Virus record (IMG/VR): IMGVR_UViG_3300036795_000069
Location: 1 to 51,570 of that record
Length of the DNA stretch: 51,570 nt
Direction: 5' to 3' (one strand)
Source of the DNA: a virus
Lineage: Duplodnaviria > Caudoviricetes
Shown here: positions 1-51,570 of the stretch, one piece after another
How the letters are laid out: the number at the start of each line of letters is the position of its first letter
Numbering within the stretch: the first letter of the stretch is position 1
The notes under the pieces: model-generated
The model's input: only the letters and a program-made list of their open reading frames with translations
Told to the model about the DNA's origin: nothing
The model's database searches: none
Translations under genes and position numbers: made by a program

Positions 1-127
1 TAATTATACATCAACCGAAGCGTGGTCCGCAAGACCTACAAGCTAAAGCTTTGCTAAAATCAGTCTCGCTAGTGTCTCGGAGCTGGAGTTGATGTTGGTG
101 TTGGTGTTGGTGTTGGTGTTGGTGTTG
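1..127. repeat. Terminal overlap identical to 51444-51570 (circular assembly, complete genome)
   Basis: The first 127 nt match the last 127 nt exactly; 127 is a common assembler k-mer length. Confidence 0.95.
3..32 (-). promoter_or_regulatory. SigA-like early promoter for the 50888..51394 gene (same site as 51446-51475)
   Basis: - strand GGTC-TTGCGG-N18-TATAAT-TA. Confidence 0.75.
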
Positions 128-135
128 GTGTTGAC
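88..135. repeat. (GTTGGT)6 hexamer microsatellite with GTTGAT and GTTGAC flanks
   Basis: Read directly; non-coding, just downstream of the stop codon at 139. Confidence 0.95.
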
Positions 136-138
136 GCT

Positions 139-486
139 TTACCGCTCGGGAAACAGCTCGCTACCTGACTTGTTCATCAGGTAGATATCGGCGCCACCGC
201 TACCCAGGAACTCGACCAGCTCGTCCCAGAGGTAGTGCTTCGGGTTACGCGGCCCTGTCGTGTACCAGTGACCATTCGTACGGATGGCTGCGTAGTTGTA
301 CGTCGTCGTACTGTTCGGAAACACCTTGTTGAAGCCGATCACGTCACCATCGATGAACGGATCTTCCCACGGAAAGCGATCGAGCCGACGAAGCTCACGG
401 TCGATTCGAGCCTGCTCGGCCATCAGCATCTGCCTGCGGTTCATGTTGTCCTCCTGGTTGTTGTCCCAGTAGCTCATTGTTGTCAC
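139..486 (-). CDS. Hypothetical protein
   Basis: 115 aa; overlaps the helicase stop by 4 nt; GAGGAG RBS. Confidence 0.75.
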   Translation of the reverse strand: MTTMSYWDNNQEDNMNRRQMLMAEQARIDRELRRLDRFPWEDPFIDGDVIGFNKVFPNSTTTYNYAAIRTNGHWYTTGPRNPKHYLWDELVEFLGSGGADIYLMNKSGSELFPER

Positions 487-2024
487 TCCTCTGACATGTT
501 ACGGATTGACTCAGGATCGCCGAGCATCTTCTCGATCCACGACCACTTCTTGTCGATCCTTTGATGGCGACCTAAGTCCACTGTGTTCGGTGCAATCAGG
601 TCGATGATCTGGACGTTGTGCTTCTGTCCAATGCGGTCCACACGATCCTCTGCCTGCCTATTGACACTTGGACTCCAGTCCCTGTCAAGGAAGATGACCG
701 TCGACGATGCGTGAAGGGTGATACCCACTCCCCCCGCCTTAATAGTGCCAATGACGCAACGGGTCTTGGAGTGCTGGAAGTCCTCCACACCTTGATCACG
801 TTCACTCTGTGGTGTGTTGCCAGTAAGAGCGAAGTGCGTGATCCCTCTAGCCGCCAAGCGGGCTCCAAGGAGATCGATCGCCCCCCGGTACTGGCTGAAG
901 ATGACGAACTGTTTGTCATCAGGTGCATCCTCCAGTATCTGTAGTACAGTGTCAATCTTGCTAGATGGGTCTGTCAGTACAACCTTCTGCCGGATCTCGT
1001 ATCCACGAGGATCAGGCTTGACAAGGTTGTACTTCTCAGCCAAGGCTTTGTTCCATACCCTGATCTCTTCAATGTCACCAGGGTATGCAACGCCTAGTTG
1101 CTGTAGGCGTACGAGCTGCGCCACTACAGCTTGCGCCATCAGTGGTGTTAGTTCGTCACCCTTCGACTCCTTCTTCTTGGTACTTACCCAAGCGATGAAG
1201 TCAGACTTCATCTCGTCGTACGCACGCCTCTGCTGTGGACTCAGAGGTACATACATCCGAGTGTAGTACTTATCCGGAAGCTCCAGCGCGATCGCAGGAT
1301 CCCTCTTCAGTCGCCTGCGGTACTTACCCTCCAGAAAGGCGTGCAGCTCGTCTACGTTCTTCACGCCCTTGACCTTACGATACCCCTGTCCACCTTGGTA
1401 TGCAACTTCGTATTCCAGGTGGTGCTCGTAGAACTTCCAGTACGAGGTGTACACAGTAGGCCAAAGCCAGTTGAGTATCGACCATAGATCTTGTGGGTGG
1501 TTGTCGGCAGCTGTACCCGACATCGCCGTACGCCAGAAGCAGCGTATCCGCTTCAGTGCACGTGTCTGCTGTGCCTTACGATTCTTGGCACGGTGCACCT
1601 CATCCGCGATCACGTGGAACCACTTGGTCTCGGCGAAGGTACTGTCAGTCATCAGACCACGCAATGATTCCCAATGGCACACGAAGTACCCGTTGGGGTT
1701 CTGCTGTATGGCGTTGATGAACTTGCGCCGCAGTACTGCTGGCTGCTGTGTACCTTGTAGCGTTACCACAGGTACATCAGTGGTGGCTCTAAGAGCTCGT
1801 GCCCAAGTCTCGACCATCGAGCCAGCTGGGCACACAACTAAGGTTCTGGCGCTCCTGTTGCGACGTCGCATCTGGTCAAGGGCAATACCTTCATAGGTCT
1901 TACCCAAGCCCATATCGTCACCGACCAAGCAGCTTCGAGCAGGTGCTAGCTCGTCCACCAGTTCCTTCTGAAAGTCGTACAACGTCATACCTGATGGCGC
2001 GTGGTACGTTGGCGCTTTAGGCAT
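483..2024 (-). CDS. SNF2-family SF2 DNA helicase
   Basis: DDMGLGKT (Walker A), DEVH, MSGT, GGVGITL and QAEDRVDRIGQ motifs. Confidence 0.95.
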   Translation of the reverse strand: MPKAPTYHAPSGMTLYDFQKELVDELAPARSCLVGDDMGLGKTYEGIALDQMRRRNRSARTLVVCPAGSMVETWARALRATTDVPVVTLQGTQQPAVLRRKFINAIQQNPNGYFVCHWESLRGLMTDSTFAETKWFHVIADEVHRAKNRKAQQTRALKRIRCFWRTAMSGTAADNHPQDLWSILNWLWPTVYTSYWKFYEHHLEYEVAYQGGQGYRKVKGVKNVDELHAFLEGKYRRRLKRDPAIALELPDKYYTRMYVPLSPQQRRAYDEMKSDFIAWVSTKKKESKGDELTPLMAQAVVAQLVRLQQLGVAYPGDIEEIRVWNKALAEKYNLVKPDPRGYEIRQKVVLTDPSSKIDTVLQILEDAPDDKQFVIFSQYRGAIDLLGARLAARGITHFALTGNTPQSERDQGVEDFQHSKTRCVIGTIKAGGVGITLHASSTVIFLDRDWSPSVNRQAEDRVDRIGQKHNVQIIDLIAPNTVDLGRHQRIDKKWSWIEKMLGDPESIRNMSEE

Positions 2025-2208
2025 GTTCTGCGACCTTCACCTGTCTTGGCAGTACGCGCACAATGCGTGGCCCTGAGAACAACGGGCCTCCCTCGATGCG
2101 TACTAGCACGTGCTTGATCCCGACGAAGTTTCGCTTGTATCCGACTATCTGACCCAAGCATCCTCTGAAGGGTATGGCTGTAATCATTACAGTGGGTTCC
2201 TTGTTCAT
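2017..2208 (-). CDS. Small hypothetical protein (KOW/SH3-like)
   Basis: AAGGAGGT RBS; PFRG.LGQIV motif; overlaps the helicase start. Confidence 0.7.
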   Translation of the reverse strand: MNKEPTVMITAIPFRGCLGQIVGYKRNFVGIKHVLVRIEGGPLFSGPRIVRVLPRQVKVAEHA

Positions 2209-2314
2209 GTCTACACCTCCTTTACTGAGCTAACGAAAGTAACCCCCAGCGCTAGTACACAACACCACAGAGCGAACGCAGTGGTGTGTACTAACACAAC
2301 CGGGTTGCTTAAGC

Positions 2315-2689
2315 CTAAGACAGGTATTGATCTTCTCCTTCGTCTGTGGTCTGGTTGTAGGTGCGCATGTCTGTGAGGATGTCTTCGTCGATCGCACCGT
2401 TGCGTCGCTTGGCTGCATAAATGGGATTGGTTGGATCTTGCATGTAGCGGTGCAACAGAGCTAGGTGTCTTTGTTGTGTCTTGAGATATGGCTTGCAACC
2501 CAACCACACAAGTGGGAGACCAATTGGTGCGCCAATGACTGTGGCGGTGAGTGCTGAACCCAGTACGACGAGGGGGAGCCCAGCGGTGATCGCGAGGCCA
2601 CTTCTGACGGCGTAACGTAAGGCGTACTGTCGCTTGGTGTGCCTGCCGTCGATTGAGACTTGGTGCTGAACATGGCTGATATGTGACAC
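2315..2689 (-). CDS. Membrane protein with two hydrophobic segments
   Basis: GGAGGAA RBS before the GTG at 2689; LVVLGSALTATVIGAPIGLPLVWLG. Confidence 0.65.
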   Translation of the reverse strand: MSHISHVQHQVSIDGRHTKRQYALRYAVRSGLAITAGLPLVVLGSALTATVIGAPIGLPLVWLGCKPYLKTQQRHLALLHRYMQDPTNPIYAAKRRNGAIDEDILTDMRTYNQTTDEGEDQYLS

Positions 2690-2844
2690 AGTTCCTCCGC
2701 GTGCCGAGCACATACTGGAATGTACGCACGTTCTAGTTCTGACCAGTAGAGGTACTCAGCCACTTGTCGTTGAGTGATGTCTGATGTACACTCGGAGTGT
2801 TCGAGTGAGGATGTGTGCTGCATGGCACATAACCTGAGGCTCAT
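2461..2844 (-). CDS. Hypothetical Cys/His-containing protein (3' half overlaps the 2315-2689 gene)
   Basis: Start abuts the 2847 stop with an AAGGGG RBS; the N-terminal ~55 aa look real and the rest may be read-through overlap. Confidence 0.45.
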   Translation of the reverse strand: MSLRLCAMQHTSSLEHSECTSDITQRQVAEYLYWSELERAYIPVCARHAEELCHISAMFSTKSQSTAGTPSDSTPYVTPSEVASRSPLGSPSSYWVQHSPPQSLAHQLVSHLCGWVASHISRHNKDT

Positions 2845-2846
2845 GA

Positions 2847-3095
2847 TCAGAACCCCTTACCTTTGATCCTCATGTCGCGTCGGGGAAGGAAGTTCTGGAC
2901 CTCACAGGCGAAGAACTTGTGCCCTGCTGGACATCCCCAGATGATGGCTGCCTGAGCGGTACGATCCTGAGTGATCTTCTTGATGGGGTCTGCGTCGTGA
3001 AGACACCTCATCGTTGGACACTTTGTAGTGGCCACTGTGTGCTCGTTGGTGTGGTCTGGTCGTGCTGGACCGTTCCAGAACTTGATTGTGGTCAT
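2847..3095 (-). CDS. Small Zn-ribbon-like protein
   Basis: CPTMRC...CPAGH; AGGGGG RBS; first gene after the promoter at 3147-3176. Confidence 0.7.
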   Translation of the reverse strand: MTTIKFWNGPARPDHTNEHTVATTKCPTMRCLHDADPIKKITQDRTAQAAIIWGCPAGHKFFACEVQNFLPRRDMRIKGKGF

Positions 3096-3146
3096 TGTGA
3101 CCCCCTTGTTGCAATGAATGTAGACGCTATTGGCGCCTTATGGATA

Positions 3147-3176
3147 ATTATATCACAGTAACCTGTTGCAAATCAA
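3147..3176 (-). promoter_or_regulatory. SigA-like early promoter
   Basis: GGGC-TTGATT-N18-(TGA)TATAAT-TA. Confidence 0.8.
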
Positions 3177-3272
3177 GCCCCAAGTTGCTGAGATATAATG
3201 GTCCATACCCTTAGACCAACCATTGCCTCTTCGGTTATTAAGAGACACACCGCCTGGTCCAGGTCGGCCCGG

Positions 3273-3364
3273 TAGTCCACGTCCGAGCATTGAGTTATAT
3301 ATATCATTAGGATCTTTATATATATGTATGATATGAAAGATGTTAGACGTGTGACGTAGGACTA
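3273..3364. other. AT-rich core flanked by an inverted repeat; candidate replication origin or terminus region
   Basis: TAGTCCACGTC ... GACGTAGGACTA enclosing two TTATATATAT tracts. Confidence 0.35.
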
Positions 3365-3449
3365 TGTTGTGTTAAGATTATAGAGACCCCCTTGATTTCC
3401 TAAGAGGGCACTTAACTGGGAAAACCTACCTAACACACACAATAAACAC

Positions 3450-3478
3450 TTGCTATTTTTAGGGCTTTATGATATAAT
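3450..3478 (+). promoter_or_regulatory. SigA-like promoter giving a leaderless transcript for the 3485 gene
   Basis: C-TTGCTA-N17-(TGA)TATAAT; ATG 6 nt after the -10; no SD. Confidence 0.8.
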
Positions 3479-3484
3479 TGATGT

Positions 3485-3754
3485 ATGGTCAACTTATCTG
3501 AAGTCCCAGAGAAGTACTGGTGCGTGCGTTGTCCCAAGGTCGGCCGTACGGGCATCTGGCGGAACCTAAAAGCCGCTGGCATGAGTTACTGCCGCGTCTG
3601 TTACCGCGAATACCAGCGGGATCAGTACCAGCTGCGCAAATACCGCGAGGCCGAAATCGACGTCGAAGGTATAGAGGCTACCCTGGCGAGGGTTCGCGAA
3701 GAGGAAGAGTACTTTGACGACCTCATCGAAAAATACGAACCCCCGCCCGTCTGA
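3485..3754 (+). CDS. Zn-finger-like protein (CxxC...CxxC) with an acidic tail
   Basis: CVRC, CRVC; leaderless start. Confidence 0.75.
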   Translation: MVNLSEVPEKYWCVRCPKVGRTGIWRNLKAAGMSYCRVCYREYQRDQYQLRKYREAEIDVEGIEATLARVREEEEYFDDLIEKYEPPPV

Positions 3755-3820
3755 ACGCGCTCTGGAGTTGTCAAGGTTCATCTGTTCGATGGGCTTTGGT
3801 TCCCCTCTGCCCTATCTACG

Positions 3821-3874
3821 TGGGAGCTGAGGGACTCGAACCCTCATTGTTGGCCCTACGGTTTCTATACTCCC
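3821..3874 (-). ncRNA. tRNA-like minihelix (acceptor plus T-arm, no D or anticodon arms)
   Basis: GGGAGT...GAGGG-TTCGAGT-CCCTC-AGCTCCC-A. Confidence 0.5.
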
Positions 3875-3888
3875 TGTGGTGCTGTACC

Positions 3889-3987
3889 CTACTTCGCGGG
3901 GGTTTGGGGCTGTTGGGGTTTAGCCCACCCCTCACCCTTCGGCTTCGGTTGATCCGGATTATGTGGGTGCCATTTGCAGTCGCACAT
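3889..3987 (-). CDS. 32-aa small protein MCDCKWHPHN...
   Basis: GGGGA RBS; ORF read by eye, below the track cutoff. Confidence 0.5.
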   Translation of the reverse strand: MCDCKWHPHNPDQPKPKGEGWAKPQQPQTPAK

Positions 3988-3996
3988 TTCGTTCCC

Positions 3997-4206
3997 CTAC
4001 TTTCCCGGTGTGACTACGTACCACGCTCCGTTGCGGTAATCTACCCTACCGCACGCGAACTGTCCGCTGTCCTCTGTCGGTGCCTTACATAGCTGGACTA
4101 CGTGGGACGTACTAGGCGTGTGGTTATCCTGTACGTAGTTACCTAGTAGACCCCCTACTCCTAGGGCTACTACCCCTACGATACCTACCGTCGTCTTGTG
4201 GTTCAT
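3997..4206 (-). CDS. Small membrane-anchored or secreted protein
   Basis: N-terminal hydrophobic helix; Cys pair; AAGGGG RBS. Confidence 0.7.
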   Translation of the reverse strand: MNHKTTVGIVGVVALGVGGLLGNYVQDNHTPSTSHVVQLCKAPTEDSGQFACGRVDYRNGAWYVVTPGK

Positions 4207-4245
4207 GTAGACCCCTTAGGTCTAGTAGTGGTGTATCTTACTACG

Positions 4246-4292
4246 TGGGTATGGGGGGACTTGCACCCCCCTAGGGCTTGGTTACCCTACCC
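4246..4292 (-). ncRNA. Second tRNA-like minihelix
   Basis: GGGTA...GGGGGG-TGCAAGT-CCCCCC-ATACCC-A; same CCCACGTAG 3' flank as the 3821 element. Confidence 0.45.
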
Positions 4293-4299
4293 TACCGTA

Positions 4300-4587
4300 C
4301 TACTCGGTCTCGCTGGCCACCATCTCCTCGACGCTCTTGTTGGCCTTCTCCTCCCGAGCCTCCGTGAGGCGGTCCTGCTTCGTGGTGTACTTCTCGTACC
4401 ACGTCACCAGGTTCTCCTCCGCGATCCGCCCATCGTTGTCGCACTCGATGAGGGGTGCCTTGCCCTTGGCGATCCGGGCCTTGGTGTAGTTGTAGAACAT
4501 CTGGGCCGGGAGCACCTTGTCGCGTCCCTCGCTGGCGAGCCACTCGTTGACAACCTTCGCAGCCTTGTAAGCGGTGTAGTTCGACAT
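4300..4587 (-). CDS. Xis/MerR-like HTH DNA-binding protein
   Basis: AAGGAG RBS; PAQMFYNY motif shared with the 48701 and 50888 proteins. Confidence 0.65.
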   Translation of the reverse strand: MSNYTAYKAAKVVNEWLASEGRDKVLPAQMFYNYTKARIAKGKAPLIECDNDGRIAEENLVTWYEKYTTKQDRLTEAREEKANKSVEEMVASETE

Positions 4588-4870
4588 TTCCTTACTCCTT
4601 AAAATGTTTGGTTTTTGTTTTCCTTATAACTATATTTTACAGCAACCCCCCGCGGAAAAAAATCGCCGTGGGGTATACACAGACAGTCATGCATTTTAAT
4701 GTTGTGCTGTCTCGTAACATTGTGTGCTATTATATAACGCCGTGTTGCCCTTCCGATCGGTTCACGTATACAATCAGGTAACGCTAGAGCGTTCAGCACA
4801 TACTACAAGTCCTAGATGGCTCGTGGTTTTGTCTGGTATATATTATTACATACGTGAGGAGCGAGTCGAC

Positions 4871-5302
4871 ATGAGCTTCGACGATGATGAGTACACGACC
4901 GCCAAGAGGAATGGTTCAGGCACTCCGGCTTCTCAGGAGTGGATCCCTGATGAGGCTCTTGCCAACCTGAACCTCGAGAAGGACGTACGTTCGTCTGATC
5001 CCACTGATCCCATCAACTCGCCCGAGGAGCTCGCCAAGTCGGTGTTCCGTGAGGGCGCTCCGATGGCTGCGATGTCAATCGTGCACATGGCGACCAACGA
5101 GCCCAACGCGAACACTCGTCTTCGGGCTGCTCAGTACGTGACTGAGCGGGCTCTAGGCTCTCTGACGAACCCTGTTGCTACCGACAAGGGCAACCCGTGG
5201 GATGAGATCCTCGGAGACATTGTCAAGGACACCACGGAGGAGGAGCTCATCCAGCAGGCTCGTGCGACTCTAAGCTCCAACTCCAAGGGCGAGGACCTCT
5301 AA
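4871..5302 (+). CDS. Probable terminase small subunit
   Basis: First late gene; GAGGAG RBS; helical RLRAAQYVTERALG motif; function is inferred. Confidence 0.5.
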   Translation: MSFDDDEYTTAKRNGSGTPASQEWIPDEALANLNLEKDVRSSDPTDPINSPEELAKSVFREGAPMAAMSIVHMATNEPNANTRLRAAQYVTERALGSLTNPVATDKGNPWDEILGDIVKDTTEEELIQQARATLSSNSKGEDL

Positions 5303-5385
5303 GCCACGTCACACACGACATACTCCCTGTGGGGTTGTGATCAGGCAAGCAAGCGAGTCTCAACTAAGTCTAAAGGTTGGGTAGG

Positions 5386-5631
5386 ATGGCGGATCTAGCG
5401 AGCGTTGCTCTAGTCATCACGGCGACAGGCTCGGCTATATCCGGTATCATTCTAGCCATTGCCCAGTTTCGCGAGAGTCGTAGTGATGACGAGACGAAGG
5501 CACGAAGGCTTAGGCAGAAGGCTGATCGCCTCGATAGGCGTGCTCACAGGCATGATGACGAGGATGAGAACAGATTAAACATCGTCGAGTTTCATGGATA
5601 CGCCGATCCTCTGGAATGGTTGTACGCATGA
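5386..5631 (+). CDS. Holin-like membrane protein
   Basis: N-terminal TM helix followed by a charged tail; lies in the lysis cassette. Confidence 0.6.
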   Translation: MADLASVALVITATGSAISGIILAIAQFRESRSDDETKARRLRQKADRLDRRAHRHDDEDENRLNIVEFHGYADPLEWLYA

Positions 5632-5870
5632 CACCTACTAGGCGTAAGGCATTGGCAATAGCTGTAGCGACCATCTTGGTTTCTGTGGCACTCATTGCCG
5701 CTGGTTGGGTCATTACGAACAACAAGGTGAATGCTAACCAGCATGAACAGAACCACAAGTTCTGCGCCTTCCTGCGTAAGATCGACTACCCTCGTCCAAG
5801 TACTGGAGCGGCTGATAAGTTTACCACGGCGCTTCGGGAGTACGAGAAGGAGATCGACTGTAATGACTAA
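5628..5870 (+). CDS. Single-TM lysis-cassette membrane protein
   Basis: One TM helix, C-terminal Cys pair; ATGA overlap. Confidence 0.65.
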   Translation: MTPTRRKALAIAVATILVSVALIAAGWVITNNKVNANQHEQNHKFCAFLRKIDYPRPSTGAADKFTTALREYEKEIDCND

Positions 5871-6708
5871 ACGCCCTCCGTTGCCAACGAGGACAACGGT
5901 TCACAGGGGTGCAAGCGTTGCCTTCCCTGTGTTCATGCTCTTGTTCTTCCTCACGAGTTTGTACTTCGGCTTCGTGAAGGTACCTGAGTTGGCGTTTAGG
6001 TTGGGTCAGCAGACGATTTCCAGTAAGCAGCAGGGTGCAAAGCTCGCGGCGAATGGCCTATCTCCGGTAGGTCCTTCGCCTGAGCTGATTCAGGATGGTA
6101 AGGCGACAGCGGATCCCACGAAGCTAGCTCCGACTACACCAGCACCGACGTACATATCAGTACCGGGATCTCCGGGTACTAATGGTACGAATGGCAAGAC
6201 GCCGACTACTGCACAGTTGAAGCAGCTGATTAGTCAGTACCTTAAGGCTAACCCACCGCAGCCTAACGTAACGGCAGCTCAACTAACGCCGATCGTCAAG
6301 GCGTACGTGGTCAGTTACTTCAGGGCCAACCCGCCACCGAGTGGTGCTACTGGGAAGAAGGGCGACAAGGGTGACACTGGAGCTGTAGCGTCTCCGTTGC
6401 CACCTTTGAGTCCCAGTGATGCTCAGGTGTTTGCTCAGGTATCGGCATACCTCGCAGCTAACCCACCGGCGAGTGGTGCAGATGGTAGCCCCGGAGCTCA
6501 GGGTTCGCCTGGGGCTCAAGGTTCTCCAGGTGCACCTGGCTCGGATGCTCCAAAGGAAGTTGCCAAGGAGATCAAGAACAACGGTGACGGAACCTGTAAC
6601 GAGGTGACGACGTTGTCTGATGGAAGTAAGATTACGACGAACGCGTACAACTGTTCACCACCACCTACTCAGACATCCACGCTACCCAGTGTGGCACCGT
6701 CAACGTAA
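5863..6708 (+). CDS. Membrane-anchored collagen-like repeat protein
   Basis: TM helix, G-X-Y tracts and three (AQ...Y..ANPP) repeats. Confidence 0.8.
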   Translation: MTKRPPLPTRTTVHRGASVAFPVFMLLFFLTSLYFGFVKVPELAFRLGQQTISSKQQGAKLAANGLSPVGPSPELIQDGKATADPTKLAPTTPAPTYISVPGSPGTNGTNGKTPTTAQLKQLISQYLKANPPQPNVTAAQLTPIVKAYVVSYFRANPPPSGATGKKGDKGDTGAVASPLPPLSPSDAQVFAQVSAYLAANPPASGADGSPGAQGSPGAQGSPGAPGSDAPKEVAKEIKNNGDGTCNEVTTLSDGSKITTNAYNCSPPPTQTSTLPSVAPST

Positions 6709-6716
6709 GGAGCATC

Positions 6717-6848
6717 ATGGACGAAGAGACCGTCGAGACGGATGAGCCAACTCTCGACACGCATGTACACGACACGGAGGCTGCAGAGCACGCTGCTCCG
6801 GAAGACCTCGACACCTCGGAGGTAGACTCGGATGAAGGCCCTAGCTAA
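6717..6848 (+). CDS. 43-aa highly acidic peptide
   Basis: AAGGAG RBS; MDEETVETDEP...; overlaps the endolysin start. Confidence 0.55.
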   Translation: MDEETVETDEPTLDTHVHDTEAAEHAAPEDLDTSEVDSDEGPS

Positions 6849-7653
6849 GCTGCTGGACTACTCCAGTGGCGTGCCTAGTGCTCTAAGTGTCAAGAACGCT
6901 GGGTATGCAGGAGCGATCCGATACCTGCACAAGCGTAACCCGAGCGGTGTGCACGTACTCGGAACCACTGAGACGAAGGACTACTTCGCCAACGGTCGTC
7001 AGCTGGCTCTAGTGTACGAAGACACCTCGCCGAGTCGTGCAAGTCAAGGTACCTCGGCTGGTAACGTCGACTCTCAGTGGGCAATGGATCAGGCAGTCGC
7101 TGCTGGCATTCAGAGTCCTCGTGGCGGATACTTCGCTGTCGACTACGATGCAGTCCCCGACACGATCTATCCGTACTTCGAGGGTATTGCCAACAGGATC
7201 GGTGTATCACACTCCTGGGCTTATGGCAGCTACCGAGTGATCGAGGGTCTGTTCGCAGAGGGCCTTATCACCAAGGGTTGGCAGGCTCGAGCGTGGTCAC
7301 ACGGTCTTATGTCCACCAAGGCGTGCCTATACCAAGACATCGGTACGGTGTACGTCGGTGGCGTTGGATGTGACGTCGACTACGCACTCATGGCAGATTG
7401 GGGTCAGCACCCCTACGCTGCAGCTCCTCCCGTTACCCCTACTCCGCCTGCACCTCCTATTACAGAACAGGACGAAGAGATGACTTGGATCGCCAAGCCT
7501 ACCACGAAGGGCACCTACCTACTCGTCATGCCGTTCGCCGTTACCGTACTCGCTGACGGCACGTCGATCAGCAACCTGGAGAATGACCTTGGCATCAAGG
7601 CCACTACTCTCTCGGACGGCGACTTCGCTCGCCTCAAGGCTCTCGTCAAGTAG
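6832..7653 (+). CDS. Endolysin (DUF1906/GH25-like muramidase, Pro linker and C-terminal domain)
   Basis: LLDYS, GAIRYL, LVYE, YFAVDYD, AYGS and WQARAWS motifs. Confidence 0.85.
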   Translation: MKALAKLLDYSSGVPSALSVKNAGYAGAIRYLHKRNPSGVHVLGTTETKDYFANGRQLALVYEDTSPSRASQGTSAGNVDSQWAMDQAVAAGIQSPRGGYFAVDYDAVPDTIYPYFEGIANRIGVSHSWAYGSYRVIEGLFAEGLITKGWQARAWSHGLMSTKACLYQDIGTVYVGGVGCDVDYALMADWGQHPYAAAPPVTPTPPAPPITEQDEEMTWIAKPTTKGTYLLVMPFAVTVLADGTSISNLENDLGIKATTLSDGDFARLKALVK

Positions 7654-7668
7654 TAAGGAACATACCGA

Positions 7669-9522
7669 ATGACTCTGCCAGCGAACTTGGCTGTCGCAAC
7701 AGTAACAGGTACGCTTCGTGACCAGGCGGAGCAGCCACTGAAGACCATCACGATGGTGTTCCAACCATCCATCGACATGCTTCGGGATCCTACTTCCGGA
7801 GATATCTTCCTCGACGGTACGCCGTATCCCACGTGTGTTACCGACGATACAGACGGAACGTTCTCGATTGACCTCCTACCGTGTAACGATCCTGACAGCA
7901 CACCGATCAACTGGTGGTACATCGTAACCCTAACAGGTACCGACAACGGTGGACAGCAGCTCTCCAAGACGTTCAAGGCAATCGTCATTCACGATGAGGC
8001 AGACCTGAAGTTGGCAGCCATCATCGATGATGGTCCAGACGATGGACCAATTGCAGTCGTGTCTCTCGGCATGTTGTCCGATGTGGACATCAGCACCTCA
8101 CTTCCTACAGATGGTCAGTCGCTGACGTATCACGCGGCGACCAAGAAGTGGATACCTGCGACAATTACAGGTGGAGGCGGTGACGACCTCAGCGACTACT
8201 ACACCAAAGAGGAAGTCGCCGCACTTCTTGGTGACTATGTCACCAGCGACACGCTCGAGACGTACGCACTCATCAGTGATGTCAGTACAGCACTTGCAAC
8301 GAAGCTTAGTGTTGACGATGCTGCCGACACCTACGCAACAGCTACTGCTCAGGCAGCTGATGCAACCAACATCTCCGACCTACAAGGGCGAGTTTCCTCT
8401 CTGGAAACAGGAGGCTCTACTGGTGGAGCTGGTGTAGTCCTGCTAGATGGCTTCGATGGTGCTAGTGACGACGACAAGCTCGGTGCAGCGATGACGTATG
8501 CTGCAGCTCAGACATACCACCCCACGATCCAGCTTCTGAATCGTGCCTACTCGTTCACGGTTGCAAGGACCTTGTACGATGGCTTCAGGATGCAGGGGCC
8601 TCCTGGTTACAGTAATGCTGAGAAGTCCGCGCCTAACATGGCCTGCAAGGTTGATGTCAACGTCGCTGGTGGTATTTGGCTCAATGCGACCTCGGGAAGC
8701 TTCACGTGGGACCTGTACCTCGCACACCTGTGCTTCACGGGTCACTCTACTGTACAGTTCCTCGCCACGACTAACGGTGGCCTGTACTGTGCACTGCTTC
8801 GCGACTTGACCTTCGCGAACTTCAAGTCGGTGATGGGTTCACAGGCAGCCAAGTGTCAGATGACAGCTTGTGTGTTCGATGGCTTCTGGGATGTGGACAA
8901 CTCGTACGCTGGAGCCTTCCACATTGCTGGATCCGACAACAACCTCTGGCCATCAGGCATGTTGCTCGACTCAGGTACAGCCTTCAACAGTGGCGCTGTA
9001 GGTCAGTACCACCTCTGGTGTGACTTCCTCGAGAACACGACCATTGGTCCTATCTTCATTACCTGTGAAGGTAACTGGAGCGGCATCAAGGTTTCAGGAC
9101 CTGCTTACAACTCTGGTGGATCGAACCTCGGTGGTCTGTTGGTCTTCTCGCCTGGCCTTCGTGTGCAGGGACGTAACATCGGACAGCCTTGTAACGGTGC
9201 AGTCATGAGGATCGAAGGCGGAATCGTATCTCTACGGGATGCCTCTCCAGCCTTCGGAATGGCTTCCCCATCCAGCAACACACACAGTCCAGTAGATGCT
9301 GGCATCATCCACCAGACAGCTGGCATGCTGATTGCCGACGGCATCATGTACGACCACGCTACGGGAGTTGCTGAGACCGTTCCACTGCTATACTCGGCAG
9401 GTGGAATAGCTATTATCTCCCGCGCGTTGCTCGGCTCCAAGGGTGGTGCTTGGACTGGTAAGCCAGGTACGAAGGCTTCCGGTGGCACGATCACCAACGA
9501 CAGCACCATGACAACGCTGTAG
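7669..9522 (+). CDS. Tailspike or receptor-binding protein (probable beta-helix C-terminus)
   Basis: Virion-type N-terminus, LSDVD...DGQSLTY motif, SDDDKLGAA followed by a Gly/Asn-rich beta-rich region. Confidence 0.65.
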   Translation: MTLPANLAVATVTGTLRDQAEQPLKTITMVFQPSIDMLRDPTSGDIFLDGTPYPTCVTDDTDGTFSIDLLPCNDPDSTPINWWYIVTLTGTDNGGQQLSKTFKAIVIHDEADLKLAAIIDDGPDDGPIAVVSLGMLSDVDISTSLPTDGQSLTYHAATKKWIPATITGGGGDDLSDYYTKEEVAALLGDYVTSDTLETYALISDVSTALATKLSVDDAADTYATATAQAADATNISDLQGRVSSLETGGSTGGAGVVLLDGFDGASDDDKLGAAMTYAAAQTYHPTIQLLNRAYSFTVARTLYDGFRMQGPPGYSNAEKSAPNMACKVDVNVAGGIWLNATSGSFTWDLYLAHLCFTGHSTVQFLATTNGGLYCALLRDLTFANFKSVMGSQAAKCQMTACVFDGFWDVDNSYAGAFHIAGSDNNLWPSGMLLDSGTAFNSGAVGQYHLWCDFLENTTIGPIFITCEGNWSGIKVSGPAYNSGGSNLGGLLVFSPGLRVQGRNIGQPCNGAVMRIEGGIVSLRDASPAFGMASPSSNTHSPVDAGIIHQTAGMLIADGIMYDHATGVAETVPLLYSAGGIAIISRALLGSKGGAWTGKPGTKASGGTITNDSTMTTL

Positions 9523-9541
9523 TCAACAACCAGGAGAGGTA

Positions 9542-9817
9542 ATGGCAGATCACCAGATCAGGAAGTGCCCGATCTGCGGGCAGACTGACGACTCACCTCG
9601 TCATGTCGACGATCGTGCAACGGGTCTTCCGTTGCCTTTCCATGTCGACTGTCACGCGAACTCGGGCTGCGGAGTCTGCGTTGCAGTCCTCGCTCGTCCA
9701 GAGGTCACTGGCAAGCAGAACGACGAGCTCCGTACCGTCCTCGAGCCACTGAGCCACTTGCAGTGGTCGCTCACTGAAGACGGTGTAGTCACCTACACAG
9801 AGAACGTGGAGGCGTAA
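9542..9817 (+). CDS. Small Cys/His metal-binding protein
   Basis: CPICG, HVDCH, CGVC; GGAGAGG RBS. Confidence 0.75.
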   Translation: MADHQIRKCPICGQTDDSPRHVDDRATGLPLPFHVDCHANSGCGVCVAVLARPEVTGKQNDELRTVLEPLSHLQWSLTEDGVVTYTENVEA

Positions 9818-9820
9818 GCC

Positions 9821-10204
9821 ATGGCACCCTCTGGATTGCCTACAACGGCTGCGAACCGTGTGATCGACTGGTCTCACGGTCTCAGTGCCACAGCTCCGAC
9901 TACGCCAATGAAGGTCGCCATCACGACGACCGCTCCGACGGCTTCGGCAGCTGGTACTAAGGTTTCTGGTCCAGCTGATCAGACGCTGACTCAGGGTGCT
10001 GCGGCCTCCAACTCGTCGGCGAACACTACAGCGCTTACCTGGTCAGGTATGCCTGCTACGACAACCGTAGGCGTCGATGAATACGATGCCGTTCCCTTCC
10101 GGTGGTGGTTCGGTCAGCTAGCAACATCCCGAACTACCTCGAGCGGAGACATCCTCACCATCGCCATCGGCTCGTACACCACAGCAATCAACCCGAGCAC
10201 GTAG
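9821..10204 (+). CDS. Minor virion or fibre protein
   Basis: Ala/Thr-rich and beta-rich; resembles small actinophage fibre subunits. Confidence 0.65.
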   Translation: MAPSGLPTTAANRVIDWSHGLSATAPTTPMKVAITTTAPTASAAGTKVSGPADQTLTQGAAASNSSANTTALTWSGMPATTTVGVDEYDAVPFRWWFGQLATSRTTSSGDILTIAIGSYTTAINPST

Positions 10205-10207
10205 CCC

Positions 10208-11815
10208 ATGACAGTCGCTCTGGACGCGATTGGCCCGTCATCCACCGGGCAGGCAGCCATCTCCGCCGGCAATACCTCCACCTGGTTGCACACGGTCGGG
10301 GCCGGCGCAAACCAGGTCCTGTACGTCGGTATCGCGGTTGGATTTTTCAGCACCGACACCAGCGGCTCGACCACGGCAGCGACGTATAACGGTGTCGCGA
10401 TGACTTCGATCGGCAAAGTCAAGAGCAACAACAGCGGGAATGGTTATGTCGAGGTGTTCCGCCTCATCGCCCCCCCGCAGGGCGCGCACACAGTGTCGGT
10501 CGTCTGCTCAACATCGCCAACTTCTATGGTGGGCGGTTCGTTGTCCTACAACGGAGCTAACCAGACTACGCCCAATACTACCCCCGTTACCAACTTCGGC
10601 TCTGGTACCAACCCCAACTGCTCGGTTACCGGTGGTGCGGTCGGAGACCTGGCGCTCAACTTCGCCTGCTGTGGGTCGGCGTTCACCGCGTCGAACGGCA
10701 CGGTCGAGATTCAGAACAACTTTAGCACCCAGTCGGGGGCGGGGTGCATGTCCTGCTCACAGTTCGCGGGGAGCGCATCGGCGGTGTCGATGGGCTACAC
10801 GGCCGGGAACGACTGGTGGGGCATCGTTGGGTTCGACATCAAGGCGGCCACGGGCGGATCTACTGTCAACGCCTCGGTTGCTGCAGCCTCGACAAGTCAG
10901 ACAGCTGCGGGAGCCAAGCTAACCGAACAGGCTACTGTTGCTGAGGCTTCGACATCGCAGACAACAGTCGCTGACAAGCTTACGGAACAGGCTGCAGTTC
11001 ATGCAGCCTCGACTAGTCAAACGACAGCAACGCCTACACCAGTCGCAGGTAGTGTTGTAGAGGCTTCAACTTCACAGGCAACAGCTGGTGCAAGCCTTAC
11101 AGAGGTAGCAACTGCCGCAGCTGCCTCAATTGCATCAACTACCGTAGGCGCTGCACTAACTGAACAGGCTCAGGCATCGGCTGCTTCAACAAGCTCAGCA
11201 GTTGTGGCAGCTGATACAATTGCACCAGGCGCATCTAGTGCTGTATCCACTTCAGGTGCTAGTGTCGGGGCAACTCTTACTGAGCAGGCTACAGTACACG
11301 CCTTAAGTACGTCGCAGTTGTCAGCAGATGCATCCGGATCTGGTAACGTCGATGCGTCTGTAGCAGCTGGATCAACCAGCTCGGCTACAGTGGGTGTATC
11401 CATAAGTGAGTTCGCAGCTGTAGCGGCAGCCTCGAAGTCTAGTGCCTCAGCTGAAGTCATCATCACAGTCAATCCCAGCGTGGCTATGACTAGTGCATCT
11501 GAAGCGTCTGTGGAAGCATTGGTAACGATGCCAGCAGGTGTTGCCGCACTAAGTACGTCACAAGCTTCTGCTACGGCATTCGAGAACGCAATGCCTTCAG
11601 TGGCTGTCATAAGCACATCAGAGGCTGTAGTAGACGAAGGTCCGCGAGCAGAACGGAACATCACATTGGTAATTGGTCCAATCACTCCAGGATGGTTTGT
11701 AGAAGCCATCTCGAACAGTGACTGGGTCAATAGCATACTCAGCAACTCGGATTGGGCAAACACTGAACCTACAGCGGGCGACTGGGTCGCTGGCCCTGTA
11801 GCAGCTTTTTCATAG
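10208..11815 (+). CDS. Ala/Ser/Thr-rich repeat fibre protein
   Basis: ~215-aa globular N-domain followed by ~20-aa ASTSQ..LTEQA repeats. Confidence 0.75.
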   Translation: MTVALDAIGPSSTGQAAISAGNTSTWLHTVGAGANQVLYVGIAVGFFSTDTSGSTTAATYNGVAMTSIGKVKSNNSGNGYVEVFRLIAPPQGAHTVSVVCSTSPTSMVGGSLSYNGANQTTPNTTPVTNFGSGTNPNCSVTGGAVGDLALNFACCGSAFTASNGTVEIQNNFSTQSGAGCMSCSQFAGSASAVSMGYTAGNDWWGIVGFDIKAATGGSTVNASVAAASTSQTAAGAKLTEQATVAEASTSQTTVADKLTEQAAVHAASTSQTTATPTPVAGSVVEASTSQATAGASLTEVATAAAASIASTTVGAALTEQAQASAASTSSAVVAADTIAPGASSAVSTSGASVGATLTEQATVHALSTSQLSADASGSGNVDASVAAGSTSSATVGVSISEFAAVAAASKSSASAEVIITVNPSVAMTSASEASVEALVTMPAGVAALSTSQASATAFENAMPSVAVISTSEAVVDEGPRAERNITLVIGPITPGWFVEAISNSDWVNSILSNSDWANTEPTAGDWVAGPVAAFS

Positions 11816-11830
11816 GAGCGGAGACTCGCT

Positions 11831-12178
11831 GTGGCACTCGACATTACATTGGACACGGTATATATTGCCCTGGTAACGGGTGATCCAACCGATGAGGATT
11901 GGGTGGAGGTTAACTGGACTAGGGTAGCTCCGCCAACTCCTCCCGCAGGAGTTACTTCCACGGCGGCTATCTACCACCTGTCAACCGAGTTTCGGTGGTT
12001 CAAGATCACGGCCTTCGACGATGCTGGTGATACGGACTTCGCGTGGGTCAAGTTCCTGTGCGGTCCAGCATCTGGTGATGTGTCGTGGCCATCAGCTGGA
12101 TCGCCGAACCTGTACTGTAAGATCTCAGACAGTCCGGAAGTTCCGGTTCTGCCTATAGGTGCAATGAAGGTGACCTGA
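11831..12178 (+). CDS. Minor virion protein
   Basis: AGGAG RBS; C-terminal ISDSPEVPVL motif; TGATG overlap with terL. Confidence 0.7.
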   Translation: MALDITLDTVYIALVTGDPTDEDWVEVNWTRVAPPTPPAGVTSTAAIYHLSTEFRWFKITAFDDAGDTDFAWVKFLCGPASGDVSWPSAGSPNLYCKISDSPEVPVLPIGAMKVT

Positions 12179-13596
12179 TGGCTAAGACCATTGACAAGTA
12201 CGCGTACTTCAAGCGGATCGGCTATGAGCCACACTCTGCTGCACAGCACTCGTACCACACGAGTCCTGCACGGTTCCGCGTACCTTGCTGCGGTCGACGC
12301 TTTGGTAAGAGCACCATGGCAGGAACAGATCTCGAGCCTAAGCTGTTCATTCCGAAGACTCGTTACTGGATCGTCGGTCCTACGTACGACTTGGGCGAGA
12401 AGGAGTTTCGTGTCATCTGGGACCACCTGATCGTCCAGATGATGTTCGGTAAGGACAAGCGAGTCAAGAAGGCGTACAACAAGCGTTCCGGCGACATGTA
12501 CATCGAGATGCCTTGGGGTTCTCGTGTCGAAGTTCGCTCAGCTGACCACCCAGAGAACCTGGTCGGTGAGGCTCTCGATGGTGTGATCATGTCAGAGGCT
12601 GCCAAGCAGAAGAAGGAAACCTGGGAGCGTTTCATCCGACCAGCTCTGGCTGACAAGCGTGGCTTCGCAGACTTTCCCACCACACCAGAGGGATTCAATT
12701 GGCTGCACGAGCTTTGGCAGTACGGTCAGAACCCTAGCATGCCCATGTACGACTCGTGGAACTTCCCGTCCTGGGCTAACACGAAGGTGTACCCCGAGGG
12801 TCGTATTGACCCGGAGATCCAGCTACTCGAGCTGACCACTGCAGCAGAGTGGTTCCTTCAGGAGATCGCCGCCGAGTTTGCTGCCTTCGTCGGTAAGATC
12901 TTTCCTGAGTGGAACGAGGCTACACATGTTACTGACATTGAGTTCGATCCAGCACTTCCGAACTATGGCTGCTTCGACTGGGGTTATACTAATCCCTTGG
13001 CCTTCATTGAGTTCCAGGTTACGCCTCGCGATGAGATCCGTGTGTGGCGTGAGCACTACAAGCCCTACACCACCCTTGAGGACCACATCAACATTCTCAA
13101 GGGACGTGAGCAGCCAGTAGGATACCACCTAGACACAACGTTTGGTGATGCAGCAGACCCTGAAGCTGTTGCAGTCATCAACCAGAAGTTCGCACCATGC
13201 TTGGCTGATCCACTGGCGAAGGAGAACTGGCGTCAAGGCATCGACTTGATGCGGAGCTTCATGAAGCCTCGGCCGAGCATGATCGAGATCGACGAGTACG
13301 GTACACCAGCGAACGATCGTCCAGGCTACTTCATCGACAGGAAGTGCCTGAACACGATTAGGGAGCATAACAATTATCGTGCCAAGACTCCAGTACGAGG
13401 TCAGAACGTCCCAGAAATGGGTCAGAAACTTGACGATCATGCTATCGATGCTCTGCGTTACGGACTTATGCATCTGTACGTACTGGGTGCTCAGCACCAT
13501 CTGAACGAGGTATACACGTCAGGTTCAGATACGACGAATACCACCAATGGAGGATTCTTCACGATGGGCGACATGGAGAGTGGAGGTGACTTTTAA
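12178..13596 (+). CDS. terL: Terminase large subunit
   Basis: GRRFGKS Walker A, GVIMSEAA Walker B, PTTPEG, DWGYTNP and DDHAIDALRY. Confidence 0.97.
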   Translation: MAKTIDKYAYFKRIGYEPHSAAQHSYHTSPARFRVPCCGRRFGKSTMAGTDLEPKLFIPKTRYWIVGPTYDLGEKEFRVIWDHLIVQMMFGKDKRVKKAYNKRSGDMYIEMPWGSRVEVRSADHPENLVGEALDGVIMSEAAKQKKETWERFIRPALADKRGFADFPTTPEGFNWLHELWQYGQNPSMPMYDSWNFPSWANTKVYPEGRIDPEIQLLELTTAAEWFLQEIAAEFAAFVGKIFPEWNEATHVTDIEFDPALPNYGCFDWGYTNPLAFIEFQVTPRDEIRVWREHYKPYTTLEDHINILKGREQPVGYHLDTTFGDAADPEAVAVINQKFAPCLADPLAKENWRQGIDLMRSFMKPRPSMIEIDEYGTPANDRPGYFIDRKCLNTIREHNNYRAKTPVRGQNVPEMGQKLDDHAIDALRYGLMHLYVLGAQHHLNEVYTSGSDTTNTTNGGFFTMGDMESGGDF

Positions 13597-15188
13597 TGGT
13601 CTCCCTGTGGGGCTTTGGAAAGAAGGCAAGCGGGTCTCAGGTTGCTGTCTCTACACCGGATACTCGTCATAGTGGTCAGATGACGATGACCGACGTGCTC
13701 GAGAGGTACGACATCGTCAGCGTAGACGAGATGGCGCAGTCGGTCATCGTGACTGAGAAGCCTGGCAAGCAGTTCGTCGGTAAGGTCTCCGACGTACCGA
13801 TCGGTGAGATTGGCTCGTCTTCACCCTCACCGTTCACATCGTTCACTCGCATGGAGTACAACAACAAGCTGCGGGGTCTTCAGGGCCTGCAGACGTATGA
13901 CAAGATGCGACGTGGAGACGGCACCGTACGGAGTTCACTGAGGATGCTTCGGACTCCTGTGTTGGCAGCTGAGTGGTTCGTGCAGCCGGCATCTGACTCC
14001 AAGCGTGATCAGAACGTGGCAGAGTTCATCTGGAACAACCTGAACTGCTGGATGTCCAATGCGTGGGGTCAGGTTCTCTTCGAGTCGACACTCATGCTGG
14101 ACTTTGGCTACTACATGTTCGAAAAGGTGTTCTGGGATCAGGAGCCACGGGCGAAGGGGATGGTGAGCTGGAAGAAGCTTGCGCCTCGTCACCCGATGGA
14201 TGTCGAACAGTGGCACTTCGACACCAATGGCGGTCCGGCGAGTGTCGACTTCTATCCGTGGGATCAGTTCGAGTTCGTCGACAAGAACATCAAGATCGAT
14301 AAGCTCCTCGTCATGTCGTACGACAAGGAGGCAGGTAACATCCAGGGCATTAGTGCTCTTCGGTCCGCCTACAAGCACTGGTTCTACAAGGACAACCTTC
14401 TGAAGATTGACGCCATCCAGAAGGAGCGTCACGGCATCGGTGTACCGATCATCAAGCTGCCTCCGAACTTTACTGATGCGGATCGTAAGCTCGCTGAGGA
14501 GATGGGTCGTAACCTTCGTACCAACGAACGTGCGCACATCATCCTCCCTCCGAACTGGGACATCATGTTTGCCAAGCTGGAAGGTCAGCACGTCGACGCC
14601 CTAGCTTCGGTGAACCTGCACAACCAGGAGCTCTGGGGGAACATCCTCGGTGGGTTCATGAATCCTGGTGACAAGCAGCAGGGTGCTGCGATCTCAGACC
14701 TTCAAGTGTTCTTCCTGAAGGCTTCTCAGTACGTCGCAGGCATCGTACGAGACACCTTCAACAAGCATGCCATTCCTCAGCTAGTTGACTACAACTGGAT
14801 GAGGCTCAATGGTTATCCGGAGTTAAAGGCTAGGTCGATCGCGGAGCAGGTCGACACACGTACGCTCAGCTTTGCCCTTCGTAACCTCGTTGGTTCTGGC
14901 CTTATCACTCCCGATGGCCAACTCGAGGATGTCCTACGTAACATCATGGACTTGCCTAACTTCGATGAGGCAACGGCTCGTATGGTTCCTACGCCTCAAG
15001 CGAATCCCGACGATGAAGAAGTCGGCCCTGATGGTAAGCCCATCCCTCCTGGCTCTGCGAACCCGCCAGTCCCGGGAGCACCCAAGCCGCCGGCGCCTGC
15101 TAGGGTTGGTCCTCCCAGGCAATCCCCCAAAGCAGGCGTCGGCCTTCCTCGACCCAACGCAGGACGTGACGCTAGCGGAGGCAAGTAA
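13596..15188 (+). CDS. Portal protein (DUF935/Mu gp29-like)
   Basis: Follows terL; G.SALRSAYKHW..K and ERHGIGVP motifs. Confidence 0.93.
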   Translation: MVSLWGFGKKASGSQVAVSTPDTRHSGQMTMTDVLERYDIVSVDEMAQSVIVTEKPGKQFVGKVSDVPIGEIGSSSPSPFTSFTRMEYNNKLRGLQGLQTYDKMRRGDGTVRSSLRMLRTPVLAAEWFVQPASDSKRDQNVAEFIWNNLNCWMSNAWGQVLFESTLMLDFGYYMFEKVFWDQEPRAKGMVSWKKLAPRHPMDVEQWHFDTNGGPASVDFYPWDQFEFVDKNIKIDKLLVMSYDKEAGNIQGISALRSAYKHWFYKDNLLKIDAIQKERHGIGVPIIKLPPNFTDADRKLAEEMGRNLRTNERAHIILPPNWDIMFAKLEGQHVDALASVNLHNQELWGNILGGFMNPGDKQQGAAISDLQVFFLKASQYVAGIVRDTFNKHAIPQLVDYNWMRLNGYPELKARSIAEQVDTRTLSFALRNLVGSGLITPDGQLEDVLRNIMDLPNFDEATARMVPTPQANPDDEEVGPDGKPIPPGSANPPVPGAPKPPAPARVGPPRQSPKAGVGLPRPNAGRDASGGK

Positions 15189-15195
15189 AGGAGTG

Positions 15196-15204
15196 TGATA
15201 TTAT
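15196..15204 (+). promoter_or_regulatory. Possible extended -10 late promoter upstream of the capsid genes
   Basis: TG-A-TATTAT in the intergenic gap; a similar TATTAT lies at 4841-4846. Confidence 0.35.
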
Positions 15205-15269
15205 ATACTGCCATCGTGTACTGATCGATCAGGCTAATTTACAATTAGGCAACAGGGAGAGGTAGCGAG

Positions 15270-15530
15270 ATGGCCAAAGGAAAAGCAGGCGCCACGAAGA
15301 GTGGTGGTAAGCAGCTTGGCGCCATGAAGAAAGTGGCTCCTCCGAAGGGTCCAGCAGGCAAAGGTACCGCCATGACGAAGGGTGGACCGAAGCAGGCCAA
15401 TCCGGCAGCGACCGGTAAGTCTCCCTCTCCCTTCGCCAAGGCTGTTCCCCCGAAGAAGCAAGCAGGTACCTCCCAGCGTACGAAGGCTGGTAAGGGTACG
15501 AAGGCGATGCCAAAGAAGGCCCCCAAGTGA
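15270..15530 (+). CDS. Lys/Gly/Pro/Ala-rich basic protein
   Basis: GGAGAGG RBS; no acidic residues; GTGA overlap with the protease gene. Confidence 0.7.
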   Translation: MAKGKAGATKSGGKQLGAMKKVAPPKGPAGKGTAMTKGGPKQANPAATGKSPSPFAKAVPPKKQAGTSQRTKAGKGTKAMPKKAPK

Positions 15531-16690
15531 AGTTCGGATACCTGGTTGAACTCAAGGGACAGGCCTTCGCAGACGATCAGCCGCACTGGATCATGGCTGC
15601 GCCGTTCGGCAAGTACGAGCATCCAGTATACGGCGAAGTCAACATCGACGCCACCAAGGCTGCTGAGTTCGCAGCGAACGTCAAGAACAACGTTCGTGGC
15701 CAGGAACTCGACATCGACTACGATCACAAGACGCGTACCGATGAGGCTGCTGGATGGGTCAAGGACGCAGAGGTTCGCAACGACGGCTTGTACCTTGCCG
15801 TTCAGTGGACCAAGTCAGCTGCGGCCAAGATCAAGGAGAAGGCCTACAAGTACTTCTCGCCGGAGTTCTACGACGAGTGGAAGCACCCCCAGACGGGCAC
15901 CACGCACAAGAATGTCTTGTTCGGTGGAGCTCTGACCAATCGGCCTTTCCTCAAGGGGATCGCCGCCATCAACATGTCGGAGGTATTCGACAGTGCACAG
16001 AAGCCGGAAGGAGTAAGTATGGACCCGAAGAAGCTTCGCCAGCTCCTGAAGCTCAGCGAGGACGCCTCCGACGCGGAAGTTGCGGCTGCGCTCGACAAGG
16101 CAACTGCGGCCCCCACGGATCCGCCGCAGGACGACCCGGACAAGAAGGACCCGCCGGAGGGTGACAAGAAGGACCCCCCGAACGATCCTGCTCAGCTGTC
16201 CGAGGCCCAGATCAAGCAGCTGGCCGAGTCCAACCCAGTCGTCAAGCTCCTCATGGAGCAGAACGCGGCGATCCAGAAGCAGCTGACCGAGCAGGGAGCG
16301 GCGCTCAAGCTCTCCGAGGTCAATGGTCAGGTCGTCAAGCTGAACGAGACGGCCCGAGGCAACAAGCGTCTGCTTCCGCCGGCGGTGTCCGAGGAGCTCA
16401 AGAAGATCCTCCTCAAGGCTCCCAAGGAGCTGTCGGAGAACGTCTTCGATGCCTTCGACCACCTCGCCAAGACGGGCTTTGTCCAGCTCGGCGAGAAGGG
16501 TCAGACGGTCGGCGACCCGAACATCAAGTCTGCCGCGCAGAGGTTCTCCGAGGCGACCGACAAGCTCATCAAGGAGAACGGCAAGATGACCTACGCTGAC
16601 GCCGTCAGCGAGGTTGCACGTGAGGACCCGGAGCTCTTCGACGAGTACCGGATCGAGTCCACTGTGGTGGAGGGAGGTAACCGTGGCTGA
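15527..16690 (+). CDS. Mu gpI-like capsid maturation protease with C-terminal scaffold
   Basis: IDYDH, AAGWV, YKYFSPEF and GGALTNRPFLKG motifs. Confidence 0.92.
   Translation: MKFGYLVELKGQAFADDQPHWIMAAPFGKYEHPVYGEVNIDATKAAEFAANVKNNVRGQELDIDYDHKTRTDEAAGWVKDAEVRNDGLYLAVQWTKSAAAKIKEKAYKYFSPEFYDEWKHPQTGTTHKNVLFGGALTNRPFLKGIAAINMSEVFDSAQKPEGVSMDPKKLRQLLKLSEDASDAEVAAALDKATAAPTDPPQDDPDKKDPPEGDKKDPPNDPAQLSEAQIKQLAESNPVVKLLMEQNAAIQKQLTEQGAALKLSEVNGQVVKLNETARGNKRLLPPAVSEELKKILLKAPKELSENVFDAFDHLAKTGFVQLGEKGQTVGDPNIKSAAQRFSEATDKLIKENGKMTYADAVSEVAREDPELFDEYRIESTVVEGGNRG
16019..16690 (+). CDS. Nested scaffolding protein (internal in-frame start)
   Basis: GGAAGGAG RBS before the in-frame ATG at 16019. Confidence 0.6.
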   Translation: MDPKKLRQLLKLSEDASDAEVAAALDKATAAPTDPPQDDPDKKDPPEGDKKDPPNDPAQLSEAQIKQLAESNPVVKLLMEQNAAIQKQLTEQGAALKLSEVNGQVVKLNETARGNKRLLPPAVSEELKKILLKAPKELSENVFDAFDHLAKTGFVQLGEKGQTVGDPNIKSAAQRFSEATDKLIKENGKMTYADAVSEVAREDPELFDEYRIESTVVEGGNRG

Positions 16691-17087
16691 TCACATCCTG
16701 AGCAAGGGCTTCCTTGCGACGGGTTCAACTGCATTCGCGATGGGTGAAGCTGTTATCGTCACCACCGCGAATCGCACGGCGGCTCGTTCGACAACTGCCA
16801 GTGCTGAGGGCCTAGTCGGTATCGCCATCGAGAGTGTCGACGCCGCCAAGGTCACCACTGGCAACGTCGTCGTCGGCGTAGCCCTGATCGGTGCCGCGCG
16901 GTGCCTAGCAGGTGCCGCAGTCGCTGTGGGCGCCAGCGTTACCAACGACACCACAGCTCGTTTGGTGTCGTTGACCAAGGCGACTGCAGGCACCGTGCCC
17001 AAGAAGCAGATCGGCATCGCCATGAGCGCTGCAGGAGCTGCTGGCGACTACTTCGACGTCCTGCTCACCCCAGGAGCGGAGTTCTGA
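16683..17087 (+). CDS. Capsid decoration/cement protein (DUF2190-like)
   Basis: Ala/Gly/Thr-rich; GIA...A..AGD.FDV motif; lies between scaffold and MCP. Confidence 0.8.
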   Translation: MADHILSKGFLATGSTAFAMGEAVIVTTANRTAARSTTASAEGLVGIAIESVDAAKVTTGNVVVGVALIGAARCLAGAAVAVGASVTNDTTARLVSLTKATAGTVPKKQIGIAMSAAGAAGDYFDVLLTPGAEF

Positions 17088-18181
17088 TGTCGACCGAAAT
17101 GATCCACCTCGAGCACGTCAGCGTCGCTCCGAAGACCCAGATCGGCGTTCGCAAGAACGGTCAGCCGATCTACCTGGTCGCCGGCGGCGCTATCTACAAC
17201 CCGACTGGCTCCGGTCAAGTCCACATCGACAAGGTCCTCACCAACATCTCCATCGGTTGGGTGAACGAGGGTCTCGTCGGTCCAGCTCTCTTCCCGGCCG
17301 TGCAGGTGCAGAAGCAGTCCGATCTGTACTACGTGTTCGGTCGCGAAGGTTGGCTGCCGGAGGACGACTACCGTGCACCAGGCACTGAGGCTACTGAGAT
17401 CCCCGGCCTTGCTGTCAGCACGGAGCCGTACTACGCCAAGGAGCACGCGCTCCAGATTGCAGTGACGGACGAAGAGCGTGAGAACGCCGACTCGCCGCTA
17501 TCGCCTGACCGCGATGGTACCGAGATGCTGACCTCCAAGGTCATGTTGTCTCGTGAGCTGGTCATCCACGACTACGCCACCAACGCTGCGAACTACAACG
17601 CGGATCTGACCGTCGACTTGTCGGCGAGCACCTACGCGCAGTCGTGGGACAAGACAGCTGCGGATCCGATCAAGCAGATCCACAAGGCTCAGCGTGATGG
17701 TCACGCCAAGCTGTTCATGTCCTACAACACGGCGATCCTGCCCTACGAGGTCATGTCGATCCTCGAAGACAACGCCGACCTGATCGAGCGGATCAAGTAC
17801 TCGGAGCGTGCAATCCTCACTCCGGAACTGGTCGCTACTCTGCTCGGTCTGTCAAACGTCATCGTCCCCGGTGCCGGTTTCAACTCGAGCGGCAACGCTG
17901 GAGCGACCGAGAACATCGAGTACATCTGGGGCACCGACGTCATCCTCGCCTACGTGCCAGGACGTCCAGGTCTCAAGATTCCGGCTTACGGTTACGAGTT
18001 CGCCTGGATGTTCTCGGGCACCGGAGCTCAGGCCGTCGACCGGTGGCGTGAGGAGCGTCGGGCTTCCGACATTCTTCGTCTACGTCGTCGCTACGACCTC
18101 AAGATGACGGCTCTCGATGAGGATGGCCTGCAAGTTGCAGGTTACCTCTTCAAGAACGCCGTCGACCCAGCAGCCCTGTAA
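17087..18181 (+). CDS. Major capsid protein
   Basis: Position and size (364 aa); HIDKVLTNISIG, LFPAVQV and IWG.DVIL motifs. Confidence 0.9.
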   Translation: MSTEMIHLEHVSVAPKTQIGVRKNGQPIYLVAGGAIYNPTGSGQVHIDKVLTNISIGWVNEGLVGPALFPAVQVQKQSDLYYVFGREGWLPEDDYRAPGTEATEIPGLAVSTEPYYAKEHALQIAVTDEERENADSPLSPDRDGTEMLTSKVMLSRELVIHDYATNAANYNADLTVDLSASTYAQSWDKTAADPIKQIHKAQRDGHAKLFMSYNTAILPYEVMSILEDNADLIERIKYSERAILTPELVATLLGLSNVIVPGAGFNSSGNAGATENIEYIWGTDVILAYVPGRPGLKIPAYGYEFAWMFSGTGAQAVDRWREERRASDILRLRRRYDLKMTALDEDGLQVAGYLFKNAVDPAAL

Positions 18182-18190
18182 GGAGGGATC

Positions 18191-18490
18191 ATGGCAAAGC
18201 TCGTATCTCGGGCTCGGATGTTCCTCGAGGGTGAATGGCGCAAGGCAGGCCACATCTTCGATGGGGACGCTGACTCCGACGAGGTGAAGCAGCAGCTCGA
18301 CCAGGGAACTGTGGTTGTCTACGACAAGGACAAGCACGGCGACATCGTCGACGAGAACAAGAAGGAAGGCGACGCTGACCCGGGCAAGAAGGTGGAAGAC
18401 CCCACCCCCGTGCCCACTACGCCAGCCGCCCAGAACGCTGACAACAAGGTGAAGGCGAACCCGCCGGAGCCGACCGGAGGCAAGCAGTAG
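18191..18490 (+). CDS. Hypothetical virion-associated protein
   Basis: AAGGAGG RBS; follows MCP. Confidence 0.75.
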   Translation: MAKLVSRARMFLEGEWRKAGHIFDGDADSDEVKQQLDQGTVVVYDKDKHGDIVDENKKEGDADPGKKVEDPTPVPTTPAAQNADNKVKANPPEPTGGKQ

Positions 18491-18492
18491 TC

Positions 18493-18939
18493 ATGGCACA
18501 TGTGACTCTAGAGAGTGTCAACGCGTGGTCGGAGAAGACTAAACTCGACCTGACCGAGCTTGACACTGCTCTAGAGTCACAGGTGTCGACTAATGTGCTA
18601 GGTCAGCTAGGCACCGTGTACGATGTGTCAGGGTGGACGAGTGATGCGTCCACCCCCCAGATTGTACAGGATGTCATCTCAATGTTCTACGCAGGCTACT
18701 ACTATCTGCGTACGTACAGCGAAGACGAAGACACCAGCAACTACGGTATGTTTCTTATTCGTCAGGCTCAGACATTGCTGAGTGGTCTGATTGCCGGTAC
18801 GATCGCCATCACAGAACTTCCCACCTCTGATGTAGGTCAACCAGCCTTCTACCCGACCGATGCATCATCGGCTCAGTGTCCCACTCGTGAAGACCCGAGT
18901 CTTGGTGGAGCCAAGTTCTCGATGGGGACGATCTTCTGA
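18493..18939 (+). CDS. Head-tail adaptor (Mu gp36-like)
   Basis: Position and helical pattern. Confidence 0.7.
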   Translation: MAHVTLESVNAWSEKTKLDLTELDTALESQVSTNVLGQLGTVYDVSGWTSDASTPQIVQDVISMFYAGYYYLRTYSEDEDTSNYGMFLIRQAQTLLSGLIAGTIAITELPTSDVGQPAFYPTDASSAQCPTREDPSLGGAKFSMGTIF

Positions 18940-19520
18940 TGGCGGCGGTAAAGGGCCTTCGCGTAGACGAAGGGCTCTTGAACTTCCAGTTCACTCCCTC
19001 TATCGGAATCGTAGCCAAGAACGTAGCCAAGCTCGGTCTGGATATCCGATCGTTCCGCGAGCCTTTGAAGCGTGTCATCCAGCAAGTGATGGCTCCCTCG
19101 TTTAAGGCGAACTTCGATGCTGAAGGTCGTCCTGATCCTTGGGAGCCTCTTTCTGATGCCACCCTAGAGATCATGTCGAACATGAATGTACAGAGTCAAG
19201 GCATTCTAAATCGTACTGGTCGACTCAAGAGGACGATTCAGCAGTTCAACATCTGGACCGTTACAACCACTGCAGCCTCTATCCAGAGCCTACCACAGAG
19301 TATCTGGTACGGTTATTTGCATCAGGGTGGAGCTACCATCGACACGAGTCGTGGTGGAGGGCAGATCGGCCAGGTTGTTCACGGTGTCAAGGTAGTCGGT
19401 GATACTATCGACCTTCCTGCTCGACCGTTCGTCATGATTCAAGATCAGGACTACGACGGTATCGAAAAAGTCTTCAGCAAGTGGTTCGACGAGCGTCTCG
19501 CAGCTGCAGGTCTACTATGA
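18939..19520 (+). CDS. Virion morphogenesis or tail completion protein (Mu gpG-like)
   Basis: F..EGRP.PWEPLS, L.RTGRL, HQ.G and LPARPF motifs. Confidence 0.85.
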   Translation: MAAVKGLRVDEGLLNFQFTPSIGIVAKNVAKLGLDIRSFREPLKRVIQQVMAPSFKANFDAEGRPDPWEPLSDATLEIMSNMNVQSQGILNRTGRLKRTIQQFNIWTVTTTAASIQSLPQSIWYGYLHQGGATIDTSRGGGQIGQVVHGVKVVGDTIDLPARPFVMIQDQDYDGIEKVFSKWFDERLAAAGLL

Positions 19521-19969
19521 CCTTAACCGACAGCATTGAAGCCACGACAGAGTTCACCCAGGCCAAGATTACTGCCGCTAAGGCTGACCTTGGCCTGGCT
19601 GATGTCTGGCGTGGCGACCAACAGAAGCTCCCTCGCTACCCGGCTTGTTGCGTAATCGCAGGGCCGAAGAACCGTGAGCTTAACGGTATGCCTCGTAAGA
19701 CTCTAGTCACGCTCGAGATGTACGTCCAGATCTATCATGGTGCTGTATCTGACGTTCAGCTTAACGACACCATTGCAACAACCCTGACCGAGGCTGTAGA
19801 GACGTTACTCCACGCGGACTCAACTCTCGGTGGTCTTGTCATCGACAGCATGGTGAACAACATCGAGCCAGGGTACGCGAACAAGGCGGGAACGCTCGTC
19901 AGAGCTACTCGTTTGACCTTCCTGGCAACATCACAAGTACTGTTGCCTATGAATCTAGGAGGTACGTAA
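19517..19969 (+). CDS. Tail terminator
   Basis: Position; LHADSTLGGLV motif. Confidence 0.7.
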   Translation: MTLTDSIEATTEFTQAKITAAKADLGLADVWRGDQQKLPRYPACCVIAGPKNRELNGMPRKTLVTLEMYVQIYHGAVSDVQLNDTIATTLTEAVETLLHADSTLGGLVIDSMVNNIEPGYANKAGTLVRATRLTFLATSQVLLPMNLGGT

Positions 19970-20349
19970 TGCCTTTCACAGTCACAGTCGAGCAGGCGAA
20001 CCTCGGTGAGGATGGTCACGTCACCATCACGGGGCTTGGTCGATTCCAGAACGGTGTCCCCACCGAGGTCAGTGACGAGCGTGCTCAGCGTTTCCGTGTC
20101 CAGCATCAGACGATCGAGGATGGTAAGGTTGTCCTCGGTCCAAGCATTCTGGATGCCTTTATTCCAGGTGTGCTGGTGGAAGAGAGCAAGGTAACTGCCA
20201 CCGAAGCTACGTCGGGCGACAAGCAGGCGGCACCTGAAGTCAAGACACCACAGGGAACGACAGACGTCGTGGTCAACACCGAGCCGACTGAGAACCCTCC
20301 GGTGACCGAGCAGGGCGAGAACACTACACCACAGGAGGAGGGTAAGTAA
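19969..20349 (+). CDS. Hypothetical protein
   Basis: GGAGG RBS; TAATG overlaps at both ends. Confidence 0.75.
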   Translation: MPFTVTVEQANLGEDGHVTITGLGRFQNGVPTEVSDERAQRFRVQHQTIEDGKVVLGPSILDAFIPGVLVEESKVTATEATSGDKQAAPEVKTPQGTTDVVVNTEPTENPPVTEQGENTTPQEEGK

Positions 20350-21287
20350 TGGGCGTTGGCATTGGTGCCAGTGGGTTTATCGGCATCGCGCAGGAGACCG
20401 TGTACGGAACGTACGTGGCTCCAACAAAGTTTTTCCCCATCGACACTGAGAGCCTGAAGTACACGCAGGCTACTCAGTACCGCACACCCATTCGACAGAC
20501 CGCTGACGTGATTGGCGTTGTCGAAGGAGATGTGAACACTGCCGGCGACCTCTCCATGGACTTCCTCGTGGATGTGGTTCCGTACTTCTTGATGGCCTCT
20601 CGTACTACGGTTACCAAGACAGGTACTGCAGCCCCGTTCCTGTACCACTTCGAGCCGACCGATGCAGCTGTGCCTCAGAAGTCGTTGTCGATCACACTTG
20701 TTCGTAACGGCAAGGTCTTCGCTTACACTGGTTGCGTCGTCACTACGTGGACGTCTACGATCACCGACGGCGTGCTCAAGTTCAACCCCAGCATCATCGG
20801 TTCCGACGAGCTCACTGAAAGCGTTCCGACGCCAACGTGGCCAGATACTGTTCCGTTCGGTGCGGGTACGTACAACGTCTCGATTCCTACCGACACTCAG
20901 GTCTTCGACGCCGACAAGTTCGACATCAAGATCGACGACAACGGTGCAGCTGTCTTCCGTCTGAAGAACACCGGACGCGGAGCTCAGTTCATCCAGTTCG
21001 GTGAGCGTACGGTGGAGATGGACGTCGATCGTGACTTCATCGACCGTACCGAGTACGAGCTGTACAAGACTCTGACTCAGCGGAGCATCACCTTCCATGC
21101 CGAGCAGGATGCCGACACGTACTTCGAATTCGTCGCTCCTGTGTCCATCATCGACACGTACGACCTGGCCTTGGGTGGTCAGGGTGACCTTGTGAGGGCA
21201 AGTGTCACGTACCGAGGCATCATCGATGACACTGGTGTTGCTTACACCGTGGACATCAGCTGTGCTGAGGCCATCACCGTCACGTAG
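20349..21287 (+). CDS. Major tail tube protein
   Basis: GIAQETVYGT N-terminal motif; position before the chaperones. Confidence 0.9.
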   Translation: MGVGIGASGFIGIAQETVYGTYVAPTKFFPIDTESLKYTQATQYRTPIRQTADVIGVVEGDVNTAGDLSMDFLVDVVPYFLMASRTTVTKTGTAAPFLYHFEPTDAAVPQKSLSITLVRNGKVFAYTGCVVTTWTSTITDGVLKFNPSIIGSDELTESVPTPTWPDTVPFGAGTYNVSIPTDTQVFDADKFDIKIDDNGAAVFRLKNTGRGAQFIQFGERTVEMDVDRDFIDRTEYELYKTLTQRSITFHAEQDADTYFEFVAPVSIIDTYDLALGGQGDLVRASVTYRGIIDDTGVAYTVDISCAEAITVT

Positions 21288-21305
21288 CAGGGGAAAGCAG
21301 GAGTC

Positions 21306-21536
21306 ATGTGGGAAAAGTTCTGGGGCAAGGTTGAGCCAGTCGTGGAGCGGAAGGTCGTTGCACAGTCAACCACTACGGCAGTCGTGGGTGCAGTGATCTG
21401 GGTTCTTCACAAGAACGGTATCAACTTCGATCAGGCCGAGCAGCTTGTTCAGTGGGTTGTCCCAGCTGTTCTCGGAGCGGTTGCTGGTTATCTGGCCAAG
21501 CACACGGTAAAGCCAGTGGACGCACCAGTAAAGTAG
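21306..21536 (+). CDS. Holin-like protein with two TM helices
   Basis: VERKV...two hydrophobic helices...AGYLAKH. Confidence 0.65.
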   Translation: MWEKFWGKVEPVVERKVVAQSTTTAVVGAVIWVLHKNGINFDQAEQLVQWVVPAVLGAVAGYLAKHTVKPVDAPVK

Positions 21537-21572
21537 GTCGCTCTGTGGCGTTTTGAGAGCATGAGCAAGCGA

Positions 21573-21666
21573 GTCTCTACGATGTCTAACCTAGTGAGAT
21601 CGCATAGAGACGCTAATCGTCCTCGAAGCTTCACATTGTGGTAAGCAAGGTCTAATTTCGAATCTC
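21573..21666 (+). repeat. 94-bp phased conserved element, copy 1
   Basis: GTCTC-N6-GTCTAAC-N3-GTGAGAT-N6-GAGAC-N3-AATCGTC-N-TCGA-N18-GCAAGGT-N8-GAATCTC. Confidence 0.85.
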
Positions 21667-21680
21667 TTTGAGGGAGAGAT

Positions 21681-22061
21681 ATGCCCAGGGCTACAGCACA
21701 GATCAGCGACTTGGTCCACAAGGACCTCAACACGTTGCCAGAAGGTTACGTCAAGCTTCGCAGGATGACCTATGGTCAGAAGCTTCAGCGGCAGCAGATG
21801 GCCATGAAGATGATGATGTCAGGCGACTCCAAGACCAAGGAGATGCAGGGCGAGATGGCCTTCGTCAATGCCTACGCTACGGCGTGGTCATTCGGCGTGT
21901 GTGTCGCGGAGCACAACCTGGAAGACGAGAACGGCAAGTCGCTGGACATGAACAACATGAAGGATGTCCAGCGACTTGATCCTCGCGTTGGTGAGGAGAT
22001 CGACACCTACATCAACGAACTGAACAACTACGAGGAGCAGCAGACCGAAGAGGGAAACTAG
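21681..22061 (+). CDS. Tail assembly chaperone (gpG equivalent)
   Basis: Lies between the tail tube and TMP genes; ends in a slippery site. Confidence 0.85.
   Translation: MPRATAQISDLVHKDLNTLPEGYVKLRRMTYGQKLQRQQMAMKMMMSGDSKTKEMQGEMAFVNAYATAWSFGVCVAEHNLEDENGKSLDMNNMKDVQRLDPRVGEEIDTYINELNNYEEQQTEEGN
22052..22058 (+). other. -1 programmed frameshift site G GGA AAC
   Basis: The -1 frame is open into the 22085..22273 ORF. Confidence 0.85.
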
Positions 22062-22273
22062 AAGGCCGGGTTCGTGCAACAATATTGATGAACCGTGATC
22101 CTGATGATGAAGTACGGTTTGCCATCGAGATGACGCAGCTTTGTCAGGCATTAAATTGTTTGCCAGGACCCGGCGGTCTCCTTCAGCAGGACTCGTACTA
22201 CGTTTGGATGATGCAAATCGTCCTTCACGCGGAGGCCGAGAAGGCTCAACGTGAACAGGAGAGGAAGAAGTAG
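22052..22273 (+). CDS. Frameshifted chaperone extension (gpGT equivalent)
   Basis: LPGPGGLLQQD motif; in the -1 frame from the slippery site. Confidence 0.8.
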   Translation, partial: GKLEGRVRATILMNRDPDDEVRFAIEMTQLCQALNCLPGPGGLLQQDSYYVWMMQIVLHAEAEKAQREQERKK

Positions 22274-25200
22274 ATGTCACTAGGGTCTCGCGAGATGCTA
22301 CTGATCATCCGTGCACGGGATGAAGCGTCCAAGGTTCTCGCGGGACTCGGTGCTAACATGGCTGTCGTCGATGCTGAGACGAAGCAAGCAGCCACATCTA
22401 CACGTGCTCACGGCGCTGCACTAACCACAATCGGCGCCGTGAGCACAGTGGTAGGTGTTAAGCTTGCCAAGTTCTATACTGACTCGGCTAATATGGCTGT
22501 CAAGTACAACAACGAGGCCGCTCGTACGTTGACTCAGGTTGATCAAGCTGGTGTGAAGGTTTCCGATCTGGCAGCCATCGCAGAACGTGTCGGCAATAAG
22601 ATTCCTGCACCGTTCGAAGAGATGCAGTCGTCACTATACGACATCTTCTCCTCTATGGACGTGAACACCAAGCAGTCAGAAGCACTCCTAACAACCTTCT
22701 CCAAGGCAGCAGTTGCTGGCCAATTCGATCTACAGGGCGCTGCTCGTGGATCGATCGGTATCATGAACGCCTTCGGCTTGAGTGTCAAGGATGCTGGACA
22801 CGTTGAAGACGTGATGTTCGAGTTGACCAAGAAGGGTGTCGGTACCTACGGCGACTTCACCAGTGCCATTGGTAGGGCTACCCCGTCAGCTGTGAAGGCT
22901 GGTCAGAGCTACGAAGAGCTCGCAGGCATGATGGCATTCTTGACTCGTAACGGTCTAAGCACTGCAAGTGCCTCTGCGTCAGCTGCTCGTGCGTTGGATG
23001 CTATGTCCAACCCAGCGACTGAGGCTCACATGAAGGACTTGGGCCTCACAGTCAAGAACGCTCAGGGCCAGTTCAAGCCAATGACGCAGATCATCCAGGA
23101 GATGTCCGACAAGCTCAAGGGTATGACTAAGCCTGAGCAGGCCGAGGCATTGAAGGACATCTTCAAGGGCTCTGGCGGTACTATTCAGGCGATGCGGTTC
23201 TTCAACGTCGCCATGACTCAGACTGGTCAGTACACCAAGCTCACATCTGACATAGTCAATAACTCTTCAGGTCAGATGGATAAGGCCTACAAGATCATGT
23301 TCAAGCAGCCGCAGACTCAAATGCAGCTCCTGAACAACCAGTGGAAGATCATGCGGACGGAGTTGGGTGAAGCTTTCATTCCGTCGGTGAATAAGCTTAT
23401 CGCAGTCGGTTCAAAGCTTCTTGGCTGGTTCAACAATCTGTCTCCGCACACCAAGAGGCTCATTGCCGAGATTGGTCTGATCACTGCTGCACTCCTGATC
23501 TTCGGTGGCATCATCATGGTCATCGTAGGAACATTCCTAATCTTCAGTGCGGCAGCTGCTACTGCAGGTATTGGTCTTGGAGCAATCGCCCTTACTATTG
23601 GTGTTGTCATTCTCGCAGTTGCTGCTCTGGGTGCTGCAGTATACTTCATCATCAAGTACTGGGGTCCGATCACAGACTTCTTCAAGGCGTTGTGGAAAGA
23701 TGTCAAGGCTATCTTCTGGGATGCTTACAATTGGGTGATGACAACTGGCTTGGCTTGGATCAAGCAGTACATTGGTATGCTCCAGACTCTCTGGGACTGG
23801 CTAGTTACCAACACCGAGGCAGCGTGGACTACTGTTGAAGGTGCATTCACAACTGCATATGACTCTGTCCTTAGCTTCACCTCCGCGTTCTGGGACGATG
23901 TTAAGAAGTACTGGAGCGACGGTGTATCGGCAGTAGAAGGTTTCTTTAGTCCCATCACTCAGTGGTTCCAGTCGCACTGGGATGAGATTAAACAAGTCTT
24001 CTGGGTCGCAGAGCAGGTTATCGCCGATGGTTTAAGGACCATGTGGGCGATCCTAGTAGCCATGTGGACGTTGGAATTCGCAGTCATCAAGGCTGGCGTT
24101 ATAGTCACATGGGACATCATCAAGACTGTATTCTCAATCGCCTGGGCAGCCATCGTCATGGTTACCAAGCAGGCCTGGGATATTATCTCGACGTACTTCA
24201 AGATCTCCTGGGCTATTATCGTTGCGGCCACTACGTTGGCTTGGGACGCTATAGTCCTCATCTTCAAGGTCAGCCTCGCTATCCTTGAAGCGGTCGTGAA
24301 GATCGCCTGGGATGCGATCATCCTGATCTGGAAGATTGCATGGGATACTGCAGTTGCCATTGTCAAGGCCGTCTGGGTTGTCATCTCGGGCGAAGTCAAG
24401 ATAGCTCTTAACCTCCTGGCACTGATCTTCGGTGTCGCTCTTGACCTCATTACAGGTCACTGGAGCAAGGCTTGGGATGACATTAAGAAGTATGGCCTTG
24501 CAATCCTTAACGACTTCATTGCCATCTTCAAGAGCCTGTGGAACATCTTCGTTAACTGGTTTGCCGGATCGCTAGCAGCTATCCTCCAGTTCTTCACGAA
24601 CTCGTTCAAGGCCATCTGGGATGCTGGTAAGACCATCTTCAAGGCCTTCATCACGTGGCTCAAGGATAACTGGACCACTCTGTGGAACACCATGAAGACT
24701 ATCCTCTCCGATGGTTGGAGTGGACTCAGCAGCTTCTTCAAGAACGGCTTCAAGGGCCTTAAGACCATCTGGGATACCTTCTGGGGTGGTCTGTCGAAGA
24801 CGTTCACTGATATGTGGACAGGCATCAAGAGTGTAGCCACTGCTGCATGGTCTGGACTGAAGGGCATCTTCACTGCAGGTGCCAACGATGTTCGGGACGT
24901 GTTGAACTGGTTTATCGACGCCGTCAACAAGATCCCTGGTGTACCGAACATCCCGAAGATTCCGAAGTTCGGTGGTGGCGGAAGTAGTAAGAACACTAAG
25001 CAGCAGCTTGGCGGAACCGTAGTAAAGAAGGGTAACACCGTCGGCGAGAACGCCATGGGTGGCGGAATTGCTGGAGGATCTTGGTCGTGGGTTGGTGAGC
25101 GTGGTCCTGAGCTTATTCACGTCACCAAGGGTCAGTCGGCGATGGTGTACAACGCCCAGAAGTCCTTGCAGATGGCTCAGCGCGTTGGTATGCCAAACAT

Positions 25201-26044
25201 TGGTAACCACGCACTCGGCGGCATCATTGGGTCGATCGGATCTACGGTCAAGAAGGGTGCAGAGAAGGCTGTAGACATTGGCAAGGCAGGTCTTCAGAAG
25301 GCTGAGTCGCTCGCCCTCAAGCCTGCTGACGCTGCTCTAAGTTGGGCACTCCACCACTTCATTCCGAAGGGTGGAATGTTCCTCGACGTTGCCAAGAACC
25401 TCGCAGGCAAGATTCGTCAGAACGCCGTCAACGCTTTGAAGGGTGTTCTAGGTGTAGGTAGTGGCTCGGGCAACGGTGGTGGCTCTGGACATGGTGACAT
25501 GTCTGCACATAGTGCCTCTGCCGCTAAGGCTCAGGCGTACGCCAAGACGTTGCTCGGATCGTTTGGCTGGGGAACCAACCAGATGTCGAGCCTCATCTCC
25601 CTGTGGAACGGGGAGTCCGGTTGGAACAACCTGGCAGCGAACCCGACCTCTACGGCGTTCGGTATCGCGCAGTTCCTGAACGGCACCTGGGCTGGGAAGA
25701 AGTTCCCGAAGACGACGAACTACATGCAACAGATCTTCGACGGCATGCAGTACATCAAGGGTTCATACGGGAACCCCTCGAATGCCTTCAGTCAATGGTC
25801 TGCACGATCGCCTCACTGGTATGACAATGGCGGTCTCTGGTACCCAGGCACGATGGGTATGAACCAGCAGTCGAAGGGTAGTAAGCCGGAGAAGGTTCTC
25901 ACAGACGAGCAGTTCGAGGACATGCACGAGTTGGCTCAGCGTGGCATGTCTGGTGGTCAGACGATCAACGTGTACACTCAGGAAATCAACCCGATCAAGC
26001 ATGCAGCCGATCTCGGATGGGAACTGCAGAGGAGGGTAGGATAA
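22274..26044 (+). CDS. Tape measure protein with a C-terminal lytic transglycosylase domain
   Basis: 1256 aa; Trp-spaced ~11-aa repeats; ESGWN..A.NP.S.A.GIAQFL SLT motif. Confidence 0.95.
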   Translation: MSLGSREMLLIIRARDEASKVLAGLGANMAVVDAETKQAATSTRAHGAALTTIGAVSTVVGVKLAKFYTDSANMAVKYNNEAARTLTQVDQAGVKVSDLAAIAERVGNKIPAPFEEMQSSLYDIFSSMDVNTKQSEALLTTFSKAAVAGQFDLQGAARGSIGIMNAFGLSVKDAGHVEDVMFELTKKGVGTYGDFTSAIGRATPSAVKAGQSYEELAGMMAFLTRNGLSTASASASAARALDAMSNPATEAHMKDLGLTVKNAQGQFKPMTQIIQEMSDKLKGMTKPEQAEALKDIFKGSGGTIQAMRFFNVAMTQTGQYTKLTSDIVNNSSGQMDKAYKIMFKQPQTQMQLLNNQWKIMRTELGEAFIPSVNKLIAVGSKLLGWFNNLSPHTKRLIAEIGLITAALLIFGGIIMVIVGTFLIFSAAAATAGIGLGAIALTIGVVILAVAALGAAVYFIIKYWGPITDFFKALWKDVKAIFWDAYNWVMTTGLAWIKQYIGMLQTLWDWLVTNTEAAWTTVEGAFTTAYDSVLSFTSAFWDDVKKYWSDGVSAVEGFFSPITQWFQSHWDEIKQVFWVAEQVIADGLRTMWAILVAMWTLEFAVIKAGVIVTWDIIKTVFSIAWAAIVMVTKQAWDIISTYFKISWAIIVAATTLAWDAIVLIFKVSLAILEAVVKIAWDAIILIWKIAWDTAVAIVKAVWVVISGEVKIALNLLALIFGVALDLITGHWSKAWDDIKKYGLAILNDFIAIFKSLWNIFVNWFAGSLAAILQFFTNSFKAIWDAGKTIFKAFITWLKDNWTTLWNTMKTILSDGWSGLSSFFKNGFKGLKTIWDTFWGGLSKTFTDMWTGIKSVATAAWSGLKGIFTAGANDVRDVLNWFIDAVNKIPGVPNIPKIPKFGGGGSSKNTKQQLGGTVVKKGNTVGENAMGGGIAGGSWSWVGERGPELIHVTKGQSAMVYNAQKSLQMAQRVGMPNIGNHALGGIIGSIGSTVKKGAEKAVDIGKAGLQKAESLALKPADAALSWALHHFIPKGGMFLDVAKNLAGKIRQNAVNALKGVLGVGSGSGNGGGSGHGDMSAHSASAAKAQAYAKTLLGSFGWGTNQMSSLISLWNGESGWNNLAANPTSTAFGIAQFLNGTWAGKKFPKTTNYMQQIFDGMQYIKGSYGNPSNAFSQWSARSPHWYDNGGLWYPGTMGMNQQSKGSKPEKVLTDEQFEDMHELAQRGMSGGQTINVYTQEINPIKHAADLGWELQRRVG

Positions 26045-26941
26045 ATGACCGCTCCAGCTCTGGACATCTTCGCCTTTCAGTTCCGTGACGACGGCGTGCC
26101 TCTCAACGTTGACGATATCAGTATTCCGTTCGTCGACATCACAAGTGTCACTGGTCTTGACAATGCTCCATTCCGTCAGACCACTCAGGACCGTGAAGGT
26201 ATGGATGGGGGGTATGTCGATGCAGAGTTTGAGACACTTCGAACAATTGTACTCGCTGGCAACGTCTATGGGACTGACAACGTTCTTGAGACGTATCTTA
26301 ATCAGCTTAAGGCGAACTTTGCACCGAGCAGGAATGCCTACCCCTTCTACTTCCGTACAGCTGATGGAGGACAAAAAGTCCTCTACTGCAAGTCCGGAGG
26401 ATGTAAGTACGACTGGACTCAGACCAGAAGAACTAACGTAGTAGCCATCCAGTTCACGCTGATGGCAGAGGACCCAACGATCTACGATCCTGACCTTATC
26501 ACGGCAACAAAGGACCTTGCGCCGACGGTTATTACTGGTCGTGGATACGACAAGTCTTTCAACTACGGCTATGGTGGTGAGTCGACATCAGCTTCTGTCA
26601 TTATCACCAATACAGGCAACAAGCCTTCACCTGGCATCTTGTCGATCGCTGGACCTATCCACTCCGGGTTCTCCATCACAAATGATGCCGATCTGGACAA
26701 TGATGGTAATGCACGGATGATCATTATCAACCAGATCATCAATATCGGCGACGCATCAATCGACATTGACCTGCGTAAGAAGACCATCCTGCAAGGAACT
26801 ACCAACCGTCGTAATGCTATGACGCCTGACTCTCGATGGTGGATGTTTCAACCAGGAGACAACAACATCAGGTTCCTGGGCGCTTCTGGCGGAGGTACAG
26901 GTCCTCTCTTGACCATCACGACACAATCGGCTTGGAGGTAA
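26045..26941 (+). CDS. Distal tail protein (Dit-like)
   Basis: Follows TMP; L.AEDP.IY, N.GN.P and PGDN.I motifs. Confidence 0.8.
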   Translation: MTAPALDIFAFQFRDDGVPLNVDDISIPFVDITSVTGLDNAPFRQTTQDREGMDGGYVDAEFETLRTIVLAGNVYGTDNVLETYLNQLKANFAPSRNAYPFYFRTADGGQKVLYCKSGGCKYDWTQTRRTNVVAIQFTLMAEDPTIYDPDLITATKDLAPTVITGRGYDKSFNYGYGGESTSASVIITNTGNKPSPGILSIAGPIHSGFSITNDADLDNDGNARMIIINQIINIGDASIDIDLRKKTILQGTTNRRNAMTPDSRWWMFQPGDNNIRFLGASGGGTGPLLTITTQSAWR

Positions 26942-26945
26942 GTTA

Positions 26946-28022
26946 ATGGCAATTCGCAACCCAGCCGGTTGGCTGCAGCTACGTGACGACCACACGTCTG
27001 AGAACGACCGTCTGATGATCAACTCCCTCTTGCAGGGAGATGGTAGCGGTGGCGGAGGAATGAACTTCAATGCGGGAGGTGTCCGTTATGACGACGGCAA
27101 CGCCTTCTGGGTGAAGCAAACCTCCACAGCAAGTATGAATGTCCAGATCACCCCTGGCATTGCATATGTGCTTGGTACACAGGGTGGTACACAAGGTCTG
27201 TACACAGTTATCAACGATGCTATCCTCTCGCAGGCTATTAACACAGCCGACCCGACAAACCCTCGAAGCGACATCGTCTTCGTACGTGTACAGGACGGCA
27301 ACTACTCGGGGACAGTGAATGCTGCCAGCATCGGCTACTCAGCAGGTACTCCTGGTGTAGGTGCTCCACCTCCCACAGCTCCTGCGAACAGCCTGGTCCT
27401 GGCTCAGATCTCGGTGCCAGCAGGTGCGTCGACAATCACCACAGCACGTATCACTGACAAGCGTCAGGCAGTCGTTGCAGCTGGTGGTGTTCTGCCGATT
27501 AGCCCTGCGAACGGGATGTCCTACCCGGGCGCCTTCGAGGGTCGTCTTGTCTACAACATGGACACCAACAAGCTTGAGGCGTACAACGGCTCGAGCTGGC
27601 AGAGTTCCGATCCCGTTATCATCTCAGGCAAGGGTGCTCCGAACGTTGGTATGAGTCCTGGCGATGACCACGACACGACGTTCAACATCACGATTCCTCG
27701 TGCAGGTCGCTTGCTGATGCAGGCACGTATTCACTTGAGGCTGTCGCAGGCTTCTGCAGGAGCGTCTTCGCACCAGGAGATGTTCTATGCAGGCGTCAGC
27801 ATGGATGCGCAGGATGTGTCTGTACCTCAGATCAACGCTGCAGGCACTACACACTTCAGCGTCTTCCTGCAAGGTACTCGGGACGTATCAGGGCCAGGAA
27901 CAGTAGCCATTATCCTCCGAGCCAACAACAGCATGGCGGTTGGTTCAGGTGGAGGTACCGTTCTTTACGTAGACTACAGCTTCTCGGCTACGCTGGGGGC
28001 TGCTGGTGCGGCGGTCTCATGA
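26946..28022 (+). CDS. Minor tail or baseplate protein
   Basis: MNVQITPG and ADPTNPRSD..LAQISVPAGA motifs typical of actinophage minor tail proteins. Confidence 0.8.
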   Translation: MAIRNPAGWLQLRDDHTSENDRLMINSLLQGDGSGGGGMNFNAGGVRYDDGNAFWVKQTSTASMNVQITPGIAYVLGTQGGTQGLYTVINDAILSQAINTADPTNPRSDIVFVRVQDGNYSGTVNAASIGYSAGTPGVGAPPPTAPANSLVLAQISVPAGASTITTARITDKRQAVVAAGGVLPISPANGMSYPGAFEGRLVYNMDTNKLEAYNGSSWQSSDPVIISGKGAPNVGMSPGDDHDTTFNITIPRAGRLLMQARIHLRLSQASAGASSHQEMFYAGVSMDAQDVSVPQINAAGTTHFSVFLQGTRDVSGPGTVAIILRANNSMAVGSGGGTVLYVDYSFSATLGAAGAAVS

Positions 28023-29137
28023 GTGGCGAAGTCACGTACATCTTCGCCGACCTACTCACGAACGAGATCCTCGGCGAGATGTCTTTGTTCGGTACGTACT
28101 TTGAGAAGTACGTCAATAACACTGGCAACTGCAACTTCTCGTACAAGCTTGGTCAAGGTGGTACATTCGACAGCCAACTTGACGATCGTCTTGCTCTACA
28201 GTGCACGATCCCGGGTAGGACTGCACTGTACGTTGACCGAGATGGAGAACTCGTATGGGGTGGCATTCTCTGGTCGAGGACATACCAGTCACAAGCGAAG
28301 ACAGTGTCATGTACAGCCCAGACGTTCGAGTCCTACTTTGCTCACAGAGTCGCGCACCTGAATGCCCTGTACGTAGCTAGTGTACATTGGGACCAGCGTA
28401 ACCTAGTTGCCGATCTGATCATGAAGATGGCAGCTGAGTACAGCGACGGATCGTCTGACCTTGGCTTCATCTTGCCTGATACATTCCCTACTGAGGTGGA
28501 ACGTACACTAAATGTGTGGGCTTATAACTTTGGCCTCTACAGCGACTTCATCAGTGGTGTGTACCAGCTAGACGATGGCTTCGACTTTATGGCAGATGTT
28601 GCCTATCTGGGTGGAGCGCCACGTAGGTTCATCTACATGGGCTATCCGAACCTGGGTGACCCTACAGGTGATCCTAACATGACAACGTTCGACTACCCTG
28701 GACCGATCGCTAACTACTACTGGCCCGAGACAGCTTCTGCAGGAGCTAACAACGCCTGGTCAGTAGGTGCGGGAGATGGTACAAAGAAGATCTTCGGCAA
28801 CGCTGTTGATACTCCGTCACTTGCAGCTGGGTATCCTCGACTGGACATCGTGAACAGCTACACGGATGTTACTCGTCAGCCTACGATCGACGCACATGCC
28901 GCTTCTGACCTAGCTGCAGCGCTCGTTCCGAACTCCGTTCCTTCGATCACCCTGAACCCTCAGGACTTTGGCTTCAACGGATTACAGGTCGGTACGTACG
29001 CTCGCTTGGTCATCGAAGATGTTCGTTTCCCAGATGGTTTCGACACTGAGATCAAGGTCAATGGTTGGCAGTGGACTCCGAAGTCCTCTTCAGGGTCTGA
29101 GACAGTAAACCTTGTCATTGCAGGAGCAGACCAGTGA
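28019..29137 (+). CDS. Minor tail hub protein (Gp37-like)
   Basis: RDGELVWGGILW, GFDF and GYPRLD motifs. Confidence 0.8.
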   Translation: MSGEVTYIFADLLTNEILGEMSLFGTYFEKYVNNTGNCNFSYKLGQGGTFDSQLDDRLALQCTIPGRTALYVDRDGELVWGGILWSRTYQSQAKTVSCTAQTFESYFAHRVAHLNALYVASVHWDQRNLVADLIMKMAAEYSDGSSDLGFILPDTFPTEVERTLNVWAYNFGLYSDFISGVYQLDDGFDFMADVAYLGGAPRRFIYMGYPNLGDPTGDPNMTTFDYPGPIANYYWPETASAGANNAWSVGAGDGTKKIFGNAVDTPSLAAGYPRLDIVNSYTDVTRQPTIDAHAASDLAAALVPNSVPSITLNPQDFGFNGLQVGTYARLVIEDVRFPDGFDTEIKVNGWQWTPKSSSGSETVNLVIAGADQ

Positions 29138-29337
29138 CAACTTACAACAAGCCACCAGACATTATCCAGGAGCTTATCGACCTGAAGGCCAGAGTCCGTA
29201 AGCTGGAGACAACGTCGCCGATCATCTATTCGATCGGTACAGCTGACACTGGGTCCCTCACGATCGACCTCGTCACAGGTAACCTCATCTTCACTGACAA
29301 GAACGGGCACTCGACTACGGTCGTCACTTCGACCTAG
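29134..29337 (+). CDS. Small tail-associated coiled-coil protein
   Basis: LKARVRKLET; GTGA overlap. Confidence 0.7.
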   Translation: MTTYNKPPDIIQELIDLKARVRKLETTSPIIYSIGTADTGSLTIDLVTGNLIFTDKNGHSTTVVTST

Positions 29338-29349
29338 TCTACACAGACG

Positions 29350-29411
29350 GACACCCCGGACCTCTATCGGCAACTCCTGCTCCGATAGCCCTCAGGTCCG
29401 GGGTGTCTTTT
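29350..29411 (+). terminator. Long hairpin terminator at the convergence of the two arms
   Basis: GACACCCCGGACCT/AGGTCCGGGGTGTC with inner CTATCGG/CCGATAG, followed by TTTT. Confidence 0.8.
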
Positions 29412-29483
29412 GTCTGCAGGTATCCTCTCCTATCGGCCGCGTAGCTCAATCATTTCGGTCCGCAGCGGGTAGGTACCTGCAGC

Positions 29484-30008
29484 TTAGGGGCGGAGAGCCT
29501 CGAGGATCCTCCGTCGCCAATCCGTGTTGAACCGTAGTAAGTAGTTGACCAGATGGGCAGAAGCATCCATCGCGTGAGGCCATCCAGGAAAGTACAACCC
29601 TAACTTCTTTAGCACGTCTGCTGTCACTGGGTTGCCCTTATCCTTACCGCCCTGATGAGCCGTCTGAAACACAACGGGTCTACCAGTTTGCTGCTGCCAC
29701 AACTTGACGATGCCGATGTACTCCACAGAGTCCAGAACCAGTCCTGGTCGGCTCTTGTTCCTGTATTCGAACGATTCGCAAACAACGGTGAAGTCTTGAT
29801 CCGTCTCTTGTAGTTGCAGCAGGTCGTACAGATCCTCGTGATGGGCGCCATCGAGCTGACCACAACACCACAGGGCGCCTAAGACAGCACGGGAGTTAGG
29901 ATCTCCCATGACGAGCTTACCGGAGAGGTCAACACCGATTGGCTGGGGATTGCTTGCCATGGTAGCCCAGCCAGTTGTACCGCCTGGGTCTAACGACAGG
30001 ATCTTCAC
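29484..30008 (-). CDS. RuvC-like Holliday junction resolvase
   Basis: ILSLDPGGTTGWA, VVCESF and HAMDA motifs. Confidence 0.8.
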   Translation of the reverse strand: MKILSLDPGGTTGWATMASNPQPIGVDLSGKLVMGDPNSRAVLGALWCCGQLDGAHHEDLYDLLQLQETDQDFTVVCESFEYRNKSRPGLVLDSVEYIGIVKLWQQQTGRPVVFQTAHQGGKDKGNPVTADVLKKLGLYFPGWPHAMDASAHLVNYLLRFNTDWRRRILEALRP

Positions 30009-30325
30009 GCCATGTCTCCCCAGGTAAAGAACTGCACTGTCCTACCTAGCACCTGAGCCAGAATGATGTCGAGGTTATCAATGGCGATCTCGACGTTTCT
30101 ACCTGAACCGCGGCCTCTACCTTTCCACTCGTCAAAGGTAAACACTTGGTGGTAGTCCAGAACTGAATCTGGTCCACAACGAAGACGATCGGCTTCCGAC
30201 TGGTCAATGGTTAGCAGGATACGAGTCCAGCCAGGATAGGCTTTGGTCTTCTTACCTTCCTTGACCCACTCGACCGCGGCAGTAGTCTTACCTGATCTAC
30301 GGCCTTGCTGAATGATTGTGGTCAC
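30005..30325 (-). CDS. Mini P-loop protein, paralog A
   Basis: GRRSGKT Walker A and IAIDNLD; 106 aa. Confidence 0.8.
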   Translation of the reverse strand: MTTIIQQGRRSGKTTAAVEWVKEGKKTKAYPGWTRILLTIDQSEADRLRCGPDSVLDYHQVFTFDEWKGRGRGSGRNVEIAIDNLDIILAQVLGRTVQFFTWGDMA

Positions 30326-30615
30326 GACTGCAACCTATCCACTCGGTACTGACGGATATGAGCTAGAGCGGCAGCTGCAGCGTCGTTAGGCATGCCCATC
30401 TCCTTCATGAGCCAGTCACAGAGACCTGCATCGTGCTCTGCAGCTTCGGCAGCTTCCAGAAAGGCAATGGCTGTCTCCCGAGCTGTACCAGGAGTCATCT
30501 GGGTAGCCTTCTCATCCCAACGCAAGATGACGAATGGCTTTCCGTCGAAGAGGCTAACGCCTGCTTCTAACTGGAAGGCCTTATTCTCAATCGGTTCAGG
30601 CTTCCTCTTAGCCAT
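30322..30615 (-). CDS. Hypothetical protein
   Basis: GGAGG RBS; AEAAEHDA motif; overlaps both neighbours. Confidence 0.75.
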   Translation of the reverse strand: MAKRKPEPIENKAFQLEAGVSLFDGKPFVILRWDEKATQMTPGTARETAIAFLEAAEAAEHDAGLCDWLMKEMGMPNDAAAAALAHIRQYRVDRLQS

Positions 30616-30929
30616 CACATGCCTCCCCAAGTGATTAGGTCGACTGGAGCGCCTACCATCTGGAACAAAATGATGTCCAGGTTGTCGATAGCGATTGCCG
30701 GGCAGGCCCTGCCTCGCCTGGCGCGCTGCCACTCCTCGATATAGAATACCTGTCGGTAGTCCAAAGGCGCAGTCGGACCATTACGCAGTCGATTTGCCTC
30801 TTCCATACTGAGCACCAGCAGGATTCGAGACCAACCAGGATATCCTGGCACCCTCTTTCCAGCCTTGACCCATTCTATGGCCTTGGTGGTTTTACCCCAC
30901 CCACGACCTTGATTGATGAACTCTGGCAT
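30615..30929 (-). CDS. Mini P-loop protein, paralog B
   Basis: GRGWGKT Walker A and IAIDNLD; 104 aa. Confidence 0.8.
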   Translation of the reverse strand: MPEFINQGRGWGKTTKAIEWVKAGKRVPGYPGWSRILLVLSMEEANRLRNGPTAPLDYRQVFYIEEWQRARRGRACPAIAIDNLDIILFQMVGAPVDLITWGGM

Positions 30930-31105
30930 CAGTCCTCCTCGTCAGGTACGATGTTGATCCAGAAGCAGTCGTTCGCTTCGTCGAAGGTGGTCATGCTCTC
31001 GATGTTGTGCGAGTCACCCTGATCGTCCAACACTTTGATGGTTTTTCCCTGCAGCTTGTCTGGAACGTGACTGCCCAACAAGTCCATCAGCTCGCCGTAG
31101 TTCAT
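30929..31105 (-). CDS. 58-aa acidic hypothetical protein
   Basis: GGGAG RBS; TGATG overlap; read by eye. Confidence 0.65.
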   Translation of the reverse strand: MNYGELMDLLGSHVPDKLQGKTIKVLDDQGDSHNIESMTTFDEANDCFWINIVPDEED

Positions 31106-31145
31106 AACATACTCCCTGTGGTGTCTTGTATCAGAACGAAGAAGC

Positions 31146-31239
31146 TAGACTCTAAGCGATACCTTGCTGCCTTTAGAGTAAAGGATCGATGACGATTTCA
31201 GTCTCTTAGCGATCTCACCTAGTTAGACTCTGAAGAGAC
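31146..31239 (-). repeat. 94-bp phased conserved element, copy 2
   Basis: Aligns without gaps to 21573-21666 in reverse complement. Confidence 0.85.
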
Positions 31240-31240
31240 T

Positions 31241-31549
31241 TTAGAGCTCACCAAACTTCTTTAAGCAGTGTGACAGCTTTGTGTCTCCACGTGTCACTTT
31301 AGTTGGCGGCATACTCTCACGAATGACTGTAAGCCAAAGGCTTATAGCCTTAGCTCCGTAGAGGCGCCATGTATATCGGTAAGGTGCTGCTGGCGGTGGC
31401 TTGTATACTGCACCACCCCATAGAGTGACGAGTTCTCTAAGAGGTTCGACGTTACTCTTAAATGCCTCTAGTGCAAACGTTCTACCGTCGCCGCAGCGGC
31501 AGAACGATCCGTGCTTCTCGAAGAAGTCTAGTGCCTCTTCAGTGGTCAT
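31241..31549 (-). CDS. Degenerate LAGLIDADG-like protein
   Basis: ALDFFEKHGSF (cf. LAGFFDGEGSF), WGG.V and Y.WRL.G..A motifs. Confidence 0.55.
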   Translation of the reverse strand: MTTEEALDFFEKHGSFCRCGDGRTFALEAFKSNVEPLRELVTLWGGAVYKPPPAAPYRYTWRLYGAKAISLWLTVIRESMPPTKVTRGDTKLSHCLKKFGEL

Positions 31550-31863
31550 TTTGGAATATCCAGCTCCTTGTTAATCTCGTCCAGTTCTGCCTGGAGCTCG
31601 TCGATGCGGGCTTCGATGACAGCCTTACGGCGCCTTAGCGATCCCGTCTTCTTAGGTACCACGACCAGATTGTGGGCAGAGAGGTCTGTTCGGGCTCCCT
31701 TGAATCTAACCATCTCGTCAGTCGCAAGTGGACGATGGAGGAGTTCCTCTTCCGCCACAATGTGATGCGTGAGCCTCCAGCCTCGGTCTTCGGTACGTGT
31801 GTAGTGATATCCGTTGGGTGAGATGCGGGTACTACCAACGGTTGCCTTCTGACCTCTTGCCAT
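31546..31863 (-). CDS. Degenerate HNH-like protein with a C-terminal coiled coil
   Basis: NGY..., HHIVAE..L.RPL...E.VRFK...D...NL; the catalytic His is absent. Confidence 0.65.
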   Translation of the reverse strand: MARGQKATVGSTRISPNGYHYTRTEDRGWRLTHHIVAEEELLHRPLATDEMVRFKGARTDLSAHNLVVVPKKTGSLRRRKAVIEARIDELQAELDEINKELDIPK

Positions 31864-32020
31864 GCCTCCTCCTCTCTCGGCTTAGTCTTAGGACGTCTTC
31901 TAGGGTCACGCGCTTGGTCTGCTGCGAGTCCGTATCGGAAGTCGCACCATTCGTCTGCGTTCCATCTTGGTCCTGTGATTCTTGTTGGTCGCCAGTCCAT
32001 GTTACTCTCCTCGGCGTCAC
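31832..32020 (-). CDS. Hypothetical protein
   Basis: TAGTG overlap with the polymerase stop. Confidence 0.4.
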   Translation of the reverse strand: MTPRRVTWTGDQQESQDQDGTQTNGATSDTDSQQTKRVTLEDVLRLSRERRRHGKRSEGNRW

Positions 32021-34401
32021 TAAACCTCACCCCAGCTCGCGCCGACCTTGCAGTCGACCTGGAATCTAACGTAGTCGCCAACTACAGCCTTGCCATGCTT
32101 CAGCATGACTTCGCTCATCACGGCAGTCACTTCGTCGGCATCGGCGGCATCACACTCGGCGAGGATAGAGTCGTGAACGATATTACGGAGGAAAGCCATT
32201 CCTCGAAGTCGTACGCGAAGTTCAGCCGCCGCCCCAAGGCAAATGTCGCTGGATGTAGACTGAGGCAGAAAAGCCAGGGCCTCTTTAAGTACATCGTCCT
32301 TATTGTCGTTGGTAATGAGCCAGAAGCGACGGCGTCGTCCGAAAGGAGTAACAAGATCTTCGCCCTGCAGAACACGCCGTTGAACATCCTGACGCCAGGC
32401 CACAATGCCTGGAATAACGTCAAAGAATCGTCGCATTCCATCTCGTGCTTCTCGTTCGGAGATCTTGAACTCTTGGGCAATGCTGAAGGCTTCACGACCG
32501 TAAGCGAGTCCGTATACATAAGCCTTGACTCGGATACGTAGCTCCTTCTTAGCAGCTGCATCCACGTCTCCGACGTTGGGATAGAGTACGGGTGTGAGCT
32601 CATTGAAGAGGTCTCGCGTCGGGTCATTGAAGATCTCCCGGAAGTACTCATCCTGAGCTAGGTAGCAGGCTATTCGAAGTTCAGCCTGACTGTAGTCAGG
32701 TTGGACGAAGACTCGTCCAGGTTTCGTAGGAATGAAAAGCTTTCGGATGACAGACTCTCGAGGAACGTTCTGGAGATTCGGATTTCGACAACTAAGTCGT
32801 CCTGTTGTAGTTCCGTGGACCAGGAATGTGGGGTGAACTCGACCCATGTAGAGCCGCTTTCGTGTTCCCTTGATGTATGTCCCGTAGAGCTTTGCTTCGC
32901 GTCGGTGTCGTAGTAGGATCTCACAGAAGCGGAAGAGGGCGGTGTCCATCTCACCACGTCGTGCCTTGACGTCACAGATCTCCTGGAGAACATCCTTGGC
33001 AGTAGACTCAACTTGGACTCCTAGCTCCGCCAATGCCTTCTTGACCTGAATGGGCGATCGGGGGTTGATCGGCCCCTTAGCAGGGTCGGAATACTGAAGG
33101 CTGAGTTCTTCCTCGATGTCGTCGATCCTCTTGAGGTAGGTCTCAGTCATCTCGTTCAGGAGCGGGATATCGACCTTGAGGCCATTAAGTTCCATGAACA
33201 TAAGTTGATTGGCAGCTCCAACAAGAAAGTCATGGAGCCACCGAAGATTGCGTCCCTCCGGAAGATACCATTGGGTAGGCGCAGGCTCATCTTCGAGTCG
33301 CTGACGAAAGATATGGTAAAGAGCCATCGTACATACAACGTCGTATGCGTTGTATTTGTACAGTACAGGTCGTGGCACGTTGGCATAGCTTTCACCCCCA
33401 CGAACGTAACGTCCAAGCTCGTCGTCATACTGAGGCGCTCCCAGGATCTCGACGGACATTTGCTTGAGGCCGTGAATGCCAGGACGCTCGTCGAGGACGT
33501 AGCTGGCGATCATGGTGTCGAAGAATGCTTCCAGGCTGCCCATGAGTGGGAAGAGGCCAGCCAAGTCGAACTTGAGGTTCTGTCCGATCAGCTTAGCCTT
33601 GACGAACAGTTCCCTCAGGGCTTCGATTACCACCTGCGATTTGCAGGCCTCTTCACCGAATACCACGGCCTTGCCCTGTGCATAGCAAACCCCGATACAC
33701 AGCATCTGGTACTTGTTCGGGTGGTCGAAGGAGGTGTCCTTCTCAATACCAACCTCAATATCCACCACCAGTTCCGGAAATGGTCTAAGTTCACCGCATG
33801 CCTGCATCGCTGACACTTCATCGTCGACGACTACGAACTTGGGCTCTTCCCACTTGTTGTTCGGGTCGAACTTGACCTTCCCGATATCCGTGACGAGATG
33901 CGGAAACATGTCTGCTGCACGAAGGCACGCGGCTGGATGTATGGTAGGGATGACGCGAACTCCAGGGAGCGTGCTTGTCGACTTCCCGGGCCCGACACGA
34001 AGTTTCGTGATGCCAGTGCGAGTTTGCAGAATCGTTTGTGCGGCTGCATTACCGAGAGCGACCACTGTCTCCACGTGTCGTCCCTGTAGATCGCCACGTA
34101 GCCGACCCACACAAGCTCGGAACGCTTCAGCAGGAGGCGTACTCCCATCTGGTGGTCGACAGAGTGCTGCATTGGTAAGGAGCGTATCTCCACGTCGAAT
34201 CCCATGATGCTGGAGTACGGAATCCAGGAGTTTCCCACTGGCACCGATGAACGGTTTGCCATATCTTGCTTCCTGCGCACCTGGCGCCTCCCCTACGAAA
34301 GCGATCTTGGCTTCGGCAGGTCCATCTGAGGGGACGAACTTACCAGCCTCTTGAAGAGGGCAATGATCACAGTCAGCACCCTCTGCCTTGATGATGCCCA
34401 C
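32020..34401 (-). CDS. polA: Family A DNA polymerase with an N-terminal family-4 uracil-DNA glycosylase domain and 3'-5' exonuclease
   Basis: UDG: CDHCPL, GEAPG, TNAALCRPP, HPAA. Exo: DIE, NLKFD, YNAYD. Pol: DYSQAELR, KAYVYGLAYG, VHDS. Confidence 0.95.
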   Translation of the reverse strand: MGIIKAEGADCDHCPLQEAGKFVPSDGPAEAKIAFVGEAPGAQEARYGKPFIGASGKLLDSVLQHHGIRRGDTLLTNAALCRPPDGSTPPAEAFRACVGRLRGDLQGRHVETVVALGNAAAQTILQTRTGITKLRVGPGKSTSTLPGVRVIPTIHPAACLRAADMFPHLVTDIGKVKFDPNNKWEEPKFVVVDDEVSAMQACGELRPFPELVVDIEVGIEKDTSFDHPNKYQMLCIGVCYAQGKAVVFGEEACKSQVVIEALRELFVKAKLIGQNLKFDLAGLFPLMGSLEAFFDTMIASYVLDERPGIHGLKQMSVEILGAPQYDDELGRYVRGGESYANVPRPVLYKYNAYDVVCTMALYHIFRQRLEDEPAPTQWYLPEGRNLRWLHDFLVGAANQLMFMELNGLKVDIPLLNEMTETYLKRIDDIEEELSLQYSDPAKGPINPRSPIQVKKALAELGVQVESTAKDVLQEICDVKARRGEMDTALFRFCEILLRHRREAKLYGTYIKGTRKRLYMGRVHPTFLVHGTTTGRLSCRNPNLQNVPRESVIRKLFIPTKPGRVFVQPDYSQAELRIACYLAQDEYFREIFNDPTRDLFNELTPVLYPNVGDVDAAAKKELRIRVKAYVYGLAYGREAFSIAQEFKISEREARDGMRRFFDVIPGIVAWRQDVQRRVLQGEDLVTPFGRRRRFWLITNDNKDDVLKEALAFLPQSTSSDICLGAAAELRVRLRGMAFLRNIVHDSILAECDAADADEVTAVMSEVMLKHGKAVVGDYVRFQVDCKVGASWGEV

Positions 34402-35171
34402 TAGTCACCTACCAGCTCGAGGAGCTCCATGATGTTCCTCTCGACGAGCCCACGATCTATCGGGTGCATATCGAAGTAGTCATCAGTCCGTGTGAGGACA
34501 TGCTTGGACGTAGCTAGCGACTGACTGCACTTGGCATACACGTAAGGCAGCGAAGTGTCTATACTACGAACACCCTTGGCAAGGTCACGATTGTACATCT
34601 CTTCCCTGGCAAACTCAGACATGCCGAGGAAGTGAATGTGGAAGCGACCAGGGTAGGCTCTTTGGATGTGAGCTGCCAACATGTGCCTGACGAGAATGCT
34701 GCTACCGTGACCGTTACTAAGGGTCGTATGCATGTGCTTCGGGATACCAATCGTACGCACCCAACGCTTCTCGACTACGCCTCTGACGGTCTCAAAGAAC
34801 TCAGAGTAGTCCAAGCCTTGAGCAACTACCATGTATCGGAAGCCTGGCAAGATCTGCTCCTGGAACTCTTGTACCTTGTCCAGCGTGCCACGAACGCTTT
34901 GCATTACGTCAGGTACCACGATCTCGGTGGGCCTAAGCTCCCTGGCGATCTTGTTCAAGGCCTCCGTGCTCCACAGAGTACCTTCGAAGGCACCGTTGTC
35001 CAAGATGACAAGGTCGCCTCGACGTACTGTTTCTGCGTACGTGTTGCGGTAGGTTACACTTCTGTCCCATAGACTGGGTAGCACAAGCTGAGTGCGAGTA
35101 TCCAACACGTCGCCGATGTGGCTGAGTGGTGGAATAAGGGCGATGTCAGTCACTGATGAAACCTGCTTCAT
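34401..35171 (-). CDS. dpdA: Divergent TGT/DpdA-fold 7-deazaguanine transglycosylase
   Basis: TGT-like motifs in order: ILDNGAF, VPD, VAQG, IGIP, HFLG, SIDTS; linked to queCDE/folE. Confidence 0.7.
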   Translation of the reverse strand: MKQVSSVTDIALIPPLSHIGDVLDTRTQLVLPSLWDRSVTYRNTYAETVRRGDLVILDNGAFEGTLWSTEALNKIARELRPTEIVVPDVMQSVRGTLDKVQEFQEQILPGFRYMVVAQGLDYSEFFETVRGVVEKRWVRTIGIPKHMHTTLSNGHGSSILVRHMLAAHIQRAYPGRFHIHFLGMSEFAREEMYNRDLAKGVRSIDTSLPYVYAKCSQSLATSKHVLTRTDDYFDMHPIDRGLVERNIMELLELVGD

Positions 35172-35367
35172 GACTCACGTTGAAGGTGGTTTCGTCCATC
35201 GAGTCGACGAGCTCCATCTCAGCGACCTCGCCGTTGTCGTATTGCTCCTGCATGAAGGTTGCAACTTGCTCCTCGGTCTTGCAACCGGGGAAGACACTCT
35301 GATCGATCTCCCCGCCCGGAAGACGAGGTGGCTCGAACGTGCCTTGAAGAGTGATACGAATTGCCAT
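35146..35367 (-). CDS. Small acidic hypothetical protein
   Basis: TAATG overlap with the upstream gene. Confidence 0.6.
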   Translation of the reverse strand: MAIRITLQGTFEPPRLPGGEIDQSVFPGCKTEEQVATFMQEQYDNGEVAEMELVDSMDETTFNVSHEAGFISD

Positions 35368-35723
35368 TACTTGCCCCACATCTCTCGTAGTGGCTTGAAC
35401 TCGTCAACAGGCATCTGGCCAGTGCTGACTTCTTCACCAGCGTCGCCAATGACATACTGCTGAATGAACCAGAGCTTGATGAAGGTGTATCGGGCGTAGT
35501 TGGCCAGATCGACAACCTCCTCCATTGCCATCCGAAGAGTGTCGGTCTGCAAGAAGCCTGTCGCGCCATACTGCTCGGCGCCAGCCTCATGTCTTCCTCG
35601 ACACCACTCGTCAAAGGCGTCGCTAGCCTGTTGGAGTGTCTCCGGCGACGCCGTTTTGTACGGGGACGTCGAGTTGGGGCTTGACTCCGAATCGCCGGAT
35701 GTTCTCGGCTCGTTTGACTGCAT
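35367..35723 (-). CDS. MazG-superfamily (all-alpha NTP-PPase)-like protein
   Basis: RHEAGAEQYG...AMEEVVDLANY motif. Confidence 0.65.
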   Translation of the reverse strand: MQSNEPRTSGDSESSPNSTSPYKTASPETLQQASDAFDEWCRGRHEAGAEQYGATGFLQTDTLRMAMEEVVDLANYARYTFIKLWFIQQYVIGDAGEEVSTGQMPVDEFKPLREMWGK

Positions 35724-36021
35724 ATGCTTGCTCCAGGTCGATGTTGAGTAGTGCGGCAGTGTTCAACAGGTAGATGTAGACGTCGGTGACCTCCATGGCA
35801 ACGTCGAAGCGAACCTTCGCGTCCTTGAAGCTAAGAGAGCCCCGTTCGATCTTCTTGACCAGATTGGCAAGCTCTCCTACTTCCCCTGCAAGGCTCAGGA
35901 CATGGTGCGGAAGACTAGGCGCAACGTCAGGAAACCAACGCTTGCTGTCTTCCATGCATTGGATGGACAGCTTCGCCGTTGTGCTGGGCTCGCGTCCTTT
36001 TCCATTGCTGCTTTCATTCAT
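35623..36021 (-). CDS. mazG: MazG-like nucleotide pyrophosphohydrolase
   Basis: LAGEVGELANLVKK...EVTDVYIYLL; start uncertain because the ATG overlaps a -10 box. Confidence 0.85.
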   Translation of the reverse strand: MNESSNGKGREPSTTAKLSIQCMEDSKRWFPDVAPSLPHHVLSLAGEVGELANLVKKIERGSLSFKDAKVRFDVAMEVTDVYIYLLNTAALLNIDLEQAYAVKRAENIRRFGVKPQLDVPVQNGVAGDTPTG

Positions 36022-36049
36022 TATATCATACCGCCCTATGGAATCTCAA
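36020..36049 (-). promoter_or_regulatory. SigA-like promoter internal to the modification cluster
   Basis: GGTC-TTGAGA-N18-(TGA)TATAAT. Confidence 0.75.
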
Positions 36050-36053
36050 GACC

Positions 36054-36197
36054 CTATTCGGGGTCAACTTCGATGATGATGATGTACGCACGTTTGTCGC
36101 GTGCCCATTTGGTGGTGATCTTGGCGTTCTGCTTGTCGAACTCCTCATCGTCACCAGATGGGAATTCCAGTATCACACCGGAGAGTTCAACGTTCAC
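36054..36197 (-). CDS. 47-aa hypothetical protein
   Basis: GTGA overlap with the folE stop. Confidence 0.5.
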   Translation of the reverse strand: MNVELSGVILEFPSGDDEEFDKQNAKITTKWARDKRAYIIIIEVDPE

Positions 36198-37099
36198 GGC
36201 AGCATCGACATGAACTCGGCCTTCGCCGTCCGGTTGTGATCCGCGAACACTCCCCTCATGCAGCTCGTCGTGGTCAGCGCTCCCGGCATTCCCACACCGC
36301 GCATCGCCATACATAGGTGCTCACCCTTCATGACGACAGCGATACCTCTGGGAGCCAACTTCTCCTCGAGGAAGTCGGCAATGGCAACCGTGAGGTTCTC
36401 CTGCACCCACAGTCCCTTGCTGATGTTCTTCACTGCGCGGGCGAACTTGCTCAGGCCCGCAATGCGTCTTTCAGGTACATAGGCGACGTGCGCCATACCG
36501 AAGAACGGAACTACGTGGTGGTTGCACAGAGCGTAGAACGGCATGTCCTGAACGACAACCATCTCGTCGATGTGTTCGGTATTCTCGAACGTAGTGAACT
36601 TGTACTCTTCGGGTGTCGTCATCTCACGAAGCATCGTGGCGAATCGCTTAGGCGTATCCTGCCCGTGCTCAGAGTTCACATCTAGCCCTGTGGTGTTATG
36701 CAGTAGGGCCCGCGCGAGGTCTATATCGCTGTCTGACAACACGAGTCGTGGGTGAGTGCCTCGCCCCATTTCCTTCAGGTCTACCTCTCGCTGCATGGCT
36801 GGCGTCAGAGGGTTGTTGTACCAGTGAGGTCCCTGTTCGCCTACAGTTGGATATGTGTTCTTGACATAGCTGAGGCCTGCCTTGGTGTTCTCCTCCTCTT
36901 TACTGTCGAACAAGTCCTCGAACTCCTCGGCGTTGTTCTCGTCAGTAATGCTAGTATGAGGAGGCTGACAACCATCACCGACGTAGTGTGTAGCGTCTCT
37001 GACTGGTGCATTGTTCACACGATCGACAACGTCTTTGTTCTTGTCGAACCACTCGTCAACAGGCATCCCCACAGGCTTCTCGGGGTTCTGTCCGGGCAT
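36194..37099 (-). CDS. folE: GTP cyclohydrolase I with an N-terminal extension
   Basis: TPKRF, CNHHVVPFFG, GLSKFAR, VQENLT and HLCMAMRGV motifs. Confidence 0.95.
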   Translation of the reverse strand: MPGQNPEKPVGMPVDEWFDKNKDVVDRVNNAPVRDATHYVGDGCQPPHTSITDENNAEEFEDLFDSKEEENTKAGLSYVKNTYPTVGEQGPHWYNNPLTPAMQREVDLKEMGRGTHPRLVLSDSDIDLARALLHNTTGLDVNSEHGQDTPKRFATMLREMTTPEEYKFTTFENTEHIDEMVVVQDMPFYALCNHHVVPFFGMAHVAYVPERRIAGLSKFARAVKNISKGLWVQENLTVAIADFLEEKLAPRGIAVVMKGEHLCMAMRGVGMPGALTTTSCMRGVFADHNRTAKAEFMSMLP

Positions 37100-37100
37100 A

Positions 37101-37784
37101 TCAGATTCCTCTCTGCGTACGATCCCAGATGTAGTTGTGTACCTGAACATTCATCTTCCAAGGCATGCCTGACTTGACAAGCCACTCGGCGAGGACCTTC
37201 TCCTCCATCTTACCCCAGACCACGCCGACATAGGTGTCGATGTTGTTATACCGTGCAATGTACTTATCGTACAGTACCTCAGCCAGTTCTAGGTCGTCTT
37301 CATTTGCAACGACGAACTTGATGGCATGACGTCCAGAGGACTTACCCAACATGTCGACATTGTGATACCGCATCTCGTTGCTGCAGTCCTCGCCGCTGGA
37401 TGGGAGCTTCCAGTCCATGCAGAAGGTGATACGGTTCACAGCCCACTCAGGGTAGGCAAGAGTGCCGTTGGAGAAGCACTCGATGTTCTTGTCGTTCCAG
37501 AGCAAGTTGGTCAGCATCTCCAGCTCGCGTGTCGACTGGAGGAATGGCTCGCCACCTGTGAAGCAGACGTTGTTCACCTGGAATGTCTGAATCTCGTCAT
37601 GAAGCTCTGCCACCGTGACCTTGCGCCATTCGTTTCGATAGATTTTCGGGTCGACAGCATAAGGGGTATCACAAGGCCAGCCAGGGCAACGCAGGTTACA
37701 GCCACCAAACCGAACGAATAAAGTAGGCGAGCCCACATTGAGGCCCTCTCCTTGTATCGAAGGGTAGAGCTCGGATAGACGCAT
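37101..37784 (-). CDS. queE: 7-carboxy-7-deazaguanine synthase (radical SAM)
   Basis: SIQGEG, FVRFGGCNLRCPGWPCDT, TGGEP and QVH motifs. Confidence 0.95.
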   Translation of the reverse strand: MRLSELYPSIQGEGLNVGSPTLFVRFGGCNLRCPGWPCDTPYAVDPKIYRNEWRKVTVAELHDEIQTFQVNNVCFTGGEPFLQSTRELEMLTNLLWNDKNIECFSNGTLAYPEWAVNRITFCMDWKLPSSGEDCSNEMRYHNVDMLGKSSGRHAIKFVVANEDDLELAEVLYDKYIARYNNIDTYVGVVWGKMEEKVLAEWLVKSGMPWKMNVQVHNYIWDRTQRGI

Positions 37785-37786
37785 AT

Positions 37787-37897
37787 CTATTCCTTCCACT
37801 TCTTCACCACAACGGAAACGCCCGCGGCGAGTACGAACAACACCACAGCAAGGATAAGGATTTGAACGATCCAAGTCCCGAATTCTGACCAAGCCAT
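37787..37897 (-). CDS. 36-aa single-TM membrane peptide
   Basis: AGGAG RBS; MAWSEFGTWIVQILILAVVLFVLAAGVSVVVKKWKE. Confidence 0.65.
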   Translation of the reverse strand: MAWSEFGTWIVQILILAVVLFVLAAGVSVVVKKWKE

Positions 37898-37905
37898 TAT
37901 AGCTC

Positions 37906-38376
37906 CTAGTCGTGACTGAACGAGGCTCCGTTGACTCGTGTCTCATCGACCTCGATGGAGAGACCGTAGACGAGTGGGTTCTTGTTGAAGTTGTCCCACA
38001 TCTCGGCGTAGACCCACAAGGCGATGTTCTCGGTCGTAGGATCCTGAGGCCACACGCGAAGACCGGGAAGCTTGCCACCTTCCCAAGGCTTGCCCTGTAA
38101 GGTCTCCTGAGGCTTGGCGAACACGAGATAGTCAGCCCACGGATCTAGAGCATTGAGGTGTAGGTGATGATCCCACGTGTCGTCGAGGTAGCTACGGAAC
38201 GTCTTCTTGACCGAGTGGAAGTCGAGTCCACCGAGGATGCCCTGATCGTTGAGCACTCCGGAGATCGTCAACTTCACTTGCATGCCATGTCCGTGAATCT
38301 GCTGGCACTTACCTGGCAGGTTCATCAGGCGATGAGCGATCTCGATGTTGTGTCGAAGAATGATGCTACTGGGCAT
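37906..38376 (-). CDS. queD: 6-carboxytetrahydropterin synthase
   Basis: AHRL, KCQQIHGH, WDH..LN, PTTENIA and ET motifs. Confidence 0.93.
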   Translation of the reverse strand: MPSSIILRHNIEIAHRLMNLPGKCQQIHGHGMQVKLTISGVLNDQGILGGLDFHSVKKTFRSYLDDTWDHHLHLNALDPWADYLVFAKPQETLQGKPWEGGKLPGLRVWPQDPTTENIALWVYAEMWDNFNKNPLVYGLSIEVDETRVNGASFSHD

Positions 38377-39151
38377 TGACTGCGGTCCTCCAGTACTCGG
38401 GCGACTCATACTCGGTCGGATCTGCAACACCTGCGAGTGCGAATGCTTCGGCGCGTTCAACACATGTGCCGCATCGACCACAGTGGATAGCCGTCCCGTT
38501 GTAGCAGCTCCATGTGTTCTTGAACGGGACATTCAGCTCACGACCTTCCGAAACGATGTCGGCTTTGGTCCTATACAGGAAGGGTGTGTAGATAACGAAG
38601 TCAGGACGGATAAAGCCTTCGTTCGCCGTGATGAGCAGCTCTTGCAGGCGGTTCACGAAATCAGGACGACAGTCAGGGTAAACGAAGTGGTCACCAGCAT
38701 GAATGCCCAGAGCCAAGATGTTCGCCCCCTCGGATACCGCAAGACCCGCAGCGATATTCGACATGATAGCATTGCGATTAGGAACCACAGTTGCGGCCAT
38801 ATTGCTTGCTGCATAGTTCCCCTCCGGCACTTCGCGAGAGTGATCCGTGAGGACAGAGGCCTTCAAGAGGCTGGTGATGCTCGTGATGTCCACGATGGTG
38901 TGGGCAATGTTGAGGAGGTCGCACGTGAGTCGGGCGTACTTCAGTTCTTTCTTGTGTCGCTGTCCGTAGTCGAACGATACTGCGTGGACCTGCTTCGACG
39001 GGTCGATAATGCTGTCGTTGCTGAGCACGTCGTAGAGGAGGACAGTTGAGTCCAAGCCTCCCGACATAACGACAATGGCCTTCTGACTCTTGCGACGCTC
39101 CTCCAATGAAGGAAGACCTGCAGCAAGTTCAGCCTGGGTTGCCTGGGACAT
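38366..39151 (-). CDS. queC: 7-cyano-7-deazaguanine (preQ0) synthase
   Basis: SGGLDS, YGQRH, VPNRN, YPDCR and TWSCY..CGRCGTC; no GAT domain. Confidence 0.97.
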   Translation of the reverse strand: MSQATQAELAAGLPSLEERRKSQKAIVVMSGGLDSTVLLYDVLSNDSIIDPSKQVHAVSFDYGQRHKKELKYARLTCDLLNIAHTIVDITSITSLLKASVLTDHSREVPEGNYAASNMAATVVPNRNAIMSNIAAGLAVSEGANILALGIHAGDHFVYPDCRPDFVNRLQELLITANEGFIRPDFVIYTPFLYRTKADIVSEGRELNVPFKNTWSCYNGTAIHCGRCGTCVERAEAFALAGVADPTEYESPEYWRTAVNAQ

Positions 39152-41372
39152 GGATGCTCCTACTGAATAGTTGTTCGGTTCGGCCTGACTTCTGTCGGCT
39201 GATGAGTCCACGCTGCTCTAGTGTCAGGAAGACTTGATCTGCTTCCCGAGCCGAGAGGTGATAGGCTTGCATCAAGTACGATCGCTTGACACCGTTCTTG
39301 TTCCTGATGGCTCGGTAGATGGTGTCGAGTTGTTTCTCACCCGTCGACCTACCGAGGTTGTTCATGACATCGATCACGTAGGTGCGCCAGCCACGCATGT
39401 AGTAGATGGCATGAAGGATGTCTTGCATCTCGATGGTGATCTTCGAGTCACGTTGTCGAGATGTAGCCATGAGCAATGCTGCCTTCAGTGTCGACTTAGA
39501 GAGCCTGTCGAATGTAGGTGTCATGTGCTCAGGGTTCATACTACGCATCCCGAAGTCAAGCATGTCCGCTTCAAGCTTGTTGTAACGGTACCACGCATCG
39601 GGTGTCATTGTTGCGTTCCACTCACGTGGAGAGTTCTGTTCGATCTTCTGACCGGCAATAGTGATCGTTGCCTGTGTCTGGTAGTGAGCAACGAGGTCTT
39701 GCATCTCGTCCTTGATTGCCTTCTTATTGCCTAGGTTGATCTCTGTGGGAGGACCTAGTGGCTTGAGCTTGCTTACGTCTGACTCTGCCGTGATGAAGAT
39801 GAATCGGGGCATGAAGCCTGACGAGACTTGCTCCGACGTAAGAAGGTCTTGGATCTTGGTGCGAATACCACCCGCAAACACAATGAGACGAGGGTCGCGT
39901 ACTTCGATCGTCTCTTTCCGGAGGACCCGCTTCTGCATTTTGCCATCATACAGTTTGGTGAGGAGTTCTGGCATGCCAGCGTAATAGTCCCGCTTGGTGA
40001 TCTGTTCAAGCAGTCCGGAGAACTCATCACGCAGGAAGACAGAAGGTCGTCCAGGACGCGTTGATAGGCCGCCCAGAAGTCCTTCGATGCTGCCGTCAGT
40101 GGCGAGAACGATGTCATCATCAACCTCCATAATGAGGTCCATCGCGATGTCCATAGCTGTAGTCTTCCTGGTCAACGTTGTATCGGCCAGGATCATGAAC
40201 CACAGGTTTGGGTACACAGTTCCGAATGATGTAGGTAGGCGAACGTTGCCACAGAGAAGAGAGGCCAGGATCGTGAAAGCTCCCGCCTGATGGTACTGCT
40301 TCGCTGCGTCGCCCAGCCCGCCTGCCCACTCTATGTACCTTTCTATGAACGTCGGATTGTCCTCTACGTACTGAATTTCCTCATCGGTAAGAAGAGGGAC
40401 AGCTGAGGCAGCCATTGCTTCTGGAATGGCTACACCACTATGCAATTCGTTGATGTCAAACGCCTTACAGACGTCACGCCAGAGGAACATCTTGTCTCTA
40501 CCATCACGTCTGTACTTGTTACACTTCGCCACGTCCGCTACGACGTATACCTCTTCACGTTTCATACCTGCTTCAAAGAGGCCTAGCAACATGCCCCAGA
40601 GCTTCTTCGACCAGTCTTCATCGGGCTGAGGCTCAATCTGAAAGGCGTTCCAGGTGATAGGATGTAACCTGTTGCGCCTCAGAGCCAGCAGTTCGTCGGC
40701 ATCCATCGTCGGAAGTTCTTCCGGGAATGGGATGTCCATGTACTTGAATGCCTGGATCTGCGGGTAGACGTCAAAGTCGGTAAGTCTGAACCTTGATCGA
40801 TTGACCGTGATCATATGAACTTCAGCCGGTGAGGTCTGACCCATCACCTTGCCGTACTTATGATTGTACGTTCCAGGTACACGAAGCAGCTGGGATAGAT
40901 CCCAACCACTTCGATCAGCACCATCCTGCACATGCTTGTAGGCAATGCGTCTGCTAACGTCTTCAGCCATCTCAGGATCAATGGCTGCCTCGAAGCACCA
41001 GAACGCCTGGAATCTATTAGGCGACGACTCAACGACGATGGAAGGGTTTACGTCTAGCTGTTCTGGTTGACACTCGTCGAGATCCGCCCAAGCGTTAGCA
41101 CATGCGAACACAAAGTCCTTTGTTCGCTTCTTCCCCTTAAGAAGCTGCGGACAAAAATAAACGTCTTCAGTAATGTACCAGCGATTCACGAAGGCGATCA
41201 TGTCATCTTCTTGATCTGGCCACTTGAAGAATTCTTCCTGGAACTGGTTGTCTTCCTTGTTGATGCTACGGAGTATCCGCGCTAGGCAGACGATCCCTTC
41301 GGTTGTTCCGAAGACGGACCTGAAGAAGACACGTCGGACTTCATTCGTCTGAGGAGAGACCACCACTGACAA
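39129..41372 (-). CDS. RepB-type primase fused to a helicase-like ATPase (DUF3987-like)
   Basis: WADLD, ESSPNRFQAFW, LLRVPGT.N.K; C-terminal RKTT and DEFSG..L.KLYDG. Confidence 0.85.
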   Translation of the reverse strand: MSVVVSPQTNEVRRVFFRSVFGTTEGIVCLARILRSINKEDNQFQEEFFKWPDQEDDMIAFVNRWYITEDVYFCPQLLKGKKRTKDFVFACANAWADLDECQPEQLDVNPSIVVESSPNRFQAFWCFEAAIDPEMAEDVSRRIAYKHVQDGADRSGWDLSQLLRVPGTYNHKYGKVMGQTSPAEVHMITVNRSRFRLTDFDVYPQIQAFKYMDIPFPEELPTMDADELLALRRNRLHPITWNAFQIEPQPDEDWSKKLWGMLLGLFEAGMKREEVYVVADVAKCNKYRRDGRDKMFLWRDVCKAFDINELHSGVAIPEAMAASAVPLLTDEEIQYVEDNPTFIERYIEWAGGLGDAAKQYHQAGAFTILASLLCGNVRLPTSFGTVYPNLWFMILADTTLTRKTTAMDIAMDLIMEVDDDIVLATDGSIEGLLGGLSTRPGRPSVFLRDEFSGLLEQITKRDYYAGMPELLTKLYDGKMQKRVLRKETIEVRDPRLIVFAGGIRTKIQDLLTSEQVSSGFMPRFIFITAESDVSKLKPLGPPTEINLGNKKAIKDEMQDLVAHYQTQATITIAGQKIEQNSPREWNATMTPDAWYRYNKLEADMLDFGMRSMNPEHMTPTFDRLSKSTLKAALLMATSRQRDSKITIEMQDILHAIYYMRGWRTYVIDVMNNLGRSTGEKQLDTIYRAIRNKNGVKRSYLMQAYHLSAREADQVFLTLEQRGLISRQKSGRTEQLFSRSIHVPGNPG

Positions 41373-41486
41373 GGCATTACTCCCCTCCCGCGTTTTGGCC
41401 TACTGATTCGTAATGGGGGCTAATCCTCGACAGGATGACTTAGCCGATGAAGGGCTTCTTTGCACATCGGTACCCCTGTGTACGAA

Positions 41487-41945
41487 CTACGGGAGGAGGC
41501 TGTTGCTGGCAACCACCGGAGCGCCAGCGGACTTCACACCGTCGATCGGGTAGTAGCTCTTGACCTCGTTCGACTCGTCGACCTCACGGCCATCGTCCAG
41601 CGTACGAGCGGGACGCTTGTTGACCTTGACAATCAGATCCTTGCCGATGAGGTCGTCGAGCTCGAACTCCATCTCGCCCTCGGCGTCGTAGCCGACGGCC
41701 TGCAGGATGCCCTTGATGCTGAACAGGGCGTGGGGAAGCAACGAAGCCATCCCGAACACCTTGCGGTTGTTGTAGTCGCCCTCCTGAACGGTGTACTCGA
41801 AGTTGATGTAGTCCGAGCCAGGGTTCTTCGAGGCAGGTCCCGACTGCTTGATCTCGGCGTCGGTGATCTTGACGTGGTACTTGCCCGTGGGAATCGGGTC
41901 GAAGTTACGGACTTCTACGTCGGTGAAATTAACCTTGAGCGGCAT
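41487..41945 (-). CDS. DUF669-like ssDNA-binding protein
   Basis: PIPTGKYHVKI and DLIGK...V motifs; next to the AAA recombinase. Confidence 0.8.
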   Translation of the reverse strand: MPLKVNFTDVEVRNFDPIPTGKYHVKITDAEIKQSGPASKNPGSDYINFEYTVQEGDYNNRKVFGMASLLPHALFSIKGILQAVGYDAEGEMEFELDDLIGKDLIVKVNKRPARTLDDGREVDESNEVKSYYPIDGVKSAGAPVVASNSLLP

Positions 41946-42790
41946 TACTCGTCTCCTTCAGACGTTGGCGCTGACGAAGTTGCAGCGACCAGTTTGGGGA
42001 TGATCAGGTCATGCAGCATGTGCATGGTTGGATCCTCGACGACCATAGGAAGTCGACCCGAGCGATCCTTTGCGACGTTGGCTTCCGTCGCTGCGGTCAG
42101 TAGCAACCGCTTGTACTGGATGTCGTCACCATCCCGAATCTGCTTGGCGTAGGCGTACACGACGATGTCCAGGAATGCGGCAACCTCGTCTGCCAGCTTG
42201 CCACTGAGTGCAGGCTTCTTCTCCTGAACACCAGTGCGGGGATTCTTGTCGCTCTTGACCAAAGCGGTAAAGATCGTGTTCATGTCGAGATCACGAAAGC
42301 CTCGAACAAGTCGACGACACTGTTCGATGTTCTTTCCCCACTCTCGCATGCCAGGGACATCTGGATCCGCCTCTGGCTTCATACGTGCCAAGTCGGTCAT
42401 GATGTTGCCCATGGAGAACTTCTGCGTCTCGGTCAGACTGTCGATGATGACCGTCTGATAGGGATGCCTACCGCTGTGTAGCTGGTCGTATACGGACTGC
42501 AACTCCTTCCACGACTTGACACGAACTACCTTACATTCAGGGTAGCTGTGCGAGAGGGACATTGTTCCACCCTCGACATCGATGACGATGACAGGTCGCA
42601 TCTCGGGCACAGCATCTGCTGACCCAGCTAGGGTGGTCTTTCCTACTCCGCTGTCTCCGTAGATCAGGATGTTCAGGAACTCCATCTTCTCCTTGGCGGA
42701 AACAACCTTCAACCCTGCCAGGTTTTCAGGAGATATGGTTTCCGAAAACACGACAGGGTTTGTTGGAGCAACCATTGTTTCACCTCCCAT
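41945..42790 (-). CDS. AAA_24/Sak4-like ATPase recombinase
   Basis: YGDSGVGKTT, IDVEGG, IIDSLT and AKDRSG motifs. Confidence 0.88.
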   Translation of the reverse strand: MGGETMVAPTNPVVFSETISPENLAGLKVVSAKEKMEFLNILIYGDSGVGKTTLAGSADAVPEMRPVIVIDVEGGTMSLSHSYPECKVVRVKSWKELQSVYDQLHSGRHPYQTVIIDSLTETQKFSMGNIMTDLARMKPEADPDVPGMREWGKNIEQCRRLVRGFRDLDMNTIFTALVKSDKNPRTGVQEKKPALSGKLADEVAAFLDIVVYAYAKQIRDGDDIQYKRLLLTAATEANVAKDRSGRLPMVVEDPTMHMLHDLIIPKLVAATSSAPTSEGDE

Positions 42791-42801
42791 CTAAATGGTT
42801 G

Positions 42802-42894
42802 TGGACTCACCCGGAGTCGAACCGGGATCTCTACACGCTGCAAGCTGGGGGTCTAGCTGGCTGTGTAGGCTCTTCCTATCTGAGCTATGAGTCC
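42802..42894 (-). ncRNA. tRNA-like RNA with an expanded 26-nt anticodon loop
   Basis: Acceptor GGACTCA/TGAGTCC; D-arm GCTC-AGATAGGAA-GAGC; stem TACAC/GTGTA; T-arm CCCGG-TTCGACT-CCGGG. Confidence 0.8.
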
Positions 42895-42989
42895 TAGGCT
42901 GAGCGGAGCCCGTACGGCATGTGGACAGGTTGTCCGCTCAGCTCTTCCTAGGTAGGTGTCCGCACAGAGCTACCGTTCGGAAGCTTGTG

Positions 42990-43670
42990 TTACTGGATGG
43001 CGATCGGGAAGGTCGCCGTCGCCTGACCATCAGCGGTCGTCACAGTTGCAGAGACCACCGCATCCGAGTTGGAGCTGAGTGCCTTGAACACGAACGTGTC
43101 ACCCTTGTCGGTGTGAGCGAAGTCCGTGTAGTCGAAGGACGCCTCTCCCGCACCCAGCGAGCTCTGCGTGGCACTGCCATCGCCATTGCTCACCAGGCTG
43201 AAGTCGTCAGGGTTCCACGACAACGTGATGGTCCCGTTGACCTGCGGGTTCGCCTGCATCGCCGTGACGGTCAGAGGCGCGTTGTCTCCGACAGCGACCG
43301 AGGTAACTGGAACGTTGTTCGTGGAGTCCCAACCCCAGCCGCCGCTTCCGCCGTTGCCCGAAGCTCCCGGCGCACCGTCGATGGCGAGTCCCTTGACGCT
43401 GGTGCGAACGCTCTCCTGAAGCGCATCGACACCTTCGCCCCAGTAGACCTTGTTGGCCCACGCGTTGCAGCCCGGGTACGTGTTGGTGCCATCGTACTCG
43501 TAGAAGCGACCACCGACCAGACCGTTCGTCGCTGGGTTGACACAGCCCCAGACGATCGGAGAGGTGGTGCTGGCGTGGATGGACTGTGATGCGTCAGCGG
43601 AACCCGTGAGACCGAAGGCGGTCAGGAATCCAGCTGCTGCGATACTGCCAAGAATTTTCTTGCCGTGCAT
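42990..43670 (-). CDS. Secreted or surface protein with a Sec signal peptide
   Basis: MHGKKILG...GSADA signal peptide; Cys pair; Gly-rich linker; beta-rich C-domain. Confidence 0.8.
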   Translation of the reverse strand: MHGKKILGSIAAAGFLTAFGLTGSADASQSIHASTTSPIVWGCVNPATNGLVGGRFYEYDGTNTYPGCNAWANKVYWGEGVDALQESVRTSVKGLAIDGAPGASGNGGSGGWGWDSTNNVPVTSVAVGDNAPLTVTAMQANPQVNGTITLSWNPDDFSLVSNGDGSATQSSLGAGEASFDYTDFAHTDKGDTFVFKALSSNSDAVVSATVTTADGQATATFPIAIQ

Positions 43671-43827
43671 TGTACCCTCCCAGGTATGTTTTTAGCTTGT
43701 CGCGCCTGTGGTGTTTTGTCAGAGCGTGCCCCATGCACCTGACGTGTCTCGACCCGTAACATTCTCTGGTCCTATACTCGAGACGCCCCACGTGTCCTGG
43801 ACTAGACCCAGGTGAATCCATCACGCG

Positions 43828-45039
43828 TCATGTTGCTACCCTCCCTCTATGTTCGGTCGATGCCACGTTGGCCTCGCGGACCCAGTAGTGGTGCTCGCGT
43901 TGGTCGTACAAAGTCTTGAGGGTGTACTGGTAATCTTCGCCCATGTTCACGCCCAGGCAGGGCTGACGGAATGCACAGAACTTGCAACTGAAGCGGCCTG
44001 GGTTCGGATAGATCGGTAGGCCAGGATCTACGATGTCCTTGGACTCTGTGTAGATGACCTTGCCGATCTCGATGAGTTCGTTCTGGTTCTTGTGAATCTG
44101 GTACCGGTGATAGAACTGAGGTCCTTCAGCCTGCAACCAGTCCAGGAAGTCGTCGTAGTATCCACCGTTGAAGCCGAGCTTGTCGTGCTCTCGTACGTGT
44201 GCCAGGTAGGTTGGATAGTCGACGTCTTGGTTCTTACTGACGCTGAACAGACATCCTAGTCGCCGTTGCTTGTTCTTCTTCGGCGGTCCCGGGAAGCCCT
44301 TCTTCTGCTCATGGTAGACGAAGCCTCTGATAGGCAGTCCGAGTACCTTGCCTAGCGCCCATGGGTATGAGCCTACTTGGTCGTCGAGCTGGAGGAACTC
44401 GTCGTCGTCGACACTGAGTCGGGCTGCTGTCTTCCAGTCGAAGATCCAGTAGTCCCCGTGGTCGTCTTCGCCGAGCATGTCAACTCGTCCTGCGAACACG
44501 ACGCCATTGTCTTCTGGACTGTGCTGACGGCAGTTAGGTAGTTGACAACGAAGCTGGATGCCTGTCTCCGGATCCACGACAGGAACCTCGAAGCTAAGCT
44601 CGACTTTGACTGGTCGAAATCCAAAGTCTGTTCCGACGACCTGCTGCGCATAGTACGCCAACATCCCTTGACCAAGCGCCAGACGTTCGTCATAGTCCGC
44701 CTGTACCTCGTCTTCCAAGTAAGGAATTGCCTCTTGGGTAAGGAAGGCCTTACGCTGCTTCTCGCAGGTCTCGACGAACGCCTTCTGGGCGAACGCGATC
44801 TTGATGTGGATTGGGAAGTCCCACCGAGCTGGGTCGTAGAACGCTTCCATCCCGTTGTGATAGGCTACACCGAACTCCAGCGGCTTGGCTGTGACCTTCG
44901 GGTACCAGTTGTCGCGGAAGATCCAATGCCAGCGACGTCTACACCCACGGAATGATTTCCGTTCGGATGTGTGAACTTCATGCGGCACGACTTGCCCCCT
45001 CACCCATGCAATAAGCTTGGTGATATGTTGTGCGATCAC
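43828..45039 (-). CDS. Cas4/RecB-like PD-(D/E)XK exonuclease
   Basis: FRGCRRRW, GRVD..IFDWKT and CKFCAFRQPC (Fe-S); probably leaderless. Confidence 0.88.
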   Translation of the reverse strand: MIAQHITKLIAWVRGQVVPHEVHTSERKSFRGCRRRWHWIFRDNWYPKVTAKPLEFGVAYHNGMEAFYDPARWDFPIHIKIAFAQKAFVETCEKQRKAFLTQEAIPYLEDEVQADYDERLALGQGMLAYYAQQVVGTDFGFRPVKVELSFEVPVVDPETGIQLRCQLPNCRQHSPEDNGVVFAGRVDMLGEDDHGDYWIFDWKTAARLSVDDDEFLQLDDQVGSYPWALGKVLGLPIRGFVYHEQKKGFPGPPKKNKQRRLGCLFSVSKNQDVDYPTYLAHVREHDKLGFNGGYYDDFLDWLQAEGPQFYHRYQIHKNQNELIEIGKVIYTESKDIVDPGLPIYPNPGRFSCKFCAFRQPCLGVNMGEDYQYTLKTLYDQREHHYWVREANVASTEHRGRVAT

Positions 45040-45044
45040 CAATA

Positions 45045-45074
45045 ATTATATCACCAGTGATCTCACTGCCACAA
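45045..45074 (-). promoter_or_regulatory. SigA-like promoter with a palindromic operator in the spacer
   Basis: C-TTGTGG-N18-TATAAT; spacer contains CAGTGA-GA-TCACTG. Confidence 0.75.
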
Positions 45075-45107
45075 GGTGAATTTATATACGAACGCTTTGA
45101 CGCTGGA

Positions 45108-45416
45108 TCAAGACTCCACAGGAAGTGGTTCACTAGACGTGATGTTCACGTTGCAGCCCTTACAACCTGCCTTGTCGCATAGGGTGCAGTAGAATAGGGC
45201 TACCCTGAGGCGTTCTAGATCCTCCTGGCACACCTTGTAGGTCGCGATGTGCTCGTGGACACAGCCGCCAGTGACCAGATGGGTCGCTTCTCCCATGCAG
45301 TTCATGAAGTTGAAGCAGTACTTCCCCTCCTTATCGCCTGAAGTGAACTCTAGGATGGACCTGAGATCCTGAATAGTAACTTCTTTGAAGTCCGGTATTT
45401 CACCCATCGTTGTCAT
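45108..45416 (-). CDS. Cys-rich hypothetical protein
   Basis: Multiple CxxC/CxH motifs; overlaps the upstream gene. Confidence 0.65.
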   Translation of the reverse strand: MTTMGEIPDFKEVTIQDLRSILEFTSGDKEGKYCFNFMNCMGEATHLVTGGCVHEHIATYKVCQEDLERLRVALFYCTLCDKAGCKGCNVNITSSEPLPVES

Positions 45417-45726
45417 CCCTTCCGTAACGCTTGGTGTGGCGGAGGCCCTTCATTGAGTTACGTTCCGACTTCGTGAGCATGGGATACGGAGGATCCATGA
45501 TCGCCATGATGGCCTGATGAGCGTCGAGGAACACTGGACAGTCGAGACCATCCCTGGTGCAGCGTCTGTACTTGCACGTCTTCTCGGGACAGCTCTTGAC
45601 GGCCTGTTCAGCCATCTTCAGTGCTGCCTGACGGAGAGTAACAGGATCGATGTCGTGATCCCCTGCCAGAATGGAGGCATCGGGATCCTTCTCGGCCTTG
45701 CCGTTCCTCATACGCGGTGAGGTCAT
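45400..45726 (-). CDS. Hypothetical protein with a Cys cluster
   Basis: ATGA overlap. Confidence 0.65.
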   Translation of the reverse strand: MTSPRMRNGKAEKDPDASILAGDHDIDPVTLRQAALKMAEQAVKSCPEKTCKYRRCTRDGLDCPVFLDAHQAIMAIMDPPYPMLTKSERNSMKGLRHTKRYGRDDNDG

Positions 45727-46256
45727 CGCTTGAGACTCGCCGACACCGCCGAGGCGATCAGGTTGGCAGCGTTGTCTCGTACTGCGTTGATGACGTCCTG
45801 ACGAGCCTTGTTGATGAGGGGCTGAAGCTCCTTCACCATCGACTGGTTCACCTGGTCCTGAAGTAGACCGTTGAACGAGGGAGCACTGCTGCGGTTGCTA
45901 TAGCTCTCCTTGCCAGGGCGCGTAAGGAAGGCCCTGGTCTCGTCCATGATCAGCTCTCGCAAGGTCGTCTCCTTGCCCAGCTTCTGACCGTAACCAGTGG
46001 TGAGCTGGAAGGGCTCGTTCAGAGCCTCGGCGATGTGCGAGGAGATCTGACTCTGGATCGTCTCAGTGACGGTGCTGATGATCTGCTGCTTGACCTCGCG
46101 GTCCATCTGCTGCATGAGTTGGGCGACTGCACCTGCGACGATGGCCCCTCGAAGGTCGACAGAGTAGCCTGCAACGCCTACCGAATAGTCACCCTCGTCT
46201 TCGTCCAGCACGGTGCCAAGGTTGATCTTGACAACCAGGTCTTCAGACCTCGCCAT
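45723..46256 (-). CDS. Hypothetical helical protein
   Basis: GGGAG RBS. Confidence 0.75.
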   Translation of the reverse strand: MARSEDLVVKINLGTVLDEDEGDYSVGVAGYSVDLRGAIVAGAVAQLMQQMDREVKQQIISTVTETIQSQISSHIAEALNEPFQLTTGYGQKLGKETTLRELIMDETRAFLTRPGKESYSNRSSAPSFNGLLQDQVNQSMVKELQPLINKARQDVINAVRDNAANLIASAVSASLKR

Positions 46257-46665
46257 TGCTTACGCTCCCTGTGGTGTTGTTCAAAGCCGTCTTAGCAGCC
46301 TCAAGTGTCGGATTACGGTAGTCACCATCGCCACGGTACTCTGGAGCGACTTCGGTCTTCGGAAGCAGGTTCTTGCCGATCGCAGCGAACCAGTGCTCCC
46401 CATCTGCCCATGCGCGAGTCGGCTTACCGCAGACTGCACATACCCACCAGCCGTACTTACGGCCTCGAGTCCAACCAGCGAGCTTACCCCGATGCTTGTC
46501 CGAGTTGTCACAGTACAGGGTTGGCTTCTTGTAGACCGCACGTACGTCGGCCTTGACGATAGCTGTGTCGCCACTGATGTGAATGTACTGCGCATCCACT
46601 ACGTACTCAGTGAAGGCGTCTGCCTCAGCATCGTTGTCGAAGGAGAGCAATACGTACTTAGCCAC
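46243..46665 (-). CDS. Hypothetical protein (MAK-family N-domain plus Zn ribbon)
   Basis: MAKYVLLSFDNDAEADAF; WVCAVCGKP. Confidence 0.75.
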   Translation of the reverse strand: MAKYVLLSFDNDAEADAFTEYVVDAQYIHISGDTAIVKADVRAVYKKPTLYCDNSDKHRGKLAGWTRGRKYGWWVCAVCGKPTRAWADGEHWFAAIGKNLLPKTEVAPEYRGDGDYRNPTLEAAKTALNNTTGSVSNGEV

Positions 46666-46837
46666 GTTCCACCATCAGCTTTCTGCCAGGCCTGACATCT
46701 TGGATGTCGTAGTACACTCGACGCACACCTTGCCTACGTGTGCTGTTGCTAGGTACTATGACATACTCTTTGATGTTGTCGATGAGGGAGTTGGCTTGGG
46801 CATCGTCATCGATCCTGATGGTGACGATCTTAGCCAT
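46658..46837 (-). CDS. 59-aa MAK-family protein
   Basis: GGGGAG RBS; MAKIVTIRIDDDAQANSL; read by eye. Confidence 0.65.
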   Translation of the reverse strand: MAKIVTIRIDDDAQANSLIDNIKEYVIVPSNSTRRQGVRRVYYDIQDVRPGRKLMVERG

Positions 46838-47022
46838 CAGGTACTCCCCGCCGCTTCTTGTGCATGCTCCAGCGTGTTCAGGAGGTCCTTGTCCGAGTAC
46901 GGTAGGCCTCCTGGCAGCTTTAGTGCCGTGTCAGTGGCTAGCTGAAGTAGACGACGACACTCAGCGGGCGAAAGGAACAAGTGGATCACCGGCTCCTTAC
47001 GTTCCACCTCATAGGTAGCCAT
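46837..47022 (-). CDS. Hypothetical protein
   Basis: TGATG coupling at both ends. Confidence 0.65.
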   Translation of the reverse strand: MATYEVERKEPVIHLFLSPAECRRLLQLATDTALKLPGGLPYSDKDLLNTLEHAQEAAGST

Positions 47023-47282
47023 CAGTTCTCGTCCCACGGTCGTACTGCAAGTTCACCTTCGCCTCGAACACCTGGCGGGTACGTCGATGCGCTCGTTACT
47101 GTGTGTAGCTCGTCGTTGACCTTGTGCAGTACACGAAGTAGGTGGTCGTAGCCGTTGGCTTCCGCTCCTAGACCATTTGAGAGCTTGTCGTGTGACTCGT
47201 TAGCCAGGGCGTACAGCAACTCGAACTCCTCCTGCGCCAGCTCCAGAGTGACCAGGATGGTCTTCTTAACCCCGAACTGCAT
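47022..47282 (-). CDS. Hypothetical protein
   Basis: AAGGAG RBS. Confidence 0.7.
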   Translation of the reverse strand: MQFGVKKTILVTLELAQEEFELLYALANESHDKLSNGLGAEANGYDHLLRVLHKVNDELHTVTSASTYPPGVRGEGELAVRPWDEN

Positions 47283-47469
47283 CGGAAGTCTCCTTCTTGC
47301 GATCGGCCATGACGTCGATGCCCCTCTTGAACGAGGTGACGATCGCTGCTGGCACTACACAGTCGCCGAGCGGTCCATCGACAATGGTCTGGTTTGAATC
47401 GTTCACCGTGGCGATGAAGCGATCAGCATCCTTGTCGGTCTCGAAGTAGACCGTGACGCACTTAGCCAT
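47266..47469 (-). CDS. 67-aa MAK-family protein
   Basis: MAKCVTVYFETDKDADRF; AAGGA RBS. Confidence 0.7.
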   Translation of the reverse strand: MAKCVTVYFETDKDADRFIATVNDSNQTIVDGPLGDCVVPAAIVTSFKRGIDVMADRKKETSDAVRG

Positions 47470-47789
47470 CAGTCCTTCACCGCCGACAAGTGCTCGTTGA
47501 GCCTGCGCTCCTCTTCCAGCAGCGCGTGGTACTTGCGGTTACGAACGATCTTCTCCAGCTCCTCACGGTTCTTCGGCCGCTTGATCGACATGCTGGAGAA
47601 CTCGAACGAGATGGTCAGGCCGAGTAGAGTGGCCAGTTCAGCGAACAGAGTGTGTGCTCCGTTCGGAATGTTCTCGTCACCCATCTTTCCGTTCAGGGTG
47701 GCAATGATCTCGAGCGAGTTCCACTCGTCGAGTGCGAGTGCCGCAATCTCCTCATCGGAGACCTCGATTTCGTCCTTGTTGATCGTCAT
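47469..47789 (-). CDS. Hypothetical protein
   Basis: GAGGAG RBS; ATGA overlap. Confidence 0.7.
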   Translation of the reverse strand: MTINKDEIEVSDEEIAALALDEWNSLEIIATLNGKMGDENIPNGAHTLFAELATLLGLTISFEFSSMSIKRPKNREELEKIVRNRKYHALLEEERRLNEHLSAVKD

Positions 47790-48034
47790 GCGGATGTCTC
47801 CTCGAGCTTGGGGTGGAGTGGCTTGATGTTGAGGGTGTCGTCGTTGATGTCGCACGCGGAGTCGATGAAGGCGAATACGTCGTTGACATCATCGCTGACC
47901 AGACCGTACTTCTCGTAGGCGATCCGCTGACCGTAGAAGCCGATGTTGTTGGGCGGCTCTTCGATGGGCATCGCCACGCCGTCGAACTCCTCGTGCTCGT
48001 GAGTCCGTGGCTTGAGGTTCAGGTGCAGTTTCAT
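47786..48034 (-). CDS. Hypothetical protein
   Basis: AAGGGG RBS; ATGA overlap. Confidence 0.7.
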   Translation of the reverse strand: MKLHLNLKPRTHEHEEFDGVAMPIEEPPNNIGFYGQRIAYEKYGLVSDDVNDVFAFIDSACDINDDTLNIKPLHPKLEETSA

Positions 48035-48123
48035 CGGTAGTGATTCCCCTTCTTAAGGGTTAGTCCACATCGCTTGCAGACCTTAGTTCCGAAGATCGGA
48101 TAGAACACGTGGATGCTCTTCAC
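48031..48123 (-). CDS. 30-aa His/Cys peptide
   Basis: GGAGGA RBS; MKSIHVFYPIFGTKVCKRCGLTLKKGNHYR. Confidence 0.55.
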   Translation of the reverse strand: MKSIHVFYPIFGTKVCKRCGLTLKKGNHYR

Positions 48124-48161
48124 GTTTCCTCCGGGTTGGCAGATGTTTTCCTTCTACGACT

Positions 48162-48191
48162 ATTATATCACAGCGCCCTCTAGCCTCACAA
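48162..48191 (-). promoter_or_regulatory. SigA-like early promoter
   Basis: GGTC-TTGTGA-N18-(TGA)TATAAT. Confidence 0.8.
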
Positions 48192-48194
48192 GAC

Positions 48195-48401
48195 CTAAAC
48201 GGCGGTATCCTCGAAGTTTTCTTTGAGGCTCACCGGATAGAAGTCGTGCTTGATCCCTGCACACTTCTCGCCGTGCTTGTGGTGGTGGATGATCGTCTCA
48301 CCTGCGCCGCGCTTGTCGACGAGACGCTCTTGTGCCTCTTCCTGAAGCTTGTTCAGGTTGATCGTCTTGTCGTCTCCGGCGTACGTGTTGTGTAGGCTCA
48401 T
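48195..48401 (-). CDS. His-rich hypothetical protein
   Basis: GGAGG RBS; IHHHKHGEKC. Confidence 0.65.
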   Translation of the reverse strand: MSLHNTYAGDDKTINLNKLQEEAQERLVDKRGAGETIIHHHKHGEKCAGIKHDFYPVSLKENFEDTAV

Positions 48402-48700
48402 CGTAGGTTAATGCCTCCAGGCATAGTATGCGGAGACGATCAAGATCATCCCCAGAAAGATCCACATGACTGTCATCTTTGTTTACCACCAGAAATCATT
48501 CCAGATACGTCTCATCAAGGACATCACCGGATTTCGGGCATATCCAGAGAATGACAAAACACTGATTGCGACGTTCGTAGGAGGTTTGGACTTTTTCGAT
48601 ACGTCCCTGGCTCTTATTGTATGGATGGCGTTGACCACAGCGCCGACAATACACGCCGACGCTGACGTCACCGATGCTAGGAGGGGCCCATCCACTGCCA

Positions 48701-48997
48701 TTATGCTTCTTCCTCCTCCGCCATTTCGGGTTCCACGTATGGATCTGGGGGTTCTCTGACGGCGTCTGCCTCGGCGATGTCGATGACGGATCGTCCACAG
48801 ACACACATCTCCTTCTTGAGCTTCCCAGTCCTGATCCAGTAGTACACCATCTGTGGCTTGATGCCATGTGTCTTGGCGTACTCGATCGGCGACGCCTTGC
48901 TCTGCTCGGCGATTCGGTCCTCGAGCTCGTCCTGCTCCATCTGGGCGAAGAGCTCGTCAGTGGTCAGTGCTGGTATACCAGTGGACTTGTCGTCCAT
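48701..48997 (-). CDS. Xis/MerR-like HTH DNA-binding protein
   Basis: SPIEYAKTHGIKPQMVYYWIRTGKL...GR.VID. Confidence 0.75.
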   Translation of the reverse strand: MDDKSTGIPALTTDELFAQMEQDELEDRIAEQSKASPIEYAKTHGIKPQMVYYWIRTGKLKKEMCVCGRSVIDIAEADAVREPPDPYVEPEMAEEEEA

Positions 48998-49212
48998 GGC
49001 GCCCACGCTCCCACCGTGTCATCCTCATCGATCCAGAGGCTCTGAACTACTAGGCCACAGTTGATGCAGGTCGAGTTCGCCTTGTTGCCAGAGAAGGTGT
49101 ACGTGACCTGGTTGTCTTTCACCAGGTGACGATTGCCTGTCTCTGGGCACGTCTTGGCTTGGGCTCGTTGGGTCGCCCTGAACAACTGTGCGTCCGTGTA
49201 CTTGATGGTCAT
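48964..49212 (-). CDS. Zn-ribbon-like hypothetical protein
   Basis: CP....H, CINCG; follows the promoter at 49245. Confidence 0.65.
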   Translation of the reverse strand: MTIKYTDAQLFRATQRAQAKTCPETGNRHLVKDNQVTYTFSGNKANSTCINCGLVVQSLWIDEDDTVGAWAPWTTSPLVYQH

Positions 49213-49244
49213 GTCTATCAGCCTTTCGTTTGCCTGATAGATCA

Positions 49245-49273
49245 ATTATATAACACTAACCGTTTCATCTCAA
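49245..49273 (-). promoter_or_regulatory. SigA-like early promoter
   Basis: GGGC-TTGAGA-N17-TATAAT-T. Confidence 0.75.
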
Positions 49274-49321
49274 GCCCTTATCATAGGGTCCATTGAGAAA
49301 TTCTTTTTGGTGAGCGCTTAG

Positions 49322-49415
49322 GTCTCTAGCTCGTCTAACCGATTGAGATCCACATGAGACACAAATCGTCATCGATCTTACGTCTTACTGGGGTCGAGAT
49401 CTCTCTTTGAGTCTC
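49322..49415 (+). repeat. 94-bp phased conserved element, copy 3
   Basis: Aligns without gaps to copies 1 and 2. Confidence 0.85.
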
Positions 49416-49562
49416 GCTGCTTGGGTTCGTAGCAGAACACCACAGCACGAAACTAGCGAAAGATGGCCTTGAAGCCGCTGAACCAGAAGCGCGTGCACAT
49501 GTAGGCACGCGCGACAATGCAGCCGCGTTTGATTAGATCCGGTGGCTCTACCCATTTAGGCA

Positions 49563-49943
49563 TTACATCTTACCTCCGGTCTCGTCGTGTAGCTGCCGAC
49601 GCAGGCGCGCCAGAGCTTGTTCTTTCCGTGCTGGAGAAGCTCCACGGTTCGGGTAGATCTTCTCCTCAGTACGGTTCGTCTCTTCTTTGGGAATCGAACC
49701 GTCGTCGTTTACCTGGATGAACCAGCTCGTGTCATACCAGGGGCACACTGAGTTGCGACACGTCAGTGTGTGTAGCATGGCTGGCATCCTGTTCGCGGTG
49801 AGCTGCCGTGGCACGTGCCGCTGTGCGGTCTTCTCACCTGGCTTGAAGCACTTTGGACAGCGTGCGGCGTCTTCGTACGAGACATCACCTGGTTGAAGAG
49901 CTGTTGTTGGCCGTGGCTCTGGAGCATCGTGCTTACCCATCAC
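49563..49943 (-). CDS. Zn-ribbon protein
   Basis: RCPKC...CRNSVCPW. Confidence 0.75.
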   Translation of the reverse strand: MMGKHDAPEPRPTTALQPGDVSYEDAARCPKCFKPGEKTAQRHVPRQLTANRMPAMLHTLTCRNSVCPWYDTSWFIQVNDDGSIPKEETNRTEEKIYPNRGASPARKEQALARLRRQLHDETGGKM

Positions 49944-50521
49944 TTACTTGCCTCCTCAAGTGTCTGCATGGCCCTAATTAGCTGACCCATCGTCTTCTCA
50001 AGCGTACTGACTCTCGAGTTCAGGTCTGCGATACGCTGGTCGCGCATCTCACCGCCCATGTCGCTATTGGCTCGTGCCTCTACACCTGGGCGACGCTTGG
50101 ACTTGCCCTTGCCGTTGGAGTTGGCTTCCATGTACAGCTCGATTGTCGGCTCGGTGATGAGCTCCCACTGTGAGGGAGACCCTCCACCACCACGACGAAG
50201 CTGTCGGATGCAGTCCATGTTCTTGAGGTGCTTGGTGATCGTCGAGTAGTACGGAATGGTGAAGTGCAGCTCCTCGAACAGACGAGTCAGCATGCCCTCG
50301 TAGTACACCATCTCCGTGGAGGTGCCTGCGCCATCGGGAGTGGTTCGCTTGGCGTGCGCCATCATCTCCCGGTAGATCTGCTGGCAGTGTAGGAAGTCAG
50401 CTGGCGGAGCGTTGTTCGAATCACCTCCCTTGGGACCTGTGATGCCTTCAGGATTGTTAGCGTAGCCCCGCGATCCACGTGCAGGGTGATCGGCATCTCT
50501 GTCGAACACGGAGGATGTCAT
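49940..50521 (-). CDS. Probable winged-helix DNA-binding protein with a coiled coil
   Basis: YYSTITKHLKNMDCIRQLRRGGG..SQW. Confidence 0.6.
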   Translation of the reverse strand: MTSSVFDRDADHPARGSRGYANNPEGITGPKGGDSNNAPPADFLHCQQIYREMMAHAKRTTPDGAGTSTEMVYYEGMLTRLFEELHFTIPYYSTITKHLKNMDCIRQLRRGGGGSPSQWELITEPTIELYMEANSNGKGKSKRRPGVEARANSDMGGEMRDQRIADLNSRVSTLEKTMGQLIRAMQTLEEASK

Positions 50522-50778
50522 TACTGGCCTACCTTCGCAGCTGCAACGAACTTGTCTCGGGTGCTACGCACTTGCTGAATGTCGAAGTCGATGTCTGCCA
50601 TCAGCTCCAGCAGCTTGTCGACTGTGTCCAAGGCTACTGAGTCACCGATGTGCTCGTCCTTGGCGTCTTCCATGCACTCAACCTGGAAGGCTAGGAGCTC
50701 GCTGACGACCTTCGCCTCGAACGATGTAACACTGACTAGGAGTTCTATACGTCGTGGTTGTGGTTGTTGTCCTTGCAT
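50521..50778 (-). CDS. Hypothetical protein
   Basis: AGGT RBS; TAATG overlap. Confidence 0.7.
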   Translation of the reverse strand: MQGQQPQPRRIELLVSVTSFEAKVVSELLAFQVECMEDAKDEHIGDSVALDTVDKLLELMADIDFDIQQVRSTRDKFVAAAKVGQ

Positions 50779-50826
50779 TACTTACCTGCCTTATGTGTAA
50801 TTACATAATCTCACTACTAAGCGCCG

Positions 50827-50864
50827 AAAAAGTGGGAGGAGGCCATTTCGGCTACTCCTCCCAC
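50827..50864 (-). terminator. Intrinsic terminator after the 50888..51394 gene
   Basis: GTGGGAGGAG/CTCCTCCCAC stem followed by a U-tract on the - strand. Confidence 0.75.
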
Positions 50865-50887
50865 CTTAACTTCGGTGGCCGAGCTGG

Positions 50888-51394
50888 TTACTCCGCCTCT
50901 TCCGCGGGCTCGCCCTGCTCCGTTGCAGCTTCGGTCTCGACGACCGGCTTCGCCGCAGCCTTCGCAGCGTCCTTGGCGGCCTTCTCGGTCTTCGCCGTCT
51001 CGCGATCGGTCTTCCGCTGCTCCTTGGCGTCCCACCATGCGAGGCCGTCGGCGACCTTGATCTGCGGGCGACCGTCGATCACCTCGGCGGGGAAGGGGTG
51101 CTCCTTGGAGGCGTTGCGGATGTACGAGTACACCTGCTGCGGACGGATGTCGACCTGACGCTCCTCGAGCAGCGCCTTCTGGAAGCCGATCGGGCTGACG
51201 TAGCCGTCGCTAATCGCTGGCCGAGTCGACTTGGACTCCTTGGCGGGCTTGGCAGCCACAGTGCCGTCTTCGTTGGTCACCGTGGTGCCGGCGACGTCCT
51301 CGGTCTCCGAGTCGGTCGCAGCCTGGGTGGCCAGTTCCTCTTCGGTGGTGGGCTCGACGTCGAGTTCCGCGCCGTTGCCGTGTCGTGAAGCCAT
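50888..51394 (-). CDS. Xis/MerR-like HTH DNA-binding protein with charged disordered flanks
   Basis: SPIGFQK..., RPQQVYSYIRN, DGRPQI; AGGAGG RBS; has its own promoter and terminator. Confidence 0.75.
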   Translation of the reverse strand: MASRHGNGAELDVEPTTEEELATQAATDSETEDVAGTTVTNEDGTVAAKPAKESKSTRPAISDGYVSPIGFQKALLEERQVDIRPQQVYSYIRNASKEHPFPAEVIDGRPQIKVADGLAWWDAKEQRKTDRETAKTEKAAKDAAKAAAKPVVETEAATEQGEPAEEAE

Positions 51395-51443
51395 GACTTT
51401 CCTCCTGCTAGAATGAATGGGTGTAGTTTTGCTTGCCTTCGAT

Positions 51444-51570
51444 TAATTATACATCAACCGAAGCGTGGTCCGCAAGACCTACAAGCTAAAGCTTTGCTAA
51501 AATCAGTCTCGCTAGTGTCTCGGAGCTGGAGTTGATGTTGGTGTTGGTGTTGGTGTTGGTGTTGGTGTTG
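51444..51570. repeat. Terminal overlap identical to 1-127
   Basis: Exact match. Confidence 0.95.

Follow-up and report, generated by a model that had tools for sequence, protein, structure and literature searches.

What function is served by a long, rigidly spaced DNA repeat that recurs three times, at dispersed positions, in the genome of an uncultured soil phage? The window analysed here (W, the genome under study; 51,570 bp) is one complete IMG/VR virus record and represents the complete 51.6-kb genome of a lytic siphovirus, with a 127-bp terminal duplication (bases 1-127 repeated at 51444-51570). An earlier note, made from its letters alone, had described three gap-free copies of a 94-bp element, and had read them as either an activator-dependent promoter pointing into genes or a nucleoprotein site organising replication, packaging or segregation. 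Below, related sequences are denoted G001-G008 or by L-numbers (e.g. L019, L132).

Scanning W with the 39-bp core pattern returned three matches with 0 mismatches, at 21573-21611 (+), 31201-31239 (-) and 49322-49360 (+), against a mean of 0.00 in 100 dinucleotide shuffles, and the MAFFT alignment of the three copies, which supports the 3' half of the 94-bp consensus, is gap-free across the element, with AATCGTC-N-TCGA, the KCRAGRT block and GARTCTM as invariant columns. Three dispersed, identically spaced copies are thus confirmed, and 3/3 fall between open reading frames, as the earlier note had stated; of the 94-bp extent that it gave, the downstream blocks were reproduced, whereas the 5' end proved to be about 11 bp longer, TGAGC-N6 preceding GTCTC in 3/3 copies. 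Copy 1 (21562..21666, + strand) lies between the tail tube/76-aa ORF and the tail assembly chaperone gene (slot d) and comprises TGAGC-N6 (21562-21572), the palindromic core (21573-21611) and an auxiliary pair GTCTA-N7-ATCTC (21650-21666); the 38-bp spacer between palindrome and pair contains AATCGTCCTCGA, and an ATG follows at 21681, 14 nt beyond the pair. Copy 2 (31146..31250, - strand), which separates an HNH nuclease gene from a block of genes ending in a RuvC-like resolvase (slot c), has TGAGC at 31250-31246, the palindrome at 31239-31201 and a degenerate auxiliary pair, GTATC-N7-GTCTA, at 31162-31146, followed by ACACCACAG at 31124-31116 and by the ATG of a 58-aa ORF at 31105. Copy 3 (49311..49415, + strand; slot b) stands beside a regulator-like gene cluster, antisense to the flanking minus-strand genes, and is made up of TGAGC (49311-49315), the palindrome (49322-49360) and the pair ATCTC-N7-GTCTC (49399-49415), with ACACCACAG, common to copies 2 and 3 and 21 nt past the 3' end in both, at 49437-49445. 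Exact AATCGTCNTCGA occurs in W in the three copies only, and allowing up to one mismatch gave 6 matches against 1.12 expected.

The half-site pair also occurs alone. GTCTM-N6-GTCTM has six matches in W (0.78 expected; 0/100 shuffles reach 6), namely the three copies and positions 63-78, 5357-5372 and 51506-51521, in agreement with the half copies previously reported at 5357 and 63-78. Owing to the 127-bp terminal duplication, 63-78 and 51506-51521 represent a single site that appears twice in this count. The lone tandem pair GTCTC-N6-GTCTA (5357..5372, + strand) ends 13 nt ahead of the ATG at 5386 that starts the lysis/structural gene block, and GTCTC-N6-GTCTC (63..78, + strand), inside the terminal duplication, lies upstream of a minus-strand TATAAT at 7-2, a promoter read by eye.

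A search of 170 related uncultured soil-phage sequences (2.22 Mb), in which the 39-bp length was imposed, identified 20 distinct palindromes with at least 19/20 core bases, compared with 0 for the reversed control. All have the form H-N6-H-N7-H'-N6-H', where H is RTCTM, at best GTCTAAC, and in a variable-gap scan of the relatives 15/16 distinct elements were 39 bp and one 40 bp long. The auxiliary tandem pair lies 38-40 or 50-51 bp from the palindrome, or 52-54 bp from it when inverted; measured between centres, the distance is 66-67.5 bp (n=10) or 77-78 bp (n=3) for pairs pointing away from the palindrome and 80-82 bp (n=4) for pairs pointing towards it. The conserved, helically phased spacing that had been claimed for W is accordingly seen in related phages, and the element is present across a soil-phage clade rather than private to W, in phages whose core proteins are only 45-55% identical; G006 and G007 are without the 39-bp palindrome but retain GTCTAAC clusters. 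Copies of one genome also have details in common that are typical of their lineage, such as the GAGAT half-sites, N7 pairs and AATCGTCNTCGA in W as against the GGAATC spacers in G002, G003 and L132, which fits co-evolution with a phage-encoded factor. A scan of 596 Gb of bacterial and archaeal genomes for the palindrome alone gave two matches, one of which (L188) resembles a phage contig with a whole element. The repeats are a conserved DNA-site family of uncultured soil phages.

A role as RNA, i.e. as a leader, processing site or antitermination signal with the palindrome folding as a hairpin, has in its favour that an interrupted hairpin of 18 bp can be drawn from the palindrome and that copies 1 and 2 are sense-oriented just upstream of genes. 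However, across the 20 palindromes pairing was no better than in column shuffles (69.4% of cells paired versus 68.7%), with no hairpin covariation beyond chance (81/500 shuffles reach the observed score), and each N6 spacer position lacked pairing in 10 to 16 of the 20 sequences; complementarity at position 5/35 is limited to 13/20 palindromes, and the G/A and A/C choices vary independently between symmetric half-sites. Fold z-scores of -0.96 to +0.40 on either strand indicate no unusual stability, an Rfam covariance-model search of the element gave 0 matches, orientation with respect to transcription is not conserved, and a spacing that changes in steps of about 11 bp is characteristic of double-stranded DNA. 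We consider an RNA role very improbable. Judged from its sequence, the element is a double-stranded DNA protein-binding array, because hairpin covariation, Rfam matches and unusual RNA stability are all absent; the earlier preference for a multi-protein DNA site over an RNA hairpin stands.

Complete relatives carry 3-4 elements each, in the same slots. Slot d is occupied in 7/7 element-bearing genomes, tube and chaperone homologues being found in 9/9 genomes compared, and slot c likewise in 7/7. Slot b, by the genes for a 193-aa winged-helix and a 126-aa zinc-ribbon protein, is occupied in W, G001, G002, G003 and G005; G004 has only a near-palindrome and a pair close to the corresponding region, and no element was found in the stretch of G008 read. 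An element in slot a, ahead of the terminase operon, is found in G002, G003 and G008, in each case just upstream of the gene preceding the large terminase gene. At slot c a homologue of the HNH nuclease gene (31546..31863, - strand) is immediately upstream of the element in all genomes compared, the palindrome beginning at its stop codon in G001, G003, G004 and G008, and a RuvC-like homologue lies downstream of the element in every genome compared; in W this gene (29484..30008, - strand) is the last of the block downstream of copy 2, and its product, which we take to be RuvC-like from an ILSLDPG motif, matches phrog_1981 (unknown function).

The arrangement within slots is less constant. At slot d the order is palindrome, about 40 bp (38 bp in W), pair, gene in W, G002 and G003, and pair, about 50 bp, palindrome, gene in G004, L135 and G008, whilst in G001 the palindrome is inside-out; a palindrome or half-site cluster is present in only 26/91 distinct tube/chaperone junctions of relatives. 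The tube/chaperone slots of L019, L037 and L066/G007, without an element, have a hairpin followed by TTGCTT-17-TATAAT, and in L150 a strong hairpin lies directly 5' of the slot-d element. This slot is a point at which transcription is punctuated.

In W, copy 1, copy 2 and the lone pair at 5357 are oriented towards downstream genes, and a strong, leftward sigma-70-like promoter, TTGAGA-17-TATAAT (49245..49273, - strand), has its -35 49 bp from the start of the copy-3 palindrome, which is upstream of it. Nevertheless, the proposed activator-dependent promoter pointing into genes is not established, since the order and orientation of palindrome and pair vary at the same slot and since the slot-b element of W, G002 and G003 lies in antisense orientation between genes that run in one direction. 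No -35/-10 pair at a conserved offset from the sites was found, a consensus promoter scan found none inside copies 1-3, and at slots d and b the distance and orientation of the sites to a -10 and gene are not fixed in the manner of Mor/C/Ogr-type activators; the last half-site reads as a -10-like RA(G/A/T)TCT in 11/15 elements (by eye). Because the slot-d arrangement is permuted and the slot-b element antisense, the half-sites cannot be core promoter elements, and the change of part order and orientation across the clade weakens the activator-dependent promoter reading as a whole. The alternative of a nucleoprotein organising site fits as a description, whichever process it may serve.

Three small conserved proteins are candidate binders. 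The best candidate, a 193-aa winged-helix protein (49940..50521, - strand) with homologues in 9/9 genomes compared, has its winged-helix domain at residues ~40-127 and a long C-terminal helix at 152-192, and belongs to no Pfam or PHROG family. Its AF2 model (mean pLDDT 77.7) has as best match in VIA the CooA/CRP-family DNA-binding domain (Z 8.8, rmsd 2.0, 74 residues aligned), and scores higher there against CRP/IscR/MarR-type regulators than against RepA_N (4pta, Z 6.1), whilst the top Foldseek matches are RepA_N initiator-DNA complexes (5kbj, E 2.5e-3; 4pql; 4pt7) with weak TM values of 0.33-0.47; weak atlas leads, with scores <0.9, are to HTH_36, RepA_N and 'replication protein' clusters. 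These folds are generic winged helices, replication initiators included. The second candidate, a 126-aa zinc-ribbon protein of CxxC...CxxxxC type (49563..49943, - strand), is conserved in 9/9 genomes, its gene ending ~150 nt from copy 3, and the third, of 168 aa (50888..51394, - strand) and also conserved in 9/9, has a small helix-helix-hairpin-helix core and a Lys/Ala-rich tail, for which no solved fold was matched. Most early genes in genomes of the clade are without annotation. The search of relatives for co-occurring genes that the earlier note had suggested yielded no protein family that tracks the presence of the element, all candidate binders being found also in the palindrome-less G006 and G007; because no family is specific to element-bearing genomes, no single binder is pinned down.

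The sites, their phasing, their conservation and slots, and the absence of RNA signals are established here. Most likely, the elements are docking platforms for a phage DNA-binding protein at gene-block borders. As the best explanation we propose, at slightly less than an even chance, that each is an array of operators through which an oligomeric regulator encoded by the phage controls transcription at these borders. Each copy comprises three tandem pairs, the half-sites of 5-7 bp (RTCTM, at best GTCTAAC) recurring within a pair with a period of 11 bp; two pairs are set head-to-head as the fixed 39-bp palindrome and the third follows a few helical turns on, on the same face. A sequence-specific phage protein, with the winged-helix and coiled-coil protein adjoining copy 3 as the best candidate, would place one DNA-binding domain on each half-site and oligomerise over the three pairs, bending or wrapping ~95-105 bp. 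Such a complex could punctuate transcription at gene-block borders, switching on or gating the late lysis/structural (5357), chaperone/tape-measure (copy 1) and resolvase (copy 2) blocks, and next to copy 3 it might influence the leftward early promoter as well. Both the identity of the binder and the transcriptional output of the element are here what we infer.

The main alternative is that the sites bind a replisome organiser or origin-binding protein, in which case one copy would be the place of initiation and the rest would act as secondary origins or as barriers to forks, triggering a switch to recombination-driven concatemer synthesis. In the SPP1 system, as outlined in the sources cited, two dispersed origins of similar organisation, oriL and oriR, contain direct repeats bound by gp38, one of them, situated among late genes, has been proposed as a place of fork stalling, and for restart an exonuclease, SSB, an annealing protein and a resolvase of Holliday junctions are required (PMC6316719, PMC3485210). 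W encodes the same kit (PD-(D/E)XK exonuclease, Sak4, an SSB-like protein and the RuvC-like resolvase), the six phased half-sites per element form an origin-type repeat array, the Foldseek and atlas matches of the 193-aa candidate include initiators, and insensitivity to orientation relative to transcription suits such sites better than it does a promoter. However, the initiator-like matches are weak and VIA ranks transcription-factor winged helices higher, 3-4 copies sit in fixed gene-border slots, and the GC skew of the genome tracks gene direction only. Nor was an AT-rich unwinding element evident: between -120 and +160 bp of the element, the lowest-GC 30-mer had 0.27-0.43 GC in 18/20 elements (0.20 in one element only) and was in most elements the half-site array itself. 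This alternative is credible but unlikely. We see a small chance that a single hexamer-like winged-helix/coiled-coil complex wraps the three pairs at 3-4 positions and both gates transcription and acts at an origin or fork barrier, a dual role which would explain sites beside HNH and RuvC-like genes as well as late operons; fork-barrier sites would then trigger a switch to recombination-dependent concatemer synthesis.

Were the half-sites bound instead by a host transcription factor or nucleoid protein, e.g. a response regulator borrowed by the phage for timing, one could understand why GTCTAAC is kept among phages so diverged in their core proteins, G006 and G007 included, and why no phage protein co-varies with the element; the classic layout of OmpR/PhoB-type boxes is moreover one of tandem direct repeats (7+4 bp) that recur every 11 bp. 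Against this, the palindrome is nearly absent from bacterial and archaeal genomes, so no host regulon of this architecture is visible, and drift shared by the copies within a genome is easier to explain by a phage-encoded partner; we judge a host factor improbable. It is likewise quite unlikely that the elements are targets of a DNA-processing enzyme, either nick or cleavage sites of the HNH protein or pac-like arrays for the terminase small subunit. Some phages do have a few fixed nick sites per genome, pac sites can contain phased repeats, and the HNH gene abutting slot c and the proximity of slot a to the large terminase gene point in this direction; but a pac site is normally unique, which multiple copies argue against, and the HNH gene is equally present in G006, without the palindrome. 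Finally, dispersed copies, one of them inverted, could suggest a selfish, MITE-like repeat or recombination sites for inversion. We find this barely credible, since orthologous slots across seven genomes at 45-55% protein identity, with diverged spacers, indicate vertical inheritance. In line with the earlier note's statement that no recombinase is encoded, PHROGs and Pfam find no transposase, integrase or invertase in W, although genes for the RuvC-like resolvase and the HNH nuclease do lie on either side of copy 2, and the check for inversion that the note had proposed, made on contigs of three runs over 31000-50000, in which rare events could be missed, showed no joint between copies.

It is exceedingly rare for the regulatory DNA of an uncultured phage to be read. 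In the present case a complete cis-code of half-site, 39-bp module, phased pair and 3-4 conserved slots is readable from sequence alone, spans a phage clade known only from soil metagenomes and marks the borders of temporal gene blocks, and the three small conserved proteins, as candidate binders, together with a 105-bp substrate provide for the study of cooperative, phase-dependent DNA binding. Should it prove to be a switch, the element would offer a regulatory part that is both portable and phage-specific; as an origin or fork barrier, it would widen the SPP1 model to take in a distant lineage; and if it has both roles, one cis-code would couple replication mode to late gene expression in a large clade of uncultured soil siphoviruses.

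Among known systems, OmpR/PhoB boxes share the 7+4 geometry of the pair GTCTAAC-N4-GTCTAAC, which by analogy suggests head-to-tail binding by winged-helix domains, but here pairs are joined head-to-head as a palindrome, and Pfam identified no receiver or Trans_reg_C domain in the phage. The middle and late promoters of Mu and P2 that depend on activators (Mor and C in Mu, Ogr in P2) are similar in that a dyad-symmetric site for the activator stands in front of late operons, in a handful of copies per genome. Ogr itself is a zinc protein of the C-X2-C...C-X4-C type, to which the 126-aa protein beside copy 3 also belongs. These systems use a single dyad at fixed distance and orientation from the -10, Mor for example binding two 5-bp inverted repeats centred at -43.5 in the account cited (PMC4390567), whereas the element has six half-sites over ~95 bp, no fixed orientation and no fixed -10 found; Pfam gave no Ogr_Delta or Mor match in W. 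In cluster K mycobacteriophages, conserved SAS/ESAS repeats lie just upstream of particular genes, orthologous across the cluster, ESAS being imperfect inverted repeats of 17 bp around a spacer that varies from 4 to 13 bp, in association with an SAS of 13 bp located at the ribosome site (PMC3203893). The likeness, repeats upstream of orthologous genes, is one of analogy only: as described there, SAS/ESAS are present in many copies per genome in a single orientation, compared with 3-4 copies in variable orientation here, and the sequence and geometry of the present element, a fixed 39-bp four-site palindrome with a phased pair, place it outside that family. SPP1, too, is a lytic siphovirus with dispersed array copies, one among late genes, bound by one phage protein, as far as the cited account describes (PMC6316719), but it has two copies rather than 3-4, with oriL inside the initiator gene, and its origins have an AT-rich unwinding element of a kind not seen here. 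In phi29, according to the source cited, the phased p4 sites 1-4, with p6, give rise to a single bent nucleoprotein complex, by which early promoters are repressed and a late one is activated (PMC3100819). The p4 site is, however, an inverted repeat whose halves stand 15 bp apart (PMC1904284), there is a single switch region in phi29 rather than 3-4 dispersed copies, and no p4 or p6 homologue was found in W with PHROGs or Pfam. In phi29, as described there, several phased sites for a small phage protein build one complex (PMC3100819), as would be the case here, and the switch proposed here resembles, in outline, the p4/p6 early-late switch of phi29.

The 39-bp palindromic core matches the window exactly three times, against no matches in shuffled sequence, and the corresponding copies (copy 1, 21562-21666 (+); copy 2, 31146-31250 (-); copy 3, 49311-49415 (+)) align without gaps, their 3' blocks being invariant as the earlier note had described for three ungapped copies. 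The half copies reported there were also recovered, as the tandem half-site pair GTCTM-N6-GTCTM is found at five separate positions (0.78 in shuffles), namely the three copies, 5357-5372 and 63-78, the last being the same as 51506-51521. The 94-bp extent proposed for the element stood in its internal layout but not in its full length, since each of the three copies has TGAGC-N6 ahead of its first GTCTC, indicating that the 11-bp register begins one turn earlier.

The 39-bp pattern specific to the window has no match in IMG/VR, and relatives were reached only via the tail tube protein (90 in metagenome contigs and 128 in IMG/VR, 80 of each being kept; 33-55% identity). Many of these have the same layout, with GTCTAAC/GTTAGAC, directly 3' of the tube gene. 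A scan of 170 sequences (2.22 Mb) with length fixed at 39 bp identified 20 distinct palindromes with at least 19 of 20 core positions, and none in the reversed control; an earlier scan permitting variable gaps found 39 bp in 15 of 16 distinct elements and 40 bp in the other, so that the spacing is conserved in related phages. The palindrome is present at 11 of 91 distinct tube/chaperone junctions, and a further 15 have at least four half-sites within 330 nt (1.3 expected), with neither feature at the remaining 65, indicating that the element marks a sub-clade rather than the whole group. When the palindrome, in the form found in the relatives, was sought in bacterial and archaeal genomes (596 Gb), two matches resulted, of which one is a complete element (3660-3760) on L188, a contig of 5.4 kb assigned to a Pedobacter MAG. 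This contig, in which the order is pair, 38 bp, palindrome, with an additional ACCACAG motif, is probably from a related phage, and the host hint provided by its bin is weak at best.

Comparison of these elements indicates that the basic unit is a tandem half-site pair with an 11-bp period, which is used twice head-to-head to form the palindrome and a third time as an auxiliary pair at a phased distance. The distance between palindrome and pair centres is 66-67.5 bp (10 elements) or 77-78 bp (3 elements) for pairs facing away from the palindrome, and 80-82 bp (4 elements) for pairs facing toward it; this clustering in steps of approximately 11 bp, one helical turn and a property of double-stranded DNA, supports the helical phasing first proposed from the window alone. 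An RNA role is less likely. When the 20 distinct palindromes from the window and related phages were aligned and the full 18-bp hairpin scored against shuffles, pairing was found in 69.4% of cells (68.7% shuffled), the covariation score was equalled or exceeded in 81 of 500 shuffles, the N6 spacers were unpaired in 10 to 16 of the 20 palindromes at each position, and symmetric half-sites were complementary at their variable fifth base in only 13 of 20. Fold energies of all three copies, on either strand, lie within one standard deviation of shuffles, and Rfam returned no match over the whole window at gathering thresholds and none at E<=1 around copy 3. The symmetry is accordingly that expected of binding sites rather than of an RNA helix, as the earlier note had argued from the non-pairing N6 spacers.

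The window (51,570 bp) is a single, complete IMG/VR virus record with siphovirus gene content (PHROGs and Pfam), and its 127-bp terminal repeat (1-127 = 51444-51570) looks like the overlap of a circular assembly, 127 being a common largest word size in assemblers. This repeat holds a (GTGTTG)n microsatellite (93-135) immediately after a GTCTC-N6-GTCTC pair. Lysis and structural genes occupy approximately 5386 to 29337 (+), including endolysin (6832), large terminase (12178), portal (13596), capsid (16901), tail tube (20349) and tape measure (22274), and replication genes run from 49245 down to 29484 (-), encoding exonuclease, Sak4, SSB-like protein, primase-helicase, QueC/D/E with FolE, DNA polymerase and HNH; a short operon that includes a SNF2 helicase spans the record ends (51394-49563 and 3095-139, (-)). 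GC skew followed gene direction and showed no further sign of an origin. No isolated phage is close: isolated-phage databases contained no DNA match to 20000-32000 or to the element and no protein match to the chaperone, and the best capsid identity is at most 31%. The 7-deazaguanine gene set (34401-39211 (-); QueC, QueD, QueE, FolE and a 256-aa protein at 34401-35171 (-) that we take to be DpdA-like) is conserved in the nine genomes compared, and guanines in clade DNA, those of the GTCT half-sites among them, are therefore probably modified. Other features observed in the window include a sequence resembling a tRNA 3' half, present twice (3816-3874 and 4241-4268 (-), repeat family D13); one copy scores 20.2 bits with the Rfam tRNA model, where the gathering score is 29. 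The minus-strand ORF 4300-4587 is conserved in eight genomes, and the longer ORF 4198-4602 on the other strand (+) is not. The sole ARAGORN call is an odd 94-nt 'tRNA-???' at 42801-42894 (-).

Eight related virus records (G001-G008) were fetched whole and compared with the window; the element is borne by the window, G001-G005 and G008, and recurs at four slots. The array is found in all seven element-bearing genomes both between the tail tube and tail assembly chaperone genes (slot d, copy 1) and between the HNH gene and the RuvC-like resolvase block (slot c, copy 2; degenerate in G005). Just past the 3' end of the genes for a 193-aa and a 126-aa protein (slot b, copy 3) it is present in the window, G001, G002, G003 and G005, whereas in G004 this region has only a near-palindrome plus pair, adjoining a homologue of the window's 48701-49006, and no element was seen in the stretch read of G008. 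Upstream of the gene preceding the large terminase (slot a) it occurs in G002, G003 and G008, and the window's counterpart is the lone pair at 5357, ahead of the lysis and structural block. G002 and G003 carry four full elements each. The two other records, G006 and G007, have GTCTAAC clusters in other arrangements at slot c and near slot b, without the 39-bp palindrome, and were rejected as element-free negatives. A tandem 57-bp repeat in G006 (28750-28863; L177 contig, 8750-8863) lies just upstream of the homologue of the 4724-5302 gene, where other relatives have their slot-a element. The interval from copy 2 to the RuvC-like gene contains two paralogous ORFs of approximately 105 aa with a Walker-A-like GxxGKTT (30005-30325 and 30615-30929 (-)), of which G006 and G007 have weak homologues. 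A diverged relative in metagenome run X3 lacks the 102-aa ORF at 31241-31549, with 21 nt in its place (window 31242-31570), so that HNH abuts the element; the breakpoint is no more than 3 bp from the 5' edge of copy 2. Contig pieces from run X2 are identical to the window over 31000-50000, and those from X3, which include a 49348>49451 joint with undetermined letters between, are too fragmentary for variation within copies 2 and 3 to be scored.

We favour a transcriptional role for the element, since gene blocks of late type follow three of the four slots and the remaining one sits beside an early promoter, the copy-3 palindrome beginning 49 bp upstream of the -35 of a TTGAGA-17-TATAAT. In addition, slot d in relatives without the element (contigs L019, L037, L066) contains a hairpin followed by TTGCTT-17-TATAAT, and in contig L150 a strong hairpin lies directly 5' of the element, indicating that the tube/chaperone junction is a transcription punctuation point. 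The suggestion of a plain activator-dependent promoter is weakened. The order of palindrome, pair and gene varies across the clade at the same slot: at slot d it is palindrome, approximately 40 bp, pair, gene in the window, G002, G003 and several partial contigs; pair, approximately 50 bp, palindrome, gene in G004, contig L135 and G008; and pair, 52 bp, inside-out palindrome in G001. The slot-b element is antisense to flanking genes in the window, G002 and G003, and the palindrome of G002 is just 27 nt from the start codon of the next gene. Inspection by eye found no conserved -35/-10 pair in the 38-40-bp spacers and no consistent ECF-like GGAAT-N17 motif; the last half-site is -10-like, RA(G/A/T)TCT, in 11 of 15 elements, which is only suggestive of a promoter. 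With parts permuted, slot b antisense and no conserved -35/-10 pair, we read the array as a putative operator platform rather than a core promoter.

Six strong sigma-70-like promoters (TTGAnA-17/18-(TG)TATAAT) are found in the window, at 3147-3180, 36020-36053 and 48162-48195, and also at 49245-49273 (the promoter beside copy 3), 45045-45072 and 3450-3478. Those of the TTGAnA-17/18-TGnTATAAT form share additional sequence 3' of the -10 (repeat family D7) and are presumably early promoters of host RNA polymerase. A second short motif is found across the clade. CTGTGGTG occurs 16 times in the window (7 plus, 9 minus; approximately 0.8 expected per strand), for example at 31116-31123, 46269-46276, 20327-20334 and 49438-49445, mostly as ACACCACAG(GGAG) on the mRNA strand 0-40 nt ahead of start codons, including those of the tube gene, 10208, 45723-46256 and probably FolE at approximately 36672. 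ACACCACAG is itself common to copies 2 and 3, exactly 21 nt past the last half-site. G001 has 26 occurrences of CTGTGGTG/C, and GTGTGGAG occurs 14 times in G006 and 12 in G007, often within hairpins. A 13-codon ORF (ATG at 49463 (+)) 3' of copy 3 overlaps a perfect 8-bp GC-rich hairpin (49489-49512) that also scores as a terminator for the 126-aa gene (-).

Three small conserved proteins encoded beside slot b are candidate binders. The model of the 193-aa protein (49940-50521 (-); mean pLDDT 77.7) places a winged helix at residues 40-127 and then a helix of 40 residues; VIA placed the CooA DNA-binding domain best (Z 8.8, rmsd 2.0, 74 residues), then IscR, CRP, MarR and IclR-type regulators, with RepA_N at Z 6.1, and Foldseek ranked RepA_N-DNA complexes first (E 2.5e-3). 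Atlas leads were HTH_36, RepA_N and PaaX clusters, all with scores <0.9 or TM <0.5, and the protein belongs to no Pfam or PHROG family. The 126-aa protein (49563-49943 (-)) is a zinc ribbon (CxxC...CxxxxC), and the 168-aa protein (50888-51394 (-)) combines a small helix-helix-hairpin-helix core and a Lys/Ala tail; for it Foldseek gave nothing meaningful and no fold match was found. Sequence profiles of the three gave only coiled-coil or spurious matches in the PDB. The co-occurring genes that the earlier note proposed to look for did not emerge, as phyletic profiling found no protein family tracking the palindrome, G006 and G007 not being clean negatives. The only clusters that it marked as specific proved to be shadow ORFs within conserved genes, and the 29484-30008 product, a RuvC-like resolvase also present in G007, was rejected as an element-specific binder.

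Lineage-specific details are repeated among the copies within a genome (GAGAT half-sites, against TAGAC elsewhere, N7 pairs and AATCGTCNTCGA in the window; GGAATC spacers in G002, G003 and contig L132), a pattern expected if they co-evolved with a partner encoded by the phage; a host factor as the binder is less likely. Despite the neighbouring HNH gene at slot c and terminase operon at slot a, a target for either enzyme is similarly less likely, as is a mobile repeat, the arrays lying at shared slots and PHROGs and Pfam identifying no integrase, repressor or invertase in the window, in keeping with the absence of a recombinase noted earlier. The strongest rival is an SPP1-like set of replisome-organiser arrays. 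In SPP1, two dispersed repeat arrays are bound by the replisome organiser, and the array among late genes is a proposed site of fork stalling and of the onset of recombination-dependent replication (PMC6316719; PMC3485210). The phage encodes a matching recombination kit, but the elements have no adjacent AT-rich unwinding tract, and their copy number and slots look regulatory.

Overall, a real, conserved, phase-dependent protein-binding element is a well-supported prediction from these comparisons. A search limited to open-access text found no description of it in print, the half-site word matching primers only, consistent with the view that it is not a described element. We rate it as a phage operator or iteron array that differs from known ones, the output of which is predicted only. 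In outline it would work like the phi29 p4/p6 switch or the SPP1 gp38 arrays, and its genomic behaviour resembles that of the ESAS repeats of Cluster K mycobacteriophages, themselves unexplained (PMC3203893). However, it differs from all three in sequence, geometry and copy number, and defining features looked for in the element were not found, indicating that it is a member of none of these systems.

Follow-up and report, generated by a model that had tools for sequence, protein, structure and literature searches.

We analysed a window of 51,570 nt, the complete 51.6-kb genome of an uncultured, siphovirus-like tailed phage. Its replication module contains a cluster of genes (positions 32020-39151), all on the minus strand, which in 5' to 3' order encode QueC, QueD, QueE, FolE, two small proteins here termed MazA and MazB, a 73-residue product, a DpdA3 homologue and a polymerase fusion (Table 1). 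A primase lies on one side and the polymerase on the other; the primase matches PHROG 10514 (DNA primase, 2.7e-98) and the Pfam families DUF3987 and RepB_primase. The first-pass annotation had described a 7-deazaguanine DNA-modification cluster, and the pathway enzymes together with the DpdA3 homologue support this description.

Table 1. Features of the cluster and its upstream neighbour
Feature	Coordinates	Strand	Remarks
UDG (family 4), 3'-5' exonuclease and family-A DNA polymerase fusion	32020..34401	-	Pfam domains
DpdA3-subfamily transglycosylase homologue	34401..35171	-	256 aa from ATG
73-aa ORF	35146..35367	-	sequence reading; missed in first-pass annotation
MazB, 118-aa protein, unannotated viral family	35367..35723	-	family alignment and AF2 model
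MazA, MazG-type all-alpha NTP pyrophosphohydrolase (predicted)	35623..36021	-	profile matches and invariant motif
folE, GTP cyclohydrolase I	36194..37099	-	long ORF 36194-37150; start likely 37099
queE, radical-SAM 7-carboxy-7-deazaguanine synthase	37101..37784	-	long ORF 37101-38078; start likely 37784
queD, 6-carboxytetrahydropterin synthase	37906..38376	-	long ORF 37906-38532; start likely 38376
queC, 7-cyano-7-deazaguanine (preQ0) synthase	38366..39151	-	long ORF 38366-39211; start likely 39151
Primase (RepB-primase N-domain and DUF3987)	39129..41372	-	upstream neighbour, cluster boundary

Pathway genes and their small neighbours

The earlier assignment of queC, queD, queE and folE was confirmed by Pfam, PHROG and NCBIfam/TIGR matches to all four products. 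QueC matches the Pfam QueC family (2.5e-59) and reaches the equivalog cut-off of TIGR00364 (185.3 bits, cut-off 150.3). It covers only positions 227-473 of the 476-position Gat-QueC PHROG profile, corresponding to the QueC half, and a glutamine-amidotransferase domain is absent from the queC product. We placed its start at 39151, since the region of the long ORF that matches the family sets in near residue 44. QueD is recognized by Pfam PTPS (2.2e-20), by a QueD-like PHROG (1e-26) and, under the cut-off, by TIGR03367 (6.2e-18). QueE, encoded across a 121-nt gap from queD, has family matches starting at residue 99 of its long ORF: a QueE-like PHROG (2e-36), Pfam Fer4_12 (3.2e-6) and two NCBIfam QueE models, both under cut-off (3.8e-39 for the best, 2.9e-36 for the other). 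FolE matches Pfam GTP_cyclohydroI (4.2e-53, residues 152-316 of the long ORF) and NF006826 (181.3 bits, cut-off 162). It also carries an unexplained N-terminal extension of ~135 residues.

Neither QueF, an amidotransferase nor other nucleotide-metabolism Pfam families were found in the 33 further ORFs of the genome, which, together with the QueC match, agrees with the earlier view that QueF and Gat-QueC are missing. As the cluster contains QueC and has no DpdL (CGPG_00067 in phage phiST), and as neither QueF nor DpdN was found, the pathway product is expected to be preQ0 rather than DG, ADG or fpreQ1. dADG may be an alternative final base, since QueC makes ADG as an intermediate.

Two MazG-superfamily genes had been proposed downstream of folE, and this holds for one of them. 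In MazA, Glu-47, Glu-50, Glu-77 and Asp-80 are invariant among 39 aligned relatives and form an EXXE...EXXD pattern, with Lys-56, Lys-57 and Arg-60 likewise invariant. MazA matches PHROG 229 (MazG-like, 7.5e-8), and its profile retrieves MazG-like proteins and dCTP pyrophosphatase 1 from the PDB (5.5e-13 for 2q73 to 7.5e-12 for DCTPP1), with MazZ at 0.0031. MazA is thereby confirmed as a MazG-type pyrophosphatase by sequence, closest to the RS21-C6/dCTP pyrophosphatase 1 group and far more similar to dCTP pyrophosphatase 1 than to MazZ.

MazB, whose ORF shares 101 nt with that of MazA, is not supported as a second MazG. No credible Pfam match was obtained for any of 46 family members, none of 125 homologues is a named protein, the best PDB match is 2p06 (E 0.69), and hhalign finds no link to MazA (4.7%). 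The AF2 model (core pLDDT >90, pTM 0.48) is a hairpin of two helices (residues 27-52 and 62-95) that contains one acidic motif only. Gly-48, Tyr-52, Gly-53, Asn-75 and Tyr-76 are invariant, and Arg-44, Glu-69 and Asp-72 nearly so. The 73-aa ORF overlaps both of its neighbours, through its start ATG with the stop codon of the 118-aa gene and through its stop codon with a GTG start of the next gene. It has no family hits in Pfam, PHROG or further profile searches and is not conserved (tblastn positive in 0 of 81 loci).

A DpdA3 homologue joined to a polymerase fusion

The transglycosylase homologue would have 250 residues if the GTG at 35153 is its start, as in database copy P0001. In the 256-aa numbering, its motifs are LDNGAF (residues 57-62), VAQG (116-119), HFLG (180-183) and SIDTS (203-207), of which Asp-58, Asn-59, Gly-60, Gln-118, Gly-119, His-180, Gly-183 and Asp-205 are invariant or nearly so across 45 homologues. 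The comparison with DpdA subfamilies suggested in the first-pass annotation matched DpdA3 proteins. The DpdA3 profile scores 132.6 bits for Youna2, 129.4 for BSP7, 123.8 for MA9V-3, 104.2 for phiST and 74.9 for CP220, and detects none of ten DpdA1 proteins. Searched with tblastn, the protein matches phiST CGPG_00065 over 99% of its length (26.4% identity, 4e-12), and profile A6 retrieves CP220 CPT_0056 (1.2e-27). By these matches, the protein belongs to DpdA3, a subfamily published by Hutinet et al. 2023 (PMC10516641).

The AF2 model (pLDDT 93.5, pTM 0.91) consists of eight alternating strand-helix units. Strands 54-57, 83-85, 112-116, 138-144, 178-182 and 203-206 carry invariant residues inside or at their C-terminal ends (Asp-58, Glu-83/Asp-88, Gln-118/Gly-119, Pro-144, His-180/Gly-183 and Asp-205, respectively). 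We propose that the protein is a small TIM barrel related to tRNA/DNA-guanine transglycosylases, in which the two acidic motifs are retained. The best PDB profile match is a bacterial DNA-guanine transglycosylase (7ui4); it is weak (E 0.016) and spans the HxLG and SxD motifs. In the ESM Atlas, PF23859 (DpdA) is found in 17% of members of a nearby cluster. The Pfam TGT and DpdA families do not match the protein, no other TGT or DpdA gene was found in the genome, and hhalign pairs the family with a DpdA1 alignment colinearly but weakly, at a probability of 2.5%. In TGT, the nucleic acid is contacted by a zinc subdomain of the Cys3-His type. The DpdA3 homologue contains one cysteine and its family no invariant one, and therefore a TGT-type zinc subdomain is absent. 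The protein described earlier as a divergent DpdA-fold enzyme is not of a new kind but of the DpdA3 type.

The proposed coupling of this gene to a UDG-PolA fusion is borne out. All three domains were found (Pfam UDG 4.6e-25, DNA_pol_A_exo1 1.8e-13, DNA_pol_A 2.4e-59), and the N-terminal 190 residues match Thermotoga maritima UDG TM0511 (1vk2, 2.1e-26; 1l9g, 1.7e-26) and type-4 UDGs. At the junction (TAGTG), the TAG stop of the DpdA3 homologue and the GTG start of the polymerase overlap by 1 nt, with AGGTGA upstream.

Conservation and related systems

The whole module recurs with the same gene order in 80 IMG/VR contigs, and the arrangement is thus more than chance. PolA is present in 77 of these loci, FolE in 74, QueE in 62, QueC in 61, MazB in 61, MazA in 54 and QueD in 51.

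The present cluster has a homologous transglycosylase in common with the DpdA3 systems of PMC10516641. Of the three published clusters, we compared that of phiST. There, FolE, QueD and QueE also lie upstream of DpdA3, a homologous MazG-like gene is found within the cluster, and the article places the cluster beside polymerase genes. In contrast to phiST, our cluster has the additional MazB family and no P-loop kinase-like gene at the position of CGPG_00066, and the two DpdA3 proteins share only 26% identity. The order primase, QueC, QueD, QueE, FolE, small genes, DpdA3 and overlapping PolA is the same in the cultured Bacillus phages BSP7, BSTP5/8/10/12 and BSP19 and in Weizmannia phage Youna2, in which the cluster is unannotated or misannotated. 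Of the cultured phages, BSP7 and Youna2 score highest with the DpdA3 profile (129-133 bits), and in this group a P-loop kinase-like gene precedes DpdA3 in place of MazA/MazB. We found no reports of DNA modification for these phages, with no literature search aimed at them.

The Queuovirinae DpdA1 systems (Enterobacteria phage 9g, CAjan) were compared through the 9g record only. There, the deazaguanine pathway also lies beside the polymerase, dpdA adjoins clamp and polymerase genes, and the replication module (Sak4, SSB, exonuclease, primase) resembles that of the present phage. DpdA1, however, has 317 residues and escapes the DpdA3 profile, and modification in DpdA1 systems is partial, up to ~30% of G (PMC10516641; PMC6884629). 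Bacterial DpdA is larger (436 residues) and is partnered by DpdB, whereas no DpdB-type gene was identified in the present phage. Judged from these comparisons, the cluster is a further example of the DpdA3 system type described in 2023, not a new type.

Level of base exchange

FolE, QueD, QueE and QueC would make free preQ0 from GTP, and the DpdA3 enzyme would put this base in the place of guanine. The one activity demonstrated for any DpdA is exchange on DNA, following replication or immediately behind it, and PMC10516641 names DNA as the substrate of bDpdA, DpdA1 and DpdA2. If the present phage resembles the three DpdA3 lineages for which measurements exist, substitution would be very high or complete. 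MazA would be an accessory acting on the nucleotide pool. We judge exchange on DNA by DpdA3 to have an even chance of being correct; it gives no obvious job to a MazG-type gene inside the operon. The failed attempts with DpdA3 in E. coli (PMC10516641), the lack of Pfam TGT or DpdA matches, the weak alignment to DpdA1 and the absent zinc subdomain also speak against it.

Somewhat less probable, yet a serious contender, is exchange before replication, on the plan of T4 hydroxymethyl-C. MazA would degrade dGTP to dGMP, both excluding G and supplying substrate, DpdA3 would turn dGMP or deoxyguanosine into the dPreQ0 nucleotide, and kinases (from the host here, phage-encoded in other lineages) would yield the triphosphate for polymerization by the phage PolA. 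The comparative context lends this idea, raised in the first-pass annotation, real though indirect support. In 71 of the 80 loci of the present clade, folE and dpdA3 have MazA or MazB between them, and NTP pyrophosphatases or small P-loop kinase-like genes adjoin DpdA3 genes in several lineages. phiST encodes the MazG-like CGPG_00068 (hhalign 90.6% to MazA) and, directly upstream of DpdA3, the P-loop AAA_18 protein CGPG_00066 (9.4e-7), which has a homologue in MA9V-3 (AAA_18, 1.5e-7; 32% identity). BSP7, Youna2 and the loci L079 and L078 have in common another P-loop family, which weakly matches dNK and thymidylate kinase, and in locus L080 a PF18909 dATP/dGTP diphosphohydrolase (1.4e-21) directly precedes DpdA3. 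In CP220, DpdA3 is located in a region of tail genes, with an HD+AAA_33 protein on one side and an AAA_28 protein on the other, and a 455-aa viral cluster in the ESM Atlas (93% AAA_28), which aligns structurally to all of DpdA3 (TM 0.77), suggests a fusion. PMC10516641 reports complete replacement, free ADG nucleoside in CP220-infected cells, and unsuccessful attempts by its authors at reconstituting DpdA3 in E. coli; for Campylobacter phages, PMC6884629 raised the idea of a modified-dGTP route.

Against this, the 33 further ORFs of the complete genome yielded no kinase, no DatZ-like HD enzyme and no other Pfam family of nucleotide metabolism, MazA is nearer to dCTP pyrophosphatase 1 than to MazZ, and MazB is not a demonstrable pyrophosphatase. 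We know of no TGT-superfamily enzyme that acts on free nucleotides. The likeness to T4 and to the dZ system (PurZ, MazZ, DatZ, DpoZ) is a functional analogy only, namely the proximity of an NTP pyrophosphatase to a base-modifying enzyme and a phage polymerase; an HD triphosphohydrolase and a kinase are missing here, and the MazZ match is weak. The adjacency may also be incidental, because phage replication modules often contain MazG and kinase genes. DpdB is reportedly an ATPase that works with bacterial DpdA and drives exchange on DNA, and the P-loop neighbours could instead be ATPases of this sort. Moreover, CP220 CPT_0055 best matches an end-healing enzyme, Pnkp1, in its kinase domain (9.2e-7), and this match indicates chemistry on polynucleotides rather than on nucleotides.

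It is improbable that DpdA3 travels with the replisome and replaces G at the fork in newly made DNA, the 1-nt overlap ensuring that DpdA3 and PolA are made in a fixed ratio. Besides the overlapping codons, the PolA match overlaps DpdA3 or lies within 200 nt downstream of it in 66 of the 77 PolA-positive loci, and BSP7 and Youna2 show the same arrangement with overlapping genes. DpdA1 in 9g is, however, similarly arranged, with a clamp gene between and with partial modification, and polymerase adjacency is thus not diagnostic of the exchange route; CP220 DpdA3 has no adjoining polymerase gene. Bacteria use the same four enzymes to make tRNA queuosine. That the cluster leaves phage DNA unmodified and boosts host queuosine/tRNA modification or folate-type metabolism is nevertheless very unlikely, given a transglycosylase of the phage DNA-associated DpdA3 type rather than TGT, its embedding in a replication module, and modified DNA in every tested phage with a DpdA3-family enzyme (PMC10516641).

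With exchange on DNA as the default, we read the locus as a DpdA3-type 7-deazaguanine genome-modification module. Progeny DNA would then contain dPreQ0, which would protect it from restriction.

Family and fold of the 256-residue protein

We compared the 256-residue protein encoded beside the polymerase gene with 50,697 phage records by tblastn. It matched 13 records, the best being the Cellulophaga phages phiST, phi13:1 and phi19:2 (26.4% identity, 99% coverage, 4e-12). The matching phiST gene carries the confirmed locus tag CGPG_00065; it has been named DpdA3 and was linked by HHpred to PF01702 at 98.83% (Hutinet et al. 2023, PMC10516641). By sequence homology, the window protein is a member of this already known DpdA3 subfamily. 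The first-pass annotation had described it as a divergent DpdA-fold enzyme; the DpdA type is borne out by the phiST homology, but the protein is not a new kind of enzyme, DpdA3 having been named in 2023. A profile (A1) built solely from the window protein and its metagenomic homologues also recognizes the proteins of Weizmannia phage Youna2 (132.6 bits), Bacillus phage BSP7 (129.4 bits), Chryseobacterium phage MA9V-3 (123.8 bits) and phiST (104.2 bits), and CPT_0056 of Campylobacter phage CP220 (74.9 bits). Run with --max and E-values up to 1000, the same profile still matched none of the 10 proteins in a DpdA1-group set, nor did a DpdA1 profile match window DpdA3; this distinctness was assessed against the DpdA1 set. 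The DpdA3-like family comprises 1704 cluster representatives at E ≤ 0.001.

Window DpdA3 matches nothing in Pfam or NCBIfam and no named PHROG; with the Pfam models for TGT (PF01702) and DpdA (PF23859), neither the protein nor the genome translated in six frames gave a match at E-values up to 10. In its AF2 model (pLDDT 93.5, pTM 0.91), a strand followed by a helix occurs eight times. D58, E83/D88, Q118/G119, P144, H180/G183 and D205, which are invariant, are located within strands or at their C-terminal ends, which in the model is the placing found in a TIM-barrel active site. The best solved-structure match of the DpdA3 profile is a bacterial DNA-guanine transglycosylase (7ui4; weak, E 0.016), and neighbors in the ESM Atlas include a cluster with PF23859 DpdA in 17% of its members. 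Motifs are colinear with those of phage 9g DpdA alone (hhalign 1.1%) and of a 10-sequence DpdA1 alignment (2.5%), neither match being significant. Judged from the model together with the 7ui4 and Atlas matches, a TGT fold is very likely. TGT enzymes contain a Cys-rich zinc site; window DpdA3 has one cysteine and no conserved one, and thus lacks a site of this kind. Isoelectric points, considered as an indicator of DNA binding, do not discriminate DpdA3 homologues (median 5.7-5.9) from DpdA1 proteins (5.3 to 8.1). No usable pattern emerged from a diverse alignment. Fused forms of DpdA3 were not found at 516-2000 aa; the near-length search extended to 448 aa, so that a 455-aa viral Atlas cluster, which carries AAA_28 and can be aligned to the whole of DpdA3, falls outside both ranges.

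Base synthesis genes, MazA, MazB and the polymerase

All four preQ0 synthesis genes named in the first-pass annotation, queC, queD, queE and folE, are present on the minus strand according to Pfam, PHROG and NCBIfam. QueC and FolE exceed the curated NCBIfam cut-offs; QueD and QueE stay under them, yet match PHROG and Pfam families strongly. The proteins are shorter than their long ORFs, with the family match starting at residue 44 in QueC, 59 in QueD, 99 in QueE and 152 in FolE. The most plausible FolE start is 37099, 1 base past the queE stop, and an N-terminal extension of ~135 aa without a family match precedes the GTP cyclohydrolase I domain. The weak QueF-II match of FolE (1.1e-5) reflects T-fold similarity in common. 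Of the Gat-QueC PHROG, QueC matches the C-terminal half alone and therefore lacks the amidotransferase domain. In 33 further ORFs of the window, Pfam recognized three families, all unrelated to nucleotide metabolism, and neither QueF nor an amidotransferase. The four-enzyme pathway is complete, and preQ0 is the expected base, as first proposed, because QueC lacks the amidotransferase domain and no QueF occurs in the scanned ORFs. ADG, the QueC intermediate, may be an alternative. The otherwise tightly packed operon is interrupted by a 121-nt gap between queD and queE. Rfam gave no match in the whole window at E-values up to 0.1, and this gap thus contains no recognizable preQ1 riboswitch.

Two genes between folE and dpdA3 had been assigned to the MazG superfamily, an assignment that motifs and solved homologues uphold for MazA and do not support for MazB. 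By its sequence, MazA is a genuine MazG-type enzyme. The EXXE...EXXD residues (E47, E50, E77, D80) do not vary among 39 relatives, and the MazA profile matches 2q73 (5.5e-13) and dCTP pyrophosphatase 1 / RS21-C6 (7.5e-12) in the PDB, the latter much more closely than MazZ (7ody, 0.0031 over 40 positions). Taken by itself, the Pfam MazG match of MazA is sub-threshold (0.012; 16.3 bits vs 22), and MazA is homologous to the MazG-like CGPG_00068 of the phiST cluster (hhalign 90.6%). For MazB, neither motifs nor homology support an identity as a MazG protein: it has a single acidic motif (E69/D72), its family of 46 members has no credible Pfam match, and hhalign finds no link to MazA (4.7%). Nor was MazB linked to phiST CGPG_00066 or CGPG_00068, or to a PF18909 protein from contig L080. 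None of 125 database homologues is named, P0264 alone carries a precomputed Pfam family (PF24623), and the Atlas holds no annotation on a MazB homologue. The best PDB match, 2p06, which we take to be an all-alpha NTP-pyrophosphatase-like protein, is at E 0.69 a lead only. In the AF2 model, MazB forms a hairpin of two long helices (core pLDDT >90, pTM 0.48), which may be compatible with a bundle through oligomerization.

The ORFs of MazA and MazB share 101 nt, read in different frames, and no alternative in-frame start for MazB occurs further downstream. With the first start codon taken, long overlaps are also seen in most of 44 related loci that have both genes; the frame offset is usually +1 and sometimes +2, and a programmed frameshift is therefore not indicated. 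The 73-aa ORF that follows MazB is conserved in 0 of 81 loci, and neither it nor MazB has anything credible in Pfam and NCBIfam.

In line with the proposed translational coupling of dpdA3 to the polymerase gene, its TAG stop overlaps the GTG start (TAGTG), and AGGTGA is found just upstream of this junction. The PolA gene encodes a family-4 UDG (T. maritima UDG, 1.7e-26), an exonuclease and PolA. As expected of a family-4 UDG, which is marked by the GEAPG motif and cysteines, GEAPG/GEGPG and the H-P motif match up in an alignment of the N-terminal UDG part with 1l9g. UDG-PolA fusions have been described in several phage PolA groups (PMC13697223).

Features of the window and of comparison loci
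Feature	Sequence	Coordinates	Strand	Remark
Paralogous ORF, ~105 aa	window	30005-30325	minus	N-terminal G-x3-GKTT motif; 55% identical to the next
Paralogous ORF, ~105 aa	window	30615-30929	minus	N-terminal G-x3-GKTT motif
HNH-endonuclease-like gene, 105 aa	window	31546-31863	minus	PHROG 1891, 2e-5; downstream of PolA
UDG-exonuclease-PolA fusion	window	32020-34401	minus
dpdA3	window	34401-35171	minus
73-aa ORF	window	35146-35367	minus	between MazB and dpdA3, start/stop codons overlapping
MazB	window	35367-35723	minus
MazA	window	35623-36021	minus
MazA/MazB overlap	window	35623-35723
FolE N-terminal extension	window	36650-37099	minus
queD-queE gap	window	37785-37905
tRNA-like element	window	42801-42894	minus
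DpdA3 gene, unannotated	BSP7 (L086)	6902-7690		in deazaguanine cluster
DpdA3 gene, unannotated	Youna2 (L085)	6995-7765		in deazaguanine cluster
DpdA3 gene, unannotated	MA9V-3 (L084)	6998-7792		in deazaguanine cluster
DpdA3 relative	Pedobacter-labelled MAG (L083)	3343-4074
CPT_0056 region	CP220 (L111)	7043-9536

Conservation of the module and the neighbors of DpdA3

At 51,570 bp, the window makes up a complete virus record in IMG/VR, and its ends carry an exact direct repeat of 127 bp. PHROG matches to a large terminase, portal, head protease, major head protein, tape measure, minor tail proteins and endolysin identify a tailed phage. Its replication module runs leftward from ~45 kb to 29.5 kb, with an exonuclease, a Sak4-like annealing protein, SSB, primase, the deazaguanine cluster, PolA and a RuvC-like gene, a provisional name given that its sole match, phrog_1981, has no function assigned. 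The HNH-endonuclease-like gene is kept in 54 of 81 loci; the two paralogous ORFs, which lack Pfam or PHROG matches, occur in 12 and 8 of these, respectively. ARAGORN reports one tRNA-like element with an undefined two-base anticodon and no Rfam match. No DNA near-identical to the window was found in the phage collection, and the nearest cultured PolA proteins, from Arthrobacter and Brevundimonas phages, are at most 32% identical. Among contigs of 185,579 species genomes, a single DpdA3 relative was detected; its contig, 17.6 kb long, is part of a Pedobacter-labelled MAG and probably represents phage DNA that was binned with it.

The module is common to at least 80 IMG/VR contigs, many of them ~50-55 kb, in the order Exo, Sak4, SSB, Primase, QueC, QueD, QueE, FolE, MazA, MazB, DpdA3, PolA and the RuvC-like gene. 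Counted over 80 loci, many of which are shortened by contig ends, PolA is found in 77, FolE in 74, QueE in 62, QueC and MazB in 61 each, MazA in 54 and QueD in 51. At least one of MazA and MazB is present in 71 loci, both in 44 and neither in 9. PolA overlaps DpdA3 or starts no more than 200 nt after it in 66 of the 77 PolA-bearing loci, and 73 of the 77 contain the UDG part. We regard the window cluster as a member of a large uncultured phage clade, with dPreQ0 as the expected modification. The gene architecture of the window is also found in cultured phages of Bacillus (BSP7 and the BSTP series) and Weizmannia (Youna2), whose records label the DpdA3 gene hypothetical or give it a wrong name. 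We predict that the DNA of BSP7, Youna2 and MA9V-3 is heavily G-modified. Neighborhood sampling with the phiST or BSP7 DpdA3 as query returned 4 and 0 loci, respectively.

The phiST cluster contains a MazG-like gene and, directly upstream of DpdA3, a P-loop AAA_18 protein with homologues in MA9V-3 and in contigs L105-L108. A different P-loop family, with weak deoxynucleoside-kinase / thymidylate-kinase matches, is present in BSP7, Youna2 and contigs L079 and L078; in BSP7, Youna2 and MA9V-3, the genes that precede DpdA3 do not resemble MazA. The position directly upstream is taken by a PF18909 dATP/dGTP diphosphohydrolase in L080 and by ThyX in contig L060. CP220 CPT_0056 is located in a tail-gene region between an HD+AAA_33 kinase protein and an AAA_28 protein. 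These P-loop neighbors are mostly not homologous to each other, suggesting repeated recruitment of the same kind of partner. The words kinase and ATPase are absent from the main text of the DpdA3 study, whose supplementary virus and neighbor-gene lists may include kinase-like genes or Bacillus phages (PMC10516641). CPT_0056 itself weakly matches DUF6610, a family that the same source equates with DpdA4 (PMC10516641).

Possible routes of the modified base into DNA

We give exchange at the DNA level an even chance. It is the published position, in which insertion is post-replicative for all DpdA families (PMC10516641). The same authors report that they could not obtain any DpdA3 activity in E. 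coli, and that replacement was complete in all tested DpdA3 phages and at most ~30% with other subfamilies (PMC10516641). A modified-dGTP route has been mentioned for Campylobacter phages (PMC6884629), and in our literature search, no study turned up that suggests or examines DpdA3 action at the nucleotide level.

The first-pass annotation had favored a pre-replicative route by analogy to the dZ system. In the version that we consider, DpdA3 would not be a DNA transglycosylase but would swap guanine for a 7-deazaguanine on a free deoxynucleoside or deoxynucleotide, with a MazG- or HD-type enzyme destroying dGTP and supplying the substrate, and P-loop kinases rebuilding the triphosphate. These kinases would be phage-encoded in phiST, BSP7 and CP220, and host enzymes for the window phage. 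We consider this route possible, if somewhat doubtful. Its argument from neighboring genes is better than could be known at first, as NTP pyrophosphatases and small P-loop kinase-like genes recur beside DpdA3 across lineages. This arrangement recalls the T4 hydroxymethyl-C pathway with its three components, namely an NTP pyrophosphatase, an enzyme that modifies the nucleotide, and a kinase. However, replication modules commonly contain MazG and kinase genes, and the P-loop partners might instead be ATPase helpers of exchange on DNA, similar to DpdB, the ATPase helper of bacterial DpdA. CP220 CPT_0055 is closest to the kinase domain of the end-healing enzyme Pnkp1, the window and its clade encode no kinase (Pfam scan, 33 further ORFs), and MazA is nearer to dCTP pyrophosphatase 1 than to MazZ. 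To our knowledge, no TGT-family enzyme uses free nucleotides. The dZ system (PurZ/MazZ/DatZ/DpoZ) combines a modifying enzyme that works on a mononucleotide, a polymerase with a preference for the modified dNTP, a (d)GTP-specific diphosphohydrolase of the MazZ type and an HD-domain dNTP triphosphohydrolase that clears the canonical nucleotide; no HD match was found in the 10 cluster proteins and 33 other ORFs of the window. Adjacency to PolA, which had been taken to favor a pre-replicative route, is a weak argument because the dpdA of phage 9g, a DpdA1 with partial modification, also adjoins clamp and polymerase genes. A replisome-coupled variant of the exchange appears improbable, and a role of the cluster outside DNA modification more improbable still.

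If DpdA3 does act on nucleotides, a purine would be modified before replication in the manner of T4, through an enzyme with a TGT fold, and this would explain why 100% substitution is found in DpdA3 phages only. The cultured Bacillus and Weizmannia phages, and likewise MA9V-3, are practical systems in which to distinguish DNA-level from nucleotide-level exchange. With at least 80 contigs and 1704 DpdA3-like representatives, heavily G-modified DNA may be common in environmental viromes, which would have consequences for restriction, CRISPR targeting and sequencing chemistry.
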